From assembly GCA_964504265.1 (NCBI GenBank), contig CAZDEU010000001.1, forward strand, positions 4,412 through 68,411: a stretch of DNA of 64,000 nucleotides. The letters run 5' to 3'. Positions 1 through 64,000 of this stretch are shown one piece after another (positions within the stretch are counted from its first letter, which is position 1; every line of letters starts with the position of its first letter). The translations under genes and the position numbers were made by a program. The notes under the pieces were generated by a model that searched no databases, was not told the DNA's origin, and saw only the letters and a list, made by a program, of their open reading frames with translations. The stretch comes from an uncultured Bacteroidales bacterium (GTDB lineage: Bacteria > Bacteroidota > Bacteroidia > Bacteroidales > JAKIYJ01).

Positions 1-2551
1 CTAAACCTTCAGGGTTATTTATATATGCCGAAAGAGTATGAGAACCAGATATATTTTTAACCTGATATAATCCACATTCACCTGCGGCGGCTGAGGTTAT
101 TTTCCATAACTTGCGTCCATCAGGTAAATAAGAATATATTTGAGGAACACCCGCTAAATTAACATAACACCATGCGCTTGAATTAGCTAAATCATCGGAA
201 TATAAAAGTAAATTCGTTCTGCTTTCCTCGACTGCAATACCACTACCGAATAATCCCTCATCACCGTCAAATTGCTTTAAAGTGCAAGAGATATTAGTTG
301 CATTTGCTTTCGTAGTGCTATCATTTACGAAGTTATCAGTCCATTTATTCGCCGCATCTGAACCAATAGGATTAATAGCTCTTGTTTTATCTGCAAGAGT
401 TCCTTTGAAATCAAGAAGTAACGAACATTTAGTTTTATCTGTTACGAACTGTGCTTTGTTGCTTCCTGCGTTTATATTCGGTGAAAGCCTATCAGCTTCC
501 GAAACTGTTTTACCATTATCTAATTCAACAGGTTTGCCTTCAAGTCCTGCGTTATAGATGTTTGCGATTTCGTCTGCGGTTAAGGCATAGTTGAAGATTT
601 CAAAGTTTGAAATTGTGCCTTGGGCTTCATAACCGGGAGTGTGGTAAAGTTGTCCAATGCAGAATCGTGCAAACGCATTATTAACATTGTAATTTAATGC
701 TGAACCAATTAATACCCCATTGACATATAAGTATATATTGGTTGCATCCCATTTGCAAACTATATGGAATGTCTTATCGTTGAATGTTTCAGCAGTATAA
801 GCAGAAGTAGTTATCGAATTAGAATTAGCCGCAGATGTACTTCTAAGCATGAAACAATCAGAAGCGTTTGTGTATTCGCAATAAAGGATGTCGTTATAGC
901 TTCCTGTATCAATTTCAAACAATTCTTCTGATGCCGCTGTTGCTAAATCGAATTTGTAATTAGGTTTATACCACAACGATATTGAGCCTAATTTTGGGTT
1001 TATTAATTTAGGGTCGAATGGTAATTTTCCTGTTGGTCTTGTAACTGCTGTTGAACCTGTTGCGATATATGATGTAGGAAATGAACCGGCTTCGAGTTGA
1101 GGTGAAGTGATATAAAATGTATCACCTGCTGTAGGATTAGCAATATACATTTGAATTACACCTGTTTTGGCGGCTGATGGTGTATTAGTTCCTGTGAATT
1201 TAGTTAGCGCATTTACAGTATCATTCAATTTATTAACAAATAATATTGCACCAATATCAGCATTATAAAAAGACCAAGAATAAGTTTTGTTGGTATATTG
1301 CATAAATGCTTGAAAACTATATGCTTGATTCCCTAACGTAATGGGTTGAGTTATACTTGCATCAGCGGTTGTATTAACCGTTATTTTAAATAATTTTCGA
1401 CCATCGGGTAAAACCCTATCAAGTGTTATGTTACAGTTATTTTTTGTCCATGCAGCATTAGTTAAATCATCTGAATAAAGAAGTAAATTAGTTCTGCTTT
1501 CCTCAACTGCAACACCTGAACCAAACTTACCCTCATCGCCTTCAAACTGTTTTAGTGTTGCTGAAATTGAACCATCAGGATTACTAATGAAGTTATCAGC
1601 TTTATTTTTAGTAGCAGTATTATAACCAATAGGAACTATTGCGTTAGTGCTATCAGCTAAACCGTCTTTGAAGTTAAGCATTAACGAACATTTATCTTTG
1701 CTTGTTTTGAAAGCAGGAGTGCCATTCTGATTAACTCTATCTGCAATCTTCTGAACGGTATTGTCGGTCGTTGCTAATCCTTTGCCATAAGACGTTGAGG
1801 TATTGTCTATCGAAGCAGATGGATGTGCTGAAGTAGCGTTTAAGTTCTGCAAGTCATTGTGATTGCGAGTTGTAATCTGAGTCAGTGAACCTGACTTTAA
1901 TGCAACATCAGAAGTGTCTAAAAGTTGATTAAATTTAGTTAAATGCGGATTGCTATCTGTAATTAAACTATGATTGTAGCCTGTTAAATAATTTGCCTTT
2001 TCAGCACTTGTTGAATGTAAATAATTAGTATCTAAATTTATATCTACTAATTTTGTATGGCTCATATCTTGTGCAATATTGCCGTAAGTTCTGATAATAC
2101 TTACTTCATCAGAACTATATAAAGGCGTTACAAATGTTATTTTTGTTTTACTGTCAACATTTGCTAAACTATACAATGATTTTTTATAATTTAAACCATT
2201 TACAAATACTTGAAATGTGTTGAAATCAAATATTTCGCTTAAATTATAATTGGTATTATCACCAGAATTTATTGCAACTTCGTTTGTTAATTCAATGCTG
2301 GCGGTATTTCCATCACCTGGAACTGTGCCAAATTCATAATAACCTAAAGGATTTGCTTTTAAGAACTTTCCATTATGCCCTGTTGGGTCTATTAAACCAT
2401 GTTTCCAATTACTGTCTACATGATTTTGAATTGTTGTGCCGTCATTGAGAAATATTTTACTTGCTTTTTTAATCGGGAAATTAATAACTTGAGCATTAAC
2501 AGCATTAGCAAATAAAAAAATTGATAAAAATACTACTAAAAACTTTTTCAT
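1..2551 (-). CDS. tail fibre / receptor-binding-like protein, C-terminus cut by window edge
   Basis: ATG at 2551 with AGGAG upstream. Hand translation starts MKKFLVVFLSIFLFANAVNAQVINFP (signal-peptide-like). Frame checked open at 2-61 and 661-781. LamG-like block NDKTFHIVCKWDATNIYLYV ... GTISNFEIFNYALTADEIANIYN (~560-1010). Absent from the ORF track because it has no stop inside the window. Confidence 0.6.
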   Translation of the reverse strand, partial: MKKFLVVFLSIFLFANAVNAQVINFPIKKASKIFLNDGTTIQNHVDSNWKHGLIDPTGHNGKFLKANPLGYYEFGTVPGDGNTASIELTNEVAINSGDNTNYNLSEIFDFNTFQVFVNGLNYKKSLYSLANVDSKTKITFVTPLYSSDEVSIIRTYGNIAQDMSHTKLVDINLDTNYLHSTSAEKANYLTGYNHSLITDSNPHLTKFNQLLDTSDVALKSGSLTQITTRNHNDLQNLNATSAHPSASIDNTSTSYGKGLATTDNTVQKIADRVNQNGTPAFKTSKDKCSLMLNFKDGLADSTNAIVPIGYNTATKNKADNFISNPDGSISATLKQFEGDEGKFGSGVAVEESRTNLLLYSDDLTNAAWTKNNCNITLDRVLPDGRKLFKITVNTTADASITQPITLGNQAYSFQAFMQYTNKTYSWSFYNADIGAILFVNKLNDTVNALTKFTGTNTPSAAKTGVIQMYIANPTAGDTFYITSPQLEAGSFPTSYIATGSTAVTRPTGKLPFDPKLINPKLGSISLWYKPNYKFDLATAASEELFEIDTGSYNDILYCEYTNASDCFMLRSTSAANSNSITTSAYTAETFNDKTFHIVCKWDATNIYLYVNGVLIGSALNYNVNNAFARFCIGQLYHTPGYEAQGTISNFEIFNYALTADEIANIYNAGLEGKPVELDNGKTVSEADRLSPNINAGSNKAQFVTDKTKCSLLLDFKGTLADKTRAINPIGSDAANKWTDNFVNDSTTKANATNISCTLKQFDGDEGLFGSGIAVEESRTNLLLYSDDLANSSAWCYVNLAGVPQIYSYLPDGRKLWKITSAAAGECGLYQVKNISGSHTLSAYINNPEGL

Positions 2552-2575
2552 TATTTCAATATCTCCTTTTAACTA

Positions 2576-2621
2576 TTTTTAAATTATTTTATATAAATTT
2601 TTATATAAAATAATTTAAAAA
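2576..2621. repeat. A/T palindrome P1 (symmetric type C)
   Basis: AAATTATTTTATATAAA TT TTTATATAAAATAATTT with a flanking T/A extension. Confidence 0.9.
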
Positions 2622-2627
2622 ATTTAT

Positions 2628-3053
2628 TTAGTTTTTATATCCTATTGCTTGAACTTCAACTGTATCTGCTGATATTGCATGAATATTAGTTACTTTACTA
2701 TCTCCAGCAATACCTGAACCTGCTTGAATTTTAAAATCATTTATTGTTGAAACTGCATCAAATTTTATATAAATTTCCGCTGTATCAGCCATATTAAGTA
2801 TAACCCATTTACTACATTCAGCGCCAAAAGATAAATTATTTCCACTGTCTGTATTTGGTGTTAATGTAAATCTTTTCATTATTGTTGTGGTATAAGTTGC
2901 AACTTCAATAGTTCCACCAGCTCCAGCTGTTAATAATTTCCCATCAGAATATACTTTATTTAAAATCTGGTCTGATGAATATAAAGTTGCTCCATAACAA
3001 ATTGATGAAAATATTAAAATAGTTACTAATGAAATGATAAAATTTTTTAACAT
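2628..3053 (-). CDS. small secreted/membrane-anchored protein, function unknown
   Basis: ATG 3053 with AGGAG upstream. N-terminus MLKNFIISLVTILIFSSICYGA is signal-peptide-like. No recognisable domain. Confidence 0.5.
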   Translation of the reverse strand: MLKNFIISLVTILIFSSICYGATLYSSDQILNKVYSDGKLLTAGAGGTIEVATYTTTIMKRFTLTPNTDSGNNLSFGAECSKWVILNMADTAEIYIKFDAVSTINDFKIQAGSGIAGDSKVTNIHAISADTVEVQAIGYKN

Positions 3054-3106
3054 TATTAATTGCTCCTTTTATTATTTTTTATTTTTTAAATTAAAATTTT
3101 TACATT

Positions 3107-3142
3107 AATACGATACTTGAAATTAAATTCAAGTATCGTATT
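3107..3142 (-). terminator. hairpin after the tape measure gene
   Basis: AATACGATACTTGA / TCAAGTATCGTATT, a 14-bp stem. The T-run is weak. Confidence 0.5.
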
Positions 3143-3147
3143 TGTAA

Positions 3148-6100
3148 TTACCTTCTACCTGTTTTTCTTAATATTGCATTTGAAACTGATTCTTCTACCT
3201 TTTTATAAAATTCATTAGCATCAGTATCATTATTTATATTTACATTGCCAAAATTTATACTGATACTTCCTGAATTATTTGATTGAGTTAATGCTGATAA
3301 ATCTGGCATTGAAACTGGTATTGACCTACCATCAGGTAAAGGAACAAATGCTTCATTCATTCCTGATTCGGCTGCTAATACTGCTGTTCCGCCGTTATGT
3401 GCTTTTATTATCCCACCGTTTGCTTGTGGTGTCATTGCAGGACCTAATTGAATATTTCCGCCGCCTACAACGGAACCTGTTGTTAATAAATTTCCAATAC
3501 CTTCCGTTACTGTTTTAAGTTCATTATATTTATTAGTTACTGTTGATAAAGCATTTGAAATACTATTAACTATTCCTTCAATTTTACTGAAAGTGCTTTT
3601 TAATCCTTCGTATGCTGTGTTACCTACTGATTTTATATTATCCCATACTGTTTTAAAAGTTGTTTTAATGAACTCCCATGTTTTGGTCCAGTCAACTCCA
3701 AAAGTTTTTAATATTTTACCAATTGATTCTAATCCTGCTAAAATACCTGTATATAAACCAGCAGGGCCACCGGCAAAAAATGCTACAATAGTTTTAACTA
3801 CTCCACCTAAAACTTGAACACAAACCTCGCCCCAAAATCCAAACTTTTCTCTTGCCCATGCAGCTAAAGCATCAATTATTGGATTTAATACTGCTAAAAT
3901 TAAAAGAGTCCAACCACTTAAAATCATTAATAAACCATCAATAACTCTCTGCAATGTTTTACCTAAATCAACTGTAAACATATTAGCAACATTACCTAAA
4001 AATTGACTTACTGCACCTATCCAATCTCCTGAAACTAATTTTGACATAACACCATTAAAAGCATCAAGCAATAAACCACCGAAAGATATAATTGCAGTTA
4101 TTAATGGTGCTGCTGACTTTGTAAAGTGTTCAATTAAATTAGCAAAAAAAGCATTTTTAGCTAATACTGCTTGTAAATTACTCCAATTAAACCACGAACC
4201 AACTAAAAATAAAAACTTTCCTGCCATAAAATCTAAACCTTTTATAATCATTTTCATTGCAGATGTGCCATATAAAACTACTAAATCGCTAAAACCCTGC
4301 CAATAACTTTCAATAACTGATAATATAACTTGAACTGTAAATAGTTTTGCTACTAATTCAAGTAATTTACCTGTTAAACCTAAAAATACTGATGTTATTG
4401 CACCCATTAAAGTATTTTGTTCTTTTCCGCAAGTTGCTGCCGCGCCGTTGAAAAACTTTGAAAACATTGAACCAATAGCGTCTAAAGCACCTATTAAAAA
4501 ACCTCCTATACCTGCTATTAGAGATGCTAATAAAGTTATAAATATTGGCCCAAAAACTTCACCTAAACCATAACCCATAATTGCAAATGCACCTACTAAT
4601 ACTGGAGTTATTCCGACAACTAAATTTGTTATAGTATCTGCAAATGCTGAAAAGGATGTTGTAAAAACACTTATTAAACTTGCAATCCAGCCTGTAATTG
4701 AATTATCAAACTTAAATGATTTCCACCAATCGCTAAATGCAGTATAAAAACTACTAAACATTGTAGGTATTGTTTTAACAAATATATCCCAACATATCTT
4801 TAATATAGCACCTATACCTGTTATCATATTAACAATACCGGTGCGAGTGCTTTCAGGTAACATTAACCATGCATTATTTAATCCTGTTTTTAAACCATCA
4901 CCTACTTGACTTGCAAATGGTAATAAGGCTGCTTTAACTGCTGATATCGCGGTATTAAACCCAGCGACAATTGCAGAAACTAAACCTATAAAAACTGCAG
5001 GCAACGCTTGACCAATAGTTGAAAATATCGAAGGCATTTTTTCGCTTTCAGTTTGTATTCCTGCATTTGTTGTTTGAACTGCTGCTTGTATTTCTTGGCC
5101 TCCTGTCGCTGCCGCTGCCGCTGCCGGTTTCATAACAGTTGTAAATGCATCTGTAAACGCTGAACTCATTGATAATATTGTTTCTGTTATTTGTGGGAAA
5201 TATGTTTTAGGTATTTCTAATAATGCTTGAAATGCTGCTTCAAAATTTCCAGCACCTATATCTGTAAATGATGATTTTATTAAATCTATTGCGGGCTGTA
5301 AATATTGCTGAACTGCACTATATATTGAATTAAATACAGCAATTAAAGTCATAAAAGATGCAACTAAAACAGGTATTAAAGGAATTAGCGTGGTTTGTAT
5401 AACATTACTTATATTTGTAAATTTAGCAGTTAATTCATCAAAAGTTGGTATAAATGGTTGTATTTGAGTAATTAAATTTTGAAAATATATTCCTAAACTA
5501 CTTAAATATCCGCTTAATTTATTTACTAATTCACTTTCTTTTAATGTATCAAACCATTGCATAAAATATTGTTGTGCTTCGCTTATTAATACACATAATT
5601 TACCTATTATATTGTTTTCCTCTATTATCGCCAAACCTAAAGATAAAAATTTAGCAATTAAATTTGTTATCCATTCTATTGTCGATGTAAATACTGCTGT
5701 TAAACCACTTAATATATCTCCTGTGCCAATTATTACAGGAGTTAAACCTAAAAATTGTAATACTAATCTGGCAATATAATCTGCTACCTGTAAAACATAA
5801 GGTGCCAAAGTCCAACAAGCCGCTTGAATCGCTAAAAATATAGTTACAACACTCATTGCTACTGATGGTAATACTGTTATTATAGCAATAAAAGTATCAA
5901 ATGCTAATTTAACAGTATCTATTGCTGCTGATGATGCAAGCCACACTGCTGCCATTCTCGATACATCTGCAATCATATTTGCGAGAGTTGTTGCTAAACT
6001 TAACATTGTTGTTTGAATTGTAGAGCTTGTTGGAACTAATGTCATTAAATTTTTTATAAATATAGTAAACCCTGATGCTAAATTAATAACTGCGCCATAT

Positions 6101-8493
6101 ATAGAAACTATTACCATATTTAAAGCAATAAACCCTGTTTTTACTATATCAATGATTGCTGCCGTTAATGTTGATTGCCCTGTTAAATTTGTTAATACTT
6201 CCGTTATTGTCCATACATTATTTTTAAAAGATACTAAAACATTACTTGTATTTGTGGATACATTACCTAAATTTTGCACTGCTGTTACTGATGCTGGTAA
6301 TGTTTTAAATATTTTTGAAAATGTATTACTTATGCTGCTTGTTGACGCTGATGCTTTGTCCAAAGTTTTTGTTATTGTTGTTACACCATTGATAACTTCT
6401 ATTGTTTCTGTATAAGATTTTTTCATTGTTGAACCTAAAGTTTCAAATGCTTGCGATACTTTTGTTATTGATTCCCACCCTTGCTTGAATTCTTTAGTAG
6501 TTTCAATAAAAGTTATTAATTTTGATACTGCATCAGATATGTTTTTTATATATCCTGCGAACATTGTTGCCGCAGGAGAAATTATATTACTTATAGCTTC
6601 AAATGATTTAGCAACTAATGACATTGTAAATGTTAATACATCACCTGCTGCTTTAAGTAATCCTGTTTTATGTATAAAATCTGTAAATCCATTTACAACT
6701 GATGTAATTATTTCAGTTATTATTTGTAATGGTTTTTGTAAAGGCGTTCCTAGAGTTATTTGTAGTGATTCCACTGACCCCGATAACTGCAAACAAGCAC
6801 CTGCGTAATTATCTAATTGCACTTTTGCCGCATCAAATGCTGCATTAGTACCTGTAACTTCCGACGATAATTTATCTATTTCTGCTATACTGCCGCTTAA
6901 TAAATTTATCATTGATGGCCCTGCCGATTCACCAAACAATCTCATTATTTGTGCTGTGCTTATACCTTTATTTTGTAATTCTGTTAATGTGGCTGTAAAT
7001 GGATTTATTCCTGTTGTTTTAGCCGATTCAACATTTTTTGCCATTAATTCTGTTGATACACCTAACTCTTGTAATACTTTTACAGCATCACCAGCGGGGG
7101 ATATTAAAGTAGATAATGCCCCTTTCAAAGCATTACCTGCCATCTCACCTTGAATACCTTTATTGGATAATTGAGATAAAACGCCTACCGTTTGTTCTAA
7201 TGACATATTCATTGCACCGGCAACAGGCCCTACATATTTCATTGCATCGCCTAAACGCTCTATTGTTAACATAGATACATTGCATCCTTTAGTAAAAACA
7301 TTAGCAACTGTTGTTGCTTTTTCAGAGCCTAATTTGAATTGTGCTAATGTAGCAACTACAATTTCAGTTGAAGCTGCTAAATCAGATTGTGTTGCTTCTG
7401 ATAATTTAGCTACGCCATTTAAAGCATTAATTGCGTCCTCTGTTGCATAACCAGCAGAACCTAATGAATATAACGCTTCCGCTGCTTGAGCTGATGATAA
7501 AGATGTATCTGCACCGACATCTAACGCTGCTTGTCTTAATTTTTGCATTTCTTCAGCTGTCGCACCTGATACTGAAGCGACATTTGAAATTTGTTTATCA
7601 AAATCTTTAGTCATATCTACACAAGCTGACGCAAAATTATAAACTATTTCAACGCCCATCTTTAAAGTGTTTAAAAAGTCCATAAATATTTCTTTAGCAT
7701 TACTATATATATCCAGTAATTCTGATATATTACCTAACATTTCAAATGCTCTACCGAAATTTGATATTATACTAATACCGCCCGACATAACACCTAATAA
7801 TAAATCAATAGGATTTTTTAAAGCATTAAATACCGTTGAACCAATGCTTGAAATTGCATTAAAAGCAACAGTAAACGGCGTTGTTATTATACTTCCTATT
7901 CCTGATAATGTTGAAGAAATTGCTGAACCTATAAGTTTAAATGGTGATAAGATTATTTCTGTAATACCTGAAAAAGCTGATGTTAACGATGAGCCTAAAG
8001 AAGTTACACTATTTACAATTCCTGAAAAGCCGCCTGTAAATACTGAAATCATTGAGGAGCCTAGAGAAGCTAAACCACTTATAAACCCTCCAAAACCTCC
8101 TATCATTTCAAATAATGATTTGCCTAAACTTATAAATGCTTCACCTAATTGTAATGCACCGGCAACTACAACTTTAAAAGGCATTAATGTTAATTGTGCC
8201 GCGACTGAACCAATAGTTTTTATAACTCCTATTGCAGTCCCATCAAAATTAGCTAATGTTTGCGTTATACCATCAAAACTGGTTCCAAATGCTTGAGAAA
8301 TTGATGAAACTGAACCTAATGTTGAAGTTAATGTTTCAACATTTTTATTTGCATTCAATACTTGCTGTGTATTTATCTGTAATTCAATTTGTTTTTTAGA
8401 TAAATCAATTAATTGTTTCATCGCATCCGCTATACCATCTAAACCCTTTGACATATTATCTTGTAAACTTGCTTTTAAACTAATATCTGCCAT
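3148..8493 (-). CDS. tail tape measure protein
   Basis: 1,781-aa ORF immediately after the chaperone pair. Long A/S/G/I/L-rich helical and hydrophobic stretches. Call rests on position and length. Confidence 0.85.
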   Translation of the reverse strand: MADISLKASLQDNMSKGLDGIADAMKQLIDLSKKQIELQINTQQVLNANKNVETLTSTLGSVSSISQAFGTSFDGITQTLANFDGTAIGVIKTIGSVAAQLTLMPFKVVVAGALQLGEAFISLGKSLFEMIGGFGGFISGLASLGSSMISVFTGGFSGIVNSVTSLGSSLTSAFSGITEIILSPFKLIGSAISSTLSGIGSIITTPFTVAFNAISSIGSTVFNALKNPIDLLLGVMSGGISIISNFGRAFEMLGNISELLDIYSNAKEIFMDFLNTLKMGVEIVYNFASACVDMTKDFDKQISNVASVSGATAEEMQKLRQAALDVGADTSLSSAQAAEALYSLGSAGYATEDAINALNGVAKLSEATQSDLAASTEIVVATLAQFKLGSEKATTVANVFTKGCNVSMLTIERLGDAMKYVGPVAGAMNMSLEQTVGVLSQLSNKGIQGEMAGNALKGALSTLISPAGDAVKVLQELGVSTELMAKNVESAKTTGINPFTATLTELQNKGISTAQIMRLFGESAGPSMINLLSGSIAEIDKLSSEVTGTNAAFDAAKVQLDNYAGACLQLSGSVESLQITLGTPLQKPLQIITEIITSVVNGFTDFIHKTGLLKAAGDVLTFTMSLVAKSFEAISNIISPAATMFAGYIKNISDAVSKLITFIETTKEFKQGWESITKVSQAFETLGSTMKKSYTETIEVINGVTTITKTLDKASASTSSISNTFSKIFKTLPASVTAVQNLGNVSTNTSNVLVSFKNNVWTITEVLTNLTGQSTLTAAIIDIVKTGFIALNMVIVSIYGAVINLASGFTIFIKNLMTLVPTSSTIQTTMLSLATTLANMIADVSRMAAVWLASSAAIDTVKLAFDTFIAIITVLPSVAMSVVTIFLAIQAACWTLAPYVLQVADYIARLVLQFLGLTPVIIGTGDILSGLTAVFTSTIEWITNLIAKFLSLGLAIIEENNIIGKLCVLISEAQQYFMQWFDTLKESELVNKLSGYLSSLGIYFQNLITQIQPFIPTFDELTAKFTNISNVIQTTLIPLIPVLVASFMTLIAVFNSIYSAVQQYLQPAIDLIKSSFTDIGAGNFEAAFQALLEIPKTYFPQITETILSMSSAFTDAFTTVMKPAAAAAATGGQEIQAAVQTTNAGIQTESEKMPSIFSTIGQALPAVFIGLVSAIVAGFNTAISAVKAALLPFASQVGDGLKTGLNNAWLMLPESTRTGIVNMITGIGAILKICWDIFVKTIPTMFSSFYTAFSDWWKSFKFDNSITGWIASLISVFTTSFSAFADTITNLVVGITPVLVGAFAIMGYGLGEVFGPIFITLLASLIAGIGGFLIGALDAIGSMFSKFFNGAAATCGKEQNTLMGAITSVFLGLTGKLLELVAKLFTVQVILSVIESYWQGFSDLVVLYGTSAMKMIIKGLDFMAGKFLFLVGSWFNWSNLQAVLAKNAFFANLIEHFTKSAAPLITAIISFGGLLLDAFNGVMSKLVSGDWIGAVSQFLGNVANMFTVDLGKTLQRVIDGLLMILSGWTLLILAVLNPIIDALAAWAREKFGFWGEVCVQVLGGVVKTIVAFFAGGPAGLYTGILAGLESIGKILKTFGVDWTKTWEFIKTTFKTVWDNIKSVGNTAYEGLKSTFSKIEGIVNSISNALSTVTNKYNELKTVTEGIGNLLTTGSVVGGGNIQLGPAMTPQANGGIIKAHNGGTAVLAAESGMNEAFVPLPDGRSIPVSMPDLSALTQSNNSGSISINFGNVNINNDTDANEFYKKVEESVSNAILRKTGRR

Positions 8494-8522
8494 AAATTTT
8501 ATTCTCCTTTCTTTTATAATTT

Positions 8523-8569
8523 AAAAAAGAAAATGATATATGTTTTATACTTATATCATTTTCTTTTTT
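8523..8569 (-). terminator. 18-bp hairpin overlapping the chaperone-T stop, upstream of the tape measure start
   Basis: AAAAAAGAAAATGATATA / TATATCATTTTCTTTTTT with an 11-nt loop. TTTTT follows on the minus strand. Confidence 0.5.
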
Positions 8570-8780
8570 TGTTTTTTAAATTGCTTTTTATTTCTTCTCT
8601 TTTTTTATGTAAATTTTCTTCACTTATATATATTTCTAAGCGAGTTATAAATTCATAATCTAAATTATATATATCGTTTGGGCTGATGTTTAAATACTTT
8701 GCTAAATTTAAAACTCTTAAAAACCATACATTATCAATACTATAATCTTTAAATTCTTTATTAGCAAAAGTGTATTTCAA
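8556..8780 (-). CDS. tail assembly chaperone, T segment (in -1 frame relative to the G ORF)
   Basis: TTG start with AAGGAAGGG upstream. Lies in the -1 frame relative to 8789..9169 and is reachable by a slip at A-AAA-AAC (8792-8798). Confidence 0.6.
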   Translation of the reverse strand: MKYTFANKEFKDYSIDNVWFLRVLNLAKYLNISPNDIYNLDYEFITRLEIYISEENLHKKREEIKSNLKNKKRK

Positions 8781-8788
8781 CCCTTCCT

Positions 8789-9169
8789 TTAGTTTTTTAT
8801 ATCACTTGCTTTCGGTTCATTAAATTCATTTACTTCTTTTTCGATGAATAAAAATAAATCATTTGGGAATATATCGCTTTTAATTATTTCTTCTGTTATT
8901 GGTAAATATACCGGATTTTCAGGAGTGCTTGTTTCGTCTTCAAGATTCCATTTAACTAATGATGCTACAACTTGGCCTAATCTTAACGCTGCTGTATCTG
9001 TTTCTGTATATTGAAGCATATTATTTTTTGTTATTTCAACTCCAGCAGCATTATCTTTAAATTTAATTGCTTTTTTCTGTAAACTCATAATGTCAAATGC
9101 CGATGTTTTTCTGATTATTGCTTTAAAATCTCCTAATACAATTTCTTTTGTAAATTTAACTAATTTCAT
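8789..9169 (-). CDS. tail assembly chaperone, G-like
   Basis: 126-aa acidic ORF between the major tail gene and the tape measure. Ends ...GAT ATA AAA AAC TAA, with a canonical slippery heptamer. Confidence 0.65.
   Translation of the reverse strand: MKLVKFTKEIVLGDFKAIIRKTSAFDIMSLQKKAIKFKDNAAGVEITKNNMLQYTETDTAALRLGQVVASLVKWNLEDETSTPENPVYLPITEEIIKSDIFPNDLFLFIEKEVNEFNEPKASDIKN
8792..8798 (-). promoter_or_regulatory. -1 programmed ribosomal frameshift slippery heptamer A AAA AAC
   Basis: Plus strand gtttttt is the reverse complement of AAAAAAC. Zero-frame codons are ATA AAA AAC TAA. The -1 frame continues CTA AAG GAA GGG TTG AAA TAC, which is the 8556..8780 ORF. Confidence 0.65.
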
Positions 9170-9202
9170 TATAATTCCTCCAGAATATTTTTTATTTTTT
9201 CT

Positions 9203-9237
9203 TTTTTATAATTATTTTTATATAAAATAAATTAAAA
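9203..9237. repeat. A/T palindrome P2 (partial, loop type B)
   Basis: TTTTATAATTATTTTTATATAAAATAAATTAAA. The left arm is degenerate. Confidence 0.7.
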
Positions 9238-9244
9238 ATTTGAA

Positions 9245-9280
9245 ATTGCTATTATAAGAAGTAAATCTTATAATAGCAAT
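9245..9280 (-). terminator. terminator after the major tail gene (TATAAGA/TCTTATA family)
   Basis: ATTGCTATTATAAGA / TCTTATAATAGCAAT, a 15-bp stem. Confidence 0.65.
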
Positions 9281-9286
9281 ATTCAA

Positions 9287-10501
9287 TTAAACTGTTGCTT
9301 CAGAATTTACAACTATTAACTGATAACTGTAATTTAAACCTTTATCTAAATTTGAAAATCCTTCGGAACTTATCATCATTGTATCGGTTGATGTCGGTAA
9401 ATCTGCTGATTCAAATCTGAAATTAGGGACGAATATTTGAAATTGATAATTAACATTTGTTGCACCAATTTCAACACCATTTGTTAAACCGTATATAACT
9501 TCAAGTATGCCTTTTGTAGCATTTCTGAATTTATTATAATAAGTCATATCTGTAAATTCAAGTTCGGTATTCAATGAAAATTCCTGCTTACCAGGTATGA
9601 TTGCTCTTGCTGTATTATCACCACGAATTGAATATCTTGCATCAAGGTTATTTGCAATACCGATTTCAATGTTTTCAAGCATTGTTTCTGCTGTCCAATC
9701 TAATTTTGCAGTTGCTTGTTTAAAAAGAAATGGGTCTAATGCTGATAATTGCAATGTATCATCGTATACATGGCTTGTATCTGTTCCATATTTTTCATCT
9801 TGAGCAATTATATCACAATCGGCTTTCAAGAAATCTTCCGAGTTAACATTAATTGTCATATTATCAATTTTGCAACCTGTATATTCGAATAATTCAATAT
9901 TACCTTTTTTATTCCAATACTGAAATGACGGCTGGTCATAAGCTGTAAATTTATGTGAATAAACTCCTGAAACTTCTTTGCAATATTCAGCCATAACCTC
10001 ATCAGTTGAAATTAATGCTGTGCCAAATGTTACTTCACCTGTCGCAACATTTAATGAAAATTCATTACCGCTTGGCGTTGAACCATAATCTTCAGTCATC
10101 AAAGTCCATTGACCACCTGAAACTTTTTTGTAAAAGGTATAACTTGCTGCTGTAATTGGCGTATTTGCCAATGTAGCGGTTGTGCCTGTAATGCCTGTTA
10201 ATCTTTCCCTTTTAAATTCACCCGCATAAGTTGTAACTTTACCGCAAGCATATTTTAAAAATTTTGTAAAACCATTTTCAGGAGCTGCAACGATAGATAT
10301 TGAGCCTTCAACCGATTTTCTTGTCTGGATATTTTCCGCTTTAACACGGTCGCCTGTTATTGTTTCTGGGTCTGTGTATCCGAAATCTGCGGACATTGAA
10401 TCATCGGATAATTCAACTCTTTTTTTAGTAGCTGCTGGATTATAAATACCGAATGTTGCTTCATCAATAACCAGCATTTTACTCAAAACGCCTAAAGCCA
10501 T
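9287..10501 (-). CDS. major tail (tube) protein, by position
   Basis: 404-aa ORF upstream of the chaperones, followed by strong hairpin terminator 9245-9280. No motif-level support. Confidence 0.45.
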   Translation of the reverse strand: MALGVLSKMLVIDEATFGIYNPAATKKRVELSDDSMSADFGYTDPETITGDRVKAENIQTRKSVEGSISIVAAPENGFTKFLKYACGKVTTYAGEFKRERLTGITGTTATLANTPITAASYTFYKKVSGGQWTLMTEDYGSTPSGNEFSLNVATGEVTFGTALISTDEVMAEYCKEVSGVYSHKFTAYDQPSFQYWNKKGNIELFEYTGCKIDNMTINVNSEDFLKADCDIIAQDEKYGTDTSHVYDDTLQLSALDPFLFKQATAKLDWTAETMLENIEIGIANNLDARYSIRGDNTARAIIPGKQEFSLNTELEFTDMTYYNKFRNATKGILEVIYGLTNGVEIGATNVNYQFQIFVPNFRFESADLPTSTDTMMISSEGFSNLDKGLNYSYQLIVVNSEATV

Positions 10502-10584
10502 ATAAAAACACCTTCCTTAAATTTTTGATTTGTTTTCATTATTTTTAAATTAAAATTATTTAATTATAATGAATTTATATGAAA

Positions 10585-10628
10585 GTTTAAATTATTTTAT
10601 ATAAAAATAATTATAAAATAAATTAAAC
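10585..10628. repeat. A/T palindrome P3 (loop type A)
   Basis: GTTTAAATTATTTTATA TAAAAATAAT TATAAAATAAATTAAAC. Confidence 0.9.
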
Positions 10629-10630
10629 TT

Positions 10631-11077
10631 TTAATTGTAATATACTTTTTTCTGAATATTGAAACTTATTACAGCGGTAAAATTAATATAATTATCTGTT
10701 ACAAATGATTGATATTCTATACCTGAAATTGAACTATCATAATAATTACCGTTTATTTTAGGATTTTTTTGTAATATACTTCTTACATTTTTAACTAACT
10801 TATCTAAATCATCTATCCCTTTAAGGCTTTTAGTTGTTTCTTCAAATTCCTGTGTCATTAAAAGTATATCAATGCTATATGTATTTAAATATCCTGAGCT
10901 AACTGTTTTAATTTGACTGTTTTCACTTTTTCTTATTAATAATAATGCTGGATATAATTCAATTAATGGATTAGCATATTTGTAAAATGTATTTACTTTT
11001 ATATTAACTGATGTGTCAGAATTTAATAAAGGGTCATTAAATAATAAAGTATATAAATCATCGATAACTTGTTTCAT
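10631..11077 (-). CDS. neck/tail-completion protein (position only)
   Basis: 148-aa ORF, ATGA-coupled to the upstream gene, within the head-tail joining block. Confidence 0.3.
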   Translation of the reverse strand: MKQVIDDLYTLLFNDPLLNSDTSVNIKVNTFYKYANPLIELYPALLLIRKSENSQIKTVSSGYLNTYSIDILLMTQEFEETTKSLKGIDDLDKLVKNVRSILQKNPKINGNYYDSSISGIEYQSFVTDNYINFTAVISFNIQKKVYYN

Positions 11078-11586
11078 AATTTTTTTCCTTTACCAAAAAA
11101 TGTAATTTCTAAAATCTCTTTTAAACTATCTATATCATCGCTACTTAAAAACATAAAATCTCTTTTTGGTATTATTCTTTTGCCACCAAAACTATTTGTT
11201 CCACCTTTATTATCTGGTTGTTCGTGATAAACTGCATATGATATTGTAGTTCCTACTTTAGCATAATTTGATTTGACTTCAAATATTGAACCTGGACCAC
11301 CTTGAATTGAGTTTAATAAATCGCCTGTATCTCTTAATATTTGTGTTGAATTACTTTTTTTAGGGCCTTTTTTTCTTAATGCTATTGTTACAGGACTTAA
11401 TGGTTTCCATTGAGCAGTTGAACCTTGATTTTGTCTAAAGTGTTCTATAACTCTTGAACGCATAAAATTTGCAATACTTCTAAATGCCATTTCAGGGTTT
11501 TTTAATTTCTCTATTATATCTTGAATAGCATTTAAAGTTTCTTTTCCGTCAAAATCAAAATTAAAACTTAATCCATTTTTTGCCAT
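11074..11586 (-). CDS. Mu gpG-like virion morphogenesis protein
   Basis: N-terminal pattern ...AFRSIANFMRSRVIEHFRQNQGSTAQWKPLSPVTIALRKK resembles the phage virion morphogenesis (Mu G / tail S) family. Confidence 0.5.
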   Translation of the reverse strand: MAKNGLSFNFDFDGKETLNAIQDIIEKLKNPEMAFRSIANFMRSRVIEHFRQNQGSTAQWKPLSPVTIALRKKGPKKSNSTQILRDTGDLLNSIQGGPGSIFEVKSNYAKVGTTISYAVYHEQPDNKGGTNSFGGKRIIPKRDFMFLSSDDIDSLKEILEITFFGKGKKL

Positions 11587-12341
11587 TTAAACAGCTCCTC
11601 AAATTTTGATAATCCGGCATTCAAATATTTTCTTTCCATTATATGTATTGATTTTAAAGTTGTTTCTAAATAAATTTTATACTCTTTAATTATATCTTCA
11701 CAGTATCCGGAATCTTCTCCGAATCTGTGATTTTTAAATCTGAATTTGAATAATTTATTTGATATTAAATAGCAAGCACCTGACATATTAACTTCATAAA
11801 GATTATTTAATTCATAATTTTTAAAATGTATTGGATTATTATTTATATTCTGGCTCGCATTTATATATCTGTTTTTTAAATTATCATAATCAAATTTATC
11901 TTTTAAATGATTATCATTTAATACTATTGTCGCAATATAATCTTTTTTAAAGTTTAATAAATGGTTTAAAATATCCTGTGAAACTAATATATCGCTATCA
12001 ATACTTAATTGATAATCTACTTTTATTTCAATACATTTTTCAATTAATTTATTTCTTAACCCTGATAAATGTTCATATAATTTATTTCTATCTTTTAATA
12101 TTCTGCTGCTTTCATTATTTGAAAAATAATCGTTTGGTTCTACTATTATTATATCTTCAAATAAATCTCTGCATTGGTTATTAAATCTATTTAATATTGC
12201 TAATGAATTGTCATTGCTATAATCATCTATGAATATTAAAGTTATTTTTGATTTATCATAATCGATTGCCATTATTTTATTTAAAAAATCTGGCAATATC
12301 CATTCTCTATTTTTTATTAGTGATGTTATTGCTATCCTCAT
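11568..12341 (-). CDS. GT-A fold glycosyltransferase
   Basis: IFIDDYSNDNS, the DxD-like SIDSDIL and GEDSGYC motifs are typical of family-2-like glycosyltransferases. Confidence 0.55.
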   Translation of the reverse strand: MRIAITSLIKNREWILPDFLNKIMAIDYDKSKITLIFIDDYSNDNSLAILNRFNNQCRDLFEDIIIVEPNDYFSNNESSRILKDRNKLYEHLSGLRNKLIEKCIEIKVDYQLSIDSDILVSQDILNHLLNFKKDYIATIVLNDNHLKDKFDYDNLKNRYINASQNINNNPIHFKNYELNNLYEVNMSGACYLISNKLFKFRFKNHRFGEDSGYCEDIIKEYKIYLETTLKSIHIMERKYLNAGLSKFEELFKWQKMD

Positions 12342-12356
12342 TTTTAAATATCCTTT

Positions 12357-12399
12357 AAAACATTGTTTCTTTAAGGTTTAAAGTAGCGTTAGTTGACTC
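12357..12399 (-). repeat. 35-nt motif copy e (minus orientation, directly upstream of SD of the 11568..12341 glycosyltransferase)
   Basis: Reverse complement reads GAGTCAACTAACGCTACTTTAAACCTTAAAGAAACAATGTTTT, followed by AAAGGA and ATG. Confidence 0.8.
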
Positions 12400-12405
12400 A
12401 TTACA

Positions 12406-12960
12406 TTATTTATTATCCCTATCATATTGTATATCTTCTTCCTGATTTTCACATACTTTACTATCTGGCCAATCATCAAGATTAAATATCGAATTATAAG
12501 GTGAATTTATTGAGTTCATTGAAGTTGACCATATACCAGATTTTGATGTTGCAGTTGAACTAAATGTTATTTTACCATCTTCGCCTAATGATACACCATC
12601 TCTAAATGCGCATGGTAATAATAACTCGGGTTTATTTGCAACCATTGATTTTAATAATTCAATGTTTTCTTTCCATATTGTTTTTGCTACTGGATTTTCT
12701 TCTGATTGGTTACTGTCATAAAAATATTTTAAGCATTTCGCCGTTACCATATCCGTTGAAATGGTAACTAAAATATCAGGCGTGAAAGGCGTTGAATTAT
12801 CAACTGAGTATAATGGTATTTGATAAAGTTTGTATAATATACCATTGATTAATGCTTCAACTCTTGTAATATAAAAAGTTATCTTATCATCTGGTAATAA
12901 TGCTGATGAACTAAATTTTTTATAGTTATCCCTTACTAATGCTATCGATGTATAACTCAT
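12406..12960 (-). CDS. head-tail connector, DUF1320 / Mu gp36-like
   Basis: N-terminus MSYTSIALVRDNY...RVEALINGILYKLYQIPL matches the DUF1320 pattern as I recall it. Sits directly after the capsid gene. Confidence 0.45.
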   Translation of the reverse strand: MSYTSIALVRDNYKKFSSSALLPDDKITFYITRVEALINGILYKLYQIPLYSVDNSTPFTPDILVTISTDMVTAKCLKYFYDSNQSEENPVAKTIWKENIELLKSMVANKPELLLPCAFRDGVSLGEDGKITFSSTATSKSGIWSTSMNSINSPYNSIFNLDDWPDSKVCENQEEDIQYDRDNK

Positions 12961-12978
12961 TTATTTTCTCCTTTTGAT

Positions 12979-13022
12979 TTTTAAATTATTTTATATAAAA
13001 ATAATTATAAAATAAATTAAAA
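12979..13022. repeat. A/T palindrome P4 (type A)
   Basis: Same core as P3. Ends about 20 nt before ATG 12960. Confidence 0.9.
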
Positions 13023-13032
13023 ATTATAAAAA

Positions 13033-13071
13033 ATAGTGGGCAATGCTAATTAAATTAACACCGCCCACTAT
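13033..13071 (-). terminator. terminator after the major capsid gene
   Basis: ATAGTGGGC / GCCCACTAT stem, followed by TTTTTATAATTTTT on the minus strand. Confidence 0.7.
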
Positions 13072-13096
13072 ATCTGGAGGAACTTATAATGGACAA

Positions 13097-14101
13097 TTAA
13101 AATACTTTAGCATAAACTATTCTATCTGGGAACTGGATAGCTGGCAATCCGTATTGACCTGCTAAAACCTGCGTTGATTTCGGATCTTTTATTTCGATTG
13201 TTTCACCAAATTTTCCAGGGGTCATTGTATATTCATTTGGGCAATCAAAGAATACAGCAGTTGCTTCATTAGGCGATGTTGACGCACCTTTTGTTGCTAT
13301 TGTAATAACATCTCCATCTTCAACTAATCTGTAGTTAGTGCCTGTTGAATCTGTAAACATACCAGAAGCAATTACAAGTTCAACATTGATAGCTGCAAGA
13401 TAAGTTTTAACTTTTGAAATTATATCAACTGTTCCACCGTCAAATTTTAAAACATCCCTTACTTTTGTCGCATTTATCATCTGAATTAAAGTTGTTTTAT
13501 TCATTATAACTTTATCAGCTACTGCGCCGCCATCTTTTTCAATTAAATCTGACCAATTAAAAATATCTGTCAATGGATCAGAATTTACAAGGTCATTCCA
13601 TTTAGCAGTTGAAGTTAAAGTTACTTTATGAGTTGCTTTAAAACCATAATCGATTGAAAATGAAACGCCTGTATCGGTATCAGAGTATGTAAGCGTGCCG
13701 GTTAATGCTTTCATTTTTAACCATTCAACTCTCATATCAACGCCATCATTTACTCTTGATGTATAATCAAGAACCATCTGATTAGCATATTTTTCATTTA
13801 GTGTGCCTGGTTTTCTTAACAAAAGCATATCAGCTGCTTTTATCGGGATTTTATGTTTTATTACTGCGCCTGTTGATTTCATTGTTTTAATATTTTCAGG
13901 CTGGCAAATAGGAGCAACTGAATTCATACCTGTAATTGGAGCCATCGGAAATGACCCATAAATTACATCCCATTGAATATCCATTGTCTGGCTTTCTTTG
14001 CTTGCATATATAGTGTTAGAAAGCATTTCTTTAACTGGGAACTGTTTAATTAGACCGGAAATATACTGTGGATTAAGAACTGAATACAACGAATCTGACA
14101 T
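13097..14101 (-). CDS. major capsid protein (lambda gpE-like size and position)
   Basis: 334 aa, preceded by decoration-like and protease/scaffold genes, followed by GC-containing terminator 13033-13071. Confidence 0.75.
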   Translation of the reverse strand: MSDSLYSVLNPQYISGLIKQFPVKEMLSNTIYASKESQTMDIQWDVIYGSFPMAPITGMNSVAPICQPENIKTMKSTGAVIKHKIPIKAADMLLLRKPGTLNEKYANQMVLDYTSRVNDGVDMRVEWLKMKALTGTLTYSDTDTGVSFSIDYGFKATHKVTLTSTAKWNDLVNSDPLTDIFNWSDLIEKDGGAVADKVIMNKTTLIQMINATKVRDVLKFDGGTVDIISKVKTYLAAINVELVIASGMFTDSTGTNYRLVEDGDVITIATKGASTSPNEATAVFFDCPNEYTMTPGKFGETIEIKDPKSTQVLAGQYGLPAIQFPDRIVYAKVF

Positions 14102-14139
14102 ATATTTACACCTTCCTCATTTATTTTTATATTTTTAAA

Positions 14140-14511
14140 TTAGATAAAAATTATATTTTTCATATCTGTTTTTGCGTCTGCATCTAAACCAACGCAAGCA
14201 CTTTCATACACAACACCGTGAATTGCATAATCGATAACTACATCAATTGGTGTTGAACCGATTGTCGTGCCGTCAACCTGTTCACCTAAAATACCGACTG
14301 CAACATCTGCACCGTCTGAACCACCTGAATTATATTTTACGATTTTACCCGTCGAGGTTTGTTTTGCAACAACCTGACCGGCAACAAATGGGAATGTTTC
14401 AGTTGCAAGAATCTGACCTGACCTTAAAATTGGATGGTCCAATGAATTAAGAAATACTTTTTTAGAATTAAATACTTTATCCTGATGAATGTGAGGAACT
14501 AATATAGACAT
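14140..14511 (-). CDS. head decoration-like protein (DUF2190 / gpD position)
   Basis: 123 aa with AGQVVAKQTSTGKIVKY...VAVGILGEQVD...IHGVV. Located between the scaffold and capsid genes. Confidence 0.45.
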   Translation of the reverse strand: MSILVPHIHQDKVFNSKKVFLNSLDHPILRSGQILATETFPFVAGQVVAKQTSTGKIVKYNSGGSDGADVAVGILGEQVDGTTIGSTPIDVVIDYAIHGVVYESACVGLDADAKTDMKNIIFI

Positions 14512-14536
14512 AAAATTACACCTTCCTTATTTATTT

Positions 14537-15778
14537 TTATTTTTTGAAATATTCTGGAAACTGTTCTTTAACCATATTGATTTTTATTTCTTCTGGTTTG
14601 CTTTCTTCGGTTACTGAAATATCTTTTGAAATTGCCGATGATAAGTTAATCTGATTTGGTAAAGTGTTAATAAATTCTTTAATAGAATCTTTAATATTTA
14701 CCTGTTTTTTATCAGATAACATTATTACCATATTTTCTGTTTTGTTCATACTGAAAAATAATTCTTTCAATTTTTCTGTCTGGGCTGGCAATACTTTACC
14801 TTCTTTAACTAATGCTTCGATATAGTTAGAATCTGAAAGATTTACTTTTTCAATTTCAGCGTCTTTAGCTTTCTGGTTTGCTTTTTCAAGTTCGATTGAC
14901 ATTGTTTTAAGTTTGTTTTCCATATCTGAAAGTTTTGCTGTTACTTCTGGATTTTCAGGCATAACCGTTTCAGCAGGTGCTTCAGATGGAGCTGCATTTT
15001 TCTTTTTCTTTTTCAAACCATCTGCTAATTTCATTACTGATTTTTCTGCTCTTGAAAGCATAATATCATCAGTATCTGTTGAACCCTCAAGAAAATTATA
15101 AAGTAATTCAATTACTTTTTCAAGTTGAGTAACTACCGTATCAACAGTATCAACAACTACTGCGGCTGAAACTGTATTTTCTTCTGGTTTTACTTCCGGT
15201 TCCACCTGTTCAGTTGTAATTGGTGCGGCTGGTAAATTACTATTTGTTTCTTCTGCTTTTGATAAATCTGGCATCTTTGACTCCTCCTTATTTGATAATG
15301 TTATTATTGTTACTTCATTATTATCGCTATAATAAAGTTTTTGAATATCGCTTAAAGTTTTTATCTCAGGCATTTCTTCGCCCAATAAAGCTAATCCGCA
15401 TAAAACTGTTCCGTATCTTTTTTTCTTATTATCATCATTATAATTTGCAATTACTTCGGCTGATTTTCTTGAGTATGCTTTTTTATCCATTAATTCTTTT
15501 ACTTGTTTTGGGACATTACTGAAATCAGCATATAATTTAGTGCCGTCATCTGATAATTTTAAATCTGCAATAAAACCTGCACTTGGATATCCTGTGCGTT
15601 TTAAAATTTCTTGTTCTCCATGACCTAATTTTAAAGTAGGTTTTATTTCTTCTTTCAGTTCATTAAAATTATCATATATTTCTTTTAATTTTTCTACGGT
15701 AAAATCAAACCCTTGATATTTACCAATAGTTAAAATCTCTTCATCTTTTAAATTATAAGTTTCATTATTCTCTTCCAT
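14537..15778 (-). CDS. Mu gpI-like prohead protease / scaffold fusion
   Basis: N-terminal LGHGEQE...GYPSAGFIADLKLSDDGTKLYADF resembles the Mu I protease family. The C-terminal half is charged coiled-coil (scaffold-like). Confidence 0.55.
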   Translation of the reverse strand: MEENNETYNLKDEEILTIGKYQGFDFTVEKLKEIYDNFNELKEEIKPTLKLGHGEQEILKRTGYPSAGFIADLKLSDDGTKLYADFSNVPKQVKELMDKKAYSRKSAEVIANYNDDNKKKRYGTVLCGLALLGEEMPEIKTLSDIQKLYYSDNNEVTIITLSNKEESKMPDLSKAEETNSNLPAAPITTEQVEPEVKPEENTVSAAVVVDTVDTVVTQLEKVIELLYNFLEGSTDTDDIMLSRAEKSVMKLADGLKKKKKNAAPSEAPAETVMPENPEVTAKLSDMENKLKTMSIELEKANQKAKDAEIEKVNLSDSNYIEALVKEGKVLPAQTEKLKELFFSMNKTENMVIMLSDKKQVNIKDSIKEFINTLPNQINLSSAISKDISVTEESKPEEIKINMVKEQFPEYFKK

Positions 15779-15852
15779 TATTTGAAATCTCCTATAATTT
15801 TTTATTTGCTTACAAAATTTTATATTAAAAACTAATATTTTTAAATAAAAAA

Positions 15853-15889
15853 AAATTCTTAAATTATTAAAATAATAATTTAAGAATTT
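15853..15889 (-). terminator. 17-bp A/T hairpin followed by a T9 run
   Basis: AAATTCTTAAATTATTA / TAATAATTTAAGAATTT, then TTTTTTTTT on the minus strand. Confidence 0.6.
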
Positions 15890-15923
15890 ATTATATTGGC
15901 TATTAACTTATTGATTTTATTAA

Positions 15924-15967
15924 GTTTAAATTATTTTATAATTATTTTTATATAAAATAATTTAAAC
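15924..15967. repeat. A/T palindrome P5 (loop type B)
   Basis: GTTTAAATTATTTTATA ATTATTTTTA TATAAAATAATTTAAAC, with perfect arms. Confidence 0.9.
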
Positions 15968-15986
15968 TTTTAAATTATTGATTATT

Positions 15987-16502
15987 TTATTTTAATCTTG
16001 TTATAACTCTTACTTCTAACATATCTATTGTTACATCTTGATTTATTGCTGTACCACCGTTGCTTCTATCTGACATTCCTTGTTTAATTGCGAATGTTAA
16101 TTGACTTTCACCAATTTCTAAACCTTTAAATAACTTTGTTTCTGATTTTACTGCACCTAATTTTTCAATTATATTTGCGGTTGCTGGATGCCCTATATAA
16201 TGTTTTAACCCGTCAAGTTTTGGAACTTCAGCCAATTTATGAATTTCATAAGAGCCATCCAAAGGTAATATTGAAGTGCTTGTAATTGCTACTACATTTA
16301 AGGGTTCGATATTTCTAACTAAAGTTAAATCGCTTTCAAAAAAAGTGCCACATACGCAATTAGTATTTATAGCATCTACGGTTTCAACATATTCCGCAAG
16401 CATATCATTTCCAGCAACTACTTTTTCAATTTCTGAAGCACAATAACCCGATTTTAAAAAGTTAAATGTTTCACCTTTGAGTATTATTTTTAAATTTTTC
16501 AT
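15987..16502 (-). CDS. hypothetical protein, possibly DUF1874 / B116-like
   Basis: YIGHPATANIIEKLGAVKSETKLFKGLEIGES pattern. Weak recollection only. Confidence 0.3.
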   Translation of the reverse strand: MKNLKIILKGETFNFLKSGYCASEIEKVVAGNDMLAEYVETVDAINTNCVCGTFFESDLTLVRNIEPLNVVAITSTSILPLDGSYEIHKLAEVPKLDGLKHYIGHPATANIIEKLGAVKSETKLFKGLEIGESQLTFAIKQGMSDRSNGGTAINQDVTIDMLEVRVITRLK

Positions 16503-16573
16503 TTTAATACCATCCTTTTTATTTTTATTTATACTAATATAATAATGGTTTCAATTTTCTTTTTCTAATTTTT

Positions 16574-16900
16574 TTATTTTATTTCTTTTTCAAGCATTTC
16601 ATACAAGTTAATATCTGTATTTTCATCTCTATATTGCCTTTCTATTGCTTCTTCAATTATTTCATCATAATCTTGCTCTTCAAAATCTTCAGCGTCAATT
16701 TCATTATCTTTTGTATATTTTAAACTTACTGTTAACAATGGTTTTTCAGTATATTATGTGTAGGTCGAATAACTTGATTCATCGCAAGCAATATCACCAT
16801 CCGCAAAAACATTAACATTAAAGTGTGTAAGTGGATAATCATGCCTTACAAGTTTATCAGCTGCGTTTAATTTGTTAATTATTAATTTTCTTAATTTCAT
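16574..16900 (-). pseudogene. small ORF interrupted by a single in-frame TAA (48 codons + TAA + 59 codons)
   Basis: Hand translation: ATG 16900 (SD AAAGGAAAG) MKLRKLIINKLNAADKLVRHDYPLTHFNVNVFADGDIACDESSYSTYT, then TAA at 16754-16756, then YTEKPLLTVSLKYTKDNEIDAEDFEEQDYDEIIEEAIERQYRDENTDINLYEMLEKEIK, stop 16574-16576. Confidence 0.45.
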
Positions 16901-16923
16901 TTTTCATCTTTCCTTTCAAATTT

Positions 16924-16953
16924 CAGGTTTTTAATCAGAACCTGTTAAACTGA
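16924..16953 (-). promoter_or_regulatory. pseudoknot-like leader element, copy 1
   Basis: CAGGTT 16924-29 pairs with AACCTG 16939-44. TCAG 16935-38 pairs with CTGA 16950-53. Confidence 0.6.
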
Positions 16954-16970
16954 ATTTATGATTTTATTAA

Positions 16971-17014
16971 GTTTAATTTATTTTATAATTATTTTTATAT
17001 AAAATAATTTAAAC
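16971..17014. repeat. A/T palindrome P6 (type B)
   Basis: GTTTAATTTATTTTATAATTATTTTTATATAAAATAATTTAAAC. Confidence 0.9.
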
Positions 17015-17042
17015 TTTTATTTTTAAGAATTTAAATATGTTT

Positions 17043-17237
17043 CTAATCATTTTTATATTGCATAATTGTACTTACAGTTTTTTGTATAGATGCAGTCATA
17101 ATAGAATCGACAAATTGAAATGCTAATAATCCAAATAATATACCAATCATTTCTAAACAACAAATATTGAAAGCCGTATGGATTATAAAATATCTATAAA
17201 ATCCGCATAATAAAATAAATAATATATTTACACTCAT
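17043..17237 (-). CDS. small two-TM membrane protein
   Basis: 64 aa and hydrophobic. SD AAGGAGA 5 nt upstream of the ATG. Confidence 0.4.
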   Translation of the reverse strand: MSVNILFILLCGFYRYFIIHTAFNICCLEMIGILFGLLAFQFVDSIMTASIQKTVSTIMQYKND

Positions 17238-17292
17238 ATAATCTCCTTATCTTTTTTATTTTATATTTATATAATAATTTTTTAATTTTTTT

Positions 17293-17661
17293 TTATTTTA
17301 TTTCTAATAAATTTTTTGGTAACATGTTTGATGTTGGCGTGACATATATTCTTATACCACAATCCTGACCGCAGAAATAATTTCTGGTTACTAATATTTC
17401 ATTATCATTTGCTATCCATTTTGGTTGTTTACTTTCCTGTATTGCTGGATGGAAATTATGATAACTTTTTGAATCTCCAATTACAATACCTTCATTATTT
17501 AATACGGTGTAATATGTTTTACTCCCGCCGTCCCAGTAACTCGTCGTTTCAATTTCTTTGTTATTATCTATTATTTCAACGCTTATTTTACGGCCTTTAT
17601 AATCTGGATAAGCCGTATCAATAATTATTTTAGCGTCTTTTCTATTTAATTTTATATTCAT
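17293..17661 (-). CDS. hypothetical protein
   Basis: 122-aa ORF with SD. Preceded by pseudoknot-like leader copy 2. Confidence 0.5.
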   Translation of the reverse strand: MNIKLNRKDAKIIIDTAYPDYKGRKISVEIIDNNKEIETTSYWDGGSKTYYTVLNNEGIVIGDSKSYHNFHPAIQESKQPKWIANDNEILVTRNYFCGQDCGIRIYVTPTSNMLPKNLLEIK

Positions 17662-17682
17662 TTTAATATTCCTTTCTTATTT

Positions 17683-17712
17683 CAGGTTTTTGATTGGAAC
17701 CTGTTAAACCAA
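17683..17712 (-). promoter_or_regulatory. pseudoknot-like leader element, copy 2
   Basis: CAGGTT 17683-88 pairs with AACCTG 17698-703. TTGG 17694-97 pairs with CCAA 17709-12. Confidence 0.6.
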
Positions 17713-17721
17713 ATTTATTTG

Positions 17722-17928
17722 TTAACTAATTTCAAATTTTCGTTTATCAACTCTACCTGATGTGATAATCTCTATATCAGGTATTTGAGGAAAATCTGAT
17801 TTTAAACTTTCCCTTATACTTGATATTTCATCTTCATATTCAGTATTAATTACTAAATATTTTGGCTGTCTATTATTTTTATATTTGAACAATGATAATT
17901 GGGTGTATATTTCTTTATTATTTAACAT
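17722..17928 (-). CDS. hypothetical small acidic protein, first gene of promoter cassette A
   Basis: ATG 17928. SD AAGGGG in leader GGGGAAATTAAAATG. About 48 nt downstream of the predicted -10. Confidence 0.5.
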   Translation of the reverse strand: MLNNKEIYTQLSLFKYKNNRQPKYLVINTEYEDEISSIRESLKSDFPQIPDIEIITSGRVDKRKFEIS

Positions 17929-17982
17929 TTTAATTTCCCCTTTTTCTTTTTTTATTTTTATCCCTTAACCCTTTATATTTTT

Positions 17983-18011
17983 ATTATAACATATTATAAT
18001 AAAAATGTAAA
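17983..18011 (-). promoter_or_regulatory. sigma-70-type promoter, cassette A: TTTACA-17 nt-TATAAT with TGn extended -10
   Basis: -35 is the reverse complement of 18006-18011. -10 is the reverse complement of 17983-17988. TGT lies at 17989-17991. Confidence 0.7.
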
Positions 18012-18048
18012 TAGTTTTTATAAAATAATTTAAAATAAAAATAAAAAA

Positions 18049-18075
18049 GCATTGATAACCTTTTATTATCAATGC
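18049..18075. terminator. bidirectional intrinsic terminator, cassette A
   Basis: GCATTGATAA / TTATCAATGC, a 10-bp stem flanked by an A-run and a T-run. Lies just after the nrdG stop. Confidence 0.75.
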
Positions 18076-18095
18076 TTTTCACGGTAAAAATAATT

Positions 18096-18686
18096 TTAAA
18101 ATAAATCTAGTTCTGCTTGAAATTTAATATCTGGAAAGTTTTTTATTATCCAATTTTTATCCTCTACATTTAAACCTTTCCATAAAGTATTTCTAAATTG
18201 ATAATTTATTCCGGACCTGGAAATTATATCAATGCTCCTATATAGATTATCTATATTATTATAATGGAAATATTTTGAATAATTTTCAAATTTAGATTTT
18301 ATATCCATTGCTACAAAATCAATTAATTTATTATCAATAATATTTTTTAATAATTCTGGATTAGTGCCATTAGTGTCAAGTTTTATTTTTTTATTTGTCC
18401 GCTGTTTTAAATAATGTAATAAATATAATAAATCATTTTCTTGTAATGTTGGCTCACCACCACTTATTACAATTCCATTTGCTAAATTAGTTATAACATC
18501 ATAAACGGTATGAATTATTTGTTCTTTTGTGAATATGCCAAATTCTCGCATTGCTTTGCGGTTATGGCAATATTCACAGGTTAAATTGCAACCATTAAAA
18601 AATATTACTGATGATATATAACCTGGATAATCTATTAATGATGATTTTTGAAATCCAAACAATTTAATATTTTGAAAATTATTCAT
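18096..18686 (-). CDS. nrdG: anaerobic ribonucleotide reductase activating protein (radical SAM)
   Basis: CNLTCEYCHN (CxxxCxxC) near the N-terminus. About 196 aa, directly downstream of nrdD. Confidence 0.85.
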   Translation of the reverse strand: MNNFQNIKLFGFQKSSLIDYPGYISSVIFFNGCNLTCEYCHNRKAMREFGIFTKEQIIHTVYDVITNLANGIVISGGEPTLQENDLLYLLHYLKQRTNKKIKLDTNGTNPELLKNIIDNKLIDFVAMDIKSKFENYSKYFHYNNIDNLYRSIDIISRSGINYQFRNTLWKGLNVEDKNWIIKNFPDIKFQAELDLF

Positions 18687-18706
18687 TTATCAATTAGTCC
18701 TTTCAA

Positions 18707-18750
18707 GTTTAAATTATTTTATATAAATTTTTATATAAAATAATTTAAAC
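18707..18750. repeat. A/T palindrome P7 (type C)
   Basis: GTTTAAATTATTTTATATAAATTTTTATATAAAATAATTTAAAC, between nrdD and nrdG. Confidence 0.9.
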
Positions 18751-18761
18751 TATATAATAAA

Positions 18762-20711
18762 TTATTTCGTATTATCTTTTAACCATTTTAAATAAGAACC
18801 TGCACCTGATAATTTACTTATTATTTCACTTCCTTTAACTTTCATTAAACAAGGCAACTCATCAACATTATAATAACTTGCCAATGCTAAACCTTTATAT
18901 TCGTGAGTATCAAGTATTTTTACATTTTCATTTAGCTTTCCTGATAATTGTTTTTTAACTGTTTCGCATTTTTCGCAATTAGGTTTCTGAAAAAATAAAA
19001 TCTGTTCGCCGTTATTGAATTCAACATTTTCAAATTGCTGCATACTGAAATCAACTTTTGTTCTATCTTTTAATTCTGCTAATTTGGATTTTGTCCAACC
19101 TGAAATTTGACTAAAATACCCTGTTATTCTTGTTGTGTTATATATGTTATTAGAGCCGCATGACGGGCATATGTCATTTAAACCTTTAAATGTGTTATGA
19201 CAATCTTTACATACTGTCATATCAGGACTATCCGCTGTTTGAACTGCATTTGTATTTAATAATGTTGTTTTATATAATTCTTTTAATGCTTTTGGGTCTG
19301 GCTCTGTATCCCCAAACCAATTATGAATTATAGAACCTGCCTTTATCATTGAAGCAAATTTACTTTGTTTTTCTATTCTGGTTAATATATCAACATTTGC
19401 ATTATAAACTAAATGAACCGAATTAGTATAATATACTTCGCCTTTTTCTATATTACCGTTGACATAATGTTTTGCTTCTTTGAATTGTTGTAAATCTAAT
19501 AATGCTGCCCTTAAACTTAATCCTTCTGCTGGTGTTTCTTCGAGCATAACATTTAGATTATATTTATTTGCTAATTCATCCATTTTTAGTTTTATATATG
19601 CTATTATTTCTAATCCAAATTTTAAGGTTTCTTCTGTTTCATGTAAATTAGTTTTTGTATATTGTTTTACCAATTCATTTAATCCGATTATCCCTATTAA
19701 AAACTTTGCTTCATTCCTTCTTAAATAAGGTTTATTATCAAAGCCTTTTGTTAAAAAACCTAAACAACCTTTTTCACCTTTATCTAATAATTTACATATG
19801 TATTCATATTTCGTTTTATGTCCTTGCATACATAAATCAATTAATCTATCTATTTCACTATACATTTCTTTATGCGTTTTACATTTATAACCAATTCTTG
19901 GTAAATTTATTGTTATATTCTGCCATGCTGAAAATCGCATTTCCTCTGGCGTTTTTATTAATCTTTCTGTTTCTTCTTTTGTTAAATTTATTGACAATCT
20001 GCAGCATTGAGATATCTTAACATCTTCACCTCTGTCGTAAAGTATATATATTGAACCTCTTTTAGAATTTACTCTGCAAGCAAAATCTAATAGTTCATCA
20101 TCAAAACTATTTTTATTTATATGTAATAATATTTTTGGAAATGCGAAGTTTGCTTTATTTGCATCGCCTTTTTCGATTACTTCAAATATAGCTTTTAAAA
20201 ATAATCTCATTTCATTTTCATATTCGGAATAATTTAATCCTGTATATTTTCCACCTGCTCCTCTTGCTGGTGTATTTTTATAGTGGTCTGGAACTTTTAA
20301 ATACATATTGAAATCACTGAATACAACTTGGCCGCCTCGATTTCCGGCTAACTGTGCAAAGCTAAAAATCAAATGCTGTGCAACCTGTTTAATTTGATAA
20401 TATTCTAAATCTTTTAGTAGTGGTGCGAAAAACATATTAACACATTCAAACCCAATAGCGCCAGAAAATAAACCTTGTAAATAATTTGCAAAACATTGAA
20501 TATGATTAACTAATGTTTGAGCGTGTTTTGCGGGTTCACTATGACTAACATTTGGTAATTTTAAACCATATCTTTTTATATATTCAATAGAATTACCAGA
20601 ACAATTATGCGTATGTATATTATTGACTAATAAAGTATGTGATGATGTTGTAATATCATATACCTTATTAACTGTTTTAATTTTTTTTATTGATATTATT
20701 TTATTTAACAT
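18762..20711 (-). CDS. nrdD: NrdD C-terminal fragment: 36-aa intein C-piece + C-extein + C-terminal redoxin-like domain
   Basis: Starts MLNKIISIKKIKTVNKVYDITTSSHTLLVNNIHTHN|CSGNSIEY (intein block G HN|C). Glycyl-radical motif TRITGYF (Gly codon ~19119-19121). Zn ribbon CKDC...CPSCG. Terminal CEKC thioredoxin-fold-like segment. Confidence 0.85.
   Translation of the reverse strand: MLNKIISIKKIKTVNKVYDITTSSHTLLVNNIHTHNCSGNSIEYIKRYGLKLPNVSHSEPAKHAQTLVNHIQCFANYLQGLFSGAIGFECVNMFFAPLLKDLEYYQIKQVAQHLIFSFAQLAGNRGGQVVFSDFNMYLKVPDHYKNTPARGAGGKYTGLNYSEYENEMRLFLKAIFEVIEKGDANKANFAFPKILLHINKNSFDDELLDFACRVNSKRGSIYILYDRGEDVKISQCCRLSINLTKEETERLIKTPEEMRFSAWQNITINLPRIGYKCKTHKEMYSEIDRLIDLCMQGHKTKYEYICKLLDKGEKGCLGFLTKGFDNKPYLRRNEAKFLIGIIGLNELVKQYTKTNLHETEETLKFGLEIIAYIKLKMDELANKYNLNVMLEETPAEGLSLRAALLDLQQFKEAKHYVNGNIEKGEVYYTNSVHLVYNANVDILTRIEKQSKFASMIKAGSIIHNWFGDTEPDPKALKELYKTTLLNTNAVQTADSPDMTVCKDCHNTFKGLNDICPSCGSNNIYNTTRITGYFSQISGWTKSKLAELKDRTKVDFSMQQFENVEFNNGEQILFFQKPNCEKCETVKKQLSGKLNENVKILDTHEYKGLALASYYNVDELPCLMKVKGSEIISKLSGAGSYLKWLKDNTK
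18765..19040 (-). other. thioredoxin/glutaredoxin-like domain fused to the NrdD C-terminus
   Basis: EQILFFQKPNCEKCETVKKQL, with CxxC codons at 18966-18977. Lies downstream of the glycyl-radical motif. Confidence 0.5.
20604..20711 (-). other. split-intein C fragment (36 aa)
   Basis: VYDITT...LLVNNIHTHN followed by Cys+1. The length is typical of natural split-intein C pieces. Confidence 0.7.
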
Positions 20712-21591
20712 TTTTTATCCACTCCTGTATTTTATTTTTTAAATCAATATCAGATAAATTAAAATCTAAATCTGTTAAAAATAAATAATTAATAGATTTT
20801 TCTTTATATGCTTGTGCTAATTGCATATTCTCCTCAGCATTATGAAATCGACCACCTAAAATTTCAATTACAGCATGTTTATCTGAATATTTTGTTATTA
20901 TAAAATCAGGGTTTTTATGATATAATTTATTTTTAAAATTTATTGTAATCCAAAATTTAAAATCACCTGTAAATTTTACATTATCAATATTTAAGTCTAT
21001 TACACGCTGTTCCCAACTGTTTATTTTATATTTTATATGAGGATGTTGCCTATAATATTCATATTGGCATTCTGTTGAACAAAATTTTCTATCTTTATTT
21101 TTACCTAAAAACATTGGTAGGACGAACATTTCTTTTTTACATAATTTACATTTAAAAATTACAGCATTATTTTCAAAATATTTTTCAGTTTTTTCTTTTA
21201 TCGCTTTTCTAATTTTTATTAAGTTATTTTCATCTTTATATTTTTCTTTTTTTGTTTTTGACATGCTTAGTTTTGAGTCTTCTGTATGTTTTTTATCCTG
21301 CATTGGATTTTTATTTGTTTTGTAATATTCTTTTTTTATATCACTTAACTTTAATTTTCTATTTTTTGCTGTTTCTTCTGACATATTTTTTATTGGGTTA
21401 TTATTTTTCATTCTTTCTTTTCTTTTTATTACTTCTTCTGGACTATAAATTTCCTCCCATTTTTTACCTTTATTTGTTTTTCTATTTTTAAATGATTCCA
21501 TTATTTGTTTTCTTTTTATTTCAGCATATTCTTTTCCATAGATTTCTTCCCAAGTTTTACCTTTTGTTGATTTCGGCATAAAATAAATCAC
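20701..21591 (-). mobile_element. free-standing homing endonuclease gene inserted between the two intein halves
   Basis: NUMOD3-like repeats (KGKTWEEIYGKEYAEIKRK, KGKKWEEIYSPEEVIKRK, KKHTEDSKLSMSKTKK), zinc-finger CKLCKK...CSTEC, and C-terminal NPDFIITKYSDKHAVIEILGGRFH (Vsr/DUF559-like PD-(D/E)xK pattern). Overlaps both flanking ORFs. Confidence 0.55.
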
Positions 21592-22399
21592 CTACTTTTA
21601 AATCTTTTGTTTGTAATTCTATATAGTTATTTTCATCATTATATTTTAAACAAGGATGGTCTTCTGTAACAAATAACTTTTCGCCAGTTTCCAATTCGAT
21701 TTCATATATATCTTTTTTGTTATTTAGTTCAACTAAATTAATTAATTCAACATATCCTGTTTTATCTAATATTTGATATTCTTTAATATTTGTTGTTTTT
21801 AATCTTTCATATAATTCTTTAATTGTTATTATTTCTGTTTTATCATTTCTTTTTATTGTTATTAATGATAAATCACCATCAAAGGCGTAGGGTCGATTTG
21901 GGAAGTCCAAATCGTGTAAATGTATATCACCTTTTAAATGGGCTTCAGATATTTGTTTACTAAATATTTCTTTTAAAGCATATTGTTTTTGAATTTGTCC
22001 TGCTATTGCAAGGTTAATACTTTCAGGGCTAAAAGATGTATTTGAATTTTCTGAATTGTGTTCTTCTAATAGTTTTTTAACATCATAAGTTGGTAATGAT
22101 AATGAATTATATTTCAAATGGTCGTCGATTTTTTCTTGAGATAAAAAATAATTTATAATATTACGAATAAAACTTGTATTAATATTTAACAATTCATTTT
22201 TAAGTAAGAACTGCTCTGCTTTAACTGCTATTTTTTCGGCAATTACTTTATCTAACTCTATTTCTTTAACTAATGAGTTAACTATAAAATCTTTATTAAA
22301 AGATTCAAAACATTCTTCGCTATCTGACTGAACCATCATTTGAATATTAGTGCTGTTACCTGTTTTCTTATTTAATTTTTTAACTTTAATAGGTGTCAT
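21557..22399 (-). CDS. nrdD: NrdD N-terminal fragment: N-extein + 109-aa intein N-piece
   Basis: Likely start ATG 22399 (SD GGGGATG); the track start at 22453 is an over-extension. GDIHLHDLDFPNRPY then AFDGDLSLITIK...VTEDHP (intein blocks A/B) up to the stop. Confidence 0.8.
   Translation of the reverse strand: MTPIKVKKLNKKTGNSTNIQMMVQSDSEECFESFNKDFIVNSLVKEIELDKVIAEKIAVKAEQFLLKNELLNINTSFIRNIINYFLSQEKIDDHLKYNSLSLPTYDVKKLLEEHNSENSNTSFSPESINLAIAGQIQKQYALKEIFSKQISEAHLKGDIHLHDLDFPNRPYAFDGDLSLITIKRNDKTEIITIKELYERLKTTNIKEYQILDKTGYVELINLVELNNKKDIYEIELETGEKLFVTEDHPCLKYNDENNYIELQTKDLKVGDLFYAEINKR
21560..21886 (-). other. split-intein N fragment (109 aa) with Ala at position 1
   Basis: Codon GCC at 21884-21886 follows CGA CCC TAC (RPY). 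Block B TxxH appears as TEDH. Confidence 0.65.
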
Positions 22400-22495
22400 T
22401 ATAAAAAACATCCCCTTTAATAAAAAATAAAAAATTGGTATGGTTACCAGCATACCAATTTTAAAAGTTTAAATATATAATTAAAATATTTCTAA

Positions 22496-22678
22496 TTATC
22501 TAAATTGATGCTCGGAAATTAAAATACCAATAATAAATCCTGTAATAAATAAGATTAATGCTGAAAAATATTGAACATTTAAATAACCTAATTTGTATAA
22601 AAATAAAGTGAATAATCCACCGAATGCTACTGATAAAATTACTAATAAAACTGATTGAAAAGTATTATCTAATTCCAT
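22496..22678 (-). CDS. small two-TM membrane protein (holin-like topology, unproven)
   Basis: 60 aa with two hydrophobic helices. Confidence 0.35.
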   Translation of the reverse strand: MELDNTFQSVLLVILSVAFGGLFTLFLYKLGYLNVQYFSALILFITGFIIGILISEHQFR

Positions 22679-22701
22679 CTTTTAAAGTTCTCCTATCTTA
22701 T

Positions 22702-22745
22702 TTTTAAATTATTTTATAATTATTTTAGTATAAAATAAATTAAAC
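22702..22745. repeat. A/T palindrome P8 (type B variant)
   Basis: Loop reads ATTATTTTAG. Confidence 0.85.
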
Positions 22746-22747
22746 TT

Positions 22748-23716
22748 TTATATTTGAATTGTGAATTTATTTATGTAATAATATAAAAAGTTTTTATTAT
22801 CGATTACTTTATCGTAAACCGCATTGCCCAAACATATAACTTTTTTATCATAACATAATGCTTCAATACCAACACTTGAATTTATTGTTATAACTTCATT
22901 ACAGTTATCTAATAGATTATGCAATTTATAAGTATCTGCAAATCTATAATCTTTAAAGTATTTTTGTATTTCTGATTTATTTTCTGTTAATGGATGATTT
23001 CTGATTAAATATTTTTTGTGTGGATTATCTTTTAAGTATTTTAGAATGGTTGAATTGTTTATTATTTTATCTTGATAATAAAGTATATTAGCATCATTTT
23101 GAACTTGTAAAATTACCAGGCTATAATTATTTATATTTATGGTATCATTACATTTGTCATCTGCTATGCGTGTTATTTGATTTTGTTTATAATTATCAAT
23201 AAATGTATTGATATTGTCTAATTCTTGGTTATTTAACTGTTTAAACCTATAATGATTAGTATAGTCTTTATAGAAATCTGAATATACTGAAACATCATTT
23301 TTATCTCTTATTAAATGATTTTTAAATGCTGAATAATCAAGTATTTCGGTTTCAATGTTTCTTTCTTTTGCCATTAAATATGGAATTTTTCTAAATGATA
23401 AAACATTATTCCAGCTTATTACTTTATCTATTTTATTATTGTTAAATATATTTTCAAAATAATCAATATATGATATAGCGGCATTTTTATAATTATTCAT
23501 TGATAAATTTAACTCTGCTAATTTTTCATATCTGCATAATATGTCTAAAATATAACCTTTATATATATTATCTGTTATGTTATGCTCTATTATTTCTATA
23601 TCTTTTGATTTAACAAATAAAATATTATCATATAAAATATCTGCTATATTTTCTAATGTTTTATCCCATTCAAAGAGCGGTATTAAATTCATTTTAAATT
23701 TCCTCGATATTTTCAA
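22748..23716 (-). CDS. capsule-polysaccharide-biosynthesis-like (KpsC/KpsS family-like) glycosyltransferase
   Basis: C-terminal pattern LIRNHPLTENK...VITINSSVGIEALCYDKKVICLGNAVYD resembles the Capsule_synth family as I recall it. Confidence 0.4.
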   Translation of the reverse strand: MKISRKFKMNLIPLFEWDKTLENIADILYDNILFVKSKDIEIIEHNITDNIYKGYILDILCRYEKLAELNLSMNNYKNAAISYIDYFENIFNNNKIDKVISWNNVLSFRKIPYLMAKERNIETEILDYSAFKNHLIRDKNDVSVYSDFYKDYTNHYRFKQLNNQELDNINTFIDNYKQNQITRIADDKCNDTININNYSLVILQVQNDANILYYQDKIINNSTILKYLKDNPHKKYLIRNHPLTENKSEIQKYFKDYRFADTYKLHNLLDNCNEVITINSSVGIEALCYDKKVICLGNAVYDKVIDNKNFLYYYINKFTIQI

Positions 23717-23900
23717 TAAATATAGAAGCTAATCCAACATTATCAATAGTGATTACTGAATAATCGCCATCAATTCTTGTTAATAATCCTTCGTAGATTG
23801 ATTTGCCTTCAACTAATTTATTTAAAGTTACTTTATATTTATTGTTTAATTTTAAATTTATATTATTCATTTTATAACTTACTATTCTTTCTAAATACAT
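23694..23900 (-). CDS. hypothetical protein
   Basis: 68-aa ORF with SD AAAGGA. Confidence 0.4.
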   Translation of the reverse strand: MYLERIVSYKMNNINLKLNNKYKVTLNKLVEGKSIYEGLLTRIDGDYSVITIDNVGLASIFIENIEEI

Positions 23901-23912
23901 TTTAAAATCCTT

Positions 23913-24086
23913 TCATTTTAATTGGTTGAAATTTCTTTCATAATCAAATTTCATATTACTGAAAATGTTATCTAATTCCGCTAATGGTAATATAATATAT
24001 GAACCATCTTTTTTATATAGCATTAGCGGAATTTCAGGCGTTAATAAATCTAAATCTTTTACAGGTATTGGAAATATTACTTGCAT
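23913..24086 (-). CDS. unannotated 57-aa ORF
   Basis: Hand translation MQVIFPIPVKDLDLLTPEIPLMLYKKDGSYIILPLAELDNIFSNMKFDYERNFNQLK. Below the track length cutoff. Tightly coupled to the neighbouring ORFs. Confidence 0.35.
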   Translation of the reverse strand: MQVIFPIPVKDLDLLTPEIPLMLYKKDGSYIILPLAELDNIFSNMKFDYERNFNQLK

Positions 24087-24088
24087 AT

Positions 24089-24139
24089 TTATTTCTTCTT
24101 TGTCGTGGATTTTTTAGGTTTACTCGTTTTACATGGCAT
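24089..24139 (-). CDS. possible 16-aa basic micro-ORF (MPCKTSKPKKSTTKKK)
   Basis: ATG 24139 with strong SD GAGGGGTG. The stop is 2 nt before the next ATG. Confidence 0.2.
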   Translation of the reverse strand: MPCKTSKPKKSTTKKK

Positions 24140-24187
24140 ATCAAACACCCCTCATTTCAGATAATTTTTCATTTCGTGAAATATCCT

Positions 24188-24231
24188 TTTTAATTTATTT
24201 TATAATTATTTTTATATAAAATAATTTAAAA
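24188..24231. repeat. A/T palindrome P9 (type B)
   Basis: TTTAATTTATTTTATAATTATTTTTATATAAAATAATTTAAA. Confidence 0.9.
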
Positions 24232-24348
24232 TTCTTGTAAAATTTCTTTACTTGCTTCTTTAAAAACATCTATAAATATTATTAAGCATAATAATGCTGA
24301 AGCTGTAAATATTATTGGTGATAATCCGATTAGTATTAAATATCTCAT
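24226..24348 (-). CDS. unannotated 40-aa hydrophobic peptide
   Basis: MRYLILIGLSPIIFTASALLCLIIFIDVFKEASKEILQEF. ATG lies 1 nt after the dut stop. Confidence 0.3.
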   Translation of the reverse strand: MRYLILIGLSPIIFTASALLCLIIFIDVFKEASKEILQEF

Positions 24349-24349
24349 T

Positions 24350-24955
24350 TTATTTCACCATATCAGTTGAACCAAAACCATTGTGATTTTCATGGTCTTC
24401 AACTTTACCTTGTTTTATATTTATATTTTCTTTTTTAACGATTTCTAATTGAGCAATTAAAGTTCCCGCTGGGATTATAACATCTTTATTAGTTAAATTT
24501 ATAACCGGAAATTTATGCTCTTTAACGAAATCGCTATCAATTAAACCTTCTGAATTAGTTTGAATTAAACCATATTTTTTAAATGTTGAACTTCTTGGTA
24601 ATAATTTTGCGCCATAACCTTCAGGGTATTGTATTTTAATATTCATCGGAATTAAAACTTGATGATAAATATTGTATTGATTATTCAAATTATTAATTGT
24701 TTTTTCTACATTTTCAAATTCCGATGCTTCGTGCTTTTTCATTTTTCCTTCATATATATCTTTCAGTAATTCAAATAAATATTTTACTGTATTTTGTGTC
24801 TGTTTGAAATAATTATTACAAGGTATTATTATTTCTTCTCGATTATAAATATCGATACCTAAACTACCATTGGTTGCATATTTAATCATTTCCATTGAAT
24901 TATCAATTAATTCAACTATAATTTCAGGTTCAGATAATAACTTTAACTTTTTCAT
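24350..24955 (-). CDS. dut: dUTP pyrophosphatase with internal insertion
   Basis: GSLGIDIY and C-terminal GFGSTD motifs. Start moved to ATG 24955 (SD AGGAGA 9 nt upstream); the track start at 25006 would swallow the upstream A/T box. Confidence 0.75.
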   Translation of the reverse strand: MKKLKLLSEPEIIVELIDNSMEMIKYATNGSLGIDIYNREEIIIPCNNYFKQTQNTVKYLFELLKDIYEGKMKKHEASEFENVEKTINNLNNQYNIYHQVLIPMNIKIQYPEGYGAKLLPRSSTFKKYGLIQTNSEGLIDSDFVKEHKFPVINLTNKDVIIPAGTLIAQLEIVKKENINIKQGKVEDHENHNGFGSTDMVK

Positions 24956-25065
24956 TTTGTAGTTTCTCCTTATTTGATTTTTATTTATATAATTAAAATA
25001 AGTCATAAATTTTAACCTATAACGCTGTTTTAAATTGTTAATATAAAAATACTTATTAAAATGAT

Positions 25066-25098
25066 TAACCCTATCTTAAACCTTAAAGAAACTATGTT
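25066..25098 (+). repeat. 35-nt motif copy a (plus orientation)
   Basis: TTAACCCTATCTTAAACCTTAAAGAAACTATGTT. Similarity to copy b extends upstream to ~25039. Confidence 0.8.
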
Positions 25099-25498
25099 AT
25101 CGTTTATGTATAAACAAAAATAGCATAAAGCGTTTTTAATGTTTTATGCTATAAATTTAATTTGAAAGGATGATTGTAAAATAGGTTATTAAACATATTA
25201 AAATCTCTAAAAAAGATTAAAAATTTTAATAAATTATTAATTAGTCAACGCTTAAAAAGCGTTTACTCTAAATGGGTGAAACCCTACACCCTCTATCCTG
25301 TCAGTAAATACTTTCAGGAATACTTTTTAATATTGATTTACAGTTAAAAGACCTTTGTTATTAATAAATAATAACTATTAGTTATCTTAAAACTTCAATA
25401 TTGGAGTTATTGTATAATATTTTATTATATTTGTCAATATATTTTATTTATATTTTTAATATTATTATAAGATTTTAACAATATCTTTAATCATATAA

Positions 25499-27058
25499 TT
25501 AAATTATTGATTTTTTATTATCTGTTATTGATAATTCTTTTATTAAATCTTCTACTTTTAGATTATTCTTTTTGCAATAATCTTCTATTGTTACCATCGA
25601 ATATCTTATCCCATTAATTATTTTAAATTCATCAGTTACTTTATACGGCGATACAGGCATTAATACCATTTCGCTTTCATAATCTGTAATAAATGTTGGA
25701 TTATATAATATTATTTGCTCACCATTAAATCTTGTATTTATATTTTTTTCGTAAAAGTTAATTGTTATTGTTTCCTGAAAGTCTTTTAATGTCTTAAAAT
25801 ATGACATATCAAATGTTGAAATGAACTCTTGATTATAACCTTTTATGTTATTTATCAAAACCAATTTATCATTTATATATAATTTATTATTTTCAACTTT
25901 AAATTCAACATATTCTGTCGGCTTCAATCCTTTATGATTTTTATTTTTTATCTGTGTATTTGATAATGCTTCTAAAAGTCTATTTTTATTTACTGTTATT
26001 TTATATGCTAATTTATTTTCTTCAGGCGTAACATTTTTTAATTGCTGTTTGTTTATTGGATTTTTCATTTCTACTGTTATTAATTTTTGATTGTATTTGC
26101 TATTGAAATCATCAGCAGAATAAAAACCGTCCGATAACTCGGATTTTATTTTATATGCTACTGCACCATTTGTAATATAAGCGAATTTATCTTCAACATT
26201 GAAGCCTTTATAATTCGGTGCTATTGGTTGTAATTTTAAACTATTATAAATATCTATTGCATTATTTTTTATTTTGCTTGTCGCTTTAATTTCATAAGCA
26301 TTATCTAATCTATTATAAAATGCTTCGTCATTATCTAAAAATAACATTGATTTTGCAAATGTTATGTCATTAGCTTCATATGCTCTTCCATTACGATAAA
26401 CTTTTGCATTTTTGCCATTATTGGCGCACATTGCAATTATTTTAAATTTATTATCTGATAATAGTATTGGTGATTTTGTAGCTTCTAAAGATAGTGTTAT
26501 ATCAGTTAAATATTTTATTGCAGTTTTTAAAATATTCACATTGAAAAATGTTACAAAGTAATCAACGCTTGAATCTTTAACTATTACTTTAGCATTTTTT
26601 ACAGGTATTTCATTTATATATAAAACATTTTCAACTACTTCAATTTTTATATATTCAATAGGTTTAATAGATTTTACAAATTGTTTTATTGTTTGTGGTC
26701 CTAACGATTTTATTACTTCTTCGCTTTCAAAAAATCCTTTTATGTTTTCAGTTTTAACTTTTTCCTGTGTTTGATTTAATATACTAGTTAAATCTTTTTT
26801 GTTAGTTTTAATTTCATAACATATATTTTCTGGAGTGGCGTGTTTAAATAATGATGCTGGAATATAATTATAACCATCTGCTATTTTATTTAAATTGTTA
26901 TCATATAATCCATCGAGCATTTCAGTTTTAACTGATAAACATATATGACCGTTACCAATATATGCAATATTATTTTCAACATTTGCACCGTCAAATGATT
27001 TGCCGCTTATACCATATTTTTCTGCATATTCTGTCAATGTTTTAATTATATTTTTCAT
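25499..27058 (-). CDS. hypothetical protein made of two homologous halves
   Basis: Internal duplication: KSFDGANVENNIAYIGNGHICLSVKTEMLDGLYD...PIEYIKIEVVENVLYINEIPV versus YKGFNVEDKFAYITNGAVAYKIKSELSDGFYS...PTEYVEFKVENNKLYINDKLV. Confidence 0.6.
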   Translation of the reverse strand: MKNIIKTLTEYAEKYGISGKSFDGANVENNIAYIGNGHICLSVKTEMLDGLYDNNLNKIADGYNYIPASLFKHATPENICYEIKTNKKDLTSILNQTQEKVKTENIKGFFESEEVIKSLGPQTIKQFVKSIKPIEYIKIEVVENVLYINEIPVKNAKVIVKDSSVDYFVTFFNVNILKTAIKYLTDITLSLEATKSPILLSDNKFKIIAMCANNGKNAKVYRNGRAYEANDITFAKSMLFLDNDEAFYNRLDNAYEIKATSKIKNNAIDIYNSLKLQPIAPNYKGFNVEDKFAYITNGAVAYKIKSELSDGFYSADDFNSKYNQKLITVEMKNPINKQQLKNVTPEENKLAYKITVNKNRLLEALSNTQIKNKNHKGLKPTEYVEFKVENNKLYINDKLVLINNIKGYNQEFISTFDMSYFKTLKDFQETITINFYEKNINTRFNGEQIILYNPTFITDYESEMVLMPVSPYKVTDEFKIINGIRYSMVTIEDYCKKNNLKVEDLIKELSITDNKKSII

Positions 27059-27083
27059 TTTAAAGTTCTCCTTATTTGATTTT

Positions 27084-27115
27084 CAGGTTTTTATTCAGAA
27101 CCTGTTAAACTGAAT
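27084..27115 (-). promoter_or_regulatory. pseudoknot-like leader element, copy 3
   Basis: CAGGTT 27084-89 pairs with AACCTG 27099-104. ATTCAG 27093-98 pairs with CTGAAT 27110-15. Confidence 0.6.
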
Positions 27116-27120
27116 TTATA

Positions 27121-27711
27121 TTATTTTACTTCTTTTACTAATACTCTGAAGTGTGCTTTATATATGTCACCTGCAGCTAATATTGTAGTTACTTTTACTC
27201 TTTTGTTTTCACATTGAACTGTGCCGTTTAAATTTCCGTCTTCTGCTAAATGTAAATTATTGACTGATATTATTTTACCACCTACTTTTTCTATTCTATT
27301 TATGAAGTCTAATCTTCTTTTATTTAATTCTTTATCTATCCAGCAATGTATCTCGCTTGCTGTAAATGCTTTACTTATTGAATTTAATACAAATTGTTTA
27401 TATTTCATATCTCTGAAAGAAAATATGAAATTATTGAAGTTAATTTTAAGAGGTTTATAAATATTAAATAACTCTGTGGCTTTAATTATGCGAGCATCAA
27501 ATATATTTATCGTATTTTTACTTCTATCTCTGATGATTCCTGATTCTACAAAGAATATTTCATCGTTATTCAAATTCTTTTCTTGTATATAATCGGCATA
27601 AGCAATTCTACTAGCATCCATTGATTCGTCTAATTCTTTAGCCCTTAACTGATTTTTATTTAATGTTGCTATTACCATTTCTTTTATATTTTCAAAAAAT
27701 TTAGTAAACAT
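27121..27711 (-). CDS. hypothetical protein, first gene of promoter cassette B
   Basis: Start moved to ATG 27711 (leader GGGGAAATTAAAATG is identical to cassette A). The track start at 27729 is a TTG. Confidence 0.5.
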   Translation of the reverse strand: MFTKFFENIKEMVIATLNKNQLRAKELDESMDASRIAYADYIQEKNLNNDEIFFVESGIIRDRSKNTINIFDARIIKATELFNIYKPLKINFNNFIFSFRDMKYKQFVLNSISKAFTASEIHCWIDKELNKRRLDFINRIEKVGGKIISVNNLHLAEDGNLNGTVQCENKRVKVTTILAAGDIYKAHFRVLVKEVK

Positions 27712-27766
27712 TTTAATTTCCCCTTTCAAATTTTTTATTTTTATTTATTTAACCCTTTATATTTTT

Positions 27767-27795
27767 ATTATAACATATTATAATAAAAATGTAAA
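27767..27795 (-). promoter_or_regulatory. sigma-70-type promoter, cassette B (identical core)
   Basis: -35 at 27790-27795, -10 at 27767-27772, 17-nt spacer. Confidence 0.7.
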
Positions 27796-27832
27796 TAGTT
27801 TTTATAAAATAATTTAAAATAAAAACAAAAAA

Positions 27833-27859
27833 GCATTGATAATGTAATATTATCAATGC
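27833..27859. terminator. bidirectional intrinsic terminator, cassette B
   Basis: GCATTGATAAT / ATTATCAATGC, an 11-bp stem flanked by A- and T-runs. Confidence 0.75.
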
Positions 27860-27881
27860 TTTTGACGATAAAAATAATTTA

Positions 27882-28064
27882 TTAAATAATTCTTGATTTT
27901 TTATTTTTGAAGGCTAAAAACATATTACCGTCAGTTTTATTTATATAAATTCTATTATTTATTCGTTTACTTCTTAATATCCCTTTTAATGTTAACTGAT
28001 ATAATTTGCTATAAATCAAACGATTTTCTCTAACAAAATCAATTAGTTTTATATAATCTTCCAT
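27882..28064 (-). CDS. small DNA-binding (excisionase/MerR-like HTH) protein, tentative
   Basis: 60 aa, basic. Pattern IKLIDFVRENRLIYSKLYQLTLKGIL. Confidence 0.3.
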   Translation of the reverse strand: MEDYIKLIDFVRENRLIYSKLYQLTLKGILRSKRINNRIYINKTDGNMFLAFKNKKSRII

Positions 28065-28067
28065 AAT

Positions 28068-28616
28068 TTATAATTCCTTTATTGCTTCTTTAAATGTCAT
28101 TCCGTTATTATCTTTATCTGATATTAAAGGTTCTACTATAATGTCATTATCTGTTAATATAGGCCATATAATATGTAAATCACTGTCATCAAATTTAATA
28201 CACCTTTCAGCTTCTTTATTATAATACTCATCGCATTTGTATAATATTTCCGCTGTTTGCGATAATGTTATAAATCCGTGTGCGAATCCTTTTGGTATAT
28301 ATAATTGTTGTTTATTATCTGATGATAAATAAAAACTTACATACTTGCCAAATGTATTTGACGATTTTCTTAAATCAACTATAACATCAAAAATTGCACC
28401 TGATAAAACTCTTATTAATTTTGTTTGTGCAAATGGTTCAACCTGATAATGCAGACCACGCAAAACACCAAAACTTGACTTTGATTGATTATCCTGGACA
28501 AAGTTATTTTCAATTACTTTTTTATTATACGCTTCAAAAAAGTAACCTCTATCATCTTTAATTATTTTTGGTGTATATAATAAAACATCATTTAAAGCTG
28601 TCTTTTCAAATCCCAT
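28068..28616 (-). CDS. rmlC: dTDP-4-dehydrorhamnose 3,5-epimerase
   Basis: DDRGYFFE, LRGLHYQ, QTKLIRVLSGAIFDVIVDLR and PKGFAHGF are the cupin RmlC signature. Confidence 0.85.
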   Translation of the reverse strand: MGFEKTALNDVLLYTPKIIKDDRGYFFEAYNKKVIENNFVQDNQSKSSFGVLRGLHYQVEPFAQTKLIRVLSGAIFDVIVDLRKSSNTFGKYVSFYLSSDNKQQLYIPKGFAHGFITLSQTAEILYKCDEYYNKEAERCIKFDDSDLHIIWPILTDNDIIVEPLISDKDNNGMTFKEAIKEL

Positions 28617-28632
28617 TTTAATATCCTTTCAC

Positions 28633-28905
28633 TTATAAATAATAATTATCATCAATAAAAATTTTATGCTTATTTAATTCACTTAATAAAATATTTGCTA
28701 TGCTTATGTTAGGATTTAAAAAATCCTCATTAGCAACTTTTATTGATAATGTTTTTAGTTTTTTAGTTCCGTCTTCTAATACATCAAAATTATCTAATAA
28801 TACTTTGAATCTAATTTCAGGTAAACTCTTACAATAAATATCTTGTTTCATTCCTGCTAATTGAGTTAAAATATTCATAAAAGTTTTTAATGTTATGTAA
28901 TTCAT
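28633..28905 (-). CDS. hypothetical protein
   Basis: 90-aa ORF in operon context. Confidence 0.4.
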   Translation of the reverse strand: MNYITLKTFMNILTQLAGMKQDIYCKSLPEIRFKVLLDNFDVLEDGTKKLKTLSIKVANEDFLNPNISIANILLSELNKHKIFIDDNYYL

Positions 28906-28919
28906 TTTAATTTCCTTCC

Positions 28920-29144
28920 TTAATAGATTTCAAATTCTTCAACATCAACCCTATTTGATAATAAGATTGACAAGCCTGTTAAATATGGGTAAACATTTGT
29001 TGTGTTATTTAATATGACTGCCGTTTCTAATTTATGCTGAAAATTAACAATTATAAATTTTGGATAATGGTTATATTTATCTTTAAAGTTTGAAATTTTT
29101 ATATATAATTTCTGGTAAAAATCATTACTCACTAAAATCACCAA
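28920..29144 (-). CDS. hypothetical protein
   Basis: 74-aa ORF overlapping the upstream glycosyltransferase stop. Confidence 0.4.
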   Translation of the reverse strand: MVILVSNDFYQKLYIKISNFKDKYNHYPKFIIVNFQHKLETAVILNNTTNVYPYLTGLSILLSNRVDVEEFEIY

Positions 29145-29889
29145 CTTTGATATTTGTATATTTCCACTTATCGATAAATTTACTTTCCGATGCTCTTATA
29201 TATTCCATTCTTTTTTCCATATTTATTTCTGAACCTTGAAATTTATGCTTAACTATGTAATCATCGATGTTTACGATTCTACAATTCTGCTTATAAAAGT
29301 TATGCAGTTTTAAGCATAAATCAAAGTCCTCGTAATATAAAAAATACCTATCATCAAAACCTACTAATAATTGGAAATCTAATCTTTTAATTGCTAAAAA
29401 ACCACCTGAAACATATAAACAATTATTATCAGTTAAATTTTTACATAAATGCCTATCTATATGTGTTATTGGATTGCCTATAACGCCTTGAGTTCTTATT
29501 CTGTTATTATAATCTTGATGTGTTACGCCTAACGCTCTTACTTCATTTCTTATTGTTTTCCTTATTAAATCAAATATATTATTTTCATTATCAACTAATT
29601 CTAAATCTGGATTCATAAAAATCAGGTAGTTACTAAATGTATTTAATCCATAAAAATTACAAGCCTTACCAAAACCGATATTAGTTATATTTTTAAATGT
29701 TGATAATTTTTTAATATTTTTAGGTTTAAATTTTTGAATTATCTGATAAGTATTATCAGTTGAAGCATTATCAAATATTTTTACATTAACATTTTTAGCA
29801 TATTTATCTATTGATTTCAAGCAGTTATTTATTGTATTTTCGTTATTATAAGTTACTATTATTATATCAATCATTTTTAAAAGAACCAT
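29125..29889 (-). CDS. family-2 glycosyltransferase (rhamnosyltransferase-like)
   Basis: IDIIIVTYNNENTINNCLKSI, FDNASTDNT and YYEDFDLCLK motifs. The start may instead be M6 (29874). Confidence 0.7.
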   Translation of the reverse strand: MVLLKMIDIIIVTYNNENTINNCLKSIDKYAKNVNVKIFDNASTDNTYQIIQKFKPKNIKKLSTFKNITNIGFGKACNFYGLNTFSNYLIFMNPDLELVDNENNIFDLIRKTIRNEVRALGVTHQDYNNRIRTQGVIGNPITHIDRHLCKNLTDNNCLYVSGGFLAIKRLDFQLLVGFDDRYFLYYEDFDLCLKLHNFYKQNCRIVNIDDYIVKHKFQGSEINMEKRMEYIRASESKFIDKWKYTNIKVGDFSE

Positions 29890-29899
29890 TCCTTTATAA

Positions 29900-30070
29900 T
29901 TATTTTGCCCTTCTTTTATAGAAATATCTGCTTAATTTATTTTGTGGAATTGAAATATTAACTTTGTATTCTTTTATTTCGGCTTCTTTCATTTTAGTAA
30001 ATACTCTTAAAACTATAAAAATAAATAACATATCAAATATCCCTAACAATAAATAATTCATTTTCATCAT
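29900..30070 (-). CDS. unannotated ~53-56-aa membrane peptide
   Basis: (MMK)MNYLLLGIFDMLFIFIVLRVFTKMKEAEIKEYKVNISIPQNKLSRYFYKRRAK. Below the track cutoff. Confidence 0.3.
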   Translation of the reverse strand: MMKMNYLLLGIFDMLFIFIVLRVFTKMKEAEIKEYKVNISIPQNKLSRYFYKRRAK

Positions 30071-30071
30071 C

Positions 30072-30308
30072 TCACTTTTTTGTAAATATTATATCTTGAT
30101 ATAATATCTCTTTTATTAGCTGCTTATTTTTAATTTGATTCAAATAAAACATTGCCTGGTCAATATTATTAATAAACCTAAAATAATCATATAAGTCAAT
30201 AAGTTTATTATCTTTACTATTATATTTTAAATAATCTTCTTTACTGATGCCTGAAGTTGCTCTATATAATATCTCTTTATCATCTGTAAAATCAAATATT
30301 GTTTTCAT
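30072..30308 (-). CDS. hypothetical protein
   Basis: 78-aa ORF. Confidence 0.4.
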   Translation of the reverse strand: MKTIFDFTDDKEILYRATSGISKEDYLKYNSKDNKLIDLYDYFRFINNIDQAMFYLNQIKNKQLIKEILYQDIIFTKK

Positions 30309-30324
30309 ATTTTATCCTCTCACT

Positions 30325-30368
30325 TTTTAAATTATTTTATATAAAAATAATTATAAAATAAATTAAAC
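30325..30368. repeat. A/T palindrome P10 (type A)
   Basis: The right arm contains the stop codon of 30363..30884. Confidence 0.9.
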
Positions 30369-30884
30369 TTTTATTTTAGGTATTCTGTAACATTGAGGTA
30401 AACTTACAAATGTAAATGTATTATCATTTTCAATTAATCTTTCTTTTGTATATTTTAATATTAATTTAATTTTCCAATTATCAAATGCTTCTCCGATAGG
30501 TAATTCTTTCGTTAAGATATAATAAATATATGCAGTTTCATCTAAATTTTTATTTCTTTCCTTATCATCATATACAGCAATACCTAATAATAGCTTATAT
30601 TTATCAGCATCATCAATAGTTGAGTTATAAATATCATACATAAAATTATTTCTGGCATTAATGTAATATTGAAATTCTTCTGCTAATTGTATTGAAATTA
30701 ATATAGGCTCAGTTGACGGTTCTGGTGTTATTATTGGAACTAGTTTTAAATATCTATTATAAAAATCAAATAAATCTGAATAATACATATTATTTTTACT
30801 GAACTCCGGAGTGTCAAATATTCTTTGGTTGAGTGTATATATAGTATTAAATTTTTCTTGTTCTGTCATTATTAAAACTCCCAT
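30363..30884 (-). CDS. hypothetical protein, paralog of 30872..31336
   Basis: Shares ...YYSDLFDFYNRYLKLVP / ...YLSDLFDYYLRYLNFFP and a similar downstream layout with its neighbour. Confidence 0.5.
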   Translation of the reverse strand: MGVLIMTEQEKFNTIYTLNQRIFDTPEFSKNNMYYSDLFDFYNRYLKLVPIITPEPSTEPILISIQLAEEFQYYINARNNFMYDIYNSTIDDADKYKLLLGIAVYDDKERNKNLDETAYIYYILTKELPIGEAFDNWKIKLILKYTKERLIENDNTFTFVSLPQCYRIPKIKV

Positions 30885-31336
30885 ACATCTTTAATTTTTA
30901 TATTACCAGTAATATCATCTTGATTAAATTGAGGTTCGAAATATGTTGATTTGAAATCATAAAATAAACTATAATCAATATATGTATTTTTTAATATTTT
31001 ATATTCTGCGTTCATAAATGCTTCATCTCTATCATCAGCATTCAAACCAGCCTTTATAAATTCTTCATAATAAGGCGCTGAATTAGTTAGTGATATTTTA
31101 TTTTTCACTAAATTATCTCTTTTTTGTATAAAGGTTTTAAAACTATTTTCTAACTCTGGTGCTATTTTAATATCATTTTCATTATAGTTAAGATTATTAA
31201 TATCAGGGAAAAAATTCAAATACCTCAAATAATAATCAAATAAATCACTAAGATATTTATTTGACATTGTGTTATTAATTAATTCATTTTTATATTTAGT
31301 GTAAATATGAGTGCATTTATCATATTCTCTTATCAT
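30872..31336 (-). CDS. hypothetical protein, paralog of 30363..30884
   Basis: See the paralog entry. First gene after the giant MuF ORF. Confidence 0.5.
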   Translation of the reverse strand: MIREYDKCTHIYTKYKNELINNTMSNKYLSDLFDYYLRYLNFFPDINNLNYNENDIKIAPELENSFKTFIQKRDNLVKNKISLTNSAPYYEEFIKAGLNADDRDEAFMNAEYKILKNTYIDYSLFYDFKSTYFEPQFNQDDITGNIKIKDVWEF

Positions 31337-31362
31337 ATTACTTCCTCCTTTTATTTATATAA

Positions 31363-34300
31363 TTATTTCGGCATATATTTTAAAAGATATTTATATATTT
31401 TTACTGATTCAACATCTGTAGCTGTTGATAAATCCTGTAATAGTTGAGTTGATTTTGCTCCTTTACTTATGAGAATTTTTACTAACGCGAGGTCTTTAAG
31501 ATTTTGAGCTACTAGTTTTAAATTTTCTTCATCTGCAGGCGCATTTTTAACTAATAATTTTACTACTTCTAAATTATTTGCAGATATATAATATTCAAAT
31601 AAATGTTGAGTATAATAACCTTCATTGATTATATATTTTATAATATCAATTTGTGCGTTAGCAGCAAGCATTTTAAAAGTATCTTGAACTATATATTCAT
31701 TTATCTCTTTTTCATATTCTGGTTTGAAATAATTCTTTTTATGGAGTAATTTTTTAACTAAATCGAATTTACCTTCTTTTGCTAATGTATGTAAATCTTT
31801 ACTAGCGAATATATCCTTACTAATTAAATAATCAGCAATATCATCTTGATTATATTTTATTGCAGTTTCTACTAATTCTTCTTTAAGACTATCTGCTATA
31901 TTACCTTTACCTATTATTTTCTTTACTGCTTTTATATCGCCATTCTGAATTCCTGTAAGTAGACTTTTATCATCGACGGGTGTATATTTTAATATTATAC
32001 TCATCATATTTTTATTATTCTTTACATTAGATATGTGAGATACTAAATCAGCATCATAATAACCTTTAGATAAAACATAATCCAAAAATAAACCATTATT
32101 ATTGTATATTATATTTAAACACGCTTCATATTTAATTTTTTCAGGATATTTATCACTAAAATAATTTTCTTTTTCTATTACTCTTTTAAATAGTTCAAAA
32201 TTTTTACTATTTATTAATGACGTCAATACTTCTTCATTGAATATATGATTATCAATTAAATATTCAGCTATTCTATTATCAGATGAACTTAATGCTCTTG
32301 CTAATAAAGAATAATCTGATGGGTCTGCTACTTTATTATCAACTAAAAATTTAACTAAATCAAAATTATCTAAATTTACTGCTTGAACTAATGCAACATT
32401 ATTTTTAATACCTTTATTAACTAATAATTTTACCATATCTGGGTATTCGTATAAATCTTTTTCATTAAAAATTTCTTTATCAACTAAACCTTTATCAATT
32501 AATAATTCCACACCTTTTACACTATTTTTACCAACCGCTGCATATATTGTGCTATCATCTGCCATACCTCTATTTATCATATCTATTGCTATATCAGGTA
32601 AATCATGCCAAAAAGCATATTTTGCACCGTTAACTGTATGAAAACCTTTATCTATTAATTTTTGTGTCATATATGCGTTGCTTTCTTTTAGTGCTTTAGT
32701 TAATATAAAACTGTTTGTTATATCTATATTCTTTTGCATAATAATATCAAAAAATGTCTGATTACGTGTAGTTATTATATTCATTAATGTGTCAGTCAAA
32801 TCAACGATATTTTTATCAATTATAAAATTGAATAAATCAATATTGTTTTGTTTTATTACATTTTCACTTATATCATTAGAAGTGAATCCTTTATTAATTA
32901 ACTCCTTAACTAAATCTGGATGTTCATATATATCTTCTTCGTCTAATATATCAGACGGTATTATGTTTTTATTAAGTAATATTTGTAATATAGTATCATT
33001 ATTTTTATGTAAAGCCATTGTAAATGCTGATTCATTAACCATACCTTTATCAATTAGCTTGATGATAATTTTATTATCTAAGTCATATTTCATAGCTTCC
33101 ATTGCTGCATCTAAATCTTCCGCGCCAAGGTCAAGTAATTTATTTACTAAATATTCATTTTTATTCATAATCGCCCGTTCTAATGCGATAGTAACAGCCG
33201 GAAGTTTTGCATTATGTTGTAATAAATAATCAAATATATCATTATTATTATATATTACTGCCTCAATTAGTGCATTACTTAAAGTTGCAGTATCAGTTTT
33301 AAACGCTTCATCTATTATAAATTTTGTTATATCAAAATTACTATGACTAATTGCATCAATTAAAGTATCTGATGTTAGTTGAGTTTTATCTTGATATATT
33401 AATTTTAGCATATCAAAATTATTATTTTTAACAGCTTCCTTTACTGCATCAGCACTCCTTGAAATATGCTTATCAATATTATCAATAATCATTTTAGCGA
33501 TTTCTAAATTATTATTTTTAACAGCTGGTAATAAAACATCTACATCTGCGCGACCTTGGTTTTCTATTATCATCTTAACAAGATTAGTAGCATTTATTTC
33601 TACTGCATAACTCAATGCTTCAGAACTTTCAAAACCATGCTCAATCATATAAGTAAATAATATATTATTTTTATTTTTTATTACTTTATTTAATACTGGT
33701 GTTGATGTAACTCCGGAATCTATTAATATTTTTACAGCATCGTCATTACCTGCAGTTACTGCTACATCTAATAATTTTTTCTTATCTATTTTAGTTTTAT
33801 TTTTAACTATAATTTTAAATATATCATTTTTAAACTCTTTTATAGCTTTTATATCATCATCAGGGTTTATATCAAAAGAATACTCCGAAGTCAATAAATC
33901 ATATATCTCAGTGTTATTAGAATTAAAAGCTGCCTCAATTAATTCTAATGGATTATTAAGTATATCTGGTTTTTTATCTATCAATAATTTTACAATATCA
34001 TTATATTGAAGGTTTATAGCTAAACGAACATCATCTATATCATATTTATAACTATCATTTTCAAGTGCTGTTTTTATTAAATCAAGGTCTGGTATATTTT
34101 TTATTAAACTTGTTATTACATTTGGACTTTGTATTTTTTTACTTATTAAATATTTAACAATTTCTATATTACCATGAATAATATTTTGGGATAATAATGA
34201 TGTATCAGGTGTATATTTTTTATTTTCAATAACATACTTAATTATATCTAATCTAGTGTAACATACAGGAGAATAAAAATAAATAGCTGATAAACCTGCA

Positions 34301-37300
34301 GGCATATTAACAGTTAGTTTCTCTATATCTTGTATTGTTATATTTTCAATATTTATTAAATATTGAAAACTGTCTTGTGTATTTATTTTCATACCTTTAT
34401 TCCCACATTCACTTATTATTGATAGATCTCTAGTCTGCATTATCTTATCTAAATAATTATTTACAATATTTGATGGTATTGTATATTTATCTAATAAATA
34501 TCTAATAATCTCTGCTTCATTTTTACGTATCATATCAAAAGCATAATCAATATCATCACTATATCTTATTGTTTCAGGTGCTAGTGCTTTTATTTTTTCT
34601 ATATCTCCAGTTCTAATGGCTATATAAAAATCATCGTGTTCTATTTTTGCGCCTGATTTGATAAGTAATTTTAATAAATCAATATTACCATATTGTATAG
34701 TTGATGATGCTAGTGTTATATTTAATCCTGGATAATTATTAACTATGAATTCTATAACCGGCATATTATTATTACTTATAGCTTTATTCAATATTTTTTG
34801 AGGGTCTATAATTTTATTATATTGTTTTAATATAGTAAGCATATCAATACTTTTAGTAAATTTAATAGTGCCTTGTGTAATTATATTTGCTGAATAATTA
34901 TCATCATAATCTGGATAACCTTGTTTTAATAATTCTTCTAATAAATCAACTCTTTCTGTGTTTACTGCAAAATAAATAGTAGTGTAATAAGCATCTTTTC
35001 CTATTCCCATCATTTTTGTAAAATATAATATATTTTCTAAAGTTCCTTCTCTGTATATCTCTGTCATAATTTTATTTTTATCTGATGCGCTCATATGTGA
35101 TATATTTGCTTCTTTAATAAAATATTCAGTCATATTATAGTTACCGACTTTCGCAAATGCTGTTGCTAAATTTACAAATATAATATTACCACTATTAGCA
35201 GTAAATCTTGCAAGTTCAGTTGCATTAAAGTTATCTTTAATAAAATCTTCAGTATAATTATTTACTAATACATCAGTATTAGCTACTATCATATCACTAT
35301 CTTGAATTCCGCCTGACATATCGTCTAATGCGTCGCTTAATTCTTTAGGATTACTTTGATTAACACGATATTTATATATTTCAAAAGGCCGTAAATATAA
35401 TAATAATGTATTAATATCTGCTAAGTTATTATTTAATATTAAATGTTTAAATATCGACATATATAATTCGTCTAAAGATTTTGTAGATTTATATTTGTAA
35501 TTTTTTAAAATTTCAGTTTTAATATTTTTATCAACTTGTTCTATATTTATTTTTGAAATCATACTTAATATTACATTTTGTGGTTCTCCATGTATGATAG
35601 ATTTATTGATAATAGTTTTTGCAAGTTCAATTTCTTCAGGAGATTTGAATGTTGGAATATTATTTATCATTCTAAAAATAGTACTATTTTTTACTAAATT
35701 TTCATTAACTAATTTAGTATATATTGTAGCTGCATAAGAAACATCTGCCTTATCAATTGAAAATAAATTATTAATAGCTCTTGAAACTAATTCTCTATCT
35801 AACCCTGAATTTAATAATGAATCAATATTATTAACATCATTAGATTTGAATATCTTAATTAATATATCTGGCGTAAGTAAAAATTTAGCATCAACTTTAA
35901 TAATATCTTTTATTAATTTTGAAATATGAGTGGTTTTAAAATCGATAGTTGGAAATAAAAGTTCAAAAGACTCTTTACTTTTATTATCAAAAAGTATTGA
36001 ACTTAATACCATCATTCTATCAACATCTTTAGGTGATTTACATAACGACATTAAATTATAAACATATAGTAAAGTGTTTGACCTTGATATTTTATCATCA
36101 CCACTATCAGCTAGTTCAAAGTGTGCTTTATCTTTAGAAATTATATACCCTATAACTAAATTACTATATTCATTATTTTTTGAAGTAACCGCGATTGATT
36201 TAAAATTATTGTTTAATGGTGCTACTTTATAAATTAATTCTGTCATTAATTTATCTTCATAATATTTTATATCTTCTACATTACTCATTACTAACATTTC
36301 ATTCTGGGCTGATAGTTTATTTATATCATCTAACTTATAAGCCTCTTCTGATGCTTGATATGTTGCAAAAAGTCTATCTTTAGGTATTGTATCAAAAATA
36401 CATATATGGCCTTTTTCACTAGTAATTTCTGCTCTAAAAGTCATAGCTTCTTTATAATCATCTGTAAATGATTCTATCGCAAATATATTATAATCTATTT
36501 CGCCATTTTTATCTGTAACGCTATTTAAAATATCATTATATTGTTTTCTTGGTATTTGACATGACCTAAAAACATCATAAGTATTATCAATTAGAAATTC
36601 CTGATTCTGCTTATAAACTAATTTAATATTATCATCGCTAAATAATAAATTTTTATTTATAGGCCTACCAAAATGGTCTTTACCATTATCAAAATTATCA
36701 ACAACTTGTTTAGGTGTTAAATTTTTTAAATAATCTCTAGAACCTATAACTATTAATAATGCTTTTTCAACTTTTGATTTAGTTAATCCCATTTTAACCA
36801 TATCTAATCTTAATTTTATTATTTGTGCTGAAGTTGTTTGACCTTTCCAATTCTTTAAAAAATATTCATACTTACTTGAGTCAAATGGTACATCTTCCTG
36901 TAATATATTTTCTCTTACAAGTTGAACTTCTGATTTAGGTTGAACTGGAATTGTAATATTATCTATTGCTTCAATATTTATTTTTAATTTCCCGTTATCA
37001 TATATGATATACTTATCTATAATGGTTTTCATAATAGATTTATCTATTGAATTATATATTTCATTAAATTCTTTTATATTATTTTTTAATTTTTCTTCTT
37101 CAATATATTTATCTATTTTAGCAAGTTCTTCAATTGAATTTACTTTATCAGCATATTTATTTATTATGTTATACATAATATCTGATTTAGTATTGAATAT
37201 ATTTTGAAATTCTTTTGCTTGCTCGTCAAAGTCAATTTCTACAGGCTCTTCTATATAAGGAATTGATTCAAATATATCTTCCGATGGTGTGTCTTTTACT

Positions 37301-40300
37301 TCAAATAATTCGTAATTGTCTTCCCAAAAATGATATCTTAAATTAGTATCATCAAAAGATTCTCCTTCCAAAGGCTCTTCTGACGCTAAATCATCATACA
37401 TTTCTTGCGTTAAATATATCTTATCTATATTATCTATAAATGTTTTGGAGCCTATTCTTAATTCATCATAACCATAATCCTTACCAGCATCAGCATCATA
37501 ATGCGCATATAAACCCTCCGTTTCTGGTATCTTACTTTTAACTACAATATTTCTATTAATGGTTCCTTTATTATAAGGAGTTGAAACTGATATATTTCCT
37601 TGAGCCCCTGATAAAAATAATTCTTGTAATTCCTCGATACTTCTAACGCCATGAGCTACTTCGCCTTCCGCTTTAACTTTATATAAACCTTTACTAAAAC
37701 CTTCCATTGGTTTGGGTTGCTCTAATGGTGTTATTTTCATTAAAGGTAAAGAAGATATTTCTATTGAATGTAATTCGCTTGTATTTTTTGATGTATACTT
37801 AGGAATATATTTTAGTAAGTAATTATAAATATCGTTACGTTCTAATTCAAGGGCTATTTTTAAAAATTCTGAACCATTAACTCCTTCTTGTAATAATCTC
37901 TTTATTGTAACCAAATCACCTTGTTTTATAGCCTTTACTATTGTAATTTTTAATAACTTATCTATATTACTTTTTACTTCTGTAATAGGAGGTTTTATTA
38001 TACCTGTACTCGATATTAATGTTGTATCTTTCTGCTCTTTTAGCTTTGATTTTAATAATTCAAATTTATCAATTATACTTTTAGCTTGATTTAGTAAAGT
38101 GATTTTATCTTTTCTATAAACAACTATTTCGTAACTTTTATATATTTCAATAGCGTGTGTTGAATCTTCAATTGCTTTAGCTCTTAAATAATTTTCTGAA
38201 GATATTTGTATAATTCCTGTAGATATTTGTATGGAATCATTATTTAATTTATAATGTGATAAGTCGTTATCAATCATAAAACGCTGTATTAATCTTAAAT
38301 TATCTCCAGCATCATTATAAATTATTTTAGGTTTTTCAACATCTTTTTTGATAAATTCTTTTATATCTTTATAATTATATTTCACTAACATATCTTGTAT
38401 AACTTTATCTTTAATTAGTATATCAAAATTCATCTCAGTTTTATTAATAAGCTGCAATATAATATTGATATCTTCAATATCAATATTAGTGAATTGTTTT
38501 AAATAATTCGCAAATTTATTTGGTATAAGTTTATTATAACCATGATTGATTATATTATGTATTTCATCAATTCTTTCAAATACATTTACACCAAATAATT
38601 GACATATATTTTTTATAAAAGTTCTATATGCTGGGTAACCATAAAAGGTTCCTTTTGCAACATCTATTTTTATATTTATATCAACTCCTAATAATTTACT
38701 AAATCTATTTACTGTTGTAATTGCTTTTAAATCATTTATACCTTCTAATATACGTTTAATATGTGTATCATTTGTTACATCTTCATCACTAGATATATGA
38801 TCACATTGTTTATGTAAATATTCATGATACAGTAAACAAAGGAAATCAATATCTAATTTTGTTACTTTATTCTCTTTTGCAATATTTAAAAGACCCTTGA
38901 GGAATGAATCAGCTATATGCTTTGAGTTATCTACTAACATTATATTACTATCATTTTTTACATAAACAAATGCTACTGCTTCATGTTTCTTTTTATATAA
39001 CTCAATCTCATAATCAAATACAGCTCCTGGGTGTAATTCAATTGGTAACTCTGGAATAATTGAAGTATTCAAAAATTTTAAAAATTCATCGGCAGTTGTT
39101 ATATTTTTAATTTTCTCTTTATTATCTGCTATTTTTTTATTTAAAGTTTCGTTTGATTTTTTAACTAATAATTCTATTTCTTTTTTATAATCAGGTTTTT
39201 CAATCTCTGCTGCTTGTGCTGATGGCGGTATTAAAAAGTTATTTACTAAATATGTTAATGCTGTGGTTGCTGCGGTTTTAAATAAATTTTTAAAATCTTT
39301 ATATTGGTCTTTATTTGCTTCTTTAACTTTTGCTGCTTCTTGTAATACTGCCGTCCTATAATCATCTAAAGTAACTAAAACATCTCTATTGATGTCCCAG
39401 TCAATTTTATCTTTATCAACTTGTAAAAAAGTATTGGTTAATAATGCTGTTTCTGGCTCTGATAATTTTTGAGCTTCTTTAACAAAATCAATTGCTTCTT
39501 TGACATATTTTTCAGTTATTATTTTCTTATTAAATTCTGTCATTAAATCTGGGGGTAAGTTTGCGGTAGTATATAAACCATCAAAACCGTCATAACCTAT
39601 TTCATTATAAACCTTATTAGTTAATGTAAACATAACTTTTTCAACATTAGTTTCATAATTAGGTGATACAGGTTTTGTTAATAAATCTTTTATAAATTCA
39701 GTTGCTTTTATATAATAGTCTAAAATTTTATCTTTATACAATTCATCAAGCATATATGTTTCTTCAACTGGTGCAATTATTTTTTCTAATTCTGATTTAT
39801 ATTGTTGAAGTTTTAAATAATCATCAAATAAATCATCATTATATAAAGTCTTATCTTTTAAATTACCTTTCAAATAGTCATTTAAAATTATGTCTAAAGT
39901 AAGTAATTGCTGTTGTTTATTTTTATCGTATAATGCTTTTAAAGTTTCAGCATATATTTCTGCTGGTATTGTATTTAGATGACTGGCATAAATATTATTC
40001 AAATGTTTTTCAACTATTAATTCATCTATTCCTGAAGCAATTTCTTTTATTGTTTGTCTTGGTTTTAAGTTTGCCGCTATATCCATTATATTTGCTTTAC
40101 TTTTATTTAATGCTTCTGCTAATACTCTTCTCGTTTCATATGTCGGCATTGAATCTTTTGTGATTTGCATTATATCATTTTTAGTTTGTATTGCGCTTTT
40201 AGTTAATATATCTGCTGCAATTGTTATGACTTTTTTCATACCTGCTGCAATTAAATAAGGTAAAGCATCAGTAGTTTTTTCTGTTGATTTTATTTCTCTC

Positions 40301-41379
40301 TTGGCAATTTTATTTGCTTCTAATACTGATTGAGCTGCTAAATCTCCATAAGCGTCTTTAACTATATATACTAATTTTTTTCTGGTATCTGCTGCTGGTG
40401 CAATCCTTGTTGCAATTATTCCTATTTTACCTCTATCTAAACTTGTCCCTGCTCTTATGCCAAAACTTCTTGATAACTGTAATAAGAAGTCAACATAATC
40501 AAAATATTTCTTTTCATCTGGCGGTAGTTTTCCTTCTGACGCTGTATATAGAAATTTCATTACTTTATCATTCGCTTTGGCTAAAAATAAACCGGTCTTT
40601 AATATTGGAGCCATTTGTGGAAATGCAAAAAATAAACCCTGATTAACTAATTGCCCAAAAGCATATCTTGGGTCTTTCCATTTGGTTACTTCATCTTTAA
40701 TATGGTCTATTGCTAAATCAAGAACTTTATCATATCCTTCAATAAATATTGAACCTAATTTTTCAGTTGTTTTCTTATAAGTTTCTATATAACCCTCAGG
40801 TTTTTGTTCTGCTTTTGTTTTTTGCAAATCTTCGTTATGATAAGCATTGAATTTCTTATTATAAGAAGGTTCAACTTTATCTTTGTATTTTTGTGTTTTT
40901 CTGAAATTGGTTATTAAATCTTCATTATCTATTTTTTCAATAATATAAACTGGTTGCAAGGTTGAACGGCAATTGAAATGTAATGGTGGTAAATAATTTA
41001 ATACCTCATCTTTTGGTATAATTTTATTCGCTAATGCTTCGCATATATCGGTAGTTCTGGAATCTACAATGGATACAAATCTATATGCTATTATAGCAGG
41101 GTCGTCCATAGTATCTGCTAATACTCCGTGATTATAAGCACCGTGTAATGCTGTCCTTGCAACTGCGTTCGCTGATGCTTTAGATTTTATATCTGTAAAA
41201 TTTGATTGAAGTGTGCTTGCTATCTGTTTTGATGATTTTCCCTCTTTTATTCCGGCATCTATTTCTTTCTTAAATTTATTGAGTAAAGATGTTACAACTG
41301 AAGAAGTTGAATCGTCTGTTATTTTACTTAAATAATCTAAAGTACTTGCTGGAACAAATTCAGTATCTAATTTTGCCAT
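31363..41379 (-). CDS. giant MuF (SPP1 gp7 / Mu gpF)-domain minor head protein with HExxH, ART-like block and ankyrin-like repeat array
   Basis: Uninterrupted ~10-kb ORF. Start moved to ATG 41379 (SD GAGGGTG 6 nt upstream); the track start at 41394 is a TTG. Motifs are listed as sub-features. Confidence 0.85.
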   Translation of the reverse strand: MAKLDTEFVPASTLDYLSKITDDSTSSVVTSLLNKFKKEIDAGIKEGKSSKQIASTLQSNFTDIKSKASANAVARTALHGAYNHGVLADTMDDPAIIAYRFVSIVDSRTTDICEALANKIIPKDEVLNYLPPLHFNCRSTLQPVYIIEKIDNEDLITNFRKTQKYKDKVEPSYNKKFNAYHNEDLQKTKAEQKPEGYIETYKKTTEKLGSIFIEGYDKVLDLAIDHIKDEVTKWKDPRYAFGQLVNQGLFFAFPQMAPILKTGLFLAKANDKVMKFLYTASEGKLPPDEKKYFDYVDFLLQLSRSFGIRAGTSLDRGKIGIIATRIAPAADTRKKLVYIVKDAYGDLAAQSVLEANKIAKREIKSTEKTTDALPYLIAAGMKKVITIAADILTKSAIQTKNDIMQITKDSMPTYETRRVLAEALNKSKANIMDIAANLKPRQTIKEIASGIDELIVEKHLNNIYASHLNTIPAEIYAETLKALYDKNKQQQLLTLDIILNDYLKGNLKDKTLYNDDLFDDYLKLQQYKSELEKIIAPVEETYMLDELYKDKILDYYIKATEFIKDLLTKPVSPNYETNVEKVMFTLTNKVYNEIGYDGFDGLYTTANLPPDLMTEFNKKIITEKYVKEAIDFVKEAQKLSEPETALLTNTFLQVDKDKIDWDINRDVLVTLDDYRTAVLQEAAKVKEANKDQYKDFKNLFKTAATTALTYLVNNFLIPPSAQAAEIEKPDYKKEIELLVKKSNETLNKKIADNKEKIKNITTADEFLKFLNTSIIPELPIELHPGAVFDYEIELYKKKHEAVAFVYVKNDSNIMLVDNSKHIADSFLKGLLNIAKENKVTKLDIDFLCLLYHEYLHKQCDHISSDEDVTNDTHIKRILEGINDLKAITTVNRFSKLLGVDINIKIDVAKGTFYGYPAYRTFIKNICQLFGVNVFERIDEIHNIINHGYNKLIPNKFANYLKQFTNIDIEDINIILQLINKTEMNFDILIKDKVIQDMLVKYNYKDIKEFIKKDVEKPKIIYNDAGDNLRLIQRFMIDNDLSHYKLNNDSIQISTGIIQISSENYLRAKAIEDSTHAIEIYKSYEIVVYRKDKITLLNQAKSIIDKFELLKSKLKEQKDTTLISSTGIIKPPITEVKSNIDKLLKITIVKAIKQGDLVTIKRLLQEGVNGSEFLKIALELERNDIYNYLLKYIPKYTSKNTSELHSIEISSLPLMKITPLEQPKPMEGFSKGLYKVKAEGEVAHGVRSIEELQELFLSGAQGNISVSTPYNKGTINRNIVVKSKIPETEGLYAHYDADAGKDYGYDELRIGSKTFIDNIDKIYLTQEMYDDLASEEPLEGESFDDTNLRYHFWEDNYELFEVKDTPSEDIFESIPYIEEPVEIDFDEQAKEFQNIFNTKSDIMYNIINKYADKVNSIEELAKIDKYIEEEKLKNNIKEFNEIYNSIDKSIMKTIIDKYIIYDNGKLKINIEAIDNITIPVQPKSEVQLVRENILQEDVPFDSSKYEYFLKNWKGQTTSAQIIKLRLDMVKMGLTKSKVEKALLIVIGSRDYLKNLTPKQVVDNFDNGKDHFGRPINKNLLFSDDNIKLVYKQNQEFLIDNTYDVFRSCQIPRKQYNDILNSVTDKNGEIDYNIFAIESFTDDYKEAMTFRAEITSEKGHICIFDTIPKDRLFATYQASEEAYKLDDINKLSAQNEMLVMSNVEDIKYYEDKLMTELIYKVAPLNNNFKSIAVTSKNNEYSNLVIGYIISKDKAHFELADSGDDKISRSNTLLYVYNLMSLCKSPKDVDRMMVLSSILFDNKSKESFELLFPTIDFKTTHISKLIKDIIKVDAKFLLTPDILIKIFKSNDVNNIDSLLNSGLDRELVSRAINNLFSIDKADVSYAATIYTKLVNENLVKNSTIFRMINNIPTFKSPEEIELAKTIINKSIIHGEPQNVILSMISKINIEQVDKNIKTEILKNYKYKSTKSLDELYMSIFKHLILNNNLADINTLLLYLRPFEIYKYRVNQSNPKELSDALDDMSGGIQDSDMIVANTDVLVNNYTEDFIKDNFNATELARFTANSGNIIFVNLATAFAKVGNYNMTEYFIKEANISHMSASDKNKIMTEIYREGTLENILYFTKMMGIGKDAYYTTIYFAVNTERVDLLEELLKQGYPDYDDNYSANIITQGTIKFTKSIDMLTILKQYNKIIDPQKILNKAISNNNMPVIEFIVNNYPGLNITLASSTIQYGNIDLLKLLIKSGAKIEHDDFYIAIRTGDIEKIKALAPETIRYSDDIDYAFDMIRKNEAEIIRYLLDKYTIPSNIVNNYLDKIMQTRDLSIISECGNKGMKINTQDSFQYLINIENITIQDIEKLTVNMPAGLSAIYFYSPVCYTRLDIIKYVIENKKYTPDTSLLSQNIIHGNIEIVKYLISKKIQSPNVITSLIKNIPDLDLIKTALENDSYKYDIDDVRLAINLQYNDIVKLLIDKKPDILNNPLELIEAAFNSNNTEIYDLLTSEYSFDINPDDDIKAIKEFKNDIFKIIVKNKTKIDKKKLLDVAVTAGNDDAVKILIDSGVTSTPVLNKVIKNKNNILFTYMIEHGFESSEALSYAVEINATNLVKMIIENQGRADVDVLLPAVKNNNLEIAKMIIDNIDKHISRSADAVKEAVKNNNFDMLKLIYQDKTQLTSDTLIDAISHSNFDITKFIIDEAFKTDTATLSNALIEAVIYNNNDIFDYLLQHNAKLPAVTIALERAIMNKNEYLVNKLLDLGAEDLDAAMEAMKYDLDNKIIIKLIDKGMVNESAFTMALHKNNDTILQILLNKNIIPSDILDEEDIYEHPDLVKELINKGFTSNDISENVIKQNNIDLFNFIIDKNIVDLTDTLMNIITTRNQTFFDIIMQKNIDITNSFILTKALKESNAYMTQKLIDKGFHTVNGAKYAFWHDLPDIAIDMINRGMADDSTIYAAVGKNSVKGVELLIDKGLVDKEIFNEKDLYEYPDMVKLLVNKGIKNNVALVQAVNLDNFDLVKFLVDNKVADPSDYSLLARALSSSDNRIAEYLIDNHIFNEEVLTSLINSKNFELFKRVIEKENYFSDKYPEKIKYEACLNIIYNNNGLFLDYVLSKGYYDADLVSHISNVKNNKNMMSIILKYTPVDDKSLLTGIQNGDIKAVKKIIGKGNIADSLKEELVETAIKYNQDDIADYLISKDIFASKDLHTLAKEGKFDLVKKLLHKKNYFKPEYEKEINEYIVQDTFKMLAANAQIDIIKYIINEGYYTQHLFEYYISANNLEVVKLLVKNAPADEENLKLVAQNLKDLALVKILISKGAKSTQLLQDLSTATDVESVKIYKYLLKYMPK
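31366..35050 (-). repeat. ankyrin-like repeat array (dozens of degenerate ~30-33-aa units, with ~150-aa higher-order duplications)
   Basis: Recurrent A(L/V)xxA(V/I)xxxNxx(I/L)(V/A)KxLIxxG(A/V) units, e.g. LLDVAVTAGNDDAVKILIDSGV and ALSYAVEINATNLVKMIIENQG. The C-terminal pair DNHIFNEEVLTSLINSKNFELFKRVIEKENYF / SKDIFASKDLHTLAKEGKFDLVKKLLHKKNYF shows a higher-order duplication. Confidence 0.7.
36280..36620 (-). other. ADP-ribosyltransferase-like R-S-E block
   Basis: VFRS (Arg codon 36565-36567) ... IESFTDD ... AQNEMLV (Glu codon 36298-36300). The R-to-E spacing is 89 aa. Confidence 0.4.
38812..38826 (-). other. HExxH zincin-like motif (HEYLH)
   Basis: Plus strand atgtaaatattcatg is the reverse complement of CAT GAA TAT TTA CAT. 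This is a motif only. Confidence 0.3.
40945..41190 (-). other. Phage_Mu_F-like head morphogenesis domain
   Basis: ANAVARTALHGAYNHG...RFVSIVDSRTTDICEALANKIIPKDEVLNYLPPLHFNCRSTLQPV (D-x-R-T-x-x-x-C ... PP-x-H-x-x-C-R-S). Confidence 0.8.
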
Positions 41380-41395
41380 TATAATCACCCTCAAA

Positions 41396-41438
41396 GTTTA
41401 ATTTATTTTATAATTATTTTTATATAAAATAATTTAAA
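41396..41438. repeat. A/T palindrome P11 (type B)
   Basis: Ends about 3 nt upstream of the SD of the giant gene. Confidence 0.9.
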
Positions 41439-41550
41439 AAAGTTTAATTTAAAATTCAAAATTTTAAATTAAAATAATTTTATTATGTTGTCTACAATCA
41501 TTTATAGCATAGTTTGTAATGTCAAATATAAAAATACTTAGTAAACTGAT

Positions 41551-41595
41551 TAACCTACCTTTAAACCTTATCTAATAAGTTTTTAAGCTATGTTT
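41551..41595 (+). repeat. 35-nt motif copy b (plus orientation, with insertion)
   Basis: TAACCTACCTTTAAACCTTATCTAATAAGTTTTTAAGCTATGTTT. Confidence 0.75.
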
Positions 41596-41644
41596 AAATT
41601 AGTTATCTGATAAAGATATTTATCTTAATTATTTATAAATAAAA

Positions 41645-41681
41645 GAATACCAATATAAGATTATTTCTTATATTGGTATTC
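41645..41681. terminator. bidirectional hairpin (TATAAGA/TCTTATA family)
   Basis: GAATACCAATATAAGA / TCTTATATTGGTATTC, with T-rich flanks on both strands. Confidence 0.6.
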
Positions 41682-42052
41682 TTTTATTTGTATTGAATAT
41701 TTATTTTTATTCTTTTTAAATTATTTTATATTTGTTATTGTCTTCAGATATATATTTTATTCTATATATTTTTCTTTATATTTATATATAATATAAAATA
41801 TTTAACACTGGCGTGTTAAATATTTTATCATTTATTCGTTTAAATTTAATAATTTAATCTCATAAATTAAAATTAAAAAATCAAATTATAAATTTATATT
41901 TATCAAAAAAGATGATTCAATGAAATCAATACTTTTGAAATACCATAAAAAACTATTTTTAAAATTATTTTTGACTTAAAACATTTATCAATAAACTGTT
42001 TTAAAGGTATTCAAAAATTTATTTTTGAACCTGATTTTACCTAAAAATAGAA

Positions 42053-42096
42053 GTTTAAATTATTTTATATAAAAATAATTATAAAATAAATTAAAC
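42053..42096. repeat. A/T palindrome P12 (type A)
   Basis: Lies inside the 0.95-kb non-coding gap. Confidence 0.9.
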
Positions 42097-42158
42097 TTTA
42101 AAATACAAGCATGTAACAATGACAATTAACACAAACTATAAATTATAACATCATATTG

Positions 42159-42194
42159 TCAACCCTACCTTAAACTTAAAATAAACTATGTTTT
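42159..42194 (+). repeat. 35-nt motif copy c (plus orientation)
   Basis: TCAACCCTACCTTAAACTTAAAATAAACTATGTTTT. Confidence 0.8.
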
Positions 42195-42234
42195 AACTGA
42201 TATATTATAATGAAAATTAAACTGATAATAACAA

Positions 42235-42271
42235 GAATACCATTATAAGAAATAATCTTATAATGGTATTC
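42235..42271. terminator. hairpin after the portal gene (same family)
   Basis: GAATACCATTATAAGA / TCTTATAATGGTATTC. Confidence 0.55.
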
Positions 42272-42295
42272 TGTTACTTGTTATCTTTAAACAAA

Positions 42296-42340
42296 GTTTA
42301 AATTCTTTTATATAAAAATAAGTATAAAAGAATTTAAAAC
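42296..42340. repeat. A/T palindrome P13 (type A, with a compensatory C:G pair)
   Basis: AAATTCTTTT ... AAAAGAATTT. c42305 pairs with g42330 where other copies have A:T. Confidence 0.9.
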
Positions 42341-42342
42341 CC

Positions 42343-43869
42343 TTAAATCGATTCTTTACCGATATTGAATCTTGCTTCCATTACATCATTGATTGCGGTT
42401 TTTAAACTTTCCTCATTTGTTTTCTTTATTATCTCTTCCATTTTTTCAAAGTCTCTATCTTTAAAAGCATCAATCATTTTCTCATATTCTTCTATTGATA
42501 CATTTTTTATAGATTCTTCAATTTGTTTCTGCAATTCTTTTTCCGCAGTAACGAAATCATTTAACTTTGCTATGTCGTATTTCTTATCATAATTTTTAGC
42601 GGTTTCAAATAGTTTATTTATATTAGTATCTGTCAAATGTAATATTTCGTTACTGTCATTTTTTGGTAAATTATATTTGTCCCTTACAAAGTTTAAATCT
42701 TTTTCGTTTTGTGGTGTCATATATCCCGATGTAGTAAGGGTTGCATATACATTTGATAATTTATCTAACTCGTCAACTTGAAGGCTGCTTGCTTTAAGTT
42801 TCGGGTATTTATCGACATTAGGGAAATTAATATCAACTAATCTTTTTATAACCTGGATATTAATATCTTCTAATAAATTATCTAAAAATCTTTTGAGGAT
42901 AACATAAAACAAATTAAACTGTTCCATACCTAAAGCATAAGAACCTACATTGGTATTTGTAAATCCTAAATTATCTGGCATCAGTAATCCTCTTGACATC
43001 ATTTTATCGCAGCGGTCTAATGCTTCACTATAACCTGCTGGTGCTGGAAATGTTATATTGTCTATTCTTACTTTACCATCAGGTAATTTAAAACCTGTTC
43101 CTTTAAGTAAATATTTCAATATTGCTTTTAAATCTTTTTCTTCATCTGCTGTTAATTGCCCTGTATAATATGCAATTAATAGCGGTGTGCCATATCTTTC
43201 AAGGTGCATAGCATAAAATTTCAAGGTAACATCTTTAATCCACCATGGCCTATATATCGCCCTTAAATCTGCATTACCATATAGATTGTCAAACTGTTTA
43301 TCAAATGTATGTATAGCAAATTTACTTGGTGGTAAATCTAAAGAATACATACCTTGACCTTGATATTGTTTTAAGTATGCTAAATTACCACAAGCATCGG
43401 TTTTAAAATCAAATCCGTGTGGTGGTCTTGTTTTTAAATCATCAACACCTATTAAACCTTTAAAATCTTTATGGTTATTTATATAAGCATACATTATTTC
43501 TGATACAGAATAACCATAATCTAAAGCTGAAAGCATTGACTCTAATCGTCTATTAAATGGAGTTTTAAGTCTATCAAATAAATTGTAAGTAATGAAATCT
43601 GCTATTTTAATATCAATTGGACTTTGTGAAGATGGCTCAACTAATATATTGTTAGATAGCATAATTGTCTTTTTTACAAGTAATGCTATTTTAACAACCT
43701 CATCATCTTTCATTTTATCATAAGTATATAAACCTTTTTTGACAATTAAATCATCTGGGTTATAAGGATTGATTGTTAATTGTGTAGGTAATATTGTATA
43801 TGACATTTCATTTAAAACATCACTGGCTTCAAGTTTTATTTTTTCAGGTTTAATATAATTTTTTGGCAT
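42343..43869 (-). CDS. portal protein (DUF935 / Mu gp29-like)
   Basis: 508 aa with ALDYGYSVSEIMY and HLERYGTPLLIAYYTG patterns. Sits upstream of the MuF gene, as in Mu-like head modules. Confidence 0.75.
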   Translation of the reverse strand: MPKNYIKPEKIKLEASDVLNEMSYTILPTQLTINPYNPDDLIVKKGLYTYDKMKDDEVVKIALLVKKTIMLSNNILVEPSSQSPIDIKIADFITYNLFDRLKTPFNRRLESMLSALDYGYSVSEIMYAYINNHKDFKGLIGVDDLKTRPPHGFDFKTDACGNLAYLKQYQGQGMYSLDLPPSKFAIHTFDKQFDNLYGNADLRAIYRPWWIKDVTLKFYAMHLERYGTPLLIAYYTGQLTADEEKDLKAILKYLLKGTGFKLPDGKVRIDNITFPAPAGYSEALDRCDKMMSRGLLMPDNLGFTNTNVGSYALGMEQFNLFYVILKRFLDNLLEDINIQVIKRLVDINFPNVDKYPKLKASSLQVDELDKLSNVYATLTTSGYMTPQNEKDLNFVRDKYNLPKNDSNEILHLTDTNINKLFETAKNYDKKYDIAKLNDFVTAEKELQKQIEESIKNVSIEEYEKMIDAFKDRDFEKMEEIIKKTNEESLKTAINDVMEARFNIGKESI

Positions 43870-43996
43870 AATTGTTTATCTCCTTTATGTTAAAGTTTTA
43901 ATTTAAAATTACAAAATTTTAAATTAAAAAAATCTAATTTTCAATCATTGAAAGATATATAAAAGGTAAAAAACATAAACATATTAAACAATAAAA

Positions 43997-44033
43997 AATA
44001 CTATTATAAGACAATAAATCTTATAATGGTATT
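43997..44033. terminator. hairpin (same family)
   Basis: AATACTATTATAAGA / TCTTATAATGGTATT followed by TTTT. Confidence 0.55.
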
Positions 44034-44077
44034 TTTAAATTATTTTATATAAAAATAATTATAAAATAATTTAAATC
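44033..44077. repeat. A/T palindrome P14 (type A)
   Basis: Overlaps the stop codon of 44071..44448. Confidence 0.85.
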
Positions 44078-44448
44078 ATTGCTGGAATTATGTTACTATT
44101 ATTATCTACAGTAAAAAATAACGGTAATTGAAATTGTATTCTCCAATGTGTTGTATTTTTAAAATCATTATTTAAGTAATCCGTTAATAATGGCCTTATT
44201 AAATCGTATTTTTTAAAATTTTCAATTACTATATTATGTAAAATATTTGCTCGTTTCATATCATTATTATTTATTGCTTTTATAATTTCGTCCATTAAAT
44301 ATTTTTGTAAATCAATTATCTTTTCTAAATAATCAAATATTTCAGTTACTTGTTGTCTGTTAAAAAATATTTGCTGTAATCGTTTAATAAACCAATATGC
44401 GGTAATAATAAAAAATATTAATAATATCGTGGCAATTATATCAGCCAT
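44071..44448 (-). CDS. hypothetical N-terminally membrane-anchored protein
   Basis: MADIIATILLIFFIITAYWFI is a TM helix. 125 aa. Confidence 0.4.
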   Translation of the reverse strand: MADIIATILLIFFIITAYWFIKRLQQIFFNRQQVTEIFDYLEKIIDLQKYLMDEIIKAINNNDMKRANILHNIVIENFKKYDLIRPLLTDYLNNDFKNTTHWRIQFQLPLFFTVDNNSNIIPAMI

Positions 44449-44470
44449 TTTAAATTTCCTTCCTTTAATT

Positions 44471-44539
44471 TAATTTTTTATATATAATAAAAAATAAATT
44501 TTTTTAATTAAAACTTATTGAAGTTTTAATTTAAAAAAC
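44471..44539. repeat. 69-nt direct repeat DR1
   Basis: TAATTTTTTATATATAATAAAAAATAAATTTTTTTAATTAAAACTTATTGAAGTTTTAATTTAAAAAAC. Confidence 0.85.
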
Positions 44540-44656
44540 GATAATTGCTATATTAGGAGTAATCCTATTGTAGCAATTTTTTATTATAAGGTATTTCAAT
44601 AAACCTAAAAATTTTATTTTTTAATTAAGATTATTAAATCTTAATTAAAAAACAAT

Positions 44657-44687
44657 AACAGGTTACGACAATAAATCGTAACCTGTT
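44657..44687. terminator. 12-bp GC-containing hairpin with flanking A- and T-runs
   Basis: AACAGGTTACGA / TCGTAACCTGTT. Confidence 0.6.
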
Positions 44688-44755
44688 AATTTTTTATATA
44701 TAGGTAAAAATAAATTTTTTTAATTAAAACTTATTGAAGTTTTAATTTAAAAAAC
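44687..44755. repeat. 69-nt direct repeat DR2
   Basis: Same as DR1 except ATAGGTAAAAAT in place of ATAATAAAAAAT. Confidence 0.85.
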
Positions 44756-44832
44756 ATAAACATATTAAACAATAAAAAAATACCACTATAAGATTATTTC
44801 TTATAATGGTATTTTTTAAATTTCATATTAGA

Positions 44833-44878
44833 GTTTTTAAATTATTTTATATAAAAATTTATATAAAATAAATTAAAC
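44833..44878. repeat. A/T palindrome P15 (type C-like)
   Basis: AAATTATTTTATATAAAAATTTATATAAAATAAATT. Confidence 0.85.
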
Positions 44879-44880
44879 TT

Positions 44881-45429
44881 TTATTTAATATTTGGTTTCT
44901 TAAACTTCTTAATTTCTTTTGGTTCGACATTTGCGATTTTGTTATCTGGTGGAATTGTTTTCTTTATTTTACCTGTATGTTCGATATGCTCGGTTGGAAT
45001 ATCAAACATCGGATTATCCGATAATTTGATTTTTCCATCTGATATTGTTGTGGTTGACATTTCATTTATTCTTAATTTCTGGTCTAACTCTTTTGCTTTA
45101 ACTTTTTTAAGTTTATGTAAACAGTCGGAGCATAAACCTGCAAGTGTGTCTGTGTAAACCTGGTCGACGATTTTACCGCATTTAGTGCAAGTATATTTAT
45201 TCTCGTTAAACCGTTGGAGATTATTATTCTTAATAAATTCCATTATATAATGTTTTGGTTTACCTGTTAATTCTGATATTAATGTAACATTGAAATTGTT
45301 ATCAAATATCTGTTTAATAAAATGTCGTCTAACTTCCTTATTTTCTTTATCTTTTTCCATTGAACATTGAACGCATAAACCATTGCTTGTTAAATTGTCT
45401 AAATCTCTTTTACATCTTCCACATAACAT
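44881..45429 (-). CDS. double zinc-ribbon / HTH protein
   Basis: CGRC...CVQC, then the HTH-like VTLISELTGKPKHYIMEFIKN, then CTKCG...CSDC. Confidence 0.45.
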   Translation of the reverse strand: MLCGRCKRDLDNLTSNGLCVQCSMEKDKENKEVRRHFIKQIFDNNFNVTLISELTGKPKHYIMEFIKNNNLQRFNENKYTCTKCGKIVDQVYTDTLAGLCSDCLHKLKKVKAKELDQKLRINEMSTTTISDGKIKLSDNPMFDIPTEHIEHTGKIKKTIPPDNKIANVEPKEIKKFKKPNIK

Positions 45430-45464
45430 TTTTTAATTCCTCCGTTTAATTTTTATTTTAATAC

Positions 45465-45500
45465 TTTAAATTATTTTATATAATTTAAAATATTAAAACG
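45465..45500. repeat. A/T palindrome P16 (degenerate)
   Basis: Left arm TTTAAATTATTTTATATA is intact. The right arm is diverged. Confidence 0.5.
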
Positions 45501-45514
45501 GATTTTACATATTT

Positions 45515-46204
45515 TTATATACCGTTTGGTATATGTGATTTATTTATTTCATTTTTATTATTTTTATAGTCATTAACTCTATCTATGTTATCAATATAAT
45601 ATTTTACATTAGCACAGTCAAAAATTGTGTCACCTTTATTATCTCTTAAGTATATATTTATTTCATCTTTATATTCAAGTAATTTATATACAACATCTTT
45701 TGAATTGGCATATATTGCATACATTAATGCAGTCCTATGACTATTATCTGTTACATTAATATCAATACCTGCTGATATGTAATTTATAATTGTGTCAATG
45801 TCATTTTCAACAGCAGCAAAGAACCAATCAATATAATCATTTACTTTTATTCTTTCTGATATTTCGTTTATTTGTTTTGAGTGTTTATTTGGTATTTCTT
45901 TTTCATTATTTTCTTCTTTATATTCTTTTTTAATAGTATCAAGAATTGCATATATTATTTCAGGTTTATCAATCAAAATATTTATATCTACTTTATTGAT
46001 TAGAGTTTTTAATTCATTTTTTAGTATGATAATATTTTCTTGGGTCTTTTCTTCTTTAAATAAATTTTGTATTGCTCCTTCCATTGTGTATCCATAACCT
46101 ATTACTTCTGTTGAGTTTAAATCATAAGCCTTATATCTATATAATGGTCCCGAATCTGTTGATTCTACTTTTATTGTTTTAGTTAAATTTTGTTCATTAT
46201 TCAT
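45515..46204 (-). CDS. ankyrin-repeat protein
   Basis: GIDINVTDNSHRTALMYAIYANSKDVVYKLLEY...RDNKGDTIFDCA is a canonical ANK pattern. Confidence 0.65.
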   Translation of the reverse strand: MNNEQNLTKTIKVESTDSGPLYRYKAYDLNSTEVIGYGYTMEGAIQNLFKEEKTQENIIILKNELKTLINKVDINILIDKPEIIYAILDTIKKEYKEENNEKEIPNKHSKQINEISERIKVNDYIDWFFAAVENDIDTIINYISAGIDINVTDNSHRTALMYAIYANSKDVVYKLLEYKDEINIYLRDNKGDTIFDCANVKYYIDNIDRVNDYKNNKNEINKSHIPNGI

Positions 46205-46248
46205 TTTTATTTCTCCTTTTATTTCAATATATAATAATTTGTTATTAT

Positions 46249-46280
46249 GTTTAAATTATTTTATATAAAATAATTTAAAC
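46249..46280. repeat. A/T palindrome P17 (32-nt perfect palindrome, no loop)
   Basis: GTTTAAATTATTTTATATAAAATAATTTAAAC equals its own reverse complement. Confidence 0.9.
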
Positions 46281-46439
46281 TTTCAGTTGAGTATTCAATA
46301 ACATTTTTAATATTTTTTATATTATCATAATCTAAATTGTGTAAACTAATTAAAACATTTAGTCCATCATATCCTATTTTTATATATCTATTATGTATTT
46401 TTTATTATTGTAATTTTGGATTATTACATCGATATTCAT
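46261..46439 (-). pseudogene. small ORF needing a -1 shift at an A6 run
   Basis: ATG 46439 (SD AAAGGAAAG) gives MNIDVIIQNYNNKKYIIDI with a stop at 46380-46382. The -1 frame, open from the A-run (46398-46403), reads KIHNRYIKIGYDGLNVLISLHNLDYDNIKNIKNVIEYSTESLNYFI, stop 46261-46263. Confidence 0.3.
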
Positions 46440-46462
46440 TTTACATCTTTCCTTTCATTATT

Positions 46463-46879
46463 TTATTTGCTCAATATCTTGATTGCTTTGGCAACAAATT
46501 CCTTTTGTTCTGATCTATGACAAGTGTAATCACCTTCCCAATCGTGTGTCTGCATAAATTTAAGCATTTCTTTTGTTGATAACCATTTAATTTCATTATA
46601 TAATTCTTTTTGTAATTCAATACATTCTTCCCAAGAATTACAACCTTGTAGCGCATCACAACCAGAACAAGAACCCCAGCCAAAAAGTAAATAACCTATA
46701 TTATTTTTCTTATCTTTAAATAATACTCGAGTATCACCTTGACACTCATCGTCATCTATTTGTAATAATATATCAAAACCAAAAGATTCTAACATATCTG
46801 TATAAGATACACAAAGATCAGAATAATCTTCAGAGAATGATTTTGTGTTAGATTTACAATAATTTTTGATGTTTTTCAT
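46463..46879 (-). CDS. hypothetical protein (Cys-rich core GWGSCSGCDALQGC)
   Basis: 138-aa ORF with SD AAAGGAAAG. Confidence 0.5.
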   Translation of the reverse strand: MKNIKNYCKSNTKSFSEDYSDLCVSYTDMLESFGFDILLQIDDDECQGDTRVLFKDKKNNIGYLLFGWGSCSGCDALQGCNSWEECIELQKELYNEIKWLSTKEMLKFMQTHDWEGDYTCHRSEQKEFVAKAIKILSK

Positions 46880-46897
46880 TTTACATCTTTCCTTTCA

Positions 46898-47143
46898 TTA
46901 TTTTAAAAATTCTCTTTCTTCTTCGCTGCCTGGTCTAAAGAAATTATATGAAGGTTTTGCTGTTTGTTTTAGTTTATCAAAATTTTCTTTATTAATCTCG
47001 TCCTCAGATATTTCAAAGCCATTGCCATCTATTTCAGTTATATAATATTTATTGATTTTCTTGCCCATATAATTCTGATATTGAAATCTGTATATAAATT
47101 TACCTGACTCAACATAATTAATGTTATCTATACCTCTTTCCAT
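46898..47143 (-). CDS. hypothetical protein
   Basis: 81 aa with SD AAGGAGGAG. Preceded by pseudoknot-like leader copy 4. Confidence 0.45.
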   Translation of the reverse strand: MERGIDNINYVESGKFIYRFQYQNYMGKKINKYYITEIDGNGFEISEDEINKENFDKLKQTAKPSYNFFRPGSEEEREFLK

Positions 47144-47162
47144 TTTAACTCCTCCTTAAAAT

Positions 47163-47193
47163 CAGGTTTTTGATTGGAACCTGTTAAACCAAT
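47163..47193 (-). promoter_or_regulatory. pseudoknot-like leader element, copy 4
   Basis: CAGGTT 47163-68 pairs with AACCTG 47178-83. ATTGG 47173-77 pairs with CCAAT 47189-93. Confidence 0.6.
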
Positions 47194-47199
47194 TTGGAA

Positions 47200-47478
47200 T
47201 TACATTAAATACATTCGCCTTGTTGTATTGAGGTTCTTTAAAGCGTAGTTAATAATAACTTGTTCCATTGAAACTGCGGTTTCCAGGTAGCAAGCCCAGA
47301 AGTCCAACATTTTTTCTTCTGAGTTGTTTAACATTGTGTCCTTAACCTCCTCGATTTCGTTTAATAAATCTTCAGGGGCAATGTGTGCGTTGGTTGCAAG
47401 ACTTTTGATATTGGTTTTACAGAAATTGACTGCTGTGTGTATTGATTGTTTGTAGTATTCGTAATTGAAATTGCTCAT
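47200..47478 (-). CDS. hypothetical acidic protein, first gene of promoter cassette C
   Basis: 92 aa. Leader AAAAGGAGAAATTAAAATG. Confidence 0.45.
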   Translation of the reverse strand: MSNFNYEYYKQSIHTAVNFCKTNIKSLATNAHIAPEDLLNEIEEVKDTMLNNSEEKMLDFWACYLETAVSMEQVIINYALKNLNTTRRMYLM

Positions 47479-47535
47479 TTTAATTTCTCCTTTTCTTTTT
47501 TGTTTTTATTTTATTTCCTAACTTTTTATATTTTT

Positions 47536-47564
47536 ATTATAACATATTATAATAAAAATGTAAA
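47536..47564 (-). promoter_or_regulatory. sigma-70-type promoter, cassette C (identical core)
   Basis: -35 at 47559-47564, -10 at 47536-47541, 17-nt spacer. Confidence 0.7.
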
Positions 47565-47601
47565 TAGTTTTTATAAAATAATTTAAAATAAAAATAAAAA
47601 A

Positions 47602-47628
47602 GCATTGATAACCTTTTATTATCAATGC
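47602..47628. terminator. bidirectional intrinsic terminator, cassette C
   Basis: GCATTGATAA / TTATCAATGC flanked by A- and T-runs. Confidence 0.75.
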
Positions 47629-47660
47629 TTTTGATACTAAAAATATTTTTAAAATAATTA

Positions 47661-48191
47661 TTATTTCCCGTCATCTATTGTATTATTTTCATTTGCTTCT
47701 TTCATTTGTTTATATTGTAATGCAAACATTTTTAACCTTTCTTTAACTTCGTCTGGTATTGCTATTTCTCCTTTAACATTATTTTGGGTTAAATTGTTTG
47801 TAAAATTGAAATTAATTACATCGTTTTTATTTGTTAAACCGTCTAATATTGAAGCGAATGATTCCATTAATTTTATCGTCTTATCCATTAAATCATTACT
47901 ATTAATATTAAATGTATTTAATCGGCTGTCATTCATTAATTCATCTAAACATCTATTTAATAACTTATATACTTTTTCAAGTAAACTCATCTTCTGCTTT
48001 AATGCTACTAATAATAAAGTATTTAGTTTTACATTTTCTTGATTTAACATTGTGTTAATTGTATTTTTTGCTCGTTGGAATATATCCGCTATTTCCATAC
48101 TGTCATTATCCATTGAGGCTATATCATTTACTAATCTTTGAGCATCTTTCTTTGCTTCTTTTGGTGTTTTAAATTTAGTTATTACTGGCAT
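47661..48191 (-). CDS. hypothetical protein
   Basis: 176-aa helical ORF with SD GAAAGGA. Confidence 0.45.
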   Translation of the reverse strand: MPVITKFKTPKEAKKDAQRLVNDIASMDNDSMEIADIFQRAKNTINTMLNQENVKLNTLLLVALKQKMSLLEKVYKLLNRCLDELMNDSRLNTFNINSNDLMDKTIKLMESFASILDGLTNKNDVINFNFTNNLTQNNVKGEIAIPDEVKERLKMFALQYKQMKEANENNTIDDGK

Positions 48192-48210
48192 TTATATTTA
48201 TCCTTTCTAT

Positions 48211-48254
48211 TTTTAATTTATTTTATAATTATTTTTATATAAAATAATTTAATC
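48211..48254. repeat. A/T palindrome P18 (type B)
   Basis: Overlaps the stop codon of the Mor-like gene. Confidence 0.85.
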
Positions 48255-48596
48255 TATTTTTGCTTTTTGCTCTTCTAATCTTTTGTAATAATCTCTTATA
48301 TTATTATAAATCTTATATATAATAGTTTCAGAACAATGAAATACTTTTGATGCTTCATTATAAATATCTTTTAAACTTTTTGCTCCTCTTTTCGTTCTCT
48401 GGATTTCAACATAATTATAAATCCTATAATCACGATTACAATTTTTTATATCTGCTATACTCGGAATTGCGATTGTCGTGCCTCCGAATATTAGTATAAA
48501 TTGTTTTAATTGTTCTGGACTTAATATCTCTATCAAATCTACAAAACTTGAATCCGCTAAATACATATAAAGTATGTCTGATGTTTCTAATTGCAT
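48249..48596 (-). CDS. Mor-like transcriptional activator
   Basis: FGGTTIAIPSIADIKNCNRDYRIYNYV...IYNEASKVFHCSETIIYKIYNNI resembles the Mor family (GG..iyIP...R...I...y.lS...iy.I). Confidence 0.5.
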   Translation of the reverse strand: MQLETSDILYMYLADSSFVDLIEILSPEQLKQFILIFGGTTIAIPSIADIKNCNRDYRIYNYVEIQRTKRGAKSLKDIYNEASKVFHCSETIIYKIYNNIRDYYKRLEEQKAKID

Positions 48597-48599
48597 ATA

Positions 48600-49355
48600 T
48601 TACTCTCCTGATTTTAATAAGTAATCATATAAACCTTCACTATAAAAAAACATTTTTATCTTGATTAGGAAAAAATTGCAAGCTGTATCAAACCATTTCG
48701 GAAAATTGCAATTTTTAGTGCTTATTGGTGGTAATTTAACTCTCGAATGCCATCTTTTATATTCTGCATATAAATAAGTCCTTTTTGATTCTTCACATAG
48801 ATACATATTATTTGCTAAAACATCAATTATATGTGGTAAAGTATAAACTGTAAACTTTGAATATGTTAAAAACTTTTGCTTTAAAAATGCTATTACATTT
48901 AATATTTTAGGTTTATTCCAGTATCTATAAATAGGTAAATTATGTTTTATATAGTTAAATAATTTATCCATATGATATTTACACATAACTGTTTTTTCGC
49001 AAGGTTTATATTGGTCATATTGTCTTGTGGAATTTGAATAATCTGAGGAATCAGACCTTACAAGTGATTGTTCGAATTTAACTTTATTAATGTTTTTAGG
49101 GAATTTTGTATCAAGTATCTGAATTATTGACCTTGTAATTAAATATCTTTGGTCGATTAGTTTATAGTTATATGGATAATAAAAGACTATACAGGTTCTT
49201 ATATAAACATCGTGGCATAAATCTAAATAATCCATATGAACTGGCATATATCGCCAATAATGCTTTGTTAAACCACATATTAAAGTAAAATATTTTTCAT
49301 AAATATAAGCGTTACATCTTATCTTATCCTCTTGACTTATCATTTCTGCTGCCAT
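48600..49355 (-). CDS. hypothetical protein
   Basis: 251-aa aromatic-rich ORF, coupled to the Mor-like gene. Confidence 0.5.
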   Translation of the reverse strand: MAAEMISQEDKIRCNAYIYEKYFTLICGLTKHYWRYMPVHMDYLDLCHDVYIRTCIVFYYPYNYKLIDQRYLITRSIIQILDTKFPKNINKVKFEQSLVRSDSSDYSNSTRQYDQYKPCEKTVMCKYHMDKLFNYIKHNLPIYRYWNKPKILNVIAFLKQKFLTYSKFTVYTLPHIIDVLANNMYLCEESKRTYLYAEYKRWHSRVKLPPISTKNCNFPKWFDTACNFFLIKIKMFFYSEGLYDYLLKSGE

Positions 49356-49356
49356 A

Positions 49357-49653
49357 TTATACCAACCCCCGTTTAATAGGTTTGTCAGTTATTTTATTTT
49401 TAGCATTTAATTGTATTTGTTGAATTTTATTTGGTAACTCTATGTTATTGAAATCAAATTCAATATGGTTTTCTGAATTTCTAAAGTTTAAAAAATTACC
49501 TGAAATATCGATTATAATATTTTCAGGTATAAATAATTTATCATTTTTCTTTGGTATTATTATCTTGTTATCGATAAGAAATTTAATAAACTTTTGTCCA
49601 TTTAATTTTGTTTGACCTGATATAAAAGTGTCATTACCTATTTTTAAAATCAT
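49357..49653 (-). CDS. hypothetical protein
   Basis: Start moved to ATG 49653 (MILKIGNDTF), which overlaps the upstream stop by 4 nt. Confidence 0.4.
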   Translation of the reverse strand: MILKIGNDTFISGQTKLNGQKFIKFLIDNKIIIPKKNDKLFIPENIIIDISGNFLNFRNSENHIEFDFNNIELPNKIQQIQLNAKNKITDKPIKRGLV

Positions 49654-50366
49654 ATTTCCACTTTCCTTATTAAATATAAACCGCCTAATAAAGCATCGCA
49701 ATAATCATTATCGGTGTAACAAAAATCTAATTTCAATTCTTTATTGATAAAATTTACTACTACTATCTTTTTTGCATAGTCAAATTCATTTAATTTGCTG
49801 CCTGTAACTTTTGTTTTTCCGTTTTTAAATTTCCTTATTAATTTCTTTTTATCTTTCCTGATGTCGTATAAAACATTATCTTTTATATAATAGTTGTTGC
49901 ATACTGTAAAATCCGTATCTTTAAATTTATTCCTATAATTATTTGGTGAGTTTAAATATTCTGAATATGATTTTTTATTCTTTTGCTTTTTAGTTTTTTT
50001 GATATATTCTTGTTCTGTCATTATTCGGTTACCGATATTTAAATCAAATTGTTTTCTTATCTCTGATGCGTTTATTAACATTGGAATGCATTTATTATAA
50101 TTATAGCATACCTTTTCAAATATACCTTGTAATTTTGATAAAATTTTGTATCCTGTTACTGATTGACTGAATATATCTTCAGCACCTATTATGTCCGCCT
50201 TACTGCGATATATAATATCTGCTGTCCATATTTCAAACTCTTTTAACATTTGTCCATCACATTCAAAATCTTTAAATGATTTTCCATTGAAATCTATTAA
50301 TCTTTCATTTTCAAATAATGCAAATGCCGATAGTGAGGTTGATAAATCAAAAAATAAATATTTCAT
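49650..50366 (-). CDS. RuvC-like Holliday junction resolvase with insertion
   Basis: MKYLFFDLSTS (Asp), IGAEDIF (Glu) and DYCDALLGG (Asp) fit the RuvC-fold catalytic pattern. Confidence 0.5.
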   Translation of the reverse strand: MKYLFFDLSTSLSAFALFENERLIDFNGKSFKDFECDGQMLKEFEIWTADIIYRSKADIIGAEDIFSQSVTGYKILSKLQGIFEKVCYNYNKCIPMLINASEIRKQFDLNIGNRIMTEQEYIKKTKKQKNKKSYSEYLNSPNNYRNKFKDTDFTVCNNYYIKDNVLYDIRKDKKKLIRKFKNGKTKVTGSKLNEFDYAKKIVVVNFINKELKLDFCYTDNDYCDALLGGLYLIRKVEI

Positions 50367-50406
50367 TTTAAGTATTCCTTTATAAATTTTTATTTATATA
50401 ATAAAA

Positions 50407-50444
50407 TACCGCCTAAAAGTTTAATATATAGCTTTTAAGCGGTA
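50407..50444 (-). terminator. terminator after 50476..50871
   Basis: TACCGCCTAAAAG / CTTTTAAGCGGTA (one mismatch), followed by TTTTATTAT. Confidence 0.6.
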
Positions 50445-50475
50445 GTTGTTTTAGTTTATGATATTTTATATATTA

Positions 50476-50871
50476 TTAATCTATTACTTTGTATTTGAGC
50501 TTTATCTGTTCTGATTTTGACTTAAATTCTTGCCCTGAAATATAGCCTGAATTTAAAGCATTGATTAAACTTTCAATTTCAAATTTATAAGTTTCATCAA
50601 TTGCTTTATTTGTTAAGCATACGAGTAATAAATCTTTTAATAATTTTTCTGTTAATGTAAAATTGAATTGCATATTTAAATTATCAAAATTATTATCACC
50701 ATTGATATTTAAACTAAATGAATTTAATGAACTGCCATTTGCTTTTGAATGTAAACCTATTTCAAGTTTTGTTGTATGCTGTTTTCTAATTTCATTCATT
50801 AATACATTTACTTTGTTTTCGATTGAATTATCCTGTTTAATTTCCGGCTTTACATAAGTATTCTTTTTCAT
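50476..50871 (-). CDS. hypothetical protein
   Basis: 131-aa ORF followed by terminator 50407-50444. Confidence 0.45.
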   Translation of the reverse strand: MKKNTYVKPEIKQDNSIENKVNVLMNEIRKQHTTKLEIGLHSKANGSSLNSFSLNINGDNNFDNLNMQFNFTLTEKLLKDLLLVCLTNKAIDETYKFEIESLINALNSGYISGQEFKSKSEQIKLKYKVID

Positions 50872-50915
50872 TTTTAAATTCTCCTTTATAATTTTTTATT
50901 TATATAATAAAAACT

Positions 50916-51338
50916 TTATAAATTTAAAATTTGCACTGTTGCAACTTTTGGCAATTTACTTGCAATCTTTTTATCCCATATTGCAATATCAATCTTTTTA
51001 CCTTTTATTTTACTTCCTACATCGCAAGCATAAAATAATTTACCTGGAATTTCTTTTATTCTGAAATATGTTTTTAAAGGTATTATCTTTATATCAACTG
51101 CTGCTGTTACATATTTATAATTGCATTGTAATGTTTTAATCGGTTTACTAAATTTATCTTTTTTGCTGCCTTCAAGTTTTCTTTCTTTTGCTGTCGCTGT
51201 ATAAGGCCAATAATAACTCGCCTTAATATTTTTTATTTCCTTTTTAATTGGATTAAATCTTTTATATGGTATTCTAGTATCTGTTACTGTAAATGCTGGA
51301 AATAATAAAATACAACATAATGTTACTGTTTTAATCAA
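50916..51338 (-). CDS. secreted 3D-domain (MltA-like) cell-wall hydrolase candidate
   Basis: Signal-like MIKTVTLCCILLFPAFTV. VTAAVDIKIIPLKTYFRI...ACDVGSKIKGKKIDIAIWD matches the 3D-domain pattern. Confidence 0.55.
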   Translation of the reverse strand: MIKTVTLCCILLFPAFTVTDTRIPYKRFNPIKKEIKNIKASYYWPYTATAKERKLEGSKKDKFSKPIKTLQCNYKYVTAAVDIKIIPLKTYFRIKEIPGKLFYACDVGSKIKGKKIDIAIWDKKIASKLPKVATVQILNL

Positions 51339-51429
51339 ATAATCACTTCCTTTTTAATCTCTTTTTATATTATAACTTGGGAATATTAAAATTAAACTGA
51401 TTGCAAGTATAAATATCATCGTTAACCAC

Positions 51430-52071
51430 CTACCATTTAATATACTCATAATTATTTATTATATCACTTATAATGCTTGATAATATATTACTAAAACATT
51501 CTTTTGAGCTATTATTAGATATTACATAATCAAAATCATAATTAAATTGATTAATATCTCTTTCACTTCTGTTTTTTCTTAATTCTAAATGGTCTAAATA
51601 ACCATCTTTTAACCTTTGTTTCCATACTTTTTCGCTGCAAATTATATGTAAAGTATCTATTGAACCTATTTTATCATATTTATTTGTATTTTTAAAGTAA
51701 TTAATTTCATTGAAATATCTATTATCTGCTATTAATATTATTGGCGTTTTATTTAATGCTTCACATTCTTCAATGAAAATATTGAAATCATTTATCATCA
51801 TTTCACACCAAATATACGGGTTATTATCTCTTTCAATATCACCTACACTTATCATTTCTCTACGGTAATTTACTTTCAATATATCATCAAATAAATGTTC
51901 TAACGGAATGTTATATTTTTCTGCGGTTTTAATCTTTACATACTTTGCAAAATTAAACTTTTTTGCTTTATAATTACTATATTTATTTACGCTTTCAATT
52001 ATTAAATCTGCTGCGGTATCTTTTCCGCATCTGGCGTATCCTGATATTTGTAGCATTATTGCTTTTTCCAT
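51430..52071 (-). CDS. deoxynucleoside monophosphate kinase (T4 gp1-like)
   Basis: P-loop context ISGYARCGKDTAADLI resembles the T4 gp1 pattern SG..RSGKDT.AD.I. Confidence 0.6.
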   Translation of the reverse strand: MEKAIMLQISGYARCGKDTAADLIIESVNKYSNYKAKKFNFAKYVKIKTAEKYNIPLEHLFDDILKVNYRREMISVGDIERDNNPYIWCEMMINDFNIFIEECEALNKTPIILIADNRYFNEINYFKNTNKYDKIGSIDTLHIICSEKVWKQRLKDGYLDHLELRKNRSERDINQFNYDFDYVISNNSSKECFSNILSSIISDIINNYEYIKW

Positions 52072-52094
52072 TTTTACTTTCTCCTTTTTATATT

Positions 52095-52138
52095 TTTTAA
52101 ATTATTTTATATAAAAATAATTATAAAATAAATTAAAC
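52095..52138. repeat. A/T palindrome P19 (type A)
   Basis: Ends 1 nt before the polA stop codon. Confidence 0.9.
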
Positions 52139-52139
52139 T

Positions 52140-54161
52140 TTACTCTTCGATAAAAACTAATTTATCATCTTTTAATTCAACTGGATACATCGAACCCCAT
52201 TCAGTTCCCAATTTGAAATCAATACTCATTGTTATACCTTTTGTGTCGATAAAATCCTTTGGTATATTTTCAAATATATAAGTTGTTGTATCTATATATT
52301 CTTTAACTAATTTTTTTGGCATTTGTGCCAAAATTGAATCGTGAACTGTTCCGACTAATTGAATGTCTAAATTATTTTTATCTATCCAATTTTGTATCCT
52401 ATTTATATTAAAGTTTGCCATATTACCTAATGAACCCTGAATAGGTGCGTTTCCTGCTTGTCTTGATATTTTACCATAATAACCTTTTATGCCATTTTCA
52501 TAAAAAGTTATCATCTGCTCAAAGTGTCTGCGTTGACCGGCTAATGTTTCGCAATATCCATTAGCTAAAGTATCTTTTAAGTTTTTATCTAAATATGCTT
52601 TTACGCCTGAAAATACTTTAAAATATTCATTCATAAATTCTTGACATATATCAACGCTTAAATCAAATTCATCATTCTCGTCCATAACCTTTTTATATAA
52701 ATCAGGTATCTGCATTAAAGTTTCAAATAAGGCATTTGCAGACATTCCATATATTAAACCAAAATTTAAGGTCTTGGCTATTTGCCTTTGCCATTTTTGA
52801 ACATCTTTTATATCTATTTTAAATACCAATGCTGCGGTTTTTTTATGTAAATCTATACCTTGGTTGAATGCTTCTATCATTGCCTTGTCGCCAGATTTAA
52901 TTGCCATAATTTTTAATTCTCCGGTCTTAACATCAAGCTCTATAAATACTTTACCTTTATCGGCAATGAATAAATTTTTAACTATGCTATCTCTTGGTAT
53001 ATTTTGTAAATTTGGATTGCTGCTTGATAATCTTCCTGTTTTTGTTCCTGTAATATTATAACTGCAATGTATTTTACCGTCATCACTTATTGATTCATAT
53101 AAGCCTTTAAGATATGTTGAATATATTTTATATTCTTCTCTAAATTGTAATAATGGTTTTATATATTTATCAATTTTATTTTGATGTTCTGCTTTATCTT
53201 TTATATGTTTTGGTATTTTAGTTAAATCGTCTAAACTATCAAAATCCAATGTTAATTCTTTTATTGTCGGTATAAATTTTTTGCCTGTTTCTTTTGCAAA
53301 AGTTTGTTTTTCTTTACCACCTTTAGTTAAATGAGTTAACTCAAAACCTAATTTTATAAATGCTTCTTTTAGTTGCTCGGTTTCCGTTAATTTTAAATTT
53401 AATAATCTTTTATCGCCTGTTGCTTTTATTATGTCTAATTTATAATTTTCTTGTAATAAGTGTAATCTTTTACTATATTCTTTTTTATATTTTTCAATGT
53501 TTTCAATGTCAATATTCATACCATTATTTTCTAACATCGATAAAGAATATACAAGTTTTATTTTTTCTTTTGTATATACTTTATATAATTTACTATCATT
53601 TTCAATTATTGGATAAAGATGTTGAAATAATAAATCAGTTTTATATACATCTAACATATTATACTGTAATACAGTTGATAATTTTGTTATTTCAAGTTTT
53701 GTATTATCAACCATTGATTTATGCTTTGGTATTTTTAAATAATATTCTGCTTGATAATCTAAATTTAAAGGTATGTTTTCATCATTCAAATGTGTTAGTA
53801 TTATTGTGTCGTGGCTATTTTTAAATATTGATTTGTTGAAATTATAAACTACATACATAAAATTTAAATCAAATTTTACATTATGTCCTACTTTTGTTAT
53901 ATCTATATTTTCTAATATATCTTTTGTTAAATTTATTGTATCCTCTGGTGTATATTCAATTCCTACATCATCATTTTTATTGTAGGCTTTAAACCCATAT
54001 ATACATTCAGGCGTTGAAAATGCTATTGTTATTAGTTTAGCTTCTTTTGAAAATCTATCTAATGTATTCGTTTCAATGTCAAATGCTGTATATTTTTGAT
54101 TTATAATTTTATCATAAGCGTCTTTAAATTCTTGTTTTGTTTTTATAATTTTATATGCCAT
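52140..54161 (-). CDS. polA: family-A DNA polymerase with 3'-5' exonuclease domain
   Basis: Exo motifs FDIETNTL, HNVKFDLNF and YNMLDVYKT. Pol motifs ELDVKTGELKIMA, RQIAKTLNFGLIYGMS and VGTVHDSIL. Start moved to ATG 54161 (SD AAAGGA). Confidence 0.9.
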   Translation of the reverse strand: MAYKIIKTKQEFKDAYDKIINQKYTAFDIETNTLDRFSKEAKLITIAFSTPECIYGFKAYNKNDDVGIEYTPEDTINLTKDILENIDITKVGHNVKFDLNFMYVVYNFNKSIFKNSHDTIILTHLNDENIPLNLDYQAEYYLKIPKHKSMVDNTKLEITKLSTVLQYNMLDVYKTDLLFQHLYPIIENDSKLYKVYTKEKIKLVYSLSMLENNGMNIDIENIEKYKKEYSKRLHLLQENYKLDIIKATGDKRLLNLKLTETEQLKEAFIKLGFELTHLTKGGKEKQTFAKETGKKFIPTIKELTLDFDSLDDLTKIPKHIKDKAEHQNKIDKYIKPLLQFREEYKIYSTYLKGLYESISDDGKIHCSYNITGTKTGRLSSSNPNLQNIPRDSIVKNLFIADKGKVFIELDVKTGELKIMAIKSGDKAMIEAFNQGIDLHKKTAALVFKIDIKDVQKWQRQIAKTLNFGLIYGMSANALFETLMQIPDLYKKVMDENDEFDLSVDICQEFMNEYFKVFSGVKAYLDKNLKDTLANGYCETLAGQRRHFEQMITFYENGIKGYYGKISRQAGNAPIQGSLGNMANFNINRIQNWIDKNNLDIQLVGTVHDSILAQMPKKLVKEYIDTTTYIFENIPKDFIDTKGITMSIDFKLGTEWGSMYPVELKDDKLVFIEE

Positions 54162-54396
54162 TTCTACTATCCTTTCTAATATATTTACTACATATTTTAT
54201 GTTTATAAGTTCTGTGATATAATGAATTATTATTTTCACAATTATATTTACTTTCGCTACAAACAGATGCTTTTAATATTTTATCTATTTTTCGATATTT
54301 GCAGTTGAAGCAATTATAATTATTTTTAGTATTTTTATAACCTCTTAAAATTTCCCATATATACTTAATATATATTATTTTTTGTTCTTCAAACAT
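54151..54396 (-). CDS. small Cys-rich protein
   Basis: 81 aa with SD AAGAGGTG. Contains CFNCKY...CSESKYNC. Confidence 0.4.
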   Translation of the reverse strand: MFEEQKIIYIKYIWEILRGYKNTKNNYNCFNCKYRKIDKILKASVCSESKYNCENNNSLYHRTYKHKICSKYIRKDSRNGI

Positions 54397-54430
54397 ATAT
54401 CACCTCTTGAAATATCGAATATATAATAAA

Positions 54431-54465
54431 ATAGCAGTATAAGATTTGTTTTCTTATACTGCTAT
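54431..54465 (-). terminator. terminator after the ParB-like gene (TATAAGA/TCTTATA family)
   Basis: ATAGCAGTATAAGA / TCTTATACTGCTAT followed by TTTTATT. Confidence 0.6.
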
Positions 54466-54495
54466 TTTATTTGACTTCATATAGTTATTATTAAA

Positions 54496-55158
54496 TTATG
54501 CATTATTAGTAGTTTGTTTCTCTAATTCTTTTCGCAACATGATATCAAACATTTTATGTAATTTGGGTTCAGATTTACTTTTCAACTTCTTACATAAATC
54601 AATGAAATCATAAAACAAATCTTCATCTATTGGAATTGCTAAATCTTCTAATAATATTTCAAACTTCTTATCATCATTTTTTGTCTGCTCATCATATTTA
54701 TTATCAAAACTAGACCAGGTAAAATTAGTTAATTTTACTAAATCTTCAATATCACTTTTACCATGAAAACAGGTCAATGCTAAATCATCAACTGTATATT
54801 TATCTGATAATTCTTTATAAATTTCAGCCAATTTTAATGTATTTGTTTCAAACCTACTTTCATTTAATTCAATACATTTTCTCTTGGCTTCTGATTCTTC
54901 AAGTTTACCGTGATTATAACATAAAACTTTTTTAATATCTGTAATTTGTTTTATTGCTTTTAATCTGTGGTTACCATCAATTACTTCAAATTTATCTTTT
55001 GATATTTCCCGAACATTTAAGTTAACAATTAAACCATTTCTTTTAATGTTATTTACTAATTTATCTATCTGTTTATTAGTTCCATCTTCTTTATAATTCC
55101 ATTCAGCATAAACTAATTTTGATACATCAATTAATTGAAAATTACTATCCATTAACAA
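54496..55158 (-). CDS. ParB/Srx-fold (ParB N-terminal domain-like) protein
   Basis: EVIDGNHRLKAI is the ParB-NTD DGxHR motif. Confidence 0.6.
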   Translation of the reverse strand: MLMDSNFQLIDVSKLVYAEWNYKEDGTNKQIDKLVNNIKRNGLIVNLNVREISKDKFEVIDGNHRLKAIKQITDIKKVLCYNHGKLEESEAKRKCIELNESRFETNTLKLAEIYKELSDKYTVDDLALTCFHGKSDIEDLVKLTNFTWSSFDNKYDEQTKNDDKKFEILLEDLAIPIDEDLFYDFIDLCKKLKSKSEPKLHKMFDIMLRKELEKQTTNNA

Positions 55159-55823
55159 TTACCTCCAAAAATTTTAATTATTTCATTGTTTCTTGAAATA
55201 TCATATTTATTACTTCTTGCCCTATCAAGATAATTTAATTTCAATGTTTCATTTATTTCAAAATCAGGTTCAATATTATTCATTTTAAGGGCTATATATT
55301 TTCTAACACAACTACCGCAATTACCGCATGGTTTATCTAATTTATGATAACATGAAACTGATTCAAATAATAAATTTTTATCATATCCAGAATCTATAAA
55401 CCATTTTATTATATCAGTTTTACTCATCTGCCAAAATGGTGAATCAATTTTAATTCTCGTTCTTGAAAATTTATTTAATATTTCGGTCATATCAGTAAAT
55501 GCTTCTGGATTCTTATCTTCTACCATATCACCTTTTATCCCCGCTATAAATATCTCATCACCATACCAAGAACCAATTAATGCAAGTAACAAATTTCTAT
55601 TTGGAACGAAAGCATTAACATCACTATTATAAAATAAATTTAGATTAGTTATTTCATGAATAGTTAAGTCCATAGATAATTTAGTAGCTATATTTTTTAT
55701 TGATTTAATTTCTTTCTCAGAATATTCTGTATGTAAATCAATATAAATACATTTAGGTTTATCCAAATAAAACCAGGCAATTAATGAATCAATTCCTCCT
55801 GAAAATAAAAGTATTTTTGACAT
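55152..55823 (-). CDS. queC: 7-cyano-7-deazaguanine (preQ0) synthase-like PP-loop ATPase
   Basis: LLFSGGIDS PP-loop, VPNRN, SCY...CGNCGSCVRK zinc cluster. Confidence 0.8.
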   Translation of the reverse strand: MSKILLFSGGIDSLIAWFYLDKPKCIYIDLHTEYSEKEIKSIKNIATKLSMDLTIHEITNLNLFYNSDVNAFVPNRNLLLALIGSWYGDEIFIAGIKGDMVEDKNPEAFTDMTEILNKFSRTRIKIDSPFWQMSKTDIIKWFIDSGYDKNLLFESVSCYHKLDKPCGNCGSCVRKYIALKMNNIEPDFEINETLKLNYLDRARSNKYDISRNNEIIKIFGGNC

Positions 55824-56141
55824 TTAATTATCTCCTTTCATTATTATATCTGACCATGTATCGTTTATATTTATTGCTTTATCATCTATATAATAATCTG
55901 CTAATAACTTATTAAAAATTATTTCATGATACTTTATATTATTATCTGATAACCATGTTATAGTTAAATCTTTATCTTCTATATATCTTGAAGTATAAAT
56001 AATTATTCTAAACCCATTAGTATACAAAGTATTTAATTTATTTATATTATTTATATTTGGTGTACATTTAGAAAATTCTGAATAATGAATTTTAGGTTCA
56101 TTTGTTAAACAACCGTCTAAATCAAAAGCAATAATTTTCAT
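55824..56141 (-). CDS. small HAD-superfamily hydrolase-like protein
   Basis: MKIIAFDLDGCLT is HAD motif I. 105 aa. Confidence 0.5.
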   Translation of the reverse strand: MKIIAFDLDGCLTNEPKIHYSEFSKCTPNINNINKLNTLYTNGFRIIIYTSRYIEDKDLTITWLSDNNIKYHEIIFNKLLADYYIDDKAININDTWSDIIMKGDN

Positions 56142-56144
56142 TAA

Positions 56145-57260
56145 CTACTCCTTTAAAGTATTATCAACATTAATTAACTCATCTATAATATTTATTTGTT
56201 GCGGGCACATTTTCAAACATCTTCCACACTTTTTACAACTTGATGCTTTATCTTGTTTTTCCATTAAACAATTATAACTGAATTTTGAATTATTTACCTC
56301 GTTATATATATTATAATTGTTATATAATGTAAAATTATAAGGAATATTTACACCGCATTTCAATGTTAAACAATACCCGCAATCAGTGCATCTAACTTTC
56401 TTCATTTTTTCAAATTCTTTTTTTATATTATTACATAATTTATAATCATTATCATTAAATGTATATTTATTATTTATAATATCTAAATTATACTTCAATT
56501 GTTGTATATTAGTTAAACCACTTAATAATAATGATACTTCATTAATATTCCAAATATAGTTGAAAGCTAATCTTATTGGGTTATTATTATTTATATTGAA
56601 CATGTTGGTAATATTTTCTGGTAAATTATTAACCAAATAACCACCATGTAATGGTTCCATTATAGCTATATCCATATTTTTAGTTTTTGCATATTTTATA
56701 CCTTCTATTCCGGCCTGAAAATTTATATCCATATAATTATGTTGCACCAAACAAAAATCAAATTTATATGTATCTATGATATGTTTGAATACTTCATTTC
56801 TATCATGAAATGAAAAACCTATATTACTTATCTTTCCTTGTGCTTTTGCTTCTAACATATATTGATATAGATTATTATTTATAACATCATTGAAAGTATA
56901 TTTATTTAGAGCGTGAAATAAATAATAATCTATATGATCTGTATTAAAATTTTTTAATTGTGTTTCTAATATATTAAAAAAATCATTACGGCTATTACAT
57001 AACCACACGGGCAATTTAGTTGAAATAAACATCTTATCGCGTATACTTTTATTTATTGCGCTACCTATAATTTTTTCACTATCATTATTACCATATATAT
57101 AGGCAGTATCAAAATAATTTATACCATTATCTACTGCAAAATTAATGAATTCTGATAATTTATTTTTTGTATCTGGTTGAGTATAATCCCAACGCATTAG
57201 TCCTGCACCGAATATTGAAATATCATTACCGCTAAATTTTTTATAATACATTAAAATCAT
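56145..57260 (-). CDS. aldo/keto reductase fused to a 2x[4Fe-4S] ferredoxin-like C-terminus
   Basis: GINYFDTAYIYGNNDSEKIIG and ISTK are AKR motifs. CTDCGYC and CKKCGRCLKMCP are Fe-S motifs. The start could be M4 (57251). Confidence 0.75.
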   Translation of the reverse strand: MILMYYKKFSGNDISIFGAGLMRWDYTQPDTKNKLSEFINFAVDNGINYFDTAYIYGNNDSEKIIGSAINKSIRDKMFISTKLPVWLCNSRNDFFNILETQLKNFNTDHIDYYLFHALNKYTFNDVINNNLYQYMLEAKAQGKISNIGFSFHDRNEVFKHIIDTYKFDFCLVQHNYMDINFQAGIEGIKYAKTKNMDIAIMEPLHGGYLVNNLPENITNMFNINNNNPIRLAFNYIWNINEVSLLLSGLTNIQQLKYNLDIINNKYTFNDNDYKLCNNIKKEFEKMKKVRCTDCGYCLTLKCGVNIPYNFTLYNNYNIYNEVNNSKFSYNCLMEKQDKASSCKKCGRCLKMCPQQINIIDELINVDNTLKE

Positions 57261-57264
57261 CCCT

Positions 57265-58077
57265 TTAGAATATTATATTTTCTCTTAAACCTTTACAATC
57301 ACTACATTTATTTGGTATTATTATTGGAGAATTATCTATCTCTTCAGTTATATTACCAAGTAAAAAATCATTATTATAACTCTTTCTACAACAAGAATAT
57401 ATATCACCATTATAATTGATAACGCCTAAATAATCTTTAACATAACATAAATCATTATTTGATTTATTATCTTTCCAAAAATTATACAAATCTATATTTT
57501 TATATTGAGGTATATTTTCGGCATACTCTGAACCAAAAAGTGGAATTGTTACAATATCATTACTTATTTCTGAAAAATCATTTATTAATTTCCTTGTTAT
57601 ATTCTCAGAATTATTATTTATTAAAGGTACTTTAATTCTTATATTATTATATCTCTTAATATTTGTTCTTATTATATTTTTCAGATGATTCAAAGCTTTA
57701 TCAATATATATATTTGTTAATTCTGTACTACTTACTGGGTGATATGTTATATTTATAAATTCTGCATTATCTAATAACCACAATATATCTGCTTGACTAT
57801 ATTTTAATATTTGTGTTAAATTAGTGCTTAATCCAAATTTTATGTTATTATTTATTATTTCTTTAAAAAATTCAAAACAATTTGAATTCAATAATGGTTC
57901 TCCACCACCTGATATCGATATATATGGTATGTTATTTTTCTTAATAAATTCTATCGCTCTGACAAATGTAGTCTGAGTCATCATATCTGATTTATTATCT
58001 CGATATTTACGAGTAAAACAATAATAACAATGTAAATTACATACATTACTGAAATGTAGTTCAATTGATTTTATCAA
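57265..58077 (-). CDS. radical SAM protein with Cys-rich (SPASM/twitch-like) C-terminus
   Basis: CNLHCYYC (CxxxCxxC), SGGGEPLL, and C-terminal CC...CSDCKG. Confidence 0.75.
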   Translation of the reverse strand: MIKSIELHFSNVCNLHCYYCFTRKYRDNKSDMMTQTTFVRAIEFIKKNNIPYISISGGGEPLLNSNCFEFFKEIINNNIKFGLSTNLTQILKYSQADILWLLDNAEFINITYHPVSSTELTNIYIDKALNHLKNIIRTNIKRYNNIRIKVPLINNNSENITRKLINDFSEISNDIVTIPLFGSEYAENIPQYKNIDLYNFWKDNKSNNDLCYVKDYLGVINYNGDIYSCCRKSYNNDFLLGNITEEIDNSPIIIPNKCSDCKGLRENIIF

Positions 58078-58874
58078 TGTTTTATACCTCTACTTTCCCA
58101 TAATTTAGTTATTTGTTCAATTCTACTGATATTGAGTTTTGTATCTTTATTATAAACATATATCTGATGTTCAGTATTTCGTCTATCTAAACTACTAATT
58201 GAATCAAATCTTGAAACTCCATATCTAAATATTGACCCAACAGAAGATGAATCACAAGAATAAAAAGGAAAATACTCAAGTACACTATAAGTAGTTTCTC
58301 CAAAACCATGTATCTTCTTATTTATTATCTTCTTATATCGGCCATCACTTAAACAACTCTTGTAAAAATCTTTTCTTGCACTTTTATGATAACTTTTTTC
58401 ACTTGAAGTTCCAATATAATCATAATTATCTAAATAATATTCTAGAAAATCCATTGACTCACCTTGATGAAATACTGGTAAAAACTTTAATTTTGTTATC
58501 TTTTCTAATTCCTTTATATTATCTAATGATTTTTGTGCTGATAATTCTTTATTTCTTGCATTCAAATAATCTAAGTTTGTATACACTATACTTTCACAAT
58601 TTTTTACAAAATTTGTTTTCTGTAACGATAATACAAATTCTGCATATTCATCTAATGATATTGATAAATTTTGAGTATATGCTGAATATGCCCCTGAATC
58701 TACGATTATCGATGGTTTATCTACTTTACTAAAAAATTCCTCAAGATAATCTAATTTATTTTTATAATAAAAATATGAAAATAAATAATTCTTCTGACCA
58801 CTAGTTAGGCCTAATTCATTTATATCTTGACCGCCTTTACATTTAATTATTGTCATTACAGTAAAATACTTCAA
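58074..58874 (-). CDS. dpdA: DpdA-like DNA guanine transglycosylase (TGT superfamily)
   Basis: IIVDSGAYSAY, LPVFHQGES..LEYY, YIGTSS, HGFGET and SCDSSS resemble phage DpdA as I recall it. Start placed at TTG 58874 (SD GGAGG 8 nt upstream). Confidence 0.6.
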   Translation of the reverse strand: MKYFTVMTIIKCKGGQDINELGLTSGQKNYLFSYFYYKNKLDYLEEFFSKVDKPSIIVDSGAYSAYTQNLSISLDEYAEFVLSLQKTNFVKNCESIVYTNLDYLNARNKELSAQKSLDNIKELEKITKLKFLPVFHQGESMDFLEYYLDNYDYIGTSSEKSYHKSARKDFYKSCLSDGRYKKIINKKIHGFGETTYSVLEYFPFYSCDSSSVGSIFRYGVSRFDSISSLDRRNTEHQIYVYNKDTKLNISRIEQITKLWESRGIKH

Positions 58875-58894
58875 AACAAATACCTCCAAATAGA

Positions 58895-59449
58895 TTACAT
58901 TATTTTATGTATCAAATCCAAAAATTCATTCTTGACCTGACTTTCTGAAAATACTCCTCGTATAGCACTAGTTATCATTTTAGTATTATTCTTCTTAACA
59001 CCTCTTGCCGACATGCAATTATGATGCGCCTCAATAACAACCATACAACCTTTCGGTGCTAAATATTTCATTATTGAATCGGCAATATCAGAAGTCATTC
59101 TTTCTTGTATTTGAAGTCTTTTAGCAAAGCAATCTACTAATCTTGCTAATTTACTTACACCAATAACTTTCTTATTTGGTATATAACCAATATGACATAT
59201 TCCATTAAATATCTGTATATGGTGTTCACAATTTGAATTAAAATCAATATCTTTCAATATTATCATTTCATTGTAATTACCATAACTTTCAAATGTTTTT
59301 GATAATATATCTTCTGGTTTCTGTTTATAACCTTCTGTTAATTCTTCCATTGCTTTTATAAATCTCTTAGGCGTTTCTAATAAACCTTCCCTATTAACAT
59401 CTTCACCAAGATATGTTAATATTTCTTTGAATTTATTTTCTACTTCCAT
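58895..59449 (-). CDS. folE: GTP cyclohydrolase I
   Basis: LGEDVNREGLLETPKRF and CEHH motifs. ATG 59449 aligns with typical FolE N-termini. An alternative ATG at 59515 has the better SD (AAAGGAAG) but overlaps queE by 76 nt. Confidence 0.85.
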   Translation of the reverse strand: MEVENKFKEILTYLGEDVNREGLLETPKRFIKAMEELTEGYKQKPEDILSKTFESYGNYNEMIILKDIDFNSNCEHHIQIFNGICHIGYIPNKKVIGVSKLARLVDCFAKRLQIQERMTSDIADSIMKYLAPKGCMVVIEAHHNCMSARGVKKNNTKMITSAIRGVFSESQVKNEFLDLIHKIM

Positions 59450-60027
59450 TCTGCTAATTTGTGAACTTGTGGAATTACTCTCGAGTTTGGTAATATTTTT
59501 TGAATTTCTTGACATTTTAAAAAACTTCCTTTCAGATTTGATTCTGGTTGTAATATTAGAGTAACATTTGATGGTACTTTAAATTTTAATACATCATTAA
59601 CATTATTTTTTTCATTTATAACTATTTTTACTTCTTTTGCAAATTTTAAATTATTAATCACATTTTTATTATAGTTTTTAGGGCTTATTGTTAACCAATC
59701 AATTTCATTATATATACTTTCTGTTCCTGACCCATTAGATTCCATTGAAACTGTATAACCTTTATCTTTTAAATTATTAATTAACTCAATTAAATTATCT
59801 TGTATTACAGGTTCACCGCCTGTTAATATAATATTTTTAGATTCAAATTTATTTTGTATAATATAATTTAAAATTTCTACTGATGTCATTTCTTGATAAT
59901 CTTGATGGTTTGTATCACAAAAAGAACATTTTAAATTACATCCTGAAAATCTTATAAATATACTTAAAATACCTAATTTAAGTCCTTCACCTTGAATTGA
60001 TTGGAATATTTCATTTACTTTAAACAT
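59440..60027 (-). CDS. queE: 7-carboxy-7-deazaguanine synthase (radical SAM)
   Basis: FQSIQGEG, FIRFSGCNLKCSFCDT, and C-terminal IPQVHKL. Confidence 0.85.
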   Translation of the reverse strand: MFKVNEIFQSIQGEGLKLGILSIFIRFSGCNLKCSFCDTNHQDYQEMTSVEILNYIIQNKFESKNIILTGGEPVIQDNLIELINNLKDKGYTVSMESNGSGTESIYNEIDWLTISPKNYNKNVINNLKFAKEVKIVINEKNNVNDVLKFKVPSNVTLILQPESNLKGSFLKCQEIQKILPNSRVIPQVHKLAEWK

Positions 60028-60039
60028 TAACTTTCTCCT

Positions 60040-60402
60040 TTATATATTAATAAAAATGCAAGAACATTCAGGCGATTCAAATAATTCAATATAATTTAAT
60101 TTCAAATCTTTATTTATATCATGTAACTCTTTTGACATTAATTCGTATAAATGCTTAGATAAATTTTCAGCTGTCGGATTAAAATCAACTTTTTCATTTA
60201 AATATTGATGGTCGGGTAATATATTATCAATTATTTTTTTAGCTTCTTTGAAATCTAATAACATACCACAATTATCTAATTTTGTCCCACCTATTGCAAA
60301 AATTACTTCCCATCTATGACCATGTAATCTTGAACAAGCACCTACATAATCATTTAATTTATGGGCTGCGTCAAAATGACTTTTGATTTTTAATTGATAC
60401 AT
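60040..60402 (-). CDS. queD: 6-carboxy-5,6,7,8-tetrahydropterin synthase
   Basis: HFDAAHKL...CSRLHGHRWEV pattern. 120 aa. Confidence 0.85.
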   Translation of the reverse strand: MYQLKIKSHFDAAHKLNDYVGACSRLHGHRWEVIFAIGGTKLDNCGMLLDFKEAKKIIDNILPDHQYLNEKVDFNPTAENLSKHLYELMSKELHDINKDLKLNYIELFESPECSCIFINI

Positions 60403-60414
60403 TTTTAACTCCTT

Positions 60415-60777
60415 TTACTGTATATTTTTTTTATTTCCAGTTATTTTATATTTTTCTGATAAACTAAAACATTCTTTTATAATATCATCATAATATTTCA
60501 TACCTGAAATAAATTGAGCGTCTATAACGCTTAATTTTTTATCATTTATTTGTTTAATTAAATCAGATTTAATTACTTTTGCTATTGTATATTTTTCATC
60601 AATAAAAGATTCCATATTTTCTAAAACATCTCGTTTAAATGATTCTTTTTTAGGTTTCAAATCATATTTTTCTATCAGGTCTTTCAAATCTTTAATATCA
60701 ATACCTAATTCCGCAGATGTCTTATTCAAATCATATTTATATTTAACTAATATATCTTTTAATTCTTGTGGTTTCAT
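60415..60777 (-). CDS. hypothetical protein
   Basis: 120-aa ORF. Confidence 0.4.
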   Translation of the reverse strand: MKPQELKDILVKYKYDLNKTSAELGIDIKDLKDLIEKYDLKPKKESFKRDVLENMESFIDEKYTIAKVIKSDLIKQINDKKLSVIDAQFISGMKYYDDIIKECFSLSEKYKITGNKKNIQ

Positions 60778-60780
60778 ATA

Positions 60781-61638
60781 TTATTCTCCTTTCAATTGCA
60801 TAAAGCAATCTAATAATTGTAATGTTTTAACTGTTTGAATGCTCGTTCTATAATCAGCTGCTGCTAAAATATTGATTTGTTTTGTATTATTTTTTTGTTT
60901 TAATAATTCTTCAAATAGTTTTGAAATTATTACCTTATTATCATATTTATATAATATTTTATCTTCAAATTCTTTTATATCTAATGATAATATTTTGTAA
61001 TTATTTATATTTTCTGCTATTTCAACACCGCTTATTGTTGATTGCAATAAATTAATCGCCTGTCGCATATCGCCGTTTGCATTCTGCGTTATTGCGGATA
61101 TATCTTTTTCTGATAATTCAGTATTTTCTTGTTCAATAATGTATTGTAATCTTTCTTTTACTACATCATCATTTAATTTATCAAATCTATAAATAACACA
61201 CCTTGATTTTATAGGGTCTATAATATTTTCTGAATTTGCACATAATATAAATCTTGCTGTTGATGAAAATGCTTCCATTGGTTTTTTTAAAGCATCTTGA
61301 GCATTTGCTGTAATGCGGTCGCACTCGTCGAGCATTATTATTCTTGGAAAGTTAGAATTTATTGATTTTTTACTTGCGAAATCTTTAACTTTTGTTCTGA
61401 TTATTTCTATACCGTTTTCATCACTTGAATTTATTTCTAAAAAATTTGACTTGTAATCTTCTTTAAATAAATATTTTATAAATAATTGTGCTAATGTTGT
61501 TTTACCACAACCAGCAGGGCCAATAAATAGTAAATTAGGTATATTTTTTGATTTTTTAAAATTAATTAATGATTCTATTATATTATCTCTACCTATAACC
61601 TCTGCTAATGTTTTTGGCCTATATTTTTCACTTAACAT
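60781..61638 (-). CDS. RFC small-subunit-like AAA+ clamp loader
   Basis: KYRPKTLAEVIG, GPAGCGKTT (Walker A), MLDECD (Walker B), KSRC (SRC motif). Confidence 0.85.
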   Translation of the reverse strand: MLSEKYRPKTLAEVIGRDNIIESLINFKKSKNIPNLLFIGPAGCGKTTLAQLFIKYLFKEDYKSNFLEINSSDENGIEIIRTKVKDFASKKSINSNFPRIIMLDECDRITANAQDALKKPMEAFSSTARFILCANSENIIDPIKSRCVIYRFDKLNDDVVKERLQYIIEQENTELSEKDISAITQNANGDMRQAINLLQSTISGVEIAENINNYKILSLDIKEFEDKILYKYDNKVIISKLFEELLKQKNNTKQINILAAADYRTSIQTVKTLQLLDCFMQLKGE

Positions 61639-61664
61639 ATTTTAAATATATCCTTTCAATTTAT

Positions 61665-61708
61665 TTTTAAATTATTTTATAATTATTTTTATATAAAATA
61701 AATTAAAC
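61665..61708. repeat. A/T palindrome P20 (type B)
   Basis: The right arm contains the stop codon of 61703..62272. Confidence 0.9.
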
Positions 61709-62272
61709 TTCTTTTTTAAATCGATATTTACCTAAAAATTGCCATATATTATAAGGCTTTTTTTCTGGTTTCATATTTGATAATAAAACATTTAGATATT
61801 TACTATTACATTTATAAAGCATATTATCAATATTATTTATTATTTCTAAATTTTCATCACAAAATTTATTATAACAACCGTAAAACCATTTTAAAATGCT
61901 TTCATATGCAATATTCTCATTATTTAATATATTTAATACTTTTGCCCTATCTTTTTCAAATAATATCATTTCAATGATTTTCATATAATCGATATTATTT
62001 GATTTGTCGATTAACTCAATTTTATCTTTGAAATCTTTGTAGTATTCTGGTAATTTGTCAAATACCAATATTATTGGATTATTTGCATTTAATATTATCT
62101 GCTTTATATCGTTTGCCCGTAAACCTAATTCTTTAACATTAACTACATATGTTTTGCCTTCAATATTTTTGTTTATCATTGAATTTATATCTTTTGTATC
62201 TAATACAATATAGTCCTTATAATCAATTTTTAAATCTCCAATATAAAAGCATATTATTTTTTCTTTTGCCAT
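61703..62272 (-). CDS. hypothetical protein (possible clamp-loader accessory subunit, position only)
   Basis: 189 aa between the clamp and the clamp loader. Confidence 0.3.
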   Translation of the reverse strand: MAKEKIICFYIGDLKIDYKDYIVLDTKDINSMINKNIEGKTYVVNVKELGLRANDIKQIILNANNPIILVFDKLPEYYKDFKDKIELIDKSNNIDYMKIIEMILFEKDRAKVLNILNNENIAYESILKWFYGCYNKFCDENLEIINNIDNMLYKCNSKYLNVLLSNMKPEKKPYNIWQFLGKYRFKKEV

Positions 62273-62285
62273 TTATTATCCCACC

Positions 62286-62323
62286 TTAAAACATAGTTTA
62301 TTTTAAGTTTAAGATAGGATAAT
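62286..62323 (-). repeat. 35-nt motif copy d (minus orientation, directly upstream of SD of 61703..62272)
   Basis: Reverse complement reads ATTATCCTATCTTAAACTTAAAATAAACTATGTTTTAA, followed by GGTGGG and ATG. Confidence 0.8.
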
Positions 62324-62367
62324 AATACTTAATGATATTTATATCATTTTATTATTACCCTATCTTT
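62311..62367 (-). terminator. long compound hairpin after the clamp gene
   Basis: AAGATAGGATAATAATA / TATTATTACCCTATCTT (one mismatch) with an inner ATGATAT / ATATCAT stem. Confidence 0.5.
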
Positions 62368-62389
62368 AAAAGCCGTTTAAATATATAAT

Positions 62390-63169
62390 TTAGAAATCAT
62401 TTGAATCGTTTGAATTTGTCATAAAGTAATAACAATTATCAGCATAAATTAGTAATCCTGTATCATTAGTTCCATCAACAAAAAATATAACTTCTTCAGT
62501 TGATTTTAAAATCGTTTCTGTGATTTTTCTAAAATCATCACCAAACTTAACTTTAAATGGATTACTCATATTTGATAAATCTGTATCAATAAAAGATTTA
62601 ATGCTATCACCTGCATTGGAAATATCAACATTAATTTTGTTTTCCGCAGGCATAAATTCAAATTCAACTTTATTAACACCTAAATCTTTTGCATCAACAT
62701 TTATTGCATTAATATCTTTATCCATAATTGTAAACATTTTGTCTAATTTATATTCACCAGTTGAGCATTTATATACTTTTTCTTTACGATTAAATGTAAT
62801 TGTTGATATTGTATTGCTATTGATATTTTCAGGCGTTGAGGCTACTAATTCAATTTTCTTTTTATCCGTTTTAAATTTTATCATATCACCGTCAAATGAT
62901 AATTCAACTGTATCACCATTTATTTTATCTAATGTATTGTTAAAAAGATTGATATTGTTAATAACTAATTGGTTAATATCATTTTCAATCATTTCATTTT
63001 TTGATGTATGGATAATGTCAACATAAAATGTTTTAGCCTTATTTAATCCTTTAAATTTAAACTTATCCTCTGTAACTTCAATTACTGCGTCCTCGATATT
63101 ATTACCTACTGTTACTTTTTTAAGAAATTTCTGAAATTCCTGTTTGTTTGCTTTGAATTTTAAACTCAT
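62390..63169 (-). CDS. sliding clamp (PCNA/gp45-like), by size and context
   Basis: 259 aa. Located between the helicase and clamp-loader genes. No diagnostic motif. Confidence 0.4.
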   Translation of the reverse strand: MSLKFKANKQEFQKFLKKVTVGNNIEDAVIEVTEDKFKFKGLNKAKTFYVDIIHTSKNEMIENDINQLVINNINLFNNTLDKINGDTVELSFDGDMIKFKTDKKKIELVASTPENINSNTISTITFNRKEKVYKCSTGEYKLDKMFTIMDKDINAINVDAKDLGVNKVEFEFMPAENKINVDISNAGDSIKSFIDTDLSNMSNPFKVKFGDDFRKITETILKSTEEVIFFVDGTNDTGLLIYADNCYYFMTNSNDSNDF

Positions 63170-63210
63170 TATTTTTACCTTCCTTTTTATTTTTTATTTA
63201 TATAATAAAT

Positions 63211-63576
63211 TTATTTTAGATTTTTTATATCTAATAAATTTATATTTATTTCCGCTATGTTTAGTAATCCCGTTATAAAATCGTCTTTTGTCATTGTGCC
63301 TAAATGCAATAATTCTACATTTTCATTTATGTATTCTATAACTTTATAATCGTGTAAATGTTCAACACCAGCCCATTCGAGTATCTCGTCTTCATCGGAA
63401 TTATCAATAAAATCGTCTATAACTTCTATCATTTTTTCACTATCAACCGTAATATCAATATCATTTATTTCTTTACAATGTTTACATTCAAGCTCTTCTT
63501 CATAATTGATTATGGGTATTTCTCGCTGTCTGCCCCTAAAATCAAATTTAACTTTTTTCATATTTATTCCTTTCAT
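63211..63576 (-). CDS. hypothetical acidic protein
   Basis: 121-aa ORF containing CKHC. Confidence 0.4.
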   Translation of the reverse strand: MKGINMKKVKFDFRGRQREIPIINYEEELECKHCKEINDIDITVDSEKMIEVIDDFIDNSDEDEILEWAGVEHLHDYKVIEYINENVELLHLGTMTKDDFITGLLNIAEININLLDIKNLK

Positions 63577-64000
63577 TTTTGTTTAAATATATTTGATTTT
63601 GCTTTTTCAATTTTTCCGTCCTTATTTTTACCTTCTTTTATATCATTATTTGATTTGAACTCTGACATTATTCTTTTGTAATCATCTTTATTAATTGATT
63701 TTATTCTCATTCTTTCCGCTTGTCTTTCAGCATATAATTTAACACCATCTTTACCATTTCTACTTCCCATTATATGGATATTACATAATCCTGCTAATTT
63801 TTGGTTATTTGTTGCTGACATACCTAAAATAATATCGCAACCTCTTGCAGGCTCTAATGATTCTGAAAAATGTTCCATTCCTATATCCTCATTATTTATA
63901 CCTTCTCTTGAACTTTGATGTGCTGTCCAAATTGGAACATTTAATTCACCGGCTAAACCTATAATATCTAAAAATATATCCTCAACCTCCAATCTTTTAT
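63573..64000 (-). CDS. DnaB-like replicative helicase, C-terminal part (N-terminus beyond window)
   Basis: LAGELNVPIWTAHQSSREG...ARGCDIILGMS resembles RecA-fold helicase motifs H4/H5. The ORF is open to the window edge. Confidence 0.55.
   Translation of the reverse strand, partial: KRLEVEDIFLDIIGLAGELNVPIWTAHQSSREGINNEDIGMEHFSESLEPARGCDIILGMSATNNQKLAGLCNIHIMGSRNGKDGVKLYAERQAERMRIKSINKDDYKRIMSEFKSNNDIKEGKNKDGKIEKAKSNIFKQK

Follow-up and report, generated by a model that had tools for sequence, protein, structure and literature searches.

Clade-specific elements at the gene junctions of A/T-rich siphovirus-like phages: a 44-nt palindrome as putative DNA-level punctuation

A family of short elements at gene junctions is common to a clade of A/T-rich siphovirus-like phages with genomes of roughly 100 kb, and the 44-nt A/T palindrome found repeatedly in the stretch of 64,000 nucleotides analyzed here (the window) is, as judged from sequence comparison, one lineage's elaboration of this old family. 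Since relatives carry a shorter version without a hairpin at the same junctions, the element is regarded as a conserved DNA "punctuation mark", which probably acts at the DNA level as a putative protein-binding site. The prediction that it constitutes a two-fold-symmetric site for a phage-encoded dimeric regulator is the explanation we tentatively favor.

All genes of the window are on the minus strand and all copies of the palindrome, 18 full and 2 partial ones, are intergenic, each being located 3' of a stop codon and 5' of either the next RBS or a separate G+C-containing terminator hairpin. Seventeen copies have the 44-nt form. With up to two mismatches the arm GTTTAAATTATTTTATA is matched 43 times in the whole window as compared to 1.49 matches expected, a number reached in 0 of 100 shuffles, so that the about 20 copies at gene junctions reported in a preliminary description are clearly not at the level of shuffled sequence. 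The element is no assembly artefact: the window sequence is reproduced here with 100% identity in two independent Logan assemblies, both of which end within the repeats.

In the direction of transcription the first copy (61665–61708) contains within its arm the GTT TAA stop of gene 61703–62272 and is followed by the RBS of the next gene, an arrangement also seen at 30325–30368, where the stop codon again lies within the arm, and, with the stop codon 2 nt upstream, after the DNA polymerase gene (52095–52138) and at 22702–22745. The copy at 48211–48254 directly follows a gene for a Mor/C-like protein, and the one at 46249–46280 is, as originally described, a perfect 32-nt palindrome without a loop. 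A degenerate or partial copy (45464–45500) precedes the copy after the zinc-ribbon/HTH gene (44835–44878), which is followed by a terminator hairpin (44774–44810); for these two the positions given previously (45465 and 44833) had to be corrected, whereas the other coordinates hold. Upstream of the portal gene a copy with the stop codon in its arm (44033–44076) abuts a terminator hairpin (43993–44030), and downstream of the portal stop codon another copy (42296–42339) is again followed by a hairpin (42236–42267). Two further copies are found about 35 nt downstream of a sigma-70-like promoter in a 948-nt non-coding region (42053–42096) and 3 nt upstream of the RBS of a gene for a 3343-residue MuF/ankyrin protein (41396–41439). 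The remaining copies are located downstream of the dUTPase gene (24188–24231), between NrdD and NrdG (18707–18750), within a variable region of small ORFs (16971–17014), 5' of an A/T hairpin that has a U-tract and of the scaffold gene (15924–15967), after the terminator of the capsid gene (13033–13071) and 6 nt before the next RBS (12979–13022), upstream of the tail-tube gene (10585–10628), after the hairpin of the tube gene (9245–9275; partial copy at 9203–9240) and upstream of an ORF of at least 850 codons that runs off the window (2576–2621). Lone arms also occur, one at 41714–41730 and, as noted before, one upstream of the -35 box in each of three 97-nt cassettes (17983–18079, 27767–27863 and 47536–47632, the last on the minus strand) that consist of a terminator, an UP-like arm and a TTTACA-17-TGTTATAAT promoter.

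How symmetric is the element? The loop reads TAAAAATAAT in about half of the copies and its complement in about the other half, and a second loop allele (TAAAAATTTA/TAAATTTTTA) likewise occurs in both orientations; about half of the copies are antisense to transcription, and the claim of independence of loop orientation stands. The core is dyad-like but contains a mismatch at pair 7:38 that is fixed in 12 of 17 copies, and pair 1:44 is unpaired in 8 of 15 distinct sequences, indicating that the element is an asymmetric unit present in both orientations and an imperfect palindrome. The compensatory A:T to C:G change in copy 42296–42339 (C42305/G42330) is real; however, a single change of this kind is not above shuffled controls and 13 of the 17 pairs are invariant across the copies. 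The evidence in this genome for selected pairing is weak, and the earlier conclusion that dyad symmetry is under selection is not supported by this genome alone.

A search of the relatives, suggested in the preliminary description, revealed the family across the clade at orthologous junctions, with a different sequence in each clade. In clade R, whose capsid and portal are 80% and ~60% identical to those of the window, the element is a 27-mer, TAAATTTATTATAATTATTTAATAAAAT, that is present in 24 exact copies in a 102-kb contig (19 sense, 5 antisense); R copies are either exact over 25–29 nt or absent. The R 27-mer aligns to the left arm plus loop of the window element. In clade L001 the element is a 22–28-nt palindrome with 6 copies, and the arms TTTATTA-N8-TAATAAA are common to the R and L001 elements. 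Junctions carrying the element in both the window and R are those after the Mor-like gene, the portal gene, NrdD, the capsid terminator, the zinc-ribbon gene and the dUTPase gene and the one before the scaffold gene, and the orientation is kept at most informative junctions, including the one after the capsid terminator. The post-portal junction carries the element also in five contigs of the other two clades (R, L031, L033, L034 and L001), and the Mor-like gene is followed by it in all three clades, with the orientation of the window copy retained in R and L001. In each clade the element was remodelled jointly across all copies, indels included. Clade-specific elements at orthologous junctions therefore indicate that the family is of old origin, that its sequence is peculiar to the individual clade and that the copies of one genome have been homogenised. 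Palindromicity increased independently in two clades.

Could the element act as RNA? An A-U hairpin of 17–19 bp might be cut by RNase III, stabilise the message end or modulate the adjacent terminator or translation. T7 has intercistronic RNase III sites, the element lies in transcribed junctions right after stop codons, and for five symmetric copies of the window the folding energy is about -16 kcal/mol (z -8). Moreover, a perfect RNA duplex would be insensitive to orientation, and in 13 of the 19 R sense copies the in-frame TAA of the upstream gene opens the element, so that translation stops at its edge as if ribosome-free RNA were needed. Nevertheless, such a function is improbable, as the commonest window variant reaches a folding energy of only -6.9 to -7.9 kcal/mol (z -0.9 to -1.9), its U:U or A:A mismatch, kept in 12 of 17 window copies, halving the stability, and as the homologues are essentially without structure (-4.3 kcal/mol for the L001 type; -2.4 kcal/mol, z 0 and no fold for the R 27-mer). 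In addition, covariation does not exceed chance, the element has no match in Rfam, and a single-stranded RNA motif would not survive inversion. Still far less probable is a weak or bidirectional intrinsic terminator, despite the position of the hairpin after stop codons and the A/T runs that flank some copies. The stem contains no G+C, no consistent U-tract follows on the coding strand, where the 3' flank is mostly A-rich or an RBS, and the version found in relatives is unable to fold. The terminator scan, which by design needs at least three G-C pairs in the stem, does not report the element but a separate family of G+C-containing hairpins with U-tract (-14.7 to -24.7 kcal/mol) that often adjoin it. 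Of the roles proposed originally, RNA hairpin, RNase III site and weak terminator are thus disfavored, and the operator for a dimeric regulator and the REP/MITE-like element survive. A factor-dependent -10-type promoter, read by host RNA polymerase together with a phage factor as in the late promoters of Mu, is about as doubtful as an RNA function. The R-type element contains a perfect TATAAT and the right arm of the window element TATAAAAT, and the distance from TATAA to the start codon (31–39 nt in R, 33–43 nt in the window) is similar to that of an oriented motif, TATAAATA (30–36 nt). The element is also the only repeated motif of the structural-gene region, follows the capsid and tube terminators, where a promoter for re-start would be expected, and has some 20–24 copies per genome, typical of a phage promoter class, and a Mor/C-family activator is encoded. 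On the other hand, an intrinsic terminator directly follows 7 of the 19 sense copies in R and 4 copies in the window, an order kept in both; antisense copies account for 5 of 24 in R and for about half of those in the window; the element has neither the -35 box nor the TG extension of the clear promoters of this phage; and its dyad is not centred at -43.5 from any usable -10 hexamer. Since the composite junction of R reads stop, 27-mer, terminator, TATAAATA, RBS, the promoter slot there is taken by TATAAATA. Promoter and terminator roles are filled by other motifs of fixed orientation, namely the three sigma-70-type cassettes, the U-tract hairpins and TTATTATATAAATAAA, which has 8 matches in the window (0.55 expected), all on the sense strand, and is identical in all three clades.

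These observations leave mainly two explanations, a site for a DNA-binding protein and a repeat maintained by recombination. According to the former, the element would be recognised by a phage-encoded dimeric protein that diverged between clades, and would mark borders between gene blocks; the bound protein, acting as a symmetric "stoperator-like" roadblock or operator, might modulate how host RNA polymerase passes the junction or re-starts across it. Ectopic gene conversion would keep the copies in one genome identical and, as a by-product, provide portable homology for swaps of gene cassettes. That a protein binds, which protein this is and how transcription is affected are what we infer from a family that is conserved across three clades, occupies orthologous junctions in the window and R, does not conserve RNA folding and leaves promotion and termination to other motifs; both orientations and the turn of two clades to greater palindromicity fit symmetric recognition. 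The leading candidate is the Mor/C-like protein (48249–48596), because its predicted recognition helix, the part of the protein that differs most between the three clades (CSETIIYKIY, CSQTNIKIIY and CSQSQVQTIY; N-terminal conservation ~85–90%), varies in parallel with the clade-specific element. A second candidate is the zinc-ribbon protein (44881–45429; 36% identical to its R orthologue), in the translation of which an HTH-like segment was recognised by eye, with no score from any tool. Several points fit a protein-binding site less well: the candidate is a guess from three sequences; R copies, being either exact or absent, show a uniformity that exceeds the needs of a dimeric HTH site and is typically seen where repeats are copied or converted; the TAA fusion in R is unexplained by a DNA operator; and the TATAAT or TATAAAAT at a TATAAATA-like distance from start codons sustains a promoter role. 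Furthermore, elements and terminators do not follow one another in a uniform order: the element precedes the terminator at 44835, 44033, 42296 and 15924 in the window and at 7 sites in R (the scaffold junction having this order in both), and it follows the terminator at 12979, 9203 and the R capsid junction.

Alternatively, a REPIN/PeSL-like repeat with little dedicated molecular function might be maintained by recombination and tolerated solely in the gap that separates a stop codon from the following RBS or terminator, with gene conversion (phage RecA, YqaJ-type functions) or some other enzyme copying and homogenising it and the repeat serving as a homology linker for gene-cassette swaps. 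This main rival is rather unlikely. It accounts for exact or absent R copies and for joint remodelling per clade, in the window the element takes the form of an inverted doublet marked by a fixed mismatch, and both loop alleles are flipped, a "flip/flop" pattern implying exchange between arms. R encodes RecA and a YqaJ exonuclease, and gene-content differences between the window and R adjoin elements: downstream of its NrdD element R carries three additional ORFs, the stretch from the early promoter to the scaffold gene has an entirely different set of small ORFs under unchanged punctuation, and window gene 44071–44448 is bordered on each side by element and terminator. The stop codon fused to the element in R suggests that ORF and element move together, and PeSLs provide a precedent (PMC2839356, PMC4122927). 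However, junctions and orientations are kept across diverged clades with portals only ~60% identical, which speaks in favor of their having been retained by selection over long periods. The scanned ORFs of the window and the 25 commonest of 33 Pfam families in ~80 kb of R included no transposase, RAYT or integrase, the copies have no target-site duplications, the GTAG/CGTC tags that define REPs (PMC3733652) are absent, and bacterial genomes and other viral contigs yielded no multi-copy matches.

Among known systems, a published analogue to the proposed protein-binding site is found in the non-temperate Cluster O mycobacteriophages, in which a 17-bp repeat with dyad symmetry, TGTTCGGNNNCCGAACA, occurs in more than 30 copies and was attributed to a dimeric binding protein (PMC4351075). 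Here too tens of two-fold-symmetric copies are dispersed, mostly off promoters, in phages that are not obviously temperate, but the Cluster O repeats are short and G+C-rich, lie inside genes in about a third of cases, are not tied to stop codons and have not been reported to be remodelled from clade to clade or to have grown into a long palindrome. The stoperators of Cluster A mycobacteriophages, 20–30 sites in short intergenic regions (PMC4351075, PMC3203893), similarly co-vary in sequence with the phage's own DNA-binding protein and are proposed to block transcription at junctions; unlike the window element they are asymmetric, oriented with transcription and belong to a temperate immunity repressor, whereas neither integrase nor repressor was seen in the window phage. 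The Mor/C sites of Mu are 16-bp imperfect dyads centred at -43.5 in promoters with a -10 but no -35 box (PMC2582627, PMC4390567). A Mor/C-family protein, two-fold symmetry and a -10-like hexamer without -35 box are shared, but the geometry differs, which also counts against an operator of this type: the dyad either overlaps the hexamer or is located downstream of it, and there are 20–24 sites instead of 1–4, many of which precede terminators. With REP, BIME and REPIN sequences the element shares imperfect palindromes of 35–45 nt as doublets, both orientations, an extragenic but transcribed position often just after stop codons, a genome-specific sequence and concerted evolution; it differs in the missing tag and RAYT gene, in having only ~20, phage-borne copies, and in the weak-dyad singlet that is the ancestral form in relatives. 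The T7 intercistronic sites are likewise hairpins between cistrons of long polycistronic phage transcripts, but are individually distinct, oriented, imperfect stems of ~20 bp, while the copies described here are identical and invertible and have homologues without a fold. PeSLs of T4-type phages are composite cassettes of terminator and early promoter (PMC2839356, PMC4122927) and resemble the element as conserved intergenic repeats at gene borders, with differing neighbouring small ORFs, and as modular exchange points, although the palindrome is shorter, has neither a -35/-10 pair nor a G+C stem and occurs in both orientations. In the strict sense, it is the three 97-nt terminator/promoter cassettes of the window that are PeSL-like.

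The A/T-rich palindrome recurs at the gene junctions of the window, which has a G+C content of about 25%, well above chance for such A/T-rich sequence, as the preliminary description had maintained: the arm GTTTAAATTATTTTATA, at up to two mismatches, has 43 matches against 1.5 expected. The roughly 20 copies claimed, partial ones included, comprise 17 elements of 44 nt, the loop-less 32-mer at 46249-46280, also recognized at the outset, and two partial copies (9203 and 45464). At 37 of the 72 gene junctions in the window the gap measures at least 40 nt, and 18 of these 37 hold an element, which in six junctions fills essentially the entire gap. Here the window is identical to two assemblies made independently from other runs, whose contigs terminate within the repeats. 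The minus strand carries every convincing gene, so that the arm initially called the right one is the upstream arm. Its reported contact with the upstream stop codon holds for about ten copies, in which the element begins 0-3 nt past that codon on the coding strand, and inclusion of the codon for four of these, where it lies within the arm as GTT TAA (genes 61703, 48249, 44071 and 30363). Ten copies are followed 3-10 nt downstream by a Shine-Dalgarno sequence and four by a separate hairpin with a U-tract (44835, 44033, 42296 and 15924); the opposite order, terminator then element, is found at 12979 and 9203.

Is it the dyad symmetry that is under selection, as had been proposed? The comparison among copies does not support this, as 13 of 17 base pairs are invariant and no covariation measure exceeds shuffled controls. 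The pairing-preserving double change to C:G in copy 42296 is present, but as the sole compensatory event. At pair 7:38, 12 of the 17 copies have a mismatch, invariably one AATTT arm against one AAATT arm, and at pair 1:44 about half do. The mismatch at 7:38 halves RNA stability, the mismatched copies folding at -6.9 or -7.9 kcal/mol (z -0.9 and -1.9) versus -16 for symmetric copies. Taken together, the invariant pairs, the mismatches and the lack of excess over shuffles indicate that the element is an asymmetric unit present in both orientations. One identical 44-mer accounts for nine copies, five in one direction and four in the other. Both loop orientations had been noted before, and the loop alleles TAAAAATAAT and TAAAAATTTA are each found flipped while the arms are unchanged, which would suggest DNA-level exchange between the arms. 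Among oriented half-sites standing alone in the window no bias emerged.

Relatives, whose inspection had been proposed with the first observation, carry the family at several of the same junctions with clade-specific sequences. In the clade R (IMG/VR 3300026159_000232 of 102 kb, 3300026181_000110 and the loci L031, L033 and L034) portals share about 89% identity with one another and about 60% with the window portal, and the capsid is 80% identical to that of the window. R has 24 exact copies of AATTTATTATAATTATTTAATAAAA, a pattern seen in no other viral contig; its copies are exact or absent, without intermediates, and 13 of its 19 sense copies start with the TAA that closes the upstream gene in frame. 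A third clade, L001, with a portal 64% identical to that of the window, carries AAATTTATTA(A/T)AATATTTTAATAAA(TTT) six times, in three cases as a perfect palindrome. The arms TTTATTA-N8-TAATAAA are common to R and L001, and AATTTATT-TT-ATAATTATTT of the window aligns with AATTTATTATAATTATTT of R. As RNA, the R-type at -2.4 kcal/mol (z 0) does not fold and the L001-type at -4.3 barely does. Distant relatives with 44% G+C (L005, L006, L007 and L009) lack a junction repeat of this kind. Scanned as an exact pattern, the window palindrome had no match in viral contigs or bacterial genomes and one unrelated match, by chance, in metagenomes; the L001-type pattern is multi-copy, across viral contigs, in the L001 contig only. 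The R-type core has 15 single-copy matches in bacterial genomes, all in unrelated MAGs, which fits chance and therefore argues against a host REP family.

Seven sites are occupied in both the window and R. One follows the Mor-like gene, where L001 has an element as well and all three agree in orientation; one follows the portal and is filled in all six lineages; three lie downstream of NrdD, of the dUTPase and of the capsid terminator, the last with a shared orientation; and two, upstream of the scaffold gene and downstream of the zinc-ribbon gene, have a terminator next in both window and R. At the tube and tape-measure junctions the element is displaced by one gene. Since most R loci were retrieved via the motif itself, the sole unbiased comparison is the 21-kb locus L010, where three to five of seven sites are shared, a suggestive but not decisive sign that the positions are old. 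On these comparisons of sequence, positions would be old and the sequences that occupy them clade-specific. Within each genome all copies have been altered together, indels included, which requires copying or gene conversion, and gene-content differences between window and R directly adjoin elements. The only near-identical genomes available, L003 and L004 compared with the window and L008 with L010, have no differences. The family thus offers a clean example of concerted evolution, in which short dispersed viral repeats at conserved positions are remodelled together and two lineages independently became more palindromic, all of which bears on the mode of modular exchange in phages. The short-read contigs L003, L004 and L033 terminate within junction repeats, which thus break up the metagenomic assemblies of the clade, a practical concern for short-read assembly of such phages in general.

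The standard roles at these junctions are filled by other motifs. A hairpin family ACCATTATAAGA-N7-TCTTATAATGGTAT with U-tract, of about -15 kcal/mol, forms a repeat family of its own with five members (44774-44810, 43993-44030, 42236-42267, 41646-41677 and 9245-9275) and often adjoins the palindrome. The separate U-tract hairpins overall range from -14.7 to -24.7 kcal/mol, and it is likely that these, and not the palindrome, are the true intrinsic terminators. Three near-identical 97-nt early promoter cassettes on the minus strand (17983-18079, 27767-27863 and 47536-47632) consist of a terminator hairpin, an A/T-tract, TTTACA, a 17-nt spacer and TGTTATAAT. As first noticed, the A/T-tract is identical to one palindrome arm in all three; we take it to resemble the UP-element consensus (Estrem et al. 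1998). Stem-loop terminator plus early promoter is the definition of a PeSL, so that the cassettes qualify as such; they are kept in R and L001. The oriented motif TTATTATATAAATAAA has eight window matches at up to one mismatch where 0.55 are expected. All lie in the sense direction on the minus strand: three are exact (63193-63208, 50895-50910 and 50389-50404) and five have one mismatch (58755-58770, 31350-31365, 24980-24995, 22766-22781 and 17262-17277). The motif includes TATAAATA, the T4 late-promoter octamer. It always lies 9-23 nt upstream of a Shine-Dalgarno sequence, the identical 16-mer is found exactly in R (nine copies) and in L001, and the structural-gene region is devoid of it; probably these sites are promoters of a class that has no -35 box. 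Yet another A/T motif, the third, is TTTTAATTTAAAATTTTG(T)AATTTTAAATTAAA(A)C, which occurs at 43880-43920 and 41440-41500, upstream of the portal RBS and of element 41396. Composite junctions in R run stop, 27-mer, terminator, TTATTATATAAATAAA motif, RBS. The palindromes therefore form a fourth class, invertible, clade-variable and stop-codon-associated, and a junction grammar usable for annotation emerges for this uncultured clade (stop codon, junction element, optional terminator, optional TATAAATA motif, RBS), the early promoter cassettes being a class apart.

What then could the palindrome itself do? Of the roles initially considered, those of RNA hairpin and terminator fare worst. A hairpin or processing site is improbable: 12 of 17 copies reach about -7 kcal/mol (z ~-1 to -2), the R-type does not fold, the covariation expected of a T7-type RNase III hairpin, a stable stem of about 20 bp, does not exceed shuffled controls, and Rfam at gathering thresholds returned no match. 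Intrinsic termination is very hard to credit, given a stem entirely of A/T and a coding-strand 3' flank that is A-rich or an RBS, with no consistent U-tract; the terminator scan, which demands at least three G-C stem pairs, did not report the palindrome and found the other hairpin family. A sigma-70 promoter would have -35 and -10 boxes 16-18 bp apart in fixed orientation, whereas the sole promoter-type box in the element is a -10-like hexamer (TATAAT/TATAAAAT) and the element lies in both orientations; the phage's genuine sigma-70-type cassettes hold the TTTACA-17-TGTTATAAT pair that the palindrome lacks. A factor-dependent -10 promoter would agree with the similar distances from TATAA to the start and with the element being the sole repeat in the structural region, but conserved element-then-terminator junctions and the occurrence of antisense copies make it an unlikely solution. 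Sites of Mu Mor/C are 16-bp imperfect dyads with their centre at -43.5, upstream of a -10 hexamer that has no -35 partner (PMC2582627, PMC4390567); the window phage does have a Mor-family gene, yet in copies directly before a gene the point 34 nt beyond the dyad centre falls at or past the start codon, which speaks against a promoter of this type.

Nearest among described elements are the Cluster O 17-bp dyad repeats (PMC4351075), PeSLs (PMC2839356, PMC4122927), stoperators and start-associated sequences (PMC3203893) and bacterial REP/REPINs (PMC3733652). The family belongs with the known dispersed intergenic two-fold-symmetric phage repeats, its new features being stop-codon fusion, clade-specific concerted remodelling and growth into a long palindrome. 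Like Cluster O repeats it has many copies, two-fold symmetry and a dispersed distribution mostly off promoters, and for both a dimeric binder is putative. Stoperators of Cluster A mycobacteriophages are asymmetric, oriented with transcription and bound by the immunity repressor of temperate phages, whereas the element is symmetric or invertible; neither integrase nor repressor was found in the ORFs scanned. PeSLs share the flanking of variable ORFs, but the palindrome has neither promoter nor G+C stem. Fusion to the stop codon recalls integron attC sites, imperfect palindromes at cassette 3' ends, which however keep a single orientation and come with IntI, while the element lies in both orientations and no integrase is among the reported R families. 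As regards a MITE, which has terminal inverted repeats and a target-site duplication, inverted repeats are present and no duplication is visible in the flanks. The REP-like role first envisaged stands in part: imperfect palindrome, extragenic position, both orientations and genome specificity all apply, but the consensus lacks the GTAG or CGTC tag of tagged REP/REPINs, and no Y1/RAYT is among the Pfam matches reported (covering 64 kb of the 105-kb window genome and the 25 most frequent of the 33 families found in R). That the element is a REPIN/PeSL-like repeat kept by recombination is conceivable, if on the doubtful side, and would fit with RecA and a YqaJ exonuclease being encoded by R (beside DnaB, Toprim primase, a pol III beta-type clamp, ThyX and three DNA methylases). 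It could also be imagined that in a lytic phage the elements mark the borders of mobile gene cassettes, every one of them an ORF terminating in the stop-fused element, as in the 13 sense copies of R, and that a phage-encoded activity, directed at the elements in hairpin or cruciform form, would duplicate cassettes, invert them and trade them among junctions as well as among co-infecting phages. The chances of this are slim; if true, it would amount to an integron- or REPIN-like system borne by a virus.

The reading that we tentatively place first, in line with the operator proposed originally, is a DNA site for a dimeric phage protein that diverged per clade, with the Mor/C-like protein as candidate; once bound, this protein might act as roadblock or operator. 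The sequence comparisons that suggest it are the two-fold symmetry of all three versions, the indifference to orientation, the two independent moves to a perfect palindrome and the lack of conserved RNA structure. The Mor/C-like protein is present in all three clades, the element follows its gene in each, and its predicted recognition helix is its most variable segment. Counting against a DNA site are that copies are exact or absent, the fusion with stop codons, a position now before and now after terminators, and the lack of fit to Mu geometry. The pairing of clade-specific element with clade-specific recognition helix is testable. As alternative binder the ParB_N-domain protein (54496-55158, by Pfam) is more likely part of an adjacent 7-deazaguanine cluster recognized by eye. 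According to a 2026 paper (PMC12867686), Mor/MuC-family activators use the beta clamp. The Mor/C-family protein at 48249-48596 co-occurs with a phage beta-type clamp (in R; Pfam DNA_pol3_beta_2) and a clamp-loader-like gene (60781-61638, by eye).

The genome in the window is that of a siphovirus-like phage, with a Mu-type portal, a MuF/ankyrin protein, an E-type capsid protein, tube and tape-measure proteins, a family A DNA polymerase, NrdD, dUTPase and the Mor/C-family protein. A megablast of 12 kb of the window against INPHARED phages gave no match, and tblastn with the portal found only distant Bacillus, Staphylococcus and actinophage portals at up to 35% identity and no close cultured phage. 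For the 251-aa ORF adjoining the Mor-like gene there was no Pfam, PHROG or PDB sequence match, and a word search returned no homologues; for the Mor-like protein itself, PDB sequences yielded nothing informative. The MuF/ankyrin protein (3343 aa, 31363-41394) has its MuF domain at the N-terminus, along with numerous ankyrin repeats, and may be a polyvalent protein that is ejected; the MuF gene of the R locus L031 encodes only 552 aa. Between the 3343-aa gene and the portal gene lies a non-coding region of 948 nt (41395-42342) that harbours three palindromes plus a lone arm, as well as a pair each of terminator hairpins and sigma-70-like promoters (one of the latter being TTGACA-16-TATAGT at 42162-42135) and may be a regulatory hub or a source of small RNAs. 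NrdD is split in the window (18762-22453) into N-terminal (21557-22453) and C-terminal (18762-20711) parts, compared with a single 791-aa NrdD in R, and the intervening 296-aa ORF (20701-21591), with a weak zf-FCS match, may be an inserted homing-endonuclease-like gene. Translations within 54496-60402 resemble, by eye, GTP cyclohydrolase I, QueD, QueE and QueC, and together with the ParB_N protein and an aldo-keto reductase/4Fe-4S protein (56145-57260), both assigned by Pfam, these genes look like a 7-deazaguanine DNA-modification module. A tRNA scan of the window found none; in the R contig L016 (214-507) a 27-mer lies 4 nt upstream of tRNA-Gln, which is followed by tRNA-Pro. A minus-strand open frame (1-2551) spanning 850 codons or more, whose start resembles a signal peptide, runs past the left border of the window, and the first 2 kb have a higher G+C content (36%) and the opposite GC skew.

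Follow-up and report, generated by a model that had tools for sequence, protein, structure and literature searches.

A 36-nt intergenic repeat in a very AT-rich phage genome and its tentative reading as a promoter or 5'-leader cassette

Main

What does a short sequence do that stands immediately before two genes of a phage and recurs, pointing the other way, in gaps where no gene follows it? The question is raised by a stretch of 64,000 nt (hereafter the window) of the 105-kb genome of an uncultured, very AT-rich phage, in which a 36-nt motif leads only 2 of about 70 genes (base composition of the window, 76% A+T). A first-pass annotation had reported five copies, two on the minus strand before genes (m1 and m2) and three on the plus strand (a, b and c), and had offered three readings: a promoter or leader, iterons marking replication or packaging regions, and relics of recombination. 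All five copies are where it placed them and in the orientations that it gave. Here, we describe the copies, their surroundings and their fate in related phages, and we tentatively favour the first reading.

Results

The five-copy 36-nt repeat is real. The motif is asymmetric and of fixed length, with the consensus AAC-CCTAYC-TTAAAC-YTWAAAK-AAAC-N-ATG-TTTTAA, and the window holds four full copies and one that is split by a 13-nt insertion, all of them intergenic. The optional C of the earlier consensus, written as an indel, turned out to be wrong: the length of 36 nt does not vary, and the variants CCTTAAAG and CTTAAAAT are, by eye, three substitutions apart. Copies m2 and c share 28 identical bases, compared with 18-22 nt for the longest exact repeat expected by chance (60 Markov simulations of the window). 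A profile built from m1, m2, a and c recovers these four strongly (E 1e-7 to 1e-5), as is expected by construction for copies matched to their own profile, and recovers b weakly; elsewhere in the 64 kb it detects no full copy. Both motif variants, as read from the alignment, contain TAAAC/RAAAC direct repeats 11 nt apart. The 5' block, CCCUAYCUU as RNA, is C-rich and resembles an anti-Shine-Dalgarno (anti-SD) sequence.

Copy m1 (12355-12390, minus strand; AACGCTACTTTAAACCTTAAAGAAACAATGTTTTAA) occupies part of the 64-nt spacer that separates ORF184 from the glycosyltransferase-like ORF257, and m2 (62286-62321, minus strand; TATCCTATCTTAAACTTAAAATAAACTATGTTTTAA) precedes ORF189 (61703-62272), after which comes the clamp-loader gene. 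At both, the terminal TTTTAA is followed by 13 nt that include an SD (AAAGGA at m1, AAGGTGGG at m2) and then by the ATG (at 12341 for m1), and this TTTTAA-N13-ATG geometry is shared by m1 of the close relative L044. A partial sixth copy that comprises the 5' block (TTACCCTATCTTTAAAAG, at about 62354-62371, within 62350-62375; plus strand) is inverted and stands head-to-head with m2, with the 5' part of which it pairs in a 17-bp stem (fold -30.5 kcal/mol, z -5.1). In the mRNA sense, m2 can also fold into a 19-bp hairpin in which the SD is sequestered (-18.6 kcal/mol, z -5.45). The two strong hairpins are mutually exclusive, and the sequestering one, which uses G.U pairs, exists in the mRNA sense only.

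The three full or degenerate copies on the plus strand, like the partial copy, run against all genes. Copy a (25067-25102, plus strand; AACCCTATCTTAAACCTTAAAGAAACTATGTTATCG) is embedded in a conserved non-coding block of 155 nt (25028-25182) that consists, in order, of a diverged palindrome, the motif, a 17-nt spacer, a hairpin and 30 more nt; the palindrome holds TTGTTA-16-TAAAAT on the plus strand (25035-25062). Copy b (41552-41598, plus strand; AAC-CTACC-TTTAAACCTTA[TCTAATAAGTTTT]TAAGCTATGTTTAAA) is degenerate, with the 13-nt insertion inside the motif. The first-pass annotation had noted about 30 nt common to the upstream sides of a and b, and the flank of b (41515-41551, plus strand) is indeed homologous to that of a (25030-25066), both being diverged copies of an A/T palindrome that occurs roughly 20 times in the genome (repeat families D3 and D9). 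In the flank of b, a plus-strand ATGTCA-17-TAAACT stands back-to-back with a minus-strand TTGACA-17-AATGAT (41497-41525). Copy c (42161-42196, plus strand; AACCCTACCTTAAACTTAAAATAAACTATGTTTTAA), which is also present on two Logan contigs of the same phage (L002 and L003), has no such flank. Its 5' end abuts the -35 of a minus-strand TTGACA-16-TATAGT (42135-42162), and an ATG that lies 13 nt after its TTTTAA, without an SD, opens a 12-codon ORF only. Together, b and c flank a very A+T-rich non-coding stretch of 360 nt adjoining the portal gene. No plus-strand ORF of 25-30 aa or more is found in the gaps that hold the plus copies.

The -35/-10-like hexamers in the flanks of a (TTGTTA-16-TAAAAT) and b (ATGTCA-17-TAAACT) end 6 nt before CC(C)TAYC. 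They score 9/12 and 8/12, respectively, which is at chance frequency (16 found versus 15.3 expected in shuffles). Promoter scans list no site that consists of the motif itself. The sole fit of the motif to a sigma-70-type promoter, CCTAYC-17/18-TATGTT, was rejected by eye, as it puts +1 inside the SD of m1 and m2.

A strong hairpin lies within 17-41 nt of every plus copy: 17 nt beyond a (25120-25152), 41 nt beyond b (T2, 41640-41686) and 37 nt beyond c (T1, 42234-42272; 70 nt past the portal stop codon). All three had been noticed at first pass, but the family to which those of b and c belong is not tied to the motif. It comprises T1, T2 and the hairpins at about 43995-44037 and about 44780-44822 (repeat families D4 and D10), of which the last two have no motif and are placed after a palindrome as terminators of minus-strand genes; the hairpins beyond b and c are members of a minus-strand terminator family that is also found without the motif. 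T2 has T-runs on both strands and therefore looks bidirectional. The hairpin beyond a has a 15-bp stem in the plus sense, where two G.U pairs make the pairing complete; in the minus sense, in which it is not fully paired, the stem measures 10-12 bp and is followed by TTTTTGTTT. A good plus-sense U-run is missing from two of the three hairpins.

In a phage that is about 94% identical, m1, a and the start of m2 occupy the same sites in the same orientations. The motif differs there at 5 of 86 positions, as against 241 of 1,502 third codon positions (16%; P = 0.004), whereas about 50% of the 18 nt upstream of m1 have changed between these phages. Copy by copy, 3 of 36 positions are changed in m1 of L044, and 1 of 36 in copy a of L108 and L109, in which the orientation is also kept; L107 has the start of the m2 motif and conserves the partial inverted copy. 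Block a is 150/155 identical in L108 (five differences), which is below the third-position divergence of the adjacent ORF519 (11.5%; binomial P = 2e-4). Beyond a, the spacer and hairpin match the motif in conservation; on the other side, neither hexamer of the flank has changed, the three substitutions there being confined to the spacer and discriminator. One border of the block is a 305-nt indel and the other is replaced sequence. By these rates, the motif is under purifying selection in both orientations, in this phage and its closest relative.

Farther out, the motif disappears. The first-pass annotation had held that its absence from the equivalent sites of related genomes would count against the proposed readings. 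It is absent from relatives at 60-80% protein identity but present in the 94%-identical relative, and by these comparisons it is restricted to one narrow clade. The m1 spacer is absent from L004, L006 and L045-L049 (about 65% protein identity), where the orthologues of ORF184 and ORF257 abut; relative to them, m1 is a 64-nt insertion with its own SD. At the m2 site, the homologue of ORF189 in L028 has a different spacer. The portal/MuF gap of relatives is about 50 nt or is filled by an HNH-like gene: L001 lacks the whole b/c gap and has an empty junction, L110 carries an HNH/AP2-like gene there, and no remnant of the latter is detectable in the gap of the window. An extra 72-nt cassette in L044 resembles one in L028. 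Similarity stops sharply at the motif borders, with no gradual decay. Where L044 departs from the window, the breakpoints coincide with the palindrome (about 12972) and with the end of the glycosyltransferase gene; none lies at the motif.

Searches beyond these relatives returned nothing comparable. Rfam gave no match anywhere in the window at the gathering threshold, nor any in the two gaps at E <= 1, and ARAGORN found no tRNA or tmRNA. The public phage and metagenome collections searched contain no match to the motif beyond single chance hits. Likewise, pattern scans of 185,579 species genomes and a metagenome collection, keyed on 20 fixed bases and so liable to miss diverged CRISPR repeats, gave single chance hits and no array. 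As far as these searches reach, the motif matches no known RNA family or collection entry and appears lineage-specific. Within the 64 kb covered of the 105-kb genome, searches with Pfam, PHROGs and PDB sequences revealed neither a phage RNA polymerase nor a sigma factor, and a scan for DxDxD was likewise negative.

Discussion

The reading that we lean to, at somewhat below even confidence, is that the motif is a directional promoter/5'-leader cassette and that, most likely, small transcription units begin there. It would act as a promoter-proximal element and/or as the first 36 nt of the RNA. In gene direction, it would supply a leader with an SD of its own and an end 13 nt ahead of the ATG; at m1 such a cassette would have entered between two structural genes that are contiguous in relatives, and at m2 it would head ORF189 and the clamp-loader gene. 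The three plus copies lie 17-41 nt from the back of hairpins that would close minus-strand units, and at a and b the hexamers of the palindrome-derived flank would let transcription start at the AAC that opens the motif. The outcome would be gene-less plus-strand RNAs of roughly 60-130 nt that end in a hairpin and have the same head as the two mRNA leaders, and a putative phage-lineage-specific factor may recognise the motif as DNA or as an RNA 5' end. Transcription of the motif, its direction, the points at which transcripts start and stop and whatever binds it are all predicted from sequence features. Among the three readings offered at first pass this one fares best: selection, the 13-nt geometry and the hairpin behind every plus copy count for it, whereas the motif is not of sigma-70 type, no cognate polymerase was found in the 64 kb and the proposed terminators of the plus RNAs belong to the minus-strand terminator family. 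The chance-level scores of the hexamers, the missing flank at c, the two hairpins that lack a good plus-sense U-run and the small number of genes led also weigh against it. That the plus copies are small-RNA genes, with first 36 nt that duplicate the leaders of the glycosyltransferase/tail and ORF189/clamp-loader mRNAs and that serve, through the CCCUAYCUU block, either as decoys titrating a factor that binds those leaders or as SD-targeting regulators, we consider rather improbable. If true, these plus-strand leader copies would constitute a phage-encoded leader-mimic RNA circuit.

The main rival, which we judge unlikely but worth serious weight, takes the motif as a DNA binding site, in either orientation, of a putative lineage-specific regulatory protein. 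Copies a, b and c would then cover +1 to +36 of weak plus-strand promoters while lying on or close to the -35 of sigma-70-like promoters on the minus strand, and indeed c abuts TTGACA at 42162-42157, b is 26 nt from TTGACA at 41525-41520, and the sigma-70-like promoters nearby score 10-11/12. Two inverted half-sites at m2, AAGATAGGG ... CCTATCTT, would make a stronger site before ORF189, and the inverted partial copy is conserved in L107. Conservation of the primary sequence whichever way the motif points, the absence of RNA covariation, the direct repeats spaced 11 nt apart and a lineage restriction that parallels that of the lineage-specific palindromes would all suit an operator. However, a contiguous asymmetric site of 36 bp is unusually long, there is no promoter near m1 to control, and a bare operator does not need the conserved spacer and hairpin beyond a. 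A role as a cis-acting RNA structure that folds in the mRNA, hides the SD and controls translation is very unlikely. The two exclusive hairpins of m2 are what speaks for it, but m2 is the only one of the copies folded that is significant: the m1 leader folds no better than shuffled sequence (z +0.74 in the window, z +0.19 in L044), and an internal motif helix pairs in 77.1% of cells versus 75.7% in shuffles (165 of 500 at least as good), has one compensatory pair and no covariation support, and lacks its 3' arm in copy a. The plus-strand copies would also be left unexplained.

The copies might instead be selfish or leftover products of recombination or duplication that have no present function, such as the promoter/leader and terminator remains of plus-strand morons that have since been lost, or inverted duplications mediated by hairpins. 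Intergenic turnover is fast here (the m1 spacer, the 72-nt cassette, the 305-nt indel and the portal/MuF junction), c retains a vestigial ATG at the right distance with the SD lost, and an insertion disrupts b. We nevertheless find this improbable, and the relic reading of the first-pass annotation is disfavoured: between the two phages, divergence of the motif and of block a as a whole is 3-5 times lower than at third codon positions, and a and m1 have changed well below the neutral rate although the sequence around them has been replaced or lost. The sharp edges of similarity at the motif also speak against relics, no terminal inverted repeats or target-site duplications of a MITE-like element are seen by eye at the m1 insertion or the borders of block a, and the gap retains nothing detectable of the HNH-like gene. 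Iterons or packaging sites that mark an origin or pac region are highly improbable, and we reject that reading. The A+T-rich stretch between b and c by the portal gene would suit it, but two copies lie inside operons immediately before an SD, cumulative GC skew makes no turn, L001 lacks the b/c gap entirely, and the copies are 0.6-20 kb apart, in both orientations and missing at the equivalent sites of relatives. Clustered iterons were rejected likewise, since only b and c are close (610 bp) and the others are 12-20 kb away in mixed orientation. Just as improbable is a solitary CRISPR-repeat mimic (RNA anti-CRISPR, Racr), in which each plus copy would unite a promoter, a repeat-like RNA of 36 nt and a terminator and would titrate host Cas proteins. 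In their 36-nt length and their order of promoter, unit and hairpin, a, b and c are reminiscent of solitary repeat units (PMC10651486), but no array turned up in the genomes or metagenomes scanned, the motif has no repeat-like hairpin, and m1 and m2 are mRNA leaders.

For the promoter/leader cassette, the closest known systems include the promoter-early stem-loop cassettes (PeSLs) of T4-type phages, composite cassettes that come and go between close relatives (PMC2839356, PMC4122927). Like our motif, PeSLs combine a short conserved intergenic promoter-like element with a stem-loop, repeat across the genome and are tied to insertions, deletions and replacements between very close relatives (PMC2839356, PMC4122927). 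However, theirs are co-oriented with genes and have a recognisable sigma-70 early promoter, whereas the motif here is not sigma-70-like, three of its five copies are antisense, and no recombination breakpoint is seen exactly at it. Three 160-nt terminator/TTTACA-17-TGTTATAAT composites and the palindromes of this genome fit the PeSL description better.

Promoters of T7/T3/SP6-type phage RNA polymerases are about 23 nt or longer, asymmetric, nearly invariant and lineage-specific, occur in anything from a few to a few dozen copies, and include some that drive no gene (phiOL and phiOR of T7). The motif is similarly long, asymmetric, nearly invariant and lineage-specific, with a handful of copies of which some are gene-less, but no single-subunit RNA polymerase gene is found in the 64 kb, and its copies are not all gene-oriented, whereas T7 promoters, to our knowledge, all point with the genes. 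A 9-nt match to the T3 promoter, ATTAACCCT, lies in the a/b flank and is not common to the other copies. The oop RNA of lambda comes from a single locus and is antisense to the 3' end of a coding gene that it overlaps. It shares with the RNAs predicted here a reverse promoter in a one-directional gene block and a short product, of about 80 nt, with a hairpin at its end; it differs in that our three loci lie in non-coding DNA and have a head sequence in common with two mRNA leaders. AgvB of EHEC prophages, a target-mimic 'anti-sRNA' sponge, is a small phage RNA that carries the sequence of an mRNA regulatory region, and by this likeness the predicted plus-strand RNAs could compete with the two leaders for a common binder.

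Results

All five copies of the motif stand where the first-pass annotation had placed them. Two lead genes on the minus strand (m1, 12355..12390, and m2, 62286..62321), and three lie on the plus strand, antisense to all genes (a, 25067..25102; b, 41552..41598; c, 42161..42196). The motif aligns without gaps at a fixed length of 36 nt and reads AAC-CCTAYC-TTAAAC-YTWAAAK-AAAC-N-ATG-TTTTAA; the optional C of the earlier consensus is not an indel, as two motif variants instead differ by three substitutions. Copy b carries a 13-nt insertion, and m2 is faced head-to-head by a sixth copy, which is partial. A profile made from four of the copies matches those four strongly, by construction (E 1e-7 to 1e-5), and b weakly, with no further match in the 64 kb. 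Copies m2 and c have 28 identical bases in common, compared with a longest exact repeat of 18–22 nt in 60 Markov simulations. At m1, at the m1 of L044 (a contig of a close relative phage) and at m2, 13 nt separate the TTTTAA end of the motif from the ATG; copy c has an ATG at the same distance, with the Shine-Dalgarno (SD) sequence lost. The gaps around the plus copies lack a plus-strand ORF of 25–30 aa or more. Rfam returned no match, either for the whole window at the gathering threshold or for the two gaps at E <= 1; ARAGORN found no tRNA in the window. Pairing by subfamily puts m1 with a and m2 with c, each time one minus and one plus copy, and could have pointed to antisense partners; such a split is expected by chance in 4 of 6 cases, and this evidence was dropped.

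In a phage database, megablast of 40–45 kb gave no match and blastn of the motif gave partial matches in coding sequence only (E ~1). Pattern scans of IMG/VR (two patterns), a metagenome collection and 185,579 species genomes yielded single chance matches, mostly in coding sequence, and profile re-scoring of every fetched locus placed the motif only in same-phage contigs and in L044, L108 and L109, all three from the close relative. Judged by these searches, the motif has no counterpart among known sequence families.

The window comes from an uncultured tailed phage of ~24% G+C, with all credible genes on the minus strand. They include genes for the tape-measure protein (3148–8493), major head protein (13097–14101), a split anaerobic ribonucleotide reductase (18762–22453), dUTPase (24350–25006), a 3343-aa MuF and ankyrin-repeat protein (31363–41394), a Mu-type portal (42343–43869), family-A DNA polymerase (52140–54239), a 7-deazaguanine synthesis gene set (54496–60402) and the clamp loader (60781–61638). 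Identical proteins are on record in a 105,281-bp NCBI contig and in the Logan assemblies of SRR11845627 and SRR11845629; among GenBank phages there is no close one, with portal identity at best ~34%. The phage group has genomes of ~100 kb and 24% G+C, and several members come from metagenomes of anaerobic digesters and sludge. For the dUTPase, the most likely start is an internal ATG at 24955 (201 aa, SD AAGGAGA) rather than 25006, which makes the non-coding gap around copy a ~540 nt long; a protein collection also records the 201-aa form. The 7-deazaguanine gene set, which serves DNA modification, encodes GTP cyclohydrolase, QueD-like PTPS, QueE-like radical-SAM proteins, QueC, a TGT/DpdA-like transglycosylase and a ParB-like protein. 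The reductase NrdD is encoded in two parts, an N-terminal ORF (21557–22453) and a C-terminal ORF with a thioredoxin-like tail (18762–20711), with an unassigned 296-aa ORF (20701–21591) between them; a single 791-aa ORF upstream of the head genes in the relative L006 may be an unsplit counterpart. The giant protein has an N-terminal MuF (head-morphogenesis) domain, then ~2000 aa without a match, and C-terminal ankyrin repeats.

The first-pass annotation had reported that reversed copies are followed by hairpins. This stands as an observation, but the hairpins 3′ of b and c are first of all gene-strand terminators, because they belong to a four-member family of which the other two (~43995–44037 and ~44780–44822) terminate minus-strand units, each behind a palindrome and without a motif nearby. 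Along the gene strand, a terminator precedes every reversed copy and the next promoter-like site follows it. At copy c this site is TTGACA-16-TATAGT (42135–42162), its −35 directly adjoining the copy; at copy b it is TTGACA-17-AATGAT (41497–41525), 26 nt away. Antisense action by minus-sense transcripts is unlikely, given that every reversed copy is just downstream of a terminator. In the plus sense, a good U-run is missing from two of the three hairpins, and hairpin G.U asymmetry failed as a strand indicator, with mixed signals across the family. Copies a and b are flanked by TTGTTA-16-TAAAAT and ATGTCA-17-TAAACT, respectively, both of which stop 6 nt short of the CC(C)TAYC core; copy c is without this flank. 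Hexamer scores of the two flanks occur at chance frequency in the window's DNA. In the close relative's contig L108 both flank hexamers of copy a are unchanged, and the three flank changes fall in the spacer and discriminator. The a/b flank also resembles the T3 promoter (ATTAACCCT); m1, m2 and c do not, and we take the likeness as chance.

The close relative, present in SRR19543051 and SRR19543047, has coding DNA ~94% identical to that of the window and third-codon-position divergence of 11–28% (pooled, 241/1502 = 16%). Its m1 in L044 has 3/36 changes with the SD part unchanged, and about half of the 18 nt directly upstream differ. Copy a keeps the same antisense orientation with 1/36 changes; the m2 spacer is also present, including the inverted partial copy, and the contig stops within the m2 motif, as expected at an assembly repeat. 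In total, the motif differs at 5/86 positions (P = 0.004 versus 16%), and the 155-nt block around copy a (25028–25182) at 5/155 (P = 2e-4 versus a local 11.5%). On one side of this block the window has 305 nt extra (25194–25498); on the other the sequence is replaced, and locus L106 has another gene before dUTPase. The extra segment, missing from L108, contains a minus-strand TTGACA-17-TACAAT (25409–25437) and a G+C-richer foldable stretch, has no ORF and shares the terminator at 25120–25152; it may be a mobile insert or a small transcription unit that codes for no protein. Elsewhere in L044, a 72-nt spacer (1842–1913) lies between the gene for the glycosyltransferase and that for tail completion; in the window the two overlap. 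This spacer has ATAAACTTTTATAAATTTATTAGGRCGG in common with the one before the homologue of ORF189, the gene downstream of m2, in a third phage, L028 (459–516), and represents another intergenic cassette type, absent from the window.

In phages with 60–80% protein identity, the equivalent sites are without the motif. Orthologues of ORF184 and the glycosyltransferase-like ORF257, which flank m1, are 63–64% identical and abut without a spacer in L004, L006 and L045–L049; m1, with its own SD, is therefore a 64-nt insertion. The ORF189 homologue of L028 (72% identical) is preceded by a different spacer. Portal and MuF genes are ~50 nt apart in L001 (11516–11565; portal 64% identical) versus 948 nt in the window (41395–42342). 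The window junction is gene-less and holds two terminators, two motif copies, promoter-like sites and palindromes. At the same junction L110 (2614–4111) has a 59-aa ORF and a 348-aa HNH/AP2-like ORF; a search of the window's gap with the L110 protein found no decayed homing-endonuclease gene. The MuF protein of L110 is only 552 aa, versus 3343 aa in the window.

Further intergenic signals are dense in this phage. A 44-nt palindrome of A and T only, GTTTAAATTATTTTATATAAAAATAATTATAAAATAAATTAAAC, occurs in about 20 copies and occupies most of the longer intergenic spacers, usually in the order stop codon, palindrome, ~10 nt, SD (examples at 10586–10629, 12980–13023, 15925–15968, 30326–30369, 41397–41440, 42054–42097, 52096–52139 and 61666–61709). 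The 30 nt common to the upstream sides of a and b, seen in the first pass, turn out to be a diverged copy of this palindrome (families D3 and D9). The palindrome differs by lineage at equivalent places (TTTATTAAAATATTTTAATAAA in L001, AAATTTATTATAATTATTTAATAAAAT in L006), holds recombination breakpoints relative to L044 and the ends of Logan assembly contigs, and may be an RNA hairpin, a weak terminator or a protein site. Three near-identical 160-nt composites on the minus strand (17943–18104, 27727–27888 and 47496–47657; 86–100% identical) join a terminator hairpin to a near-consensus promoter, TTTACA-17-TGTTATAAT, whose core also occurs in L001 and L006. A TTATTATATAAATAAAAA box lies ~25 nt before at least 8 start codons of the window (for example at 63170–63210, 50872–50915, 50367–50475, 31337–31362, 17238–17292, 16503–16573 and ~24960–25000) and occurs in L001 too; it resembles a −10-only promoter class (T4-late-like TATAAATA). 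The signals also include a CAGGTT...AACCTG hairpin family and a fourth repeat family, TTTAACAGGTTCYRATYAAAAACCTGA in the gene direction (16923–16968, 17682–17727, 27083–27128 and 47162–47207), with a small G+C-containing hairpin directly 5′ of the SD.

Discussion

The best reading, held tentatively and at somewhat less than even probability, is that the motif heads a transcription unit and is either an element close to the promoter or the 5′-terminal 36 nt of the RNA. On the gene strand it would head the mRNA, with its TTTTAA end 13 nt upstream of the ATG at m1 and m2. In the reverse direction, the flank hexamers of a and b would start transcription on the AAC that opens the motif, and the reversed copies would give a gene-less plus-strand RNA of ~60–130 nt ending in a hairpin. 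The promoter or leader proposed in the first-pass annotation thus survives, although the motif itself is not a sigma-70-type promoter (from the sole hexamer pair that fits, transcripts would begin within the SD) and no RNA polymerase or sigma factor is detectable in the window. A virion RNA polymerase within the 3343-aa protein was also considered and dismissed for want of a DxDxD motif or a PDB sequence match. Weak points of the reading are the chance-level hexamer scores, the missing flank at copy c and the two hairpins short of a good U-run in the plus sense. A structured RNA family was rejected, as the putative helix inside the motif scores no higher than shuffled controls and has no covariation support, and the m1 fold does not exceed shuffles either. 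Folding is confined to m2, which can form either of two strong hairpins that exclude each other, one of them hiding the SD.

The main rival, an operator that is bound in either orientation by a DNA-binding protein specific to the lineage, we consider distinctly less likely. Iterons, also proposed earlier, are rejected, given that the copies are dispersed, lie in both orientations and in two cases inside operons, and that the b/c gap is dispensable in L001. The motif and the copy-a block have changed little as their surroundings turn over and are therefore kept by selection, which argues against functionless relics. The finding would be ordinary if the motif were no more than an operator or a leftover. 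If it heads real units, it would define a small lineage-specific regulon, of two mRNAs and three gene-less antisense RNAs, atop ordinary host-type promoters, and would illustrate cleanly how a regulatory cassette that brings its own ribosome-binding site is inserted between two formerly coupled structural genes.

The window's phage group rebuilds its intergenic signals quickly, with a palindrome per lineage and cassettes gained and lost, and is hence well suited to the study of how phage regulatory DNA evolves. The unusual feature of the motif is its reverse, gene-less copies adjoining terminators; for such gene-less or antisense copies, we take T7 phiOL/phiOR and lambda oop to be the nearest analogies. 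For the five-copy motif as a whole, the nearest described kind is the PeSL of T4-type phages. PeSLs are composite promoter/terminator cassettes that mark indels between close relatives (PMC2839356, PMC4122927), a description that the window's three 160-nt terminator/promoter composites fit better than the five-copy motif does.

Follow-up and report, generated by a model that had tools for sequence, protein, structure and literature searches.

A widespread phage RNA pseudoknot at gene ends and its possible role as punctuation between cistrons

The window (the whole stretch of 64,000 nucleotides analysed here) carries one short motif four times, ahead of genes that are mutually unrelated, which raises the question of what kind of element it is and what it does there. 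Exact matches to CAGGTT-N9-AACCTG are found at 16924, 17683, 27084 and 47163. With up to two mismatches allowed, 0.73 matches were expected in shuffled sequence, and the observed count was reached in none of 100 shuffles. The original prediction of four H-type pseudoknot-like copies sharing an invariant CAGGTT/AACCTG stem holds.

The sense strand is the minus strand, on which each copy has the order S1a-UUUAA-CAGGUU-S1b-L3-AACCUG and a length of 30-32 nt. In copy 1 (16924..16953), S1a (UCAG, 16953-16950) is followed by L1 (UUUAA, 16949-16945), S2a (CAGGUU, 16944-16939), S1b (CUGA, 16938-16935), L3 (UUAAA, 16934-16930) and S2b (AACCUG, 16929-16924). Copy 2 (17683..17712) consists of S1a UUGG (17712-17709), L1 (17708-17704), S2a (17703-17698), S1b CCAA (17697-17694), L3 UCAAA (17693-17689) and S2b (17688-17683). 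The corresponding segments of copy 3 (27084..27115) are S1a AUUCAG (27115-27110), L1 (27109-27105), S2a (27104-27099), S1b CUGAAU (27098-27093), L3 AAA (27092-27090) and S2b (27089-27084); those of copy 4 (47163..47193) are S1a AUUGG (47193-47189), L1 (47188-47184), S2a (47183-47178), S1b CCAAU (47177-47173), L3 CAAA (47172-47169) and S2b (47168-47163). Stem 1 thus measures 4-6 bp; stem 2, which abuts it with 0 nt in between, has 6 bp in the window and 7 bp in most relatives. The longer stem 1 initially drawn for both copies of each sequence type is perfect in one copy per type only: in copy 1 a U.U mismatch falls within the extension, and in copy 2 a U.U adjoins the 4-bp core. All four copies were recovered by a structure-only descriptor.

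The same fold is found in other phages. A covariance model (R1) was built from 14 sequences from other phage contigs; as no window sequence entered it, the fold tests are not circular. Its top matches in the window are the four copies, on the sense strand, at 31-34 bits (copy 1, 33.6 bits, E 8e-6; copy 2, 33.1; copy 3, 32.1; copy 4, 31.2), the next match scoring 19.5. Full complementarity over the six free positions is seen in 10 of 91 sequence-only matches, compared to 0.53 by permutation. Complete IMG/VR scans, in which stem 1 was fixed and stem 2 left free, yielded all five free stem-2 pairs in 50 of 75 sequence-only matches (permutation mean 5.3, maximum 12). A seventh stem-2 pair, never imposed, also covaries (GC 11, CG 8, AU 4, UA 2, GU/UG 3), and RNAalifold recovers the identical 7-bp helix. 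Paired cells amount to 94-97%; shuffles give about 70% and slid controls 26-52%. G.U pairs outnumber A.C (7 versus 2), which favours the sense strand, and flanking ORFs, wherever found, share the strand of the element. With both stems covarying over dozens of unrelated phage contigs, these findings support the prediction of a structured RNA. Each window site is very probably part of a minus-strand mRNA that folds as a compact H-type pseudoknot.

The four copies are members of a widespread phage pseudoknot family rather than a private repeat, and the family is not represented in Rfam as a stand-alone family. Over the regions compared, no protein similarity between the carrier phages and the window is detectable, and the carrier contigs span 27-49% GC. 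Such a spread over unrelated phages and base compositions argues for either a universal partner or none.

Across 35 distinct members, the UUU of L1 and the terminal AAA of L3 are invariant. Three junction pairs are likewise constant, namely the G-C that closes stem 1 and two U-A at the opening of stem 2. As judged from geometry, this pattern fits a triple-helix pseudoknot: L1 would lie alongside, and parallel to, the AA in the 3′ arm of stem 2, the arrangement required for U.A-U major-groove triples, and the stem-1 minor groove could accommodate the A-rich L3. The stems themselves are short and AU-rich; nearest-neighbour folding assigns only -5.5 kcal/mol to the window stem 2, with z-scores near 0. 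Given such weak energies, resistance to unwinding would have to come from the putative tertiary contacts.

As predicted, three of the four copies follow the first gene of a sigma-70 promoter cassette. The cassettes, all on the minus strand, are 162-nt members of repeat family D7 joining a terminator to a strong sigma-70 promoter. Cassette 1 (17943..18104) has its terminator hairpin at 18080-18044 and a TTTACA-17-TATAAT promoter with upstream TG at 18011-17983 (11 of 12 matches); by reading, cassette 2 (27727..27888, 86% identical to cassette 1) and cassette 3 (47496..47657, 91% identical) have the same promoter and terminator sequence. Cassette 1 drives a 68-aa first gene (17722..17928, minus strand; no match in a family search), whose stop codon lies 9 nt upstream of copy 2; the ATG of a 122-aa gene (17293..17661, minus strand) lies 21 nt downstream. 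Between cassette 2 and copy 3 is a 196-aa first gene (27121..27711, minus strand, counted from the ATG at 27711), and directly 3′ of the copy a 519-aa gene (25499..27058, minus strand) with a single homologue, 91% identical, among 5.8 billion proteins searched. In the close relative L010/L011 copy 3 is kept despite a different upstream gene, a 150-aa LPD29-domain gene in L010. Copy 4 separates the 92-aa first gene of cassette 3 (47200..47478) from an 81-aa gene (46898..47143), both again on the minus strand. Copy 1 lacks an ORF directly upstream, contrary to the expectation that every copy would follow a stop codon. In place of an ORF end is an AT-only palindrome of 41 nt (16973..17013, minus strand; at least 15 copies in the window), which ends 16 nt 5′ of the start of the model-matched pseudoknot (16957). 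A 48-aa ORF (16754..16900, minus strand) follows, its Shine-Dalgarno (SD) sequence 8 nt past the pseudoknot. The spacings proposed at the outset needed revision: the gaps from stop codon to pseudoknot are 9, 5 and 6 nt in the three copies with an upstream ORF, not 10-15 nt, and the stem-2 3′ arm ends 5-10 nt, not 10-25 nt, before the next SD.

Across phages, the constant neighbour is the end of the upstream gene, be it an ORF stop or a tRNA, and not a ribosome-binding site. A stop codon lies within 12 nt upstream in 41 of 50 unbiased members, as opposed to 6 of 22 non-complementary matches, and the gap from stop to stem 1 is typically 5-8 nt. Upstream genes include those for a crAss-type capsid protein, a gp32-like protein, a DUF932 protein and an AAA ATPase; on one contig (L305) two units begin 3 nt past tRNA genes. 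The downstream side is variable and may present an SD, a promoter, a U-tract or a tRNA. An SD lies within 3 nt in only 14 of the 50 unbiased members, and 17 have an SD plus start codon anywhere in the first 40 nt. In gut and rumen phages the SD starts 0-1 nt past the 7-bp stem 2; in alignment A4 such adjacency is over-represented, as SD-adjacent members were partly found by a pattern requiring AAGG. A sigma-70 promoter (at least 11 of 12 matches) is present 212-741 nt upstream at 19 of 37 sites, where about 12% would be expected, and the succession promoter, first gene, pseudoknot is common to the window, L016, L270 and L234. Two or three units may follow one another within one operon.

The position and the fold lead us to propose, tentatively and at somewhat less than an even chance, that the pseudoknot is a cis-acting punctuation RNA at cistron boundaries, affecting stability, processing or insulation. 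A ribosome occupying the upstream stop codon stops just short of its start, and the fold can thus persist during translation. No dedicated partner would be needed: acting in cis, the pseudoknot would form a structure between RNA units that resists unwinding and may halt exonucleases or define processing at the boundary. The immediate-early cistron next to the promoter and those further downstream could thereby have separate fates. In the window it might also provide a structured, fixed 5′ edge for the next ribosome-binding site while keeping the SD free. The parallel would be with intercistronic and 3′ stabilisers (the malE-malF REP, terminator hairpins, Firmicutes 5′ stabilisers, RNase Y-processed operons; reviewed in PMC3997798), which likewise mark cistron boundaries and the ends of highly expressed genes and for which a role in differential stability has been proposed, as we infer for the phage element. 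Those, however, are plain hairpins or bound ribosomes, whereas the phage element is a conserved pseudoknot with invariant loops. Some observations count against the boundary reading. The stems are weak by nearest-neighbour folding, as described above; in the gut and rumen subset, the SD placement, together with an alternative pairing of L1 to the AAG of the SD, has the look of a translational switch; some members have a U-tract and are placed before promoters like terminators; and the related wcaG RNA (see below) has been proposed as a riboswitch candidate.

The original prediction had offered a translational operator, an attenuator or a processing site. These are not separable by computation, but the varied contexts, with tRNAs upstream and promoters downstream, fit a boundary, processing or stability role, closest to the processing-site option, better than an operator. 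An operator, on which a phage or host RNA-binding protein would control the adjacent ribosome-binding site (for instance in early-gene shut-off; cf. T4 RegA, the gene 32 leader, or ribosomal protein S15 on its own mRNA), would account for the 5-10 nt spacing before every SD in the window, the immediate SD adjacency in gut and rumen phages, and the combination of invariant loops with variable stems expected for recognition of shape and loops. This reading is weakened by the scarcity of nearby SDs (14/50 and 17/50, as above) and by units that follow tRNAs or precede promoters; moreover, downstream genes are unrelated, no proteins common to the carriers were detectable over the compared regions, and the conserved loop bases would sit poorly exposed in helix grooves. 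We regard it as unlikely. The T4 gene 32 leader is also a phage mRNA pseudoknot 5′ of a ribosome-binding site and a translational operator, but it serves one gene, nucleating the binding of that gene's own product along a long AU-rich tract; the phage units have unrelated downstream genes at SD gaps of 0-10 nt, and in one relative the unit comes after a gp32-like gene, not before it. Nor is a transcription signal likely, in which the stem-2 hairpin would pause RNA polymerase, serve as a weak terminator or attenuator, or modify the polymerase in the manner of a nut/put site. Such a signal would suit units placed behind the first gene in a strong early operon (cf. lambda nutR), the units found where terminators usually lie (with a U-tract and next a promoter behind them as in L292, or a promoter directly as in L349), and the re-use of the stem-2 arms in a terminator-like stem of the window. 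Yet the window copies have no U-tract, and a terminator scan of 16500-18300 returned nothing besides the cassette terminator. The 5-10 nt before the SD hold no promoter for the next gene, so transcription must read through the pseudoknot. U-richness after stem 2 is not enriched (9 of 50 members, 8 of 22 non-members), two or three units can succeed each other in one operon, and the sequence shows nothing resembling boxA or boxB.

A ligand-sensing mini-riboswitch of preQ1-I or SAM-II type, with a pocket at the junction and folding that frees or masks the SD, appears decidedly unlikely. Size, topology and an invariant junction recall the smallest riboswitches: preQ1-I and SAM-II/SAM-V are H-type pseudoknots of about 30-35 nt with an A-rich L3 and a U-rich L1 directly before an SD. 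The unit is contained in the wcaG RNA, rated a probable riboswitch (PMC2864571), and the gut and rumen subset can form an alternative, extended hairpin in which the AAG of the SD is masked. Against this, no Rfam riboswitch model matches the pseudoknot even at E up to 10, no nucleotide lies between the stems, the SD is outside the fold, and the window copies are unable to form the alternative L1-SD hairpin. Genomes carry multiple, dispersed copies beside different and non-metabolic genes, tRNAs and promoters, unlike the metabolic riboswitches. Still less probable is an obstacle to the terminating ribosome at its mRNA entry channel, modulating termination, recoding or re-initiation. The usual distance from stop to stem 1 matches that of frameshift and read-through pseudoknots, which start 5-8 nt after the decoded codon and, like telomerase-type triple helices, combine a U-rich L1 with an A-rich L3 at the junction. 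The putative triple-helix features of the phage units resemble those of mechanically strong frameshift stimulators. No slippery heptamer recurs consistently, however; read-through would lengthen the upstream product by no more than 5, 9 or 23 codons, and its frame relative to the following gene is not conserved. Units also occur directly after tRNA genes, where no ribosome terminates, and copy 1 has no ORF to terminate directly upstream. Finally, a DNA-level element (a cruciform, as had been suggested, a protein-binding palindrome, or a homology block for cassette exchange) is highly improbable. The four window copies are nearly identical, and pseudoknot and promoter cassette bracket a gene that differs from that of L010, resembling PeSL-mediated shuffling (PMC4122927). 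A cruciform is nevertheless not favoured, since the stem sequences are free to vary across phages as long as pairing is kept, a freedom that a DNA-binding protein would not tolerate; G.U is accepted on the sense strand only (7 versus 2), and the element follows the coding strand of flanking ORFs wherever these are found.

Two further known systems touch the family in part. The wcaG motif (RF01761), an orphan RNA of marine metagenomes and T4-like cyanophages put forward by its discoverers as a probable riboswitch (PMC2864571), has a 3′ hairpin that amounts to a pseudoknot unit, G-UUU-[7 nt ending UU]-C...AAA-[7 nt], with an arm just 5′ of it complementary to the start of the loop (consensus CCugG-UUU-CuugcUU-CcaG-UcAAAGA-gcaaG). 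A unit found by the pseudoknot pattern, L341 8233-8262, lies inside a 52-bit wcaG match. In contrast, wcaG as a whole is a 98-nt composite, by this reading two tandem units plus a GC hairpin and UGGUG tails, from another habitat and gene context, and the window copies, being single 30-nt units, gave no match to its model even at E up to 10. The PeSL terminator/promoter cassettes of T4-like phages (PMC2839356, PMC4122927) resemble the three 162-nt cassettes of the window, which bracket small genes that vary; L010 and the window differ in the gene that lies between cassette and pseudoknot. This likeness is confined to the flanking cassettes, the pseudoknot forming the other boundary of the swapped segment.

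Elsewhere in the window, at 44630..44703 on the minus strand, we read a terminator-like stretch in which a 12-bp stem (AACAGGUUACGA/UCGUAACCUGUU) precedes a U-run. This stem re-uses the arms of pseudoknot stem 2.

The pattern CAGGTT-N9-AACCTG is found exactly four times in the window, as the original prediction had stated, at 16924-16953, 17683-17712, 27084-27115 and 47163-47193 of the minus strand. With up to two mismatches allowed, 0.73 matches are expected from shuffled sequence, and the observed count was reached by no shuffle. Read on the sense strand, each copy has the order S1a-UUUAA-CAGGUU-S1b-L3-AACCUG, stem 1 (S1a/S1b) being either UCAG/CUGA or UUGG/CCAA, with one copy of each type extended (to 6 and 5 bp, respectively), and stem 2 being formed by CAGGUU and AACCUG. 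Three copies start 9, 5 and 6 nt past the stop codon of the first gene after a terminator/promoter cassette; upstream of the fourth (16924-16953), an AT-only palindrome stands in place of the first-gene stop. Each of the four is a lone unit; A-rich sequence comes after it, and then a Shine-Dalgarno (SD) sequence, which lies outside the fold, 5-10 nt from the end of the pseudoknot.

The terminator/promoter cassettes are 162-nt repeats on the minus strand (17943-18104, 27727-27888 and 47496-47657), 86-91% identical to one another. A scan of the first identified an intrinsic terminator and a near-consensus extended -10 sigma-70 promoter (TTTACA-17-TATAAT, with TG upstream); the other two contain the same terminator/promoter sequence by reading. 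They match the PeSL composite cassettes, in which a repeated terminator stem-loop with an early promoter brackets variable ORFs that undergo gene replacement; such terminator/promoter cassettes are known from T4-like phages (PMC4122927). Between the promoter 5′ UTR on one side and the pseudoknot with a 519-aa gene on the other, both conserved flanks, the window carries a 196-aa ORFan (27121-27711), where the same slot of L010 (28-480), a Logan contig, holds a 150-aa LPD29-domain gene. Comparison of the two sequences indicates that a gene cassette is swapped between repeated flanks. Elsewhere in the window, the exact stem-2 arms of the pseudoknot are included in the stem of a terminator-like 12-bp hairpin, AACAGGUUACGA/UCGUAACCUGUU, followed by a U-run (44630-44703, minus strand). 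Overlapping this hairpin region is a 70-nt direct repeat whose two copies (44470-44539 and 44686-44755) are 96% identical.

The window element is a member of a wider family and not a private repeat. It is kept in a close relative (Logan contigs L010/L011, 519-aa gene 91% identical) in which the upstream gene differs (LPD29 domain); for the 519-aa neighbour itself, the protein database contains a single relative and IMG/VR none. Scanning metagenomes with stem 1 left free yielded one real site, in contigs L013/L016 (34% GC), which have no tblastx similarity to the window. The layout is that of the window (TTGACA-17-TATATT, a 59-aa gene, the pseudoknot, the SD) and stem 1 is a third version, AAAGG/CCUUU. 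Apart from this single site, scanning IMG/VR, metagenomes and GTDB genomes with strict motifs yielded chance matches, and a blastn comparison with GenBank phages brought up nothing beyond SD-like noise. A structure-only descriptor, applied to contigs retrieved via the proteins of the L013/L016 phage, produced few matches, among them new sites at which stem 2 differs (CCAGUU/AACUGG, CUGGUU/AACCAG, CCGAUU/AAUCGG), in every case with a stop codon on one side and an SD on the other. Two broad IMG/VR patterns gave at least 120 matches each. The carrier phages look diverse: their GC content ranges from 27 to 49%, and they include contigs with a crAss-type capsid gene and a gp32-like gene. One relative (L041, portal 64% identical) has the promoter cassette and no pseudoknot, and most homologues of the gene downstream of the L016 site lie within operons that lack the element.

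The proposal that these sequences form a structured RNA pseudoknot is strongly supported; fold, conservation, strand and placement are shown, and covariation across the wider family is present in both stems. When IMG/VR was searched with a sequence-only pattern, all variable positions being set to N, 10 of 91 distinct matches were fully complementary, compared to 0.53 upon permutation and none with slid partners. Three complete scans with stem 1 fixed and five stem-2 positions free gave 75 matches, 50 of which had all five pairs (control mean 5.3, maximum 12). A covariance model built from 14 non-window sequences scored the window copies at 31-34 bits on the sense strand, the next match reaching 19.5 bits. 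In the alignment of 38 model matches (35 distinct), 94-97% of cells pair, against about 70% after shuffling and 26-52% after sliding. A seventh stem-2 pair, which no search had imposed, also covaries (GC 11, CG 8, AU 4, UA 2, GU/UG 3), and RNAalifold predicts the same stem-2 helix with this pair included. G.U pairs exceed A.C pairs (7 versus 2), and the flanking ORFs, wherever found, lie on the strand of the element; both observations point to a sense RNA. MAFFT placed the variable L1 wrongly; a gapless seed alignment was therefore used and the remaining sequences were aligned by the model.

The 35 distinct members share an invariant UUU in L1, AAA as the final three bases of L3, the closing G-C pair of stem 1 and the two opening U-A pairs of stem 2, and no nucleotides separate the stems (L2). 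Window copies differ slightly from the family in having UUUAA as L1 and a 6-bp stem 2. Judged from pseudoknot geometry, L1 would lie alongside the stem-2 3′ arm, parallel to its AA, an orientation that U.A-U major-groove triples require, and the A-rich L3 would lie in the minor groove of stem 1. Nearest-neighbour folding finds stem 2 alone, with unremarkable energy; any special stability must be based on tertiary contacts.

AT-rich contigs of the gut/rumen type resemble the window, with a strong promoter, ORF1, the pseudoknot and an SD-preceded ORF2, sometimes with a second unit after ORF2. Promoters with at least 11 of 12 matches lie 212-741 nt upstream at 19 of 37 sites (about 12% expected). 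In the complete, unbiased scans, an ORF stop is located no more than 12 nt upstream from 41 of the 50 fully paired members, the family mode being 5-8 nt, versus 6 of the 22 matches with three or fewer of the five stem-2 pairs; the corresponding figures for an SD within 3 nt downstream are 14 of 50 and 0 of 22. In other contigs the unit is directly followed by a sigma-70 promoter (L349 type, upstream gene DUF932) or by a U-tract and then a promoter (L292 type, upstream gene AAA ATPase). Some units are found 3′ of a crAss-type capsid gene or a gp32-like gene, others in tRNA clusters; in contig L305, two begin 3 nt after tRNA genes. The constant neighbour is therefore the end of an upstream RNA unit and not the ribosome-binding site. 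A conserved junction, present in about ten IMG/VR contigs (L349, L351, L353, L354, L356, L359, L365, L369, L372, L380, L383), consists of an approximately 316-aa gene, its TAG stop, 5 nt, the pseudoknot, 3 nt and TTGACT-17-TATAAT. The one copy of this gene tested (L349) has a DUF932 domain. Here, the pseudoknot occupies the place of the terminator in PeSL-type cassettes.

The stand-alone unit can be related to wcaG (RF01761), which comes from marine metagenomes and cyanophages and is a riboswitch candidate for which no ligand is known (PMC2864571). A literature search for subsequent work on wcaG yielded genome-annotation papers only. In contig L341 a unit lies inside a wcaG match of 52 bits, and in L136 a unit lies 8 nt after such a match. 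The wcaG consensus CCugG-UUU-CuugcUU-CcaG-UcAAAGA-gcaaG corresponds to the pseudoknot unit: its 3′ hairpin has the shared arrangement G-UUU-stem(..UU)-C..AAA-stem, preceded by an arm that is complementary to the loop start, and the invariants of our alignment of family members (A4) recur both in this consensus and in the L341 alignment. By our reading of these sequences, wcaG holds two pseudoknot units. The stand-alone unit is a variant of a module within this orphan motif. The composite arrangement of wcaG (two units, a central GC hairpin, UGGUG tails) is absent from the window copies, and its marine cyanophage context differs from that of a 24% GC phage with anaerobic NrdD/NrdG. The full 98-nt wcaG covariance model has no window match at its gathering score of 42 bits, nor any match at E up to 10 on window 16850-17800 or on L011/L010, and Rfam has no match at any stand-alone site. 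We found no description of the stand-alone element in the literature, and the unit appears to be undescribed; it may also be an unnamed entry in large candidate catalogues such as PMC10690425.

Several explanations account for part of these observations. A translational operator would fit the adjacency to the SD, but this is limited to a subset of members. The T4 gene 32 operator resides in the leader of a gp32-type SSB gene and is followed by a long unstructured AU-rich tract, whereas the window gap to the SD is 5-10 nt and neither Pfam nor PHROG gives a gp32 match for the genes downstream of the window copies. The connection with wcaG, along with an alternative SD-masking hairpin in the gut subset, could point to a riboswitch; yet the gene contexts are unrelated and this hairpin cannot form in the window copies. 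Covariance models for preQ1-I, SAM-II and SAM-V gave no match at E up to 10. These classes have conserved L2 or ligand-contact bases and the SD in the 3′ stem, in contrast with an L2 of 0 nt and an external SD in the window.

Action as a terminator or antiterminator is suggested by the position and by the U-tract of a few members (L292 type) and is difficult to extend to the window copies, where read-through is required and the GC-containing hairpin with direct U-tract of intrinsic terminators is unmatched: AAAU or AUUUUAAGG follows the fold, and a terminator scan of window 16500-18300 detected only the cassette terminator. Three of the four window copies share the position of a lambda-type nut site, after the first gene and downstream of an early promoter; however, nut combines boxA with a boxB hairpin (short stem, GNRA-like pentaloop), whereas in the window element a 6-bp stem closes a 9-nt loop, which pairs with sequence upstream, and direct reading of the copies revealed no boxA-like sequence. 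The 9, 5 and 6 nt spacings would suit a ribosome roadblock or recoding, as they fall within the 5-9 nt of -1 frameshift and read-through pseudoknots. Recoding was nonetheless dropped: a slippery heptamer occurs at one window site only, with wrong spacing, and there is no conserved in-frame extension (5, 9 and 23 codons in the window, the frame to the next gene not being conserved). Units located 3′ of tRNAs also speak against a roadblock. Finally, the observed cassette exchange would be explained by a DNA element, but stems that vary freely and include G.U pairs indicate RNA.

We tentatively favour a partner-independent boundary structure, a role we regard as possible rather than probable; it covers every context seen: ORF ends, tRNA ends, and positions before SDs and before promoters. 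Placed as it is, the fold need not be melted by a ribosome on the upstream stop codon, and across the boundary it could restrain decay by exonucleases or define RNA processing. Within the window, the next SD would in addition receive a fixed 5′ edge from it, and the promoter-proximal immediate-early gene might thereby be set apart from the rest of the operon. It is less likely than not that the 30-nt unit is a new universal phage triple-helix pseudoknot, the bacterial counterpart of exonuclease-resistant or "punctuation" RNAs at ORF and tRNA ends across very different hosts, or else the minimal sensing unit of the wcaG candidate.

In the mRNAs of bacteria and phages, small pseudoknots acting in cis are rare, and every class known so far has been informative on translation, RNA decay or ligand sensing. 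The present unit is notable for its unusually clean covariation and invariant junction, and it sits at gene boundaries of early operons with anti-defence-type genes (LPD29, DUF932). As a stand-alone element tied to the unexplained wcaG motif, it provides a 30-nt core open to direct probing; should it be the minimal sensing unit of wcaG, this core would make that motif testable. Should the unit act by blocking nucleases or by insulating ribosome-binding sites, it could also be of use as a compact part for synthetic operons.

Other candidates were discarded in the course of the analysis. Type III toxin-antitoxin (ToxI-like) repeats are arranged head-to-tail in tandem by a toxin gene; the window copies, dispersed over 30 kb and each between two ORFs, are not tandem, and this candidate was rejected. 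An RNase III site was dropped given the shortness of the stems, and a Bacteroidetes -7 promoter motif for inconsistency among copies. So was a virion RNA polymerase hairpin promoter, as the 3343-aa ORF (31363-41394, minus strand), which adjoins the portal gene, combines a Mu F-like head-protein domain at its N terminus with many ankyrin repeats and encodes a giant polyvalent protein that is probably injected.

Additional RNA features were observed in the carrier phages. In gut/rumen pseudoknot phages, the first gene after the promoter often has a plain hairpin just before its SD (L270, 8900-8945; L016, 2100-2150; L234, approximately 3990-3950 on the minus strand); in L270, its arms (UAGGUU/AACCUA) are those of one pseudoknot in the same phage. 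In contig L103, a pseudoknot unit with no ORF start close by is followed, at a distance of about 800 nt, by a Pistol self-cleaving ribozyme (RF02679; 5804-5862, 53 bits against a gathering score of 34.5). The tRNA-rich phage regions with pseudoknot units also contain ROOL RNA (L339, 5824-6448, 284 bits) and manA RNA (L344, 7506-7701, 103 bits).

The window is about 24% GC, with nearly all long ORFs on the minus strand, and encodes a tape measure, major head protein, head maturation protease, portal, DNA polymerase, anaerobic NrdD/NrdG and dUTPase. Megablast of 12 kb of the window detected no DNA-level similarity to GenBank phages; the nearest portals, about 33% identical, are from Bacillus and Staphylococcus siphoviruses. 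The AT-only palindrome, TTTAAWTTATTTTATA-N9-TATAAAATAAWTTAA (41 nt), has at least 15 window copies, all of the following being on the minus strand: 61707-61667, 52137-52097, 44877-44837, 44075-44035, 42095-42055, 41438-41398, 30367-30327, 24230-24190, 22744-22704, 18749-18709, 17013-16973, 15966-15926, 13021-12981, 10627-10587 and 2619-2579. It lies mostly 8-25 nt 5′ of gene SDs, for example those of the DNA polymerase, major head protein and 3343-aa genes, and probably serves as a promoter or operator specific to the phage, or as a weak hairpin signal. The sole region in which the plus strand has coding potential and GC is higher (36%) contains a 98-nt direct repeat (182-279 and 1457-1554, 81% identical), which may have arisen by duplication of a gene segment.
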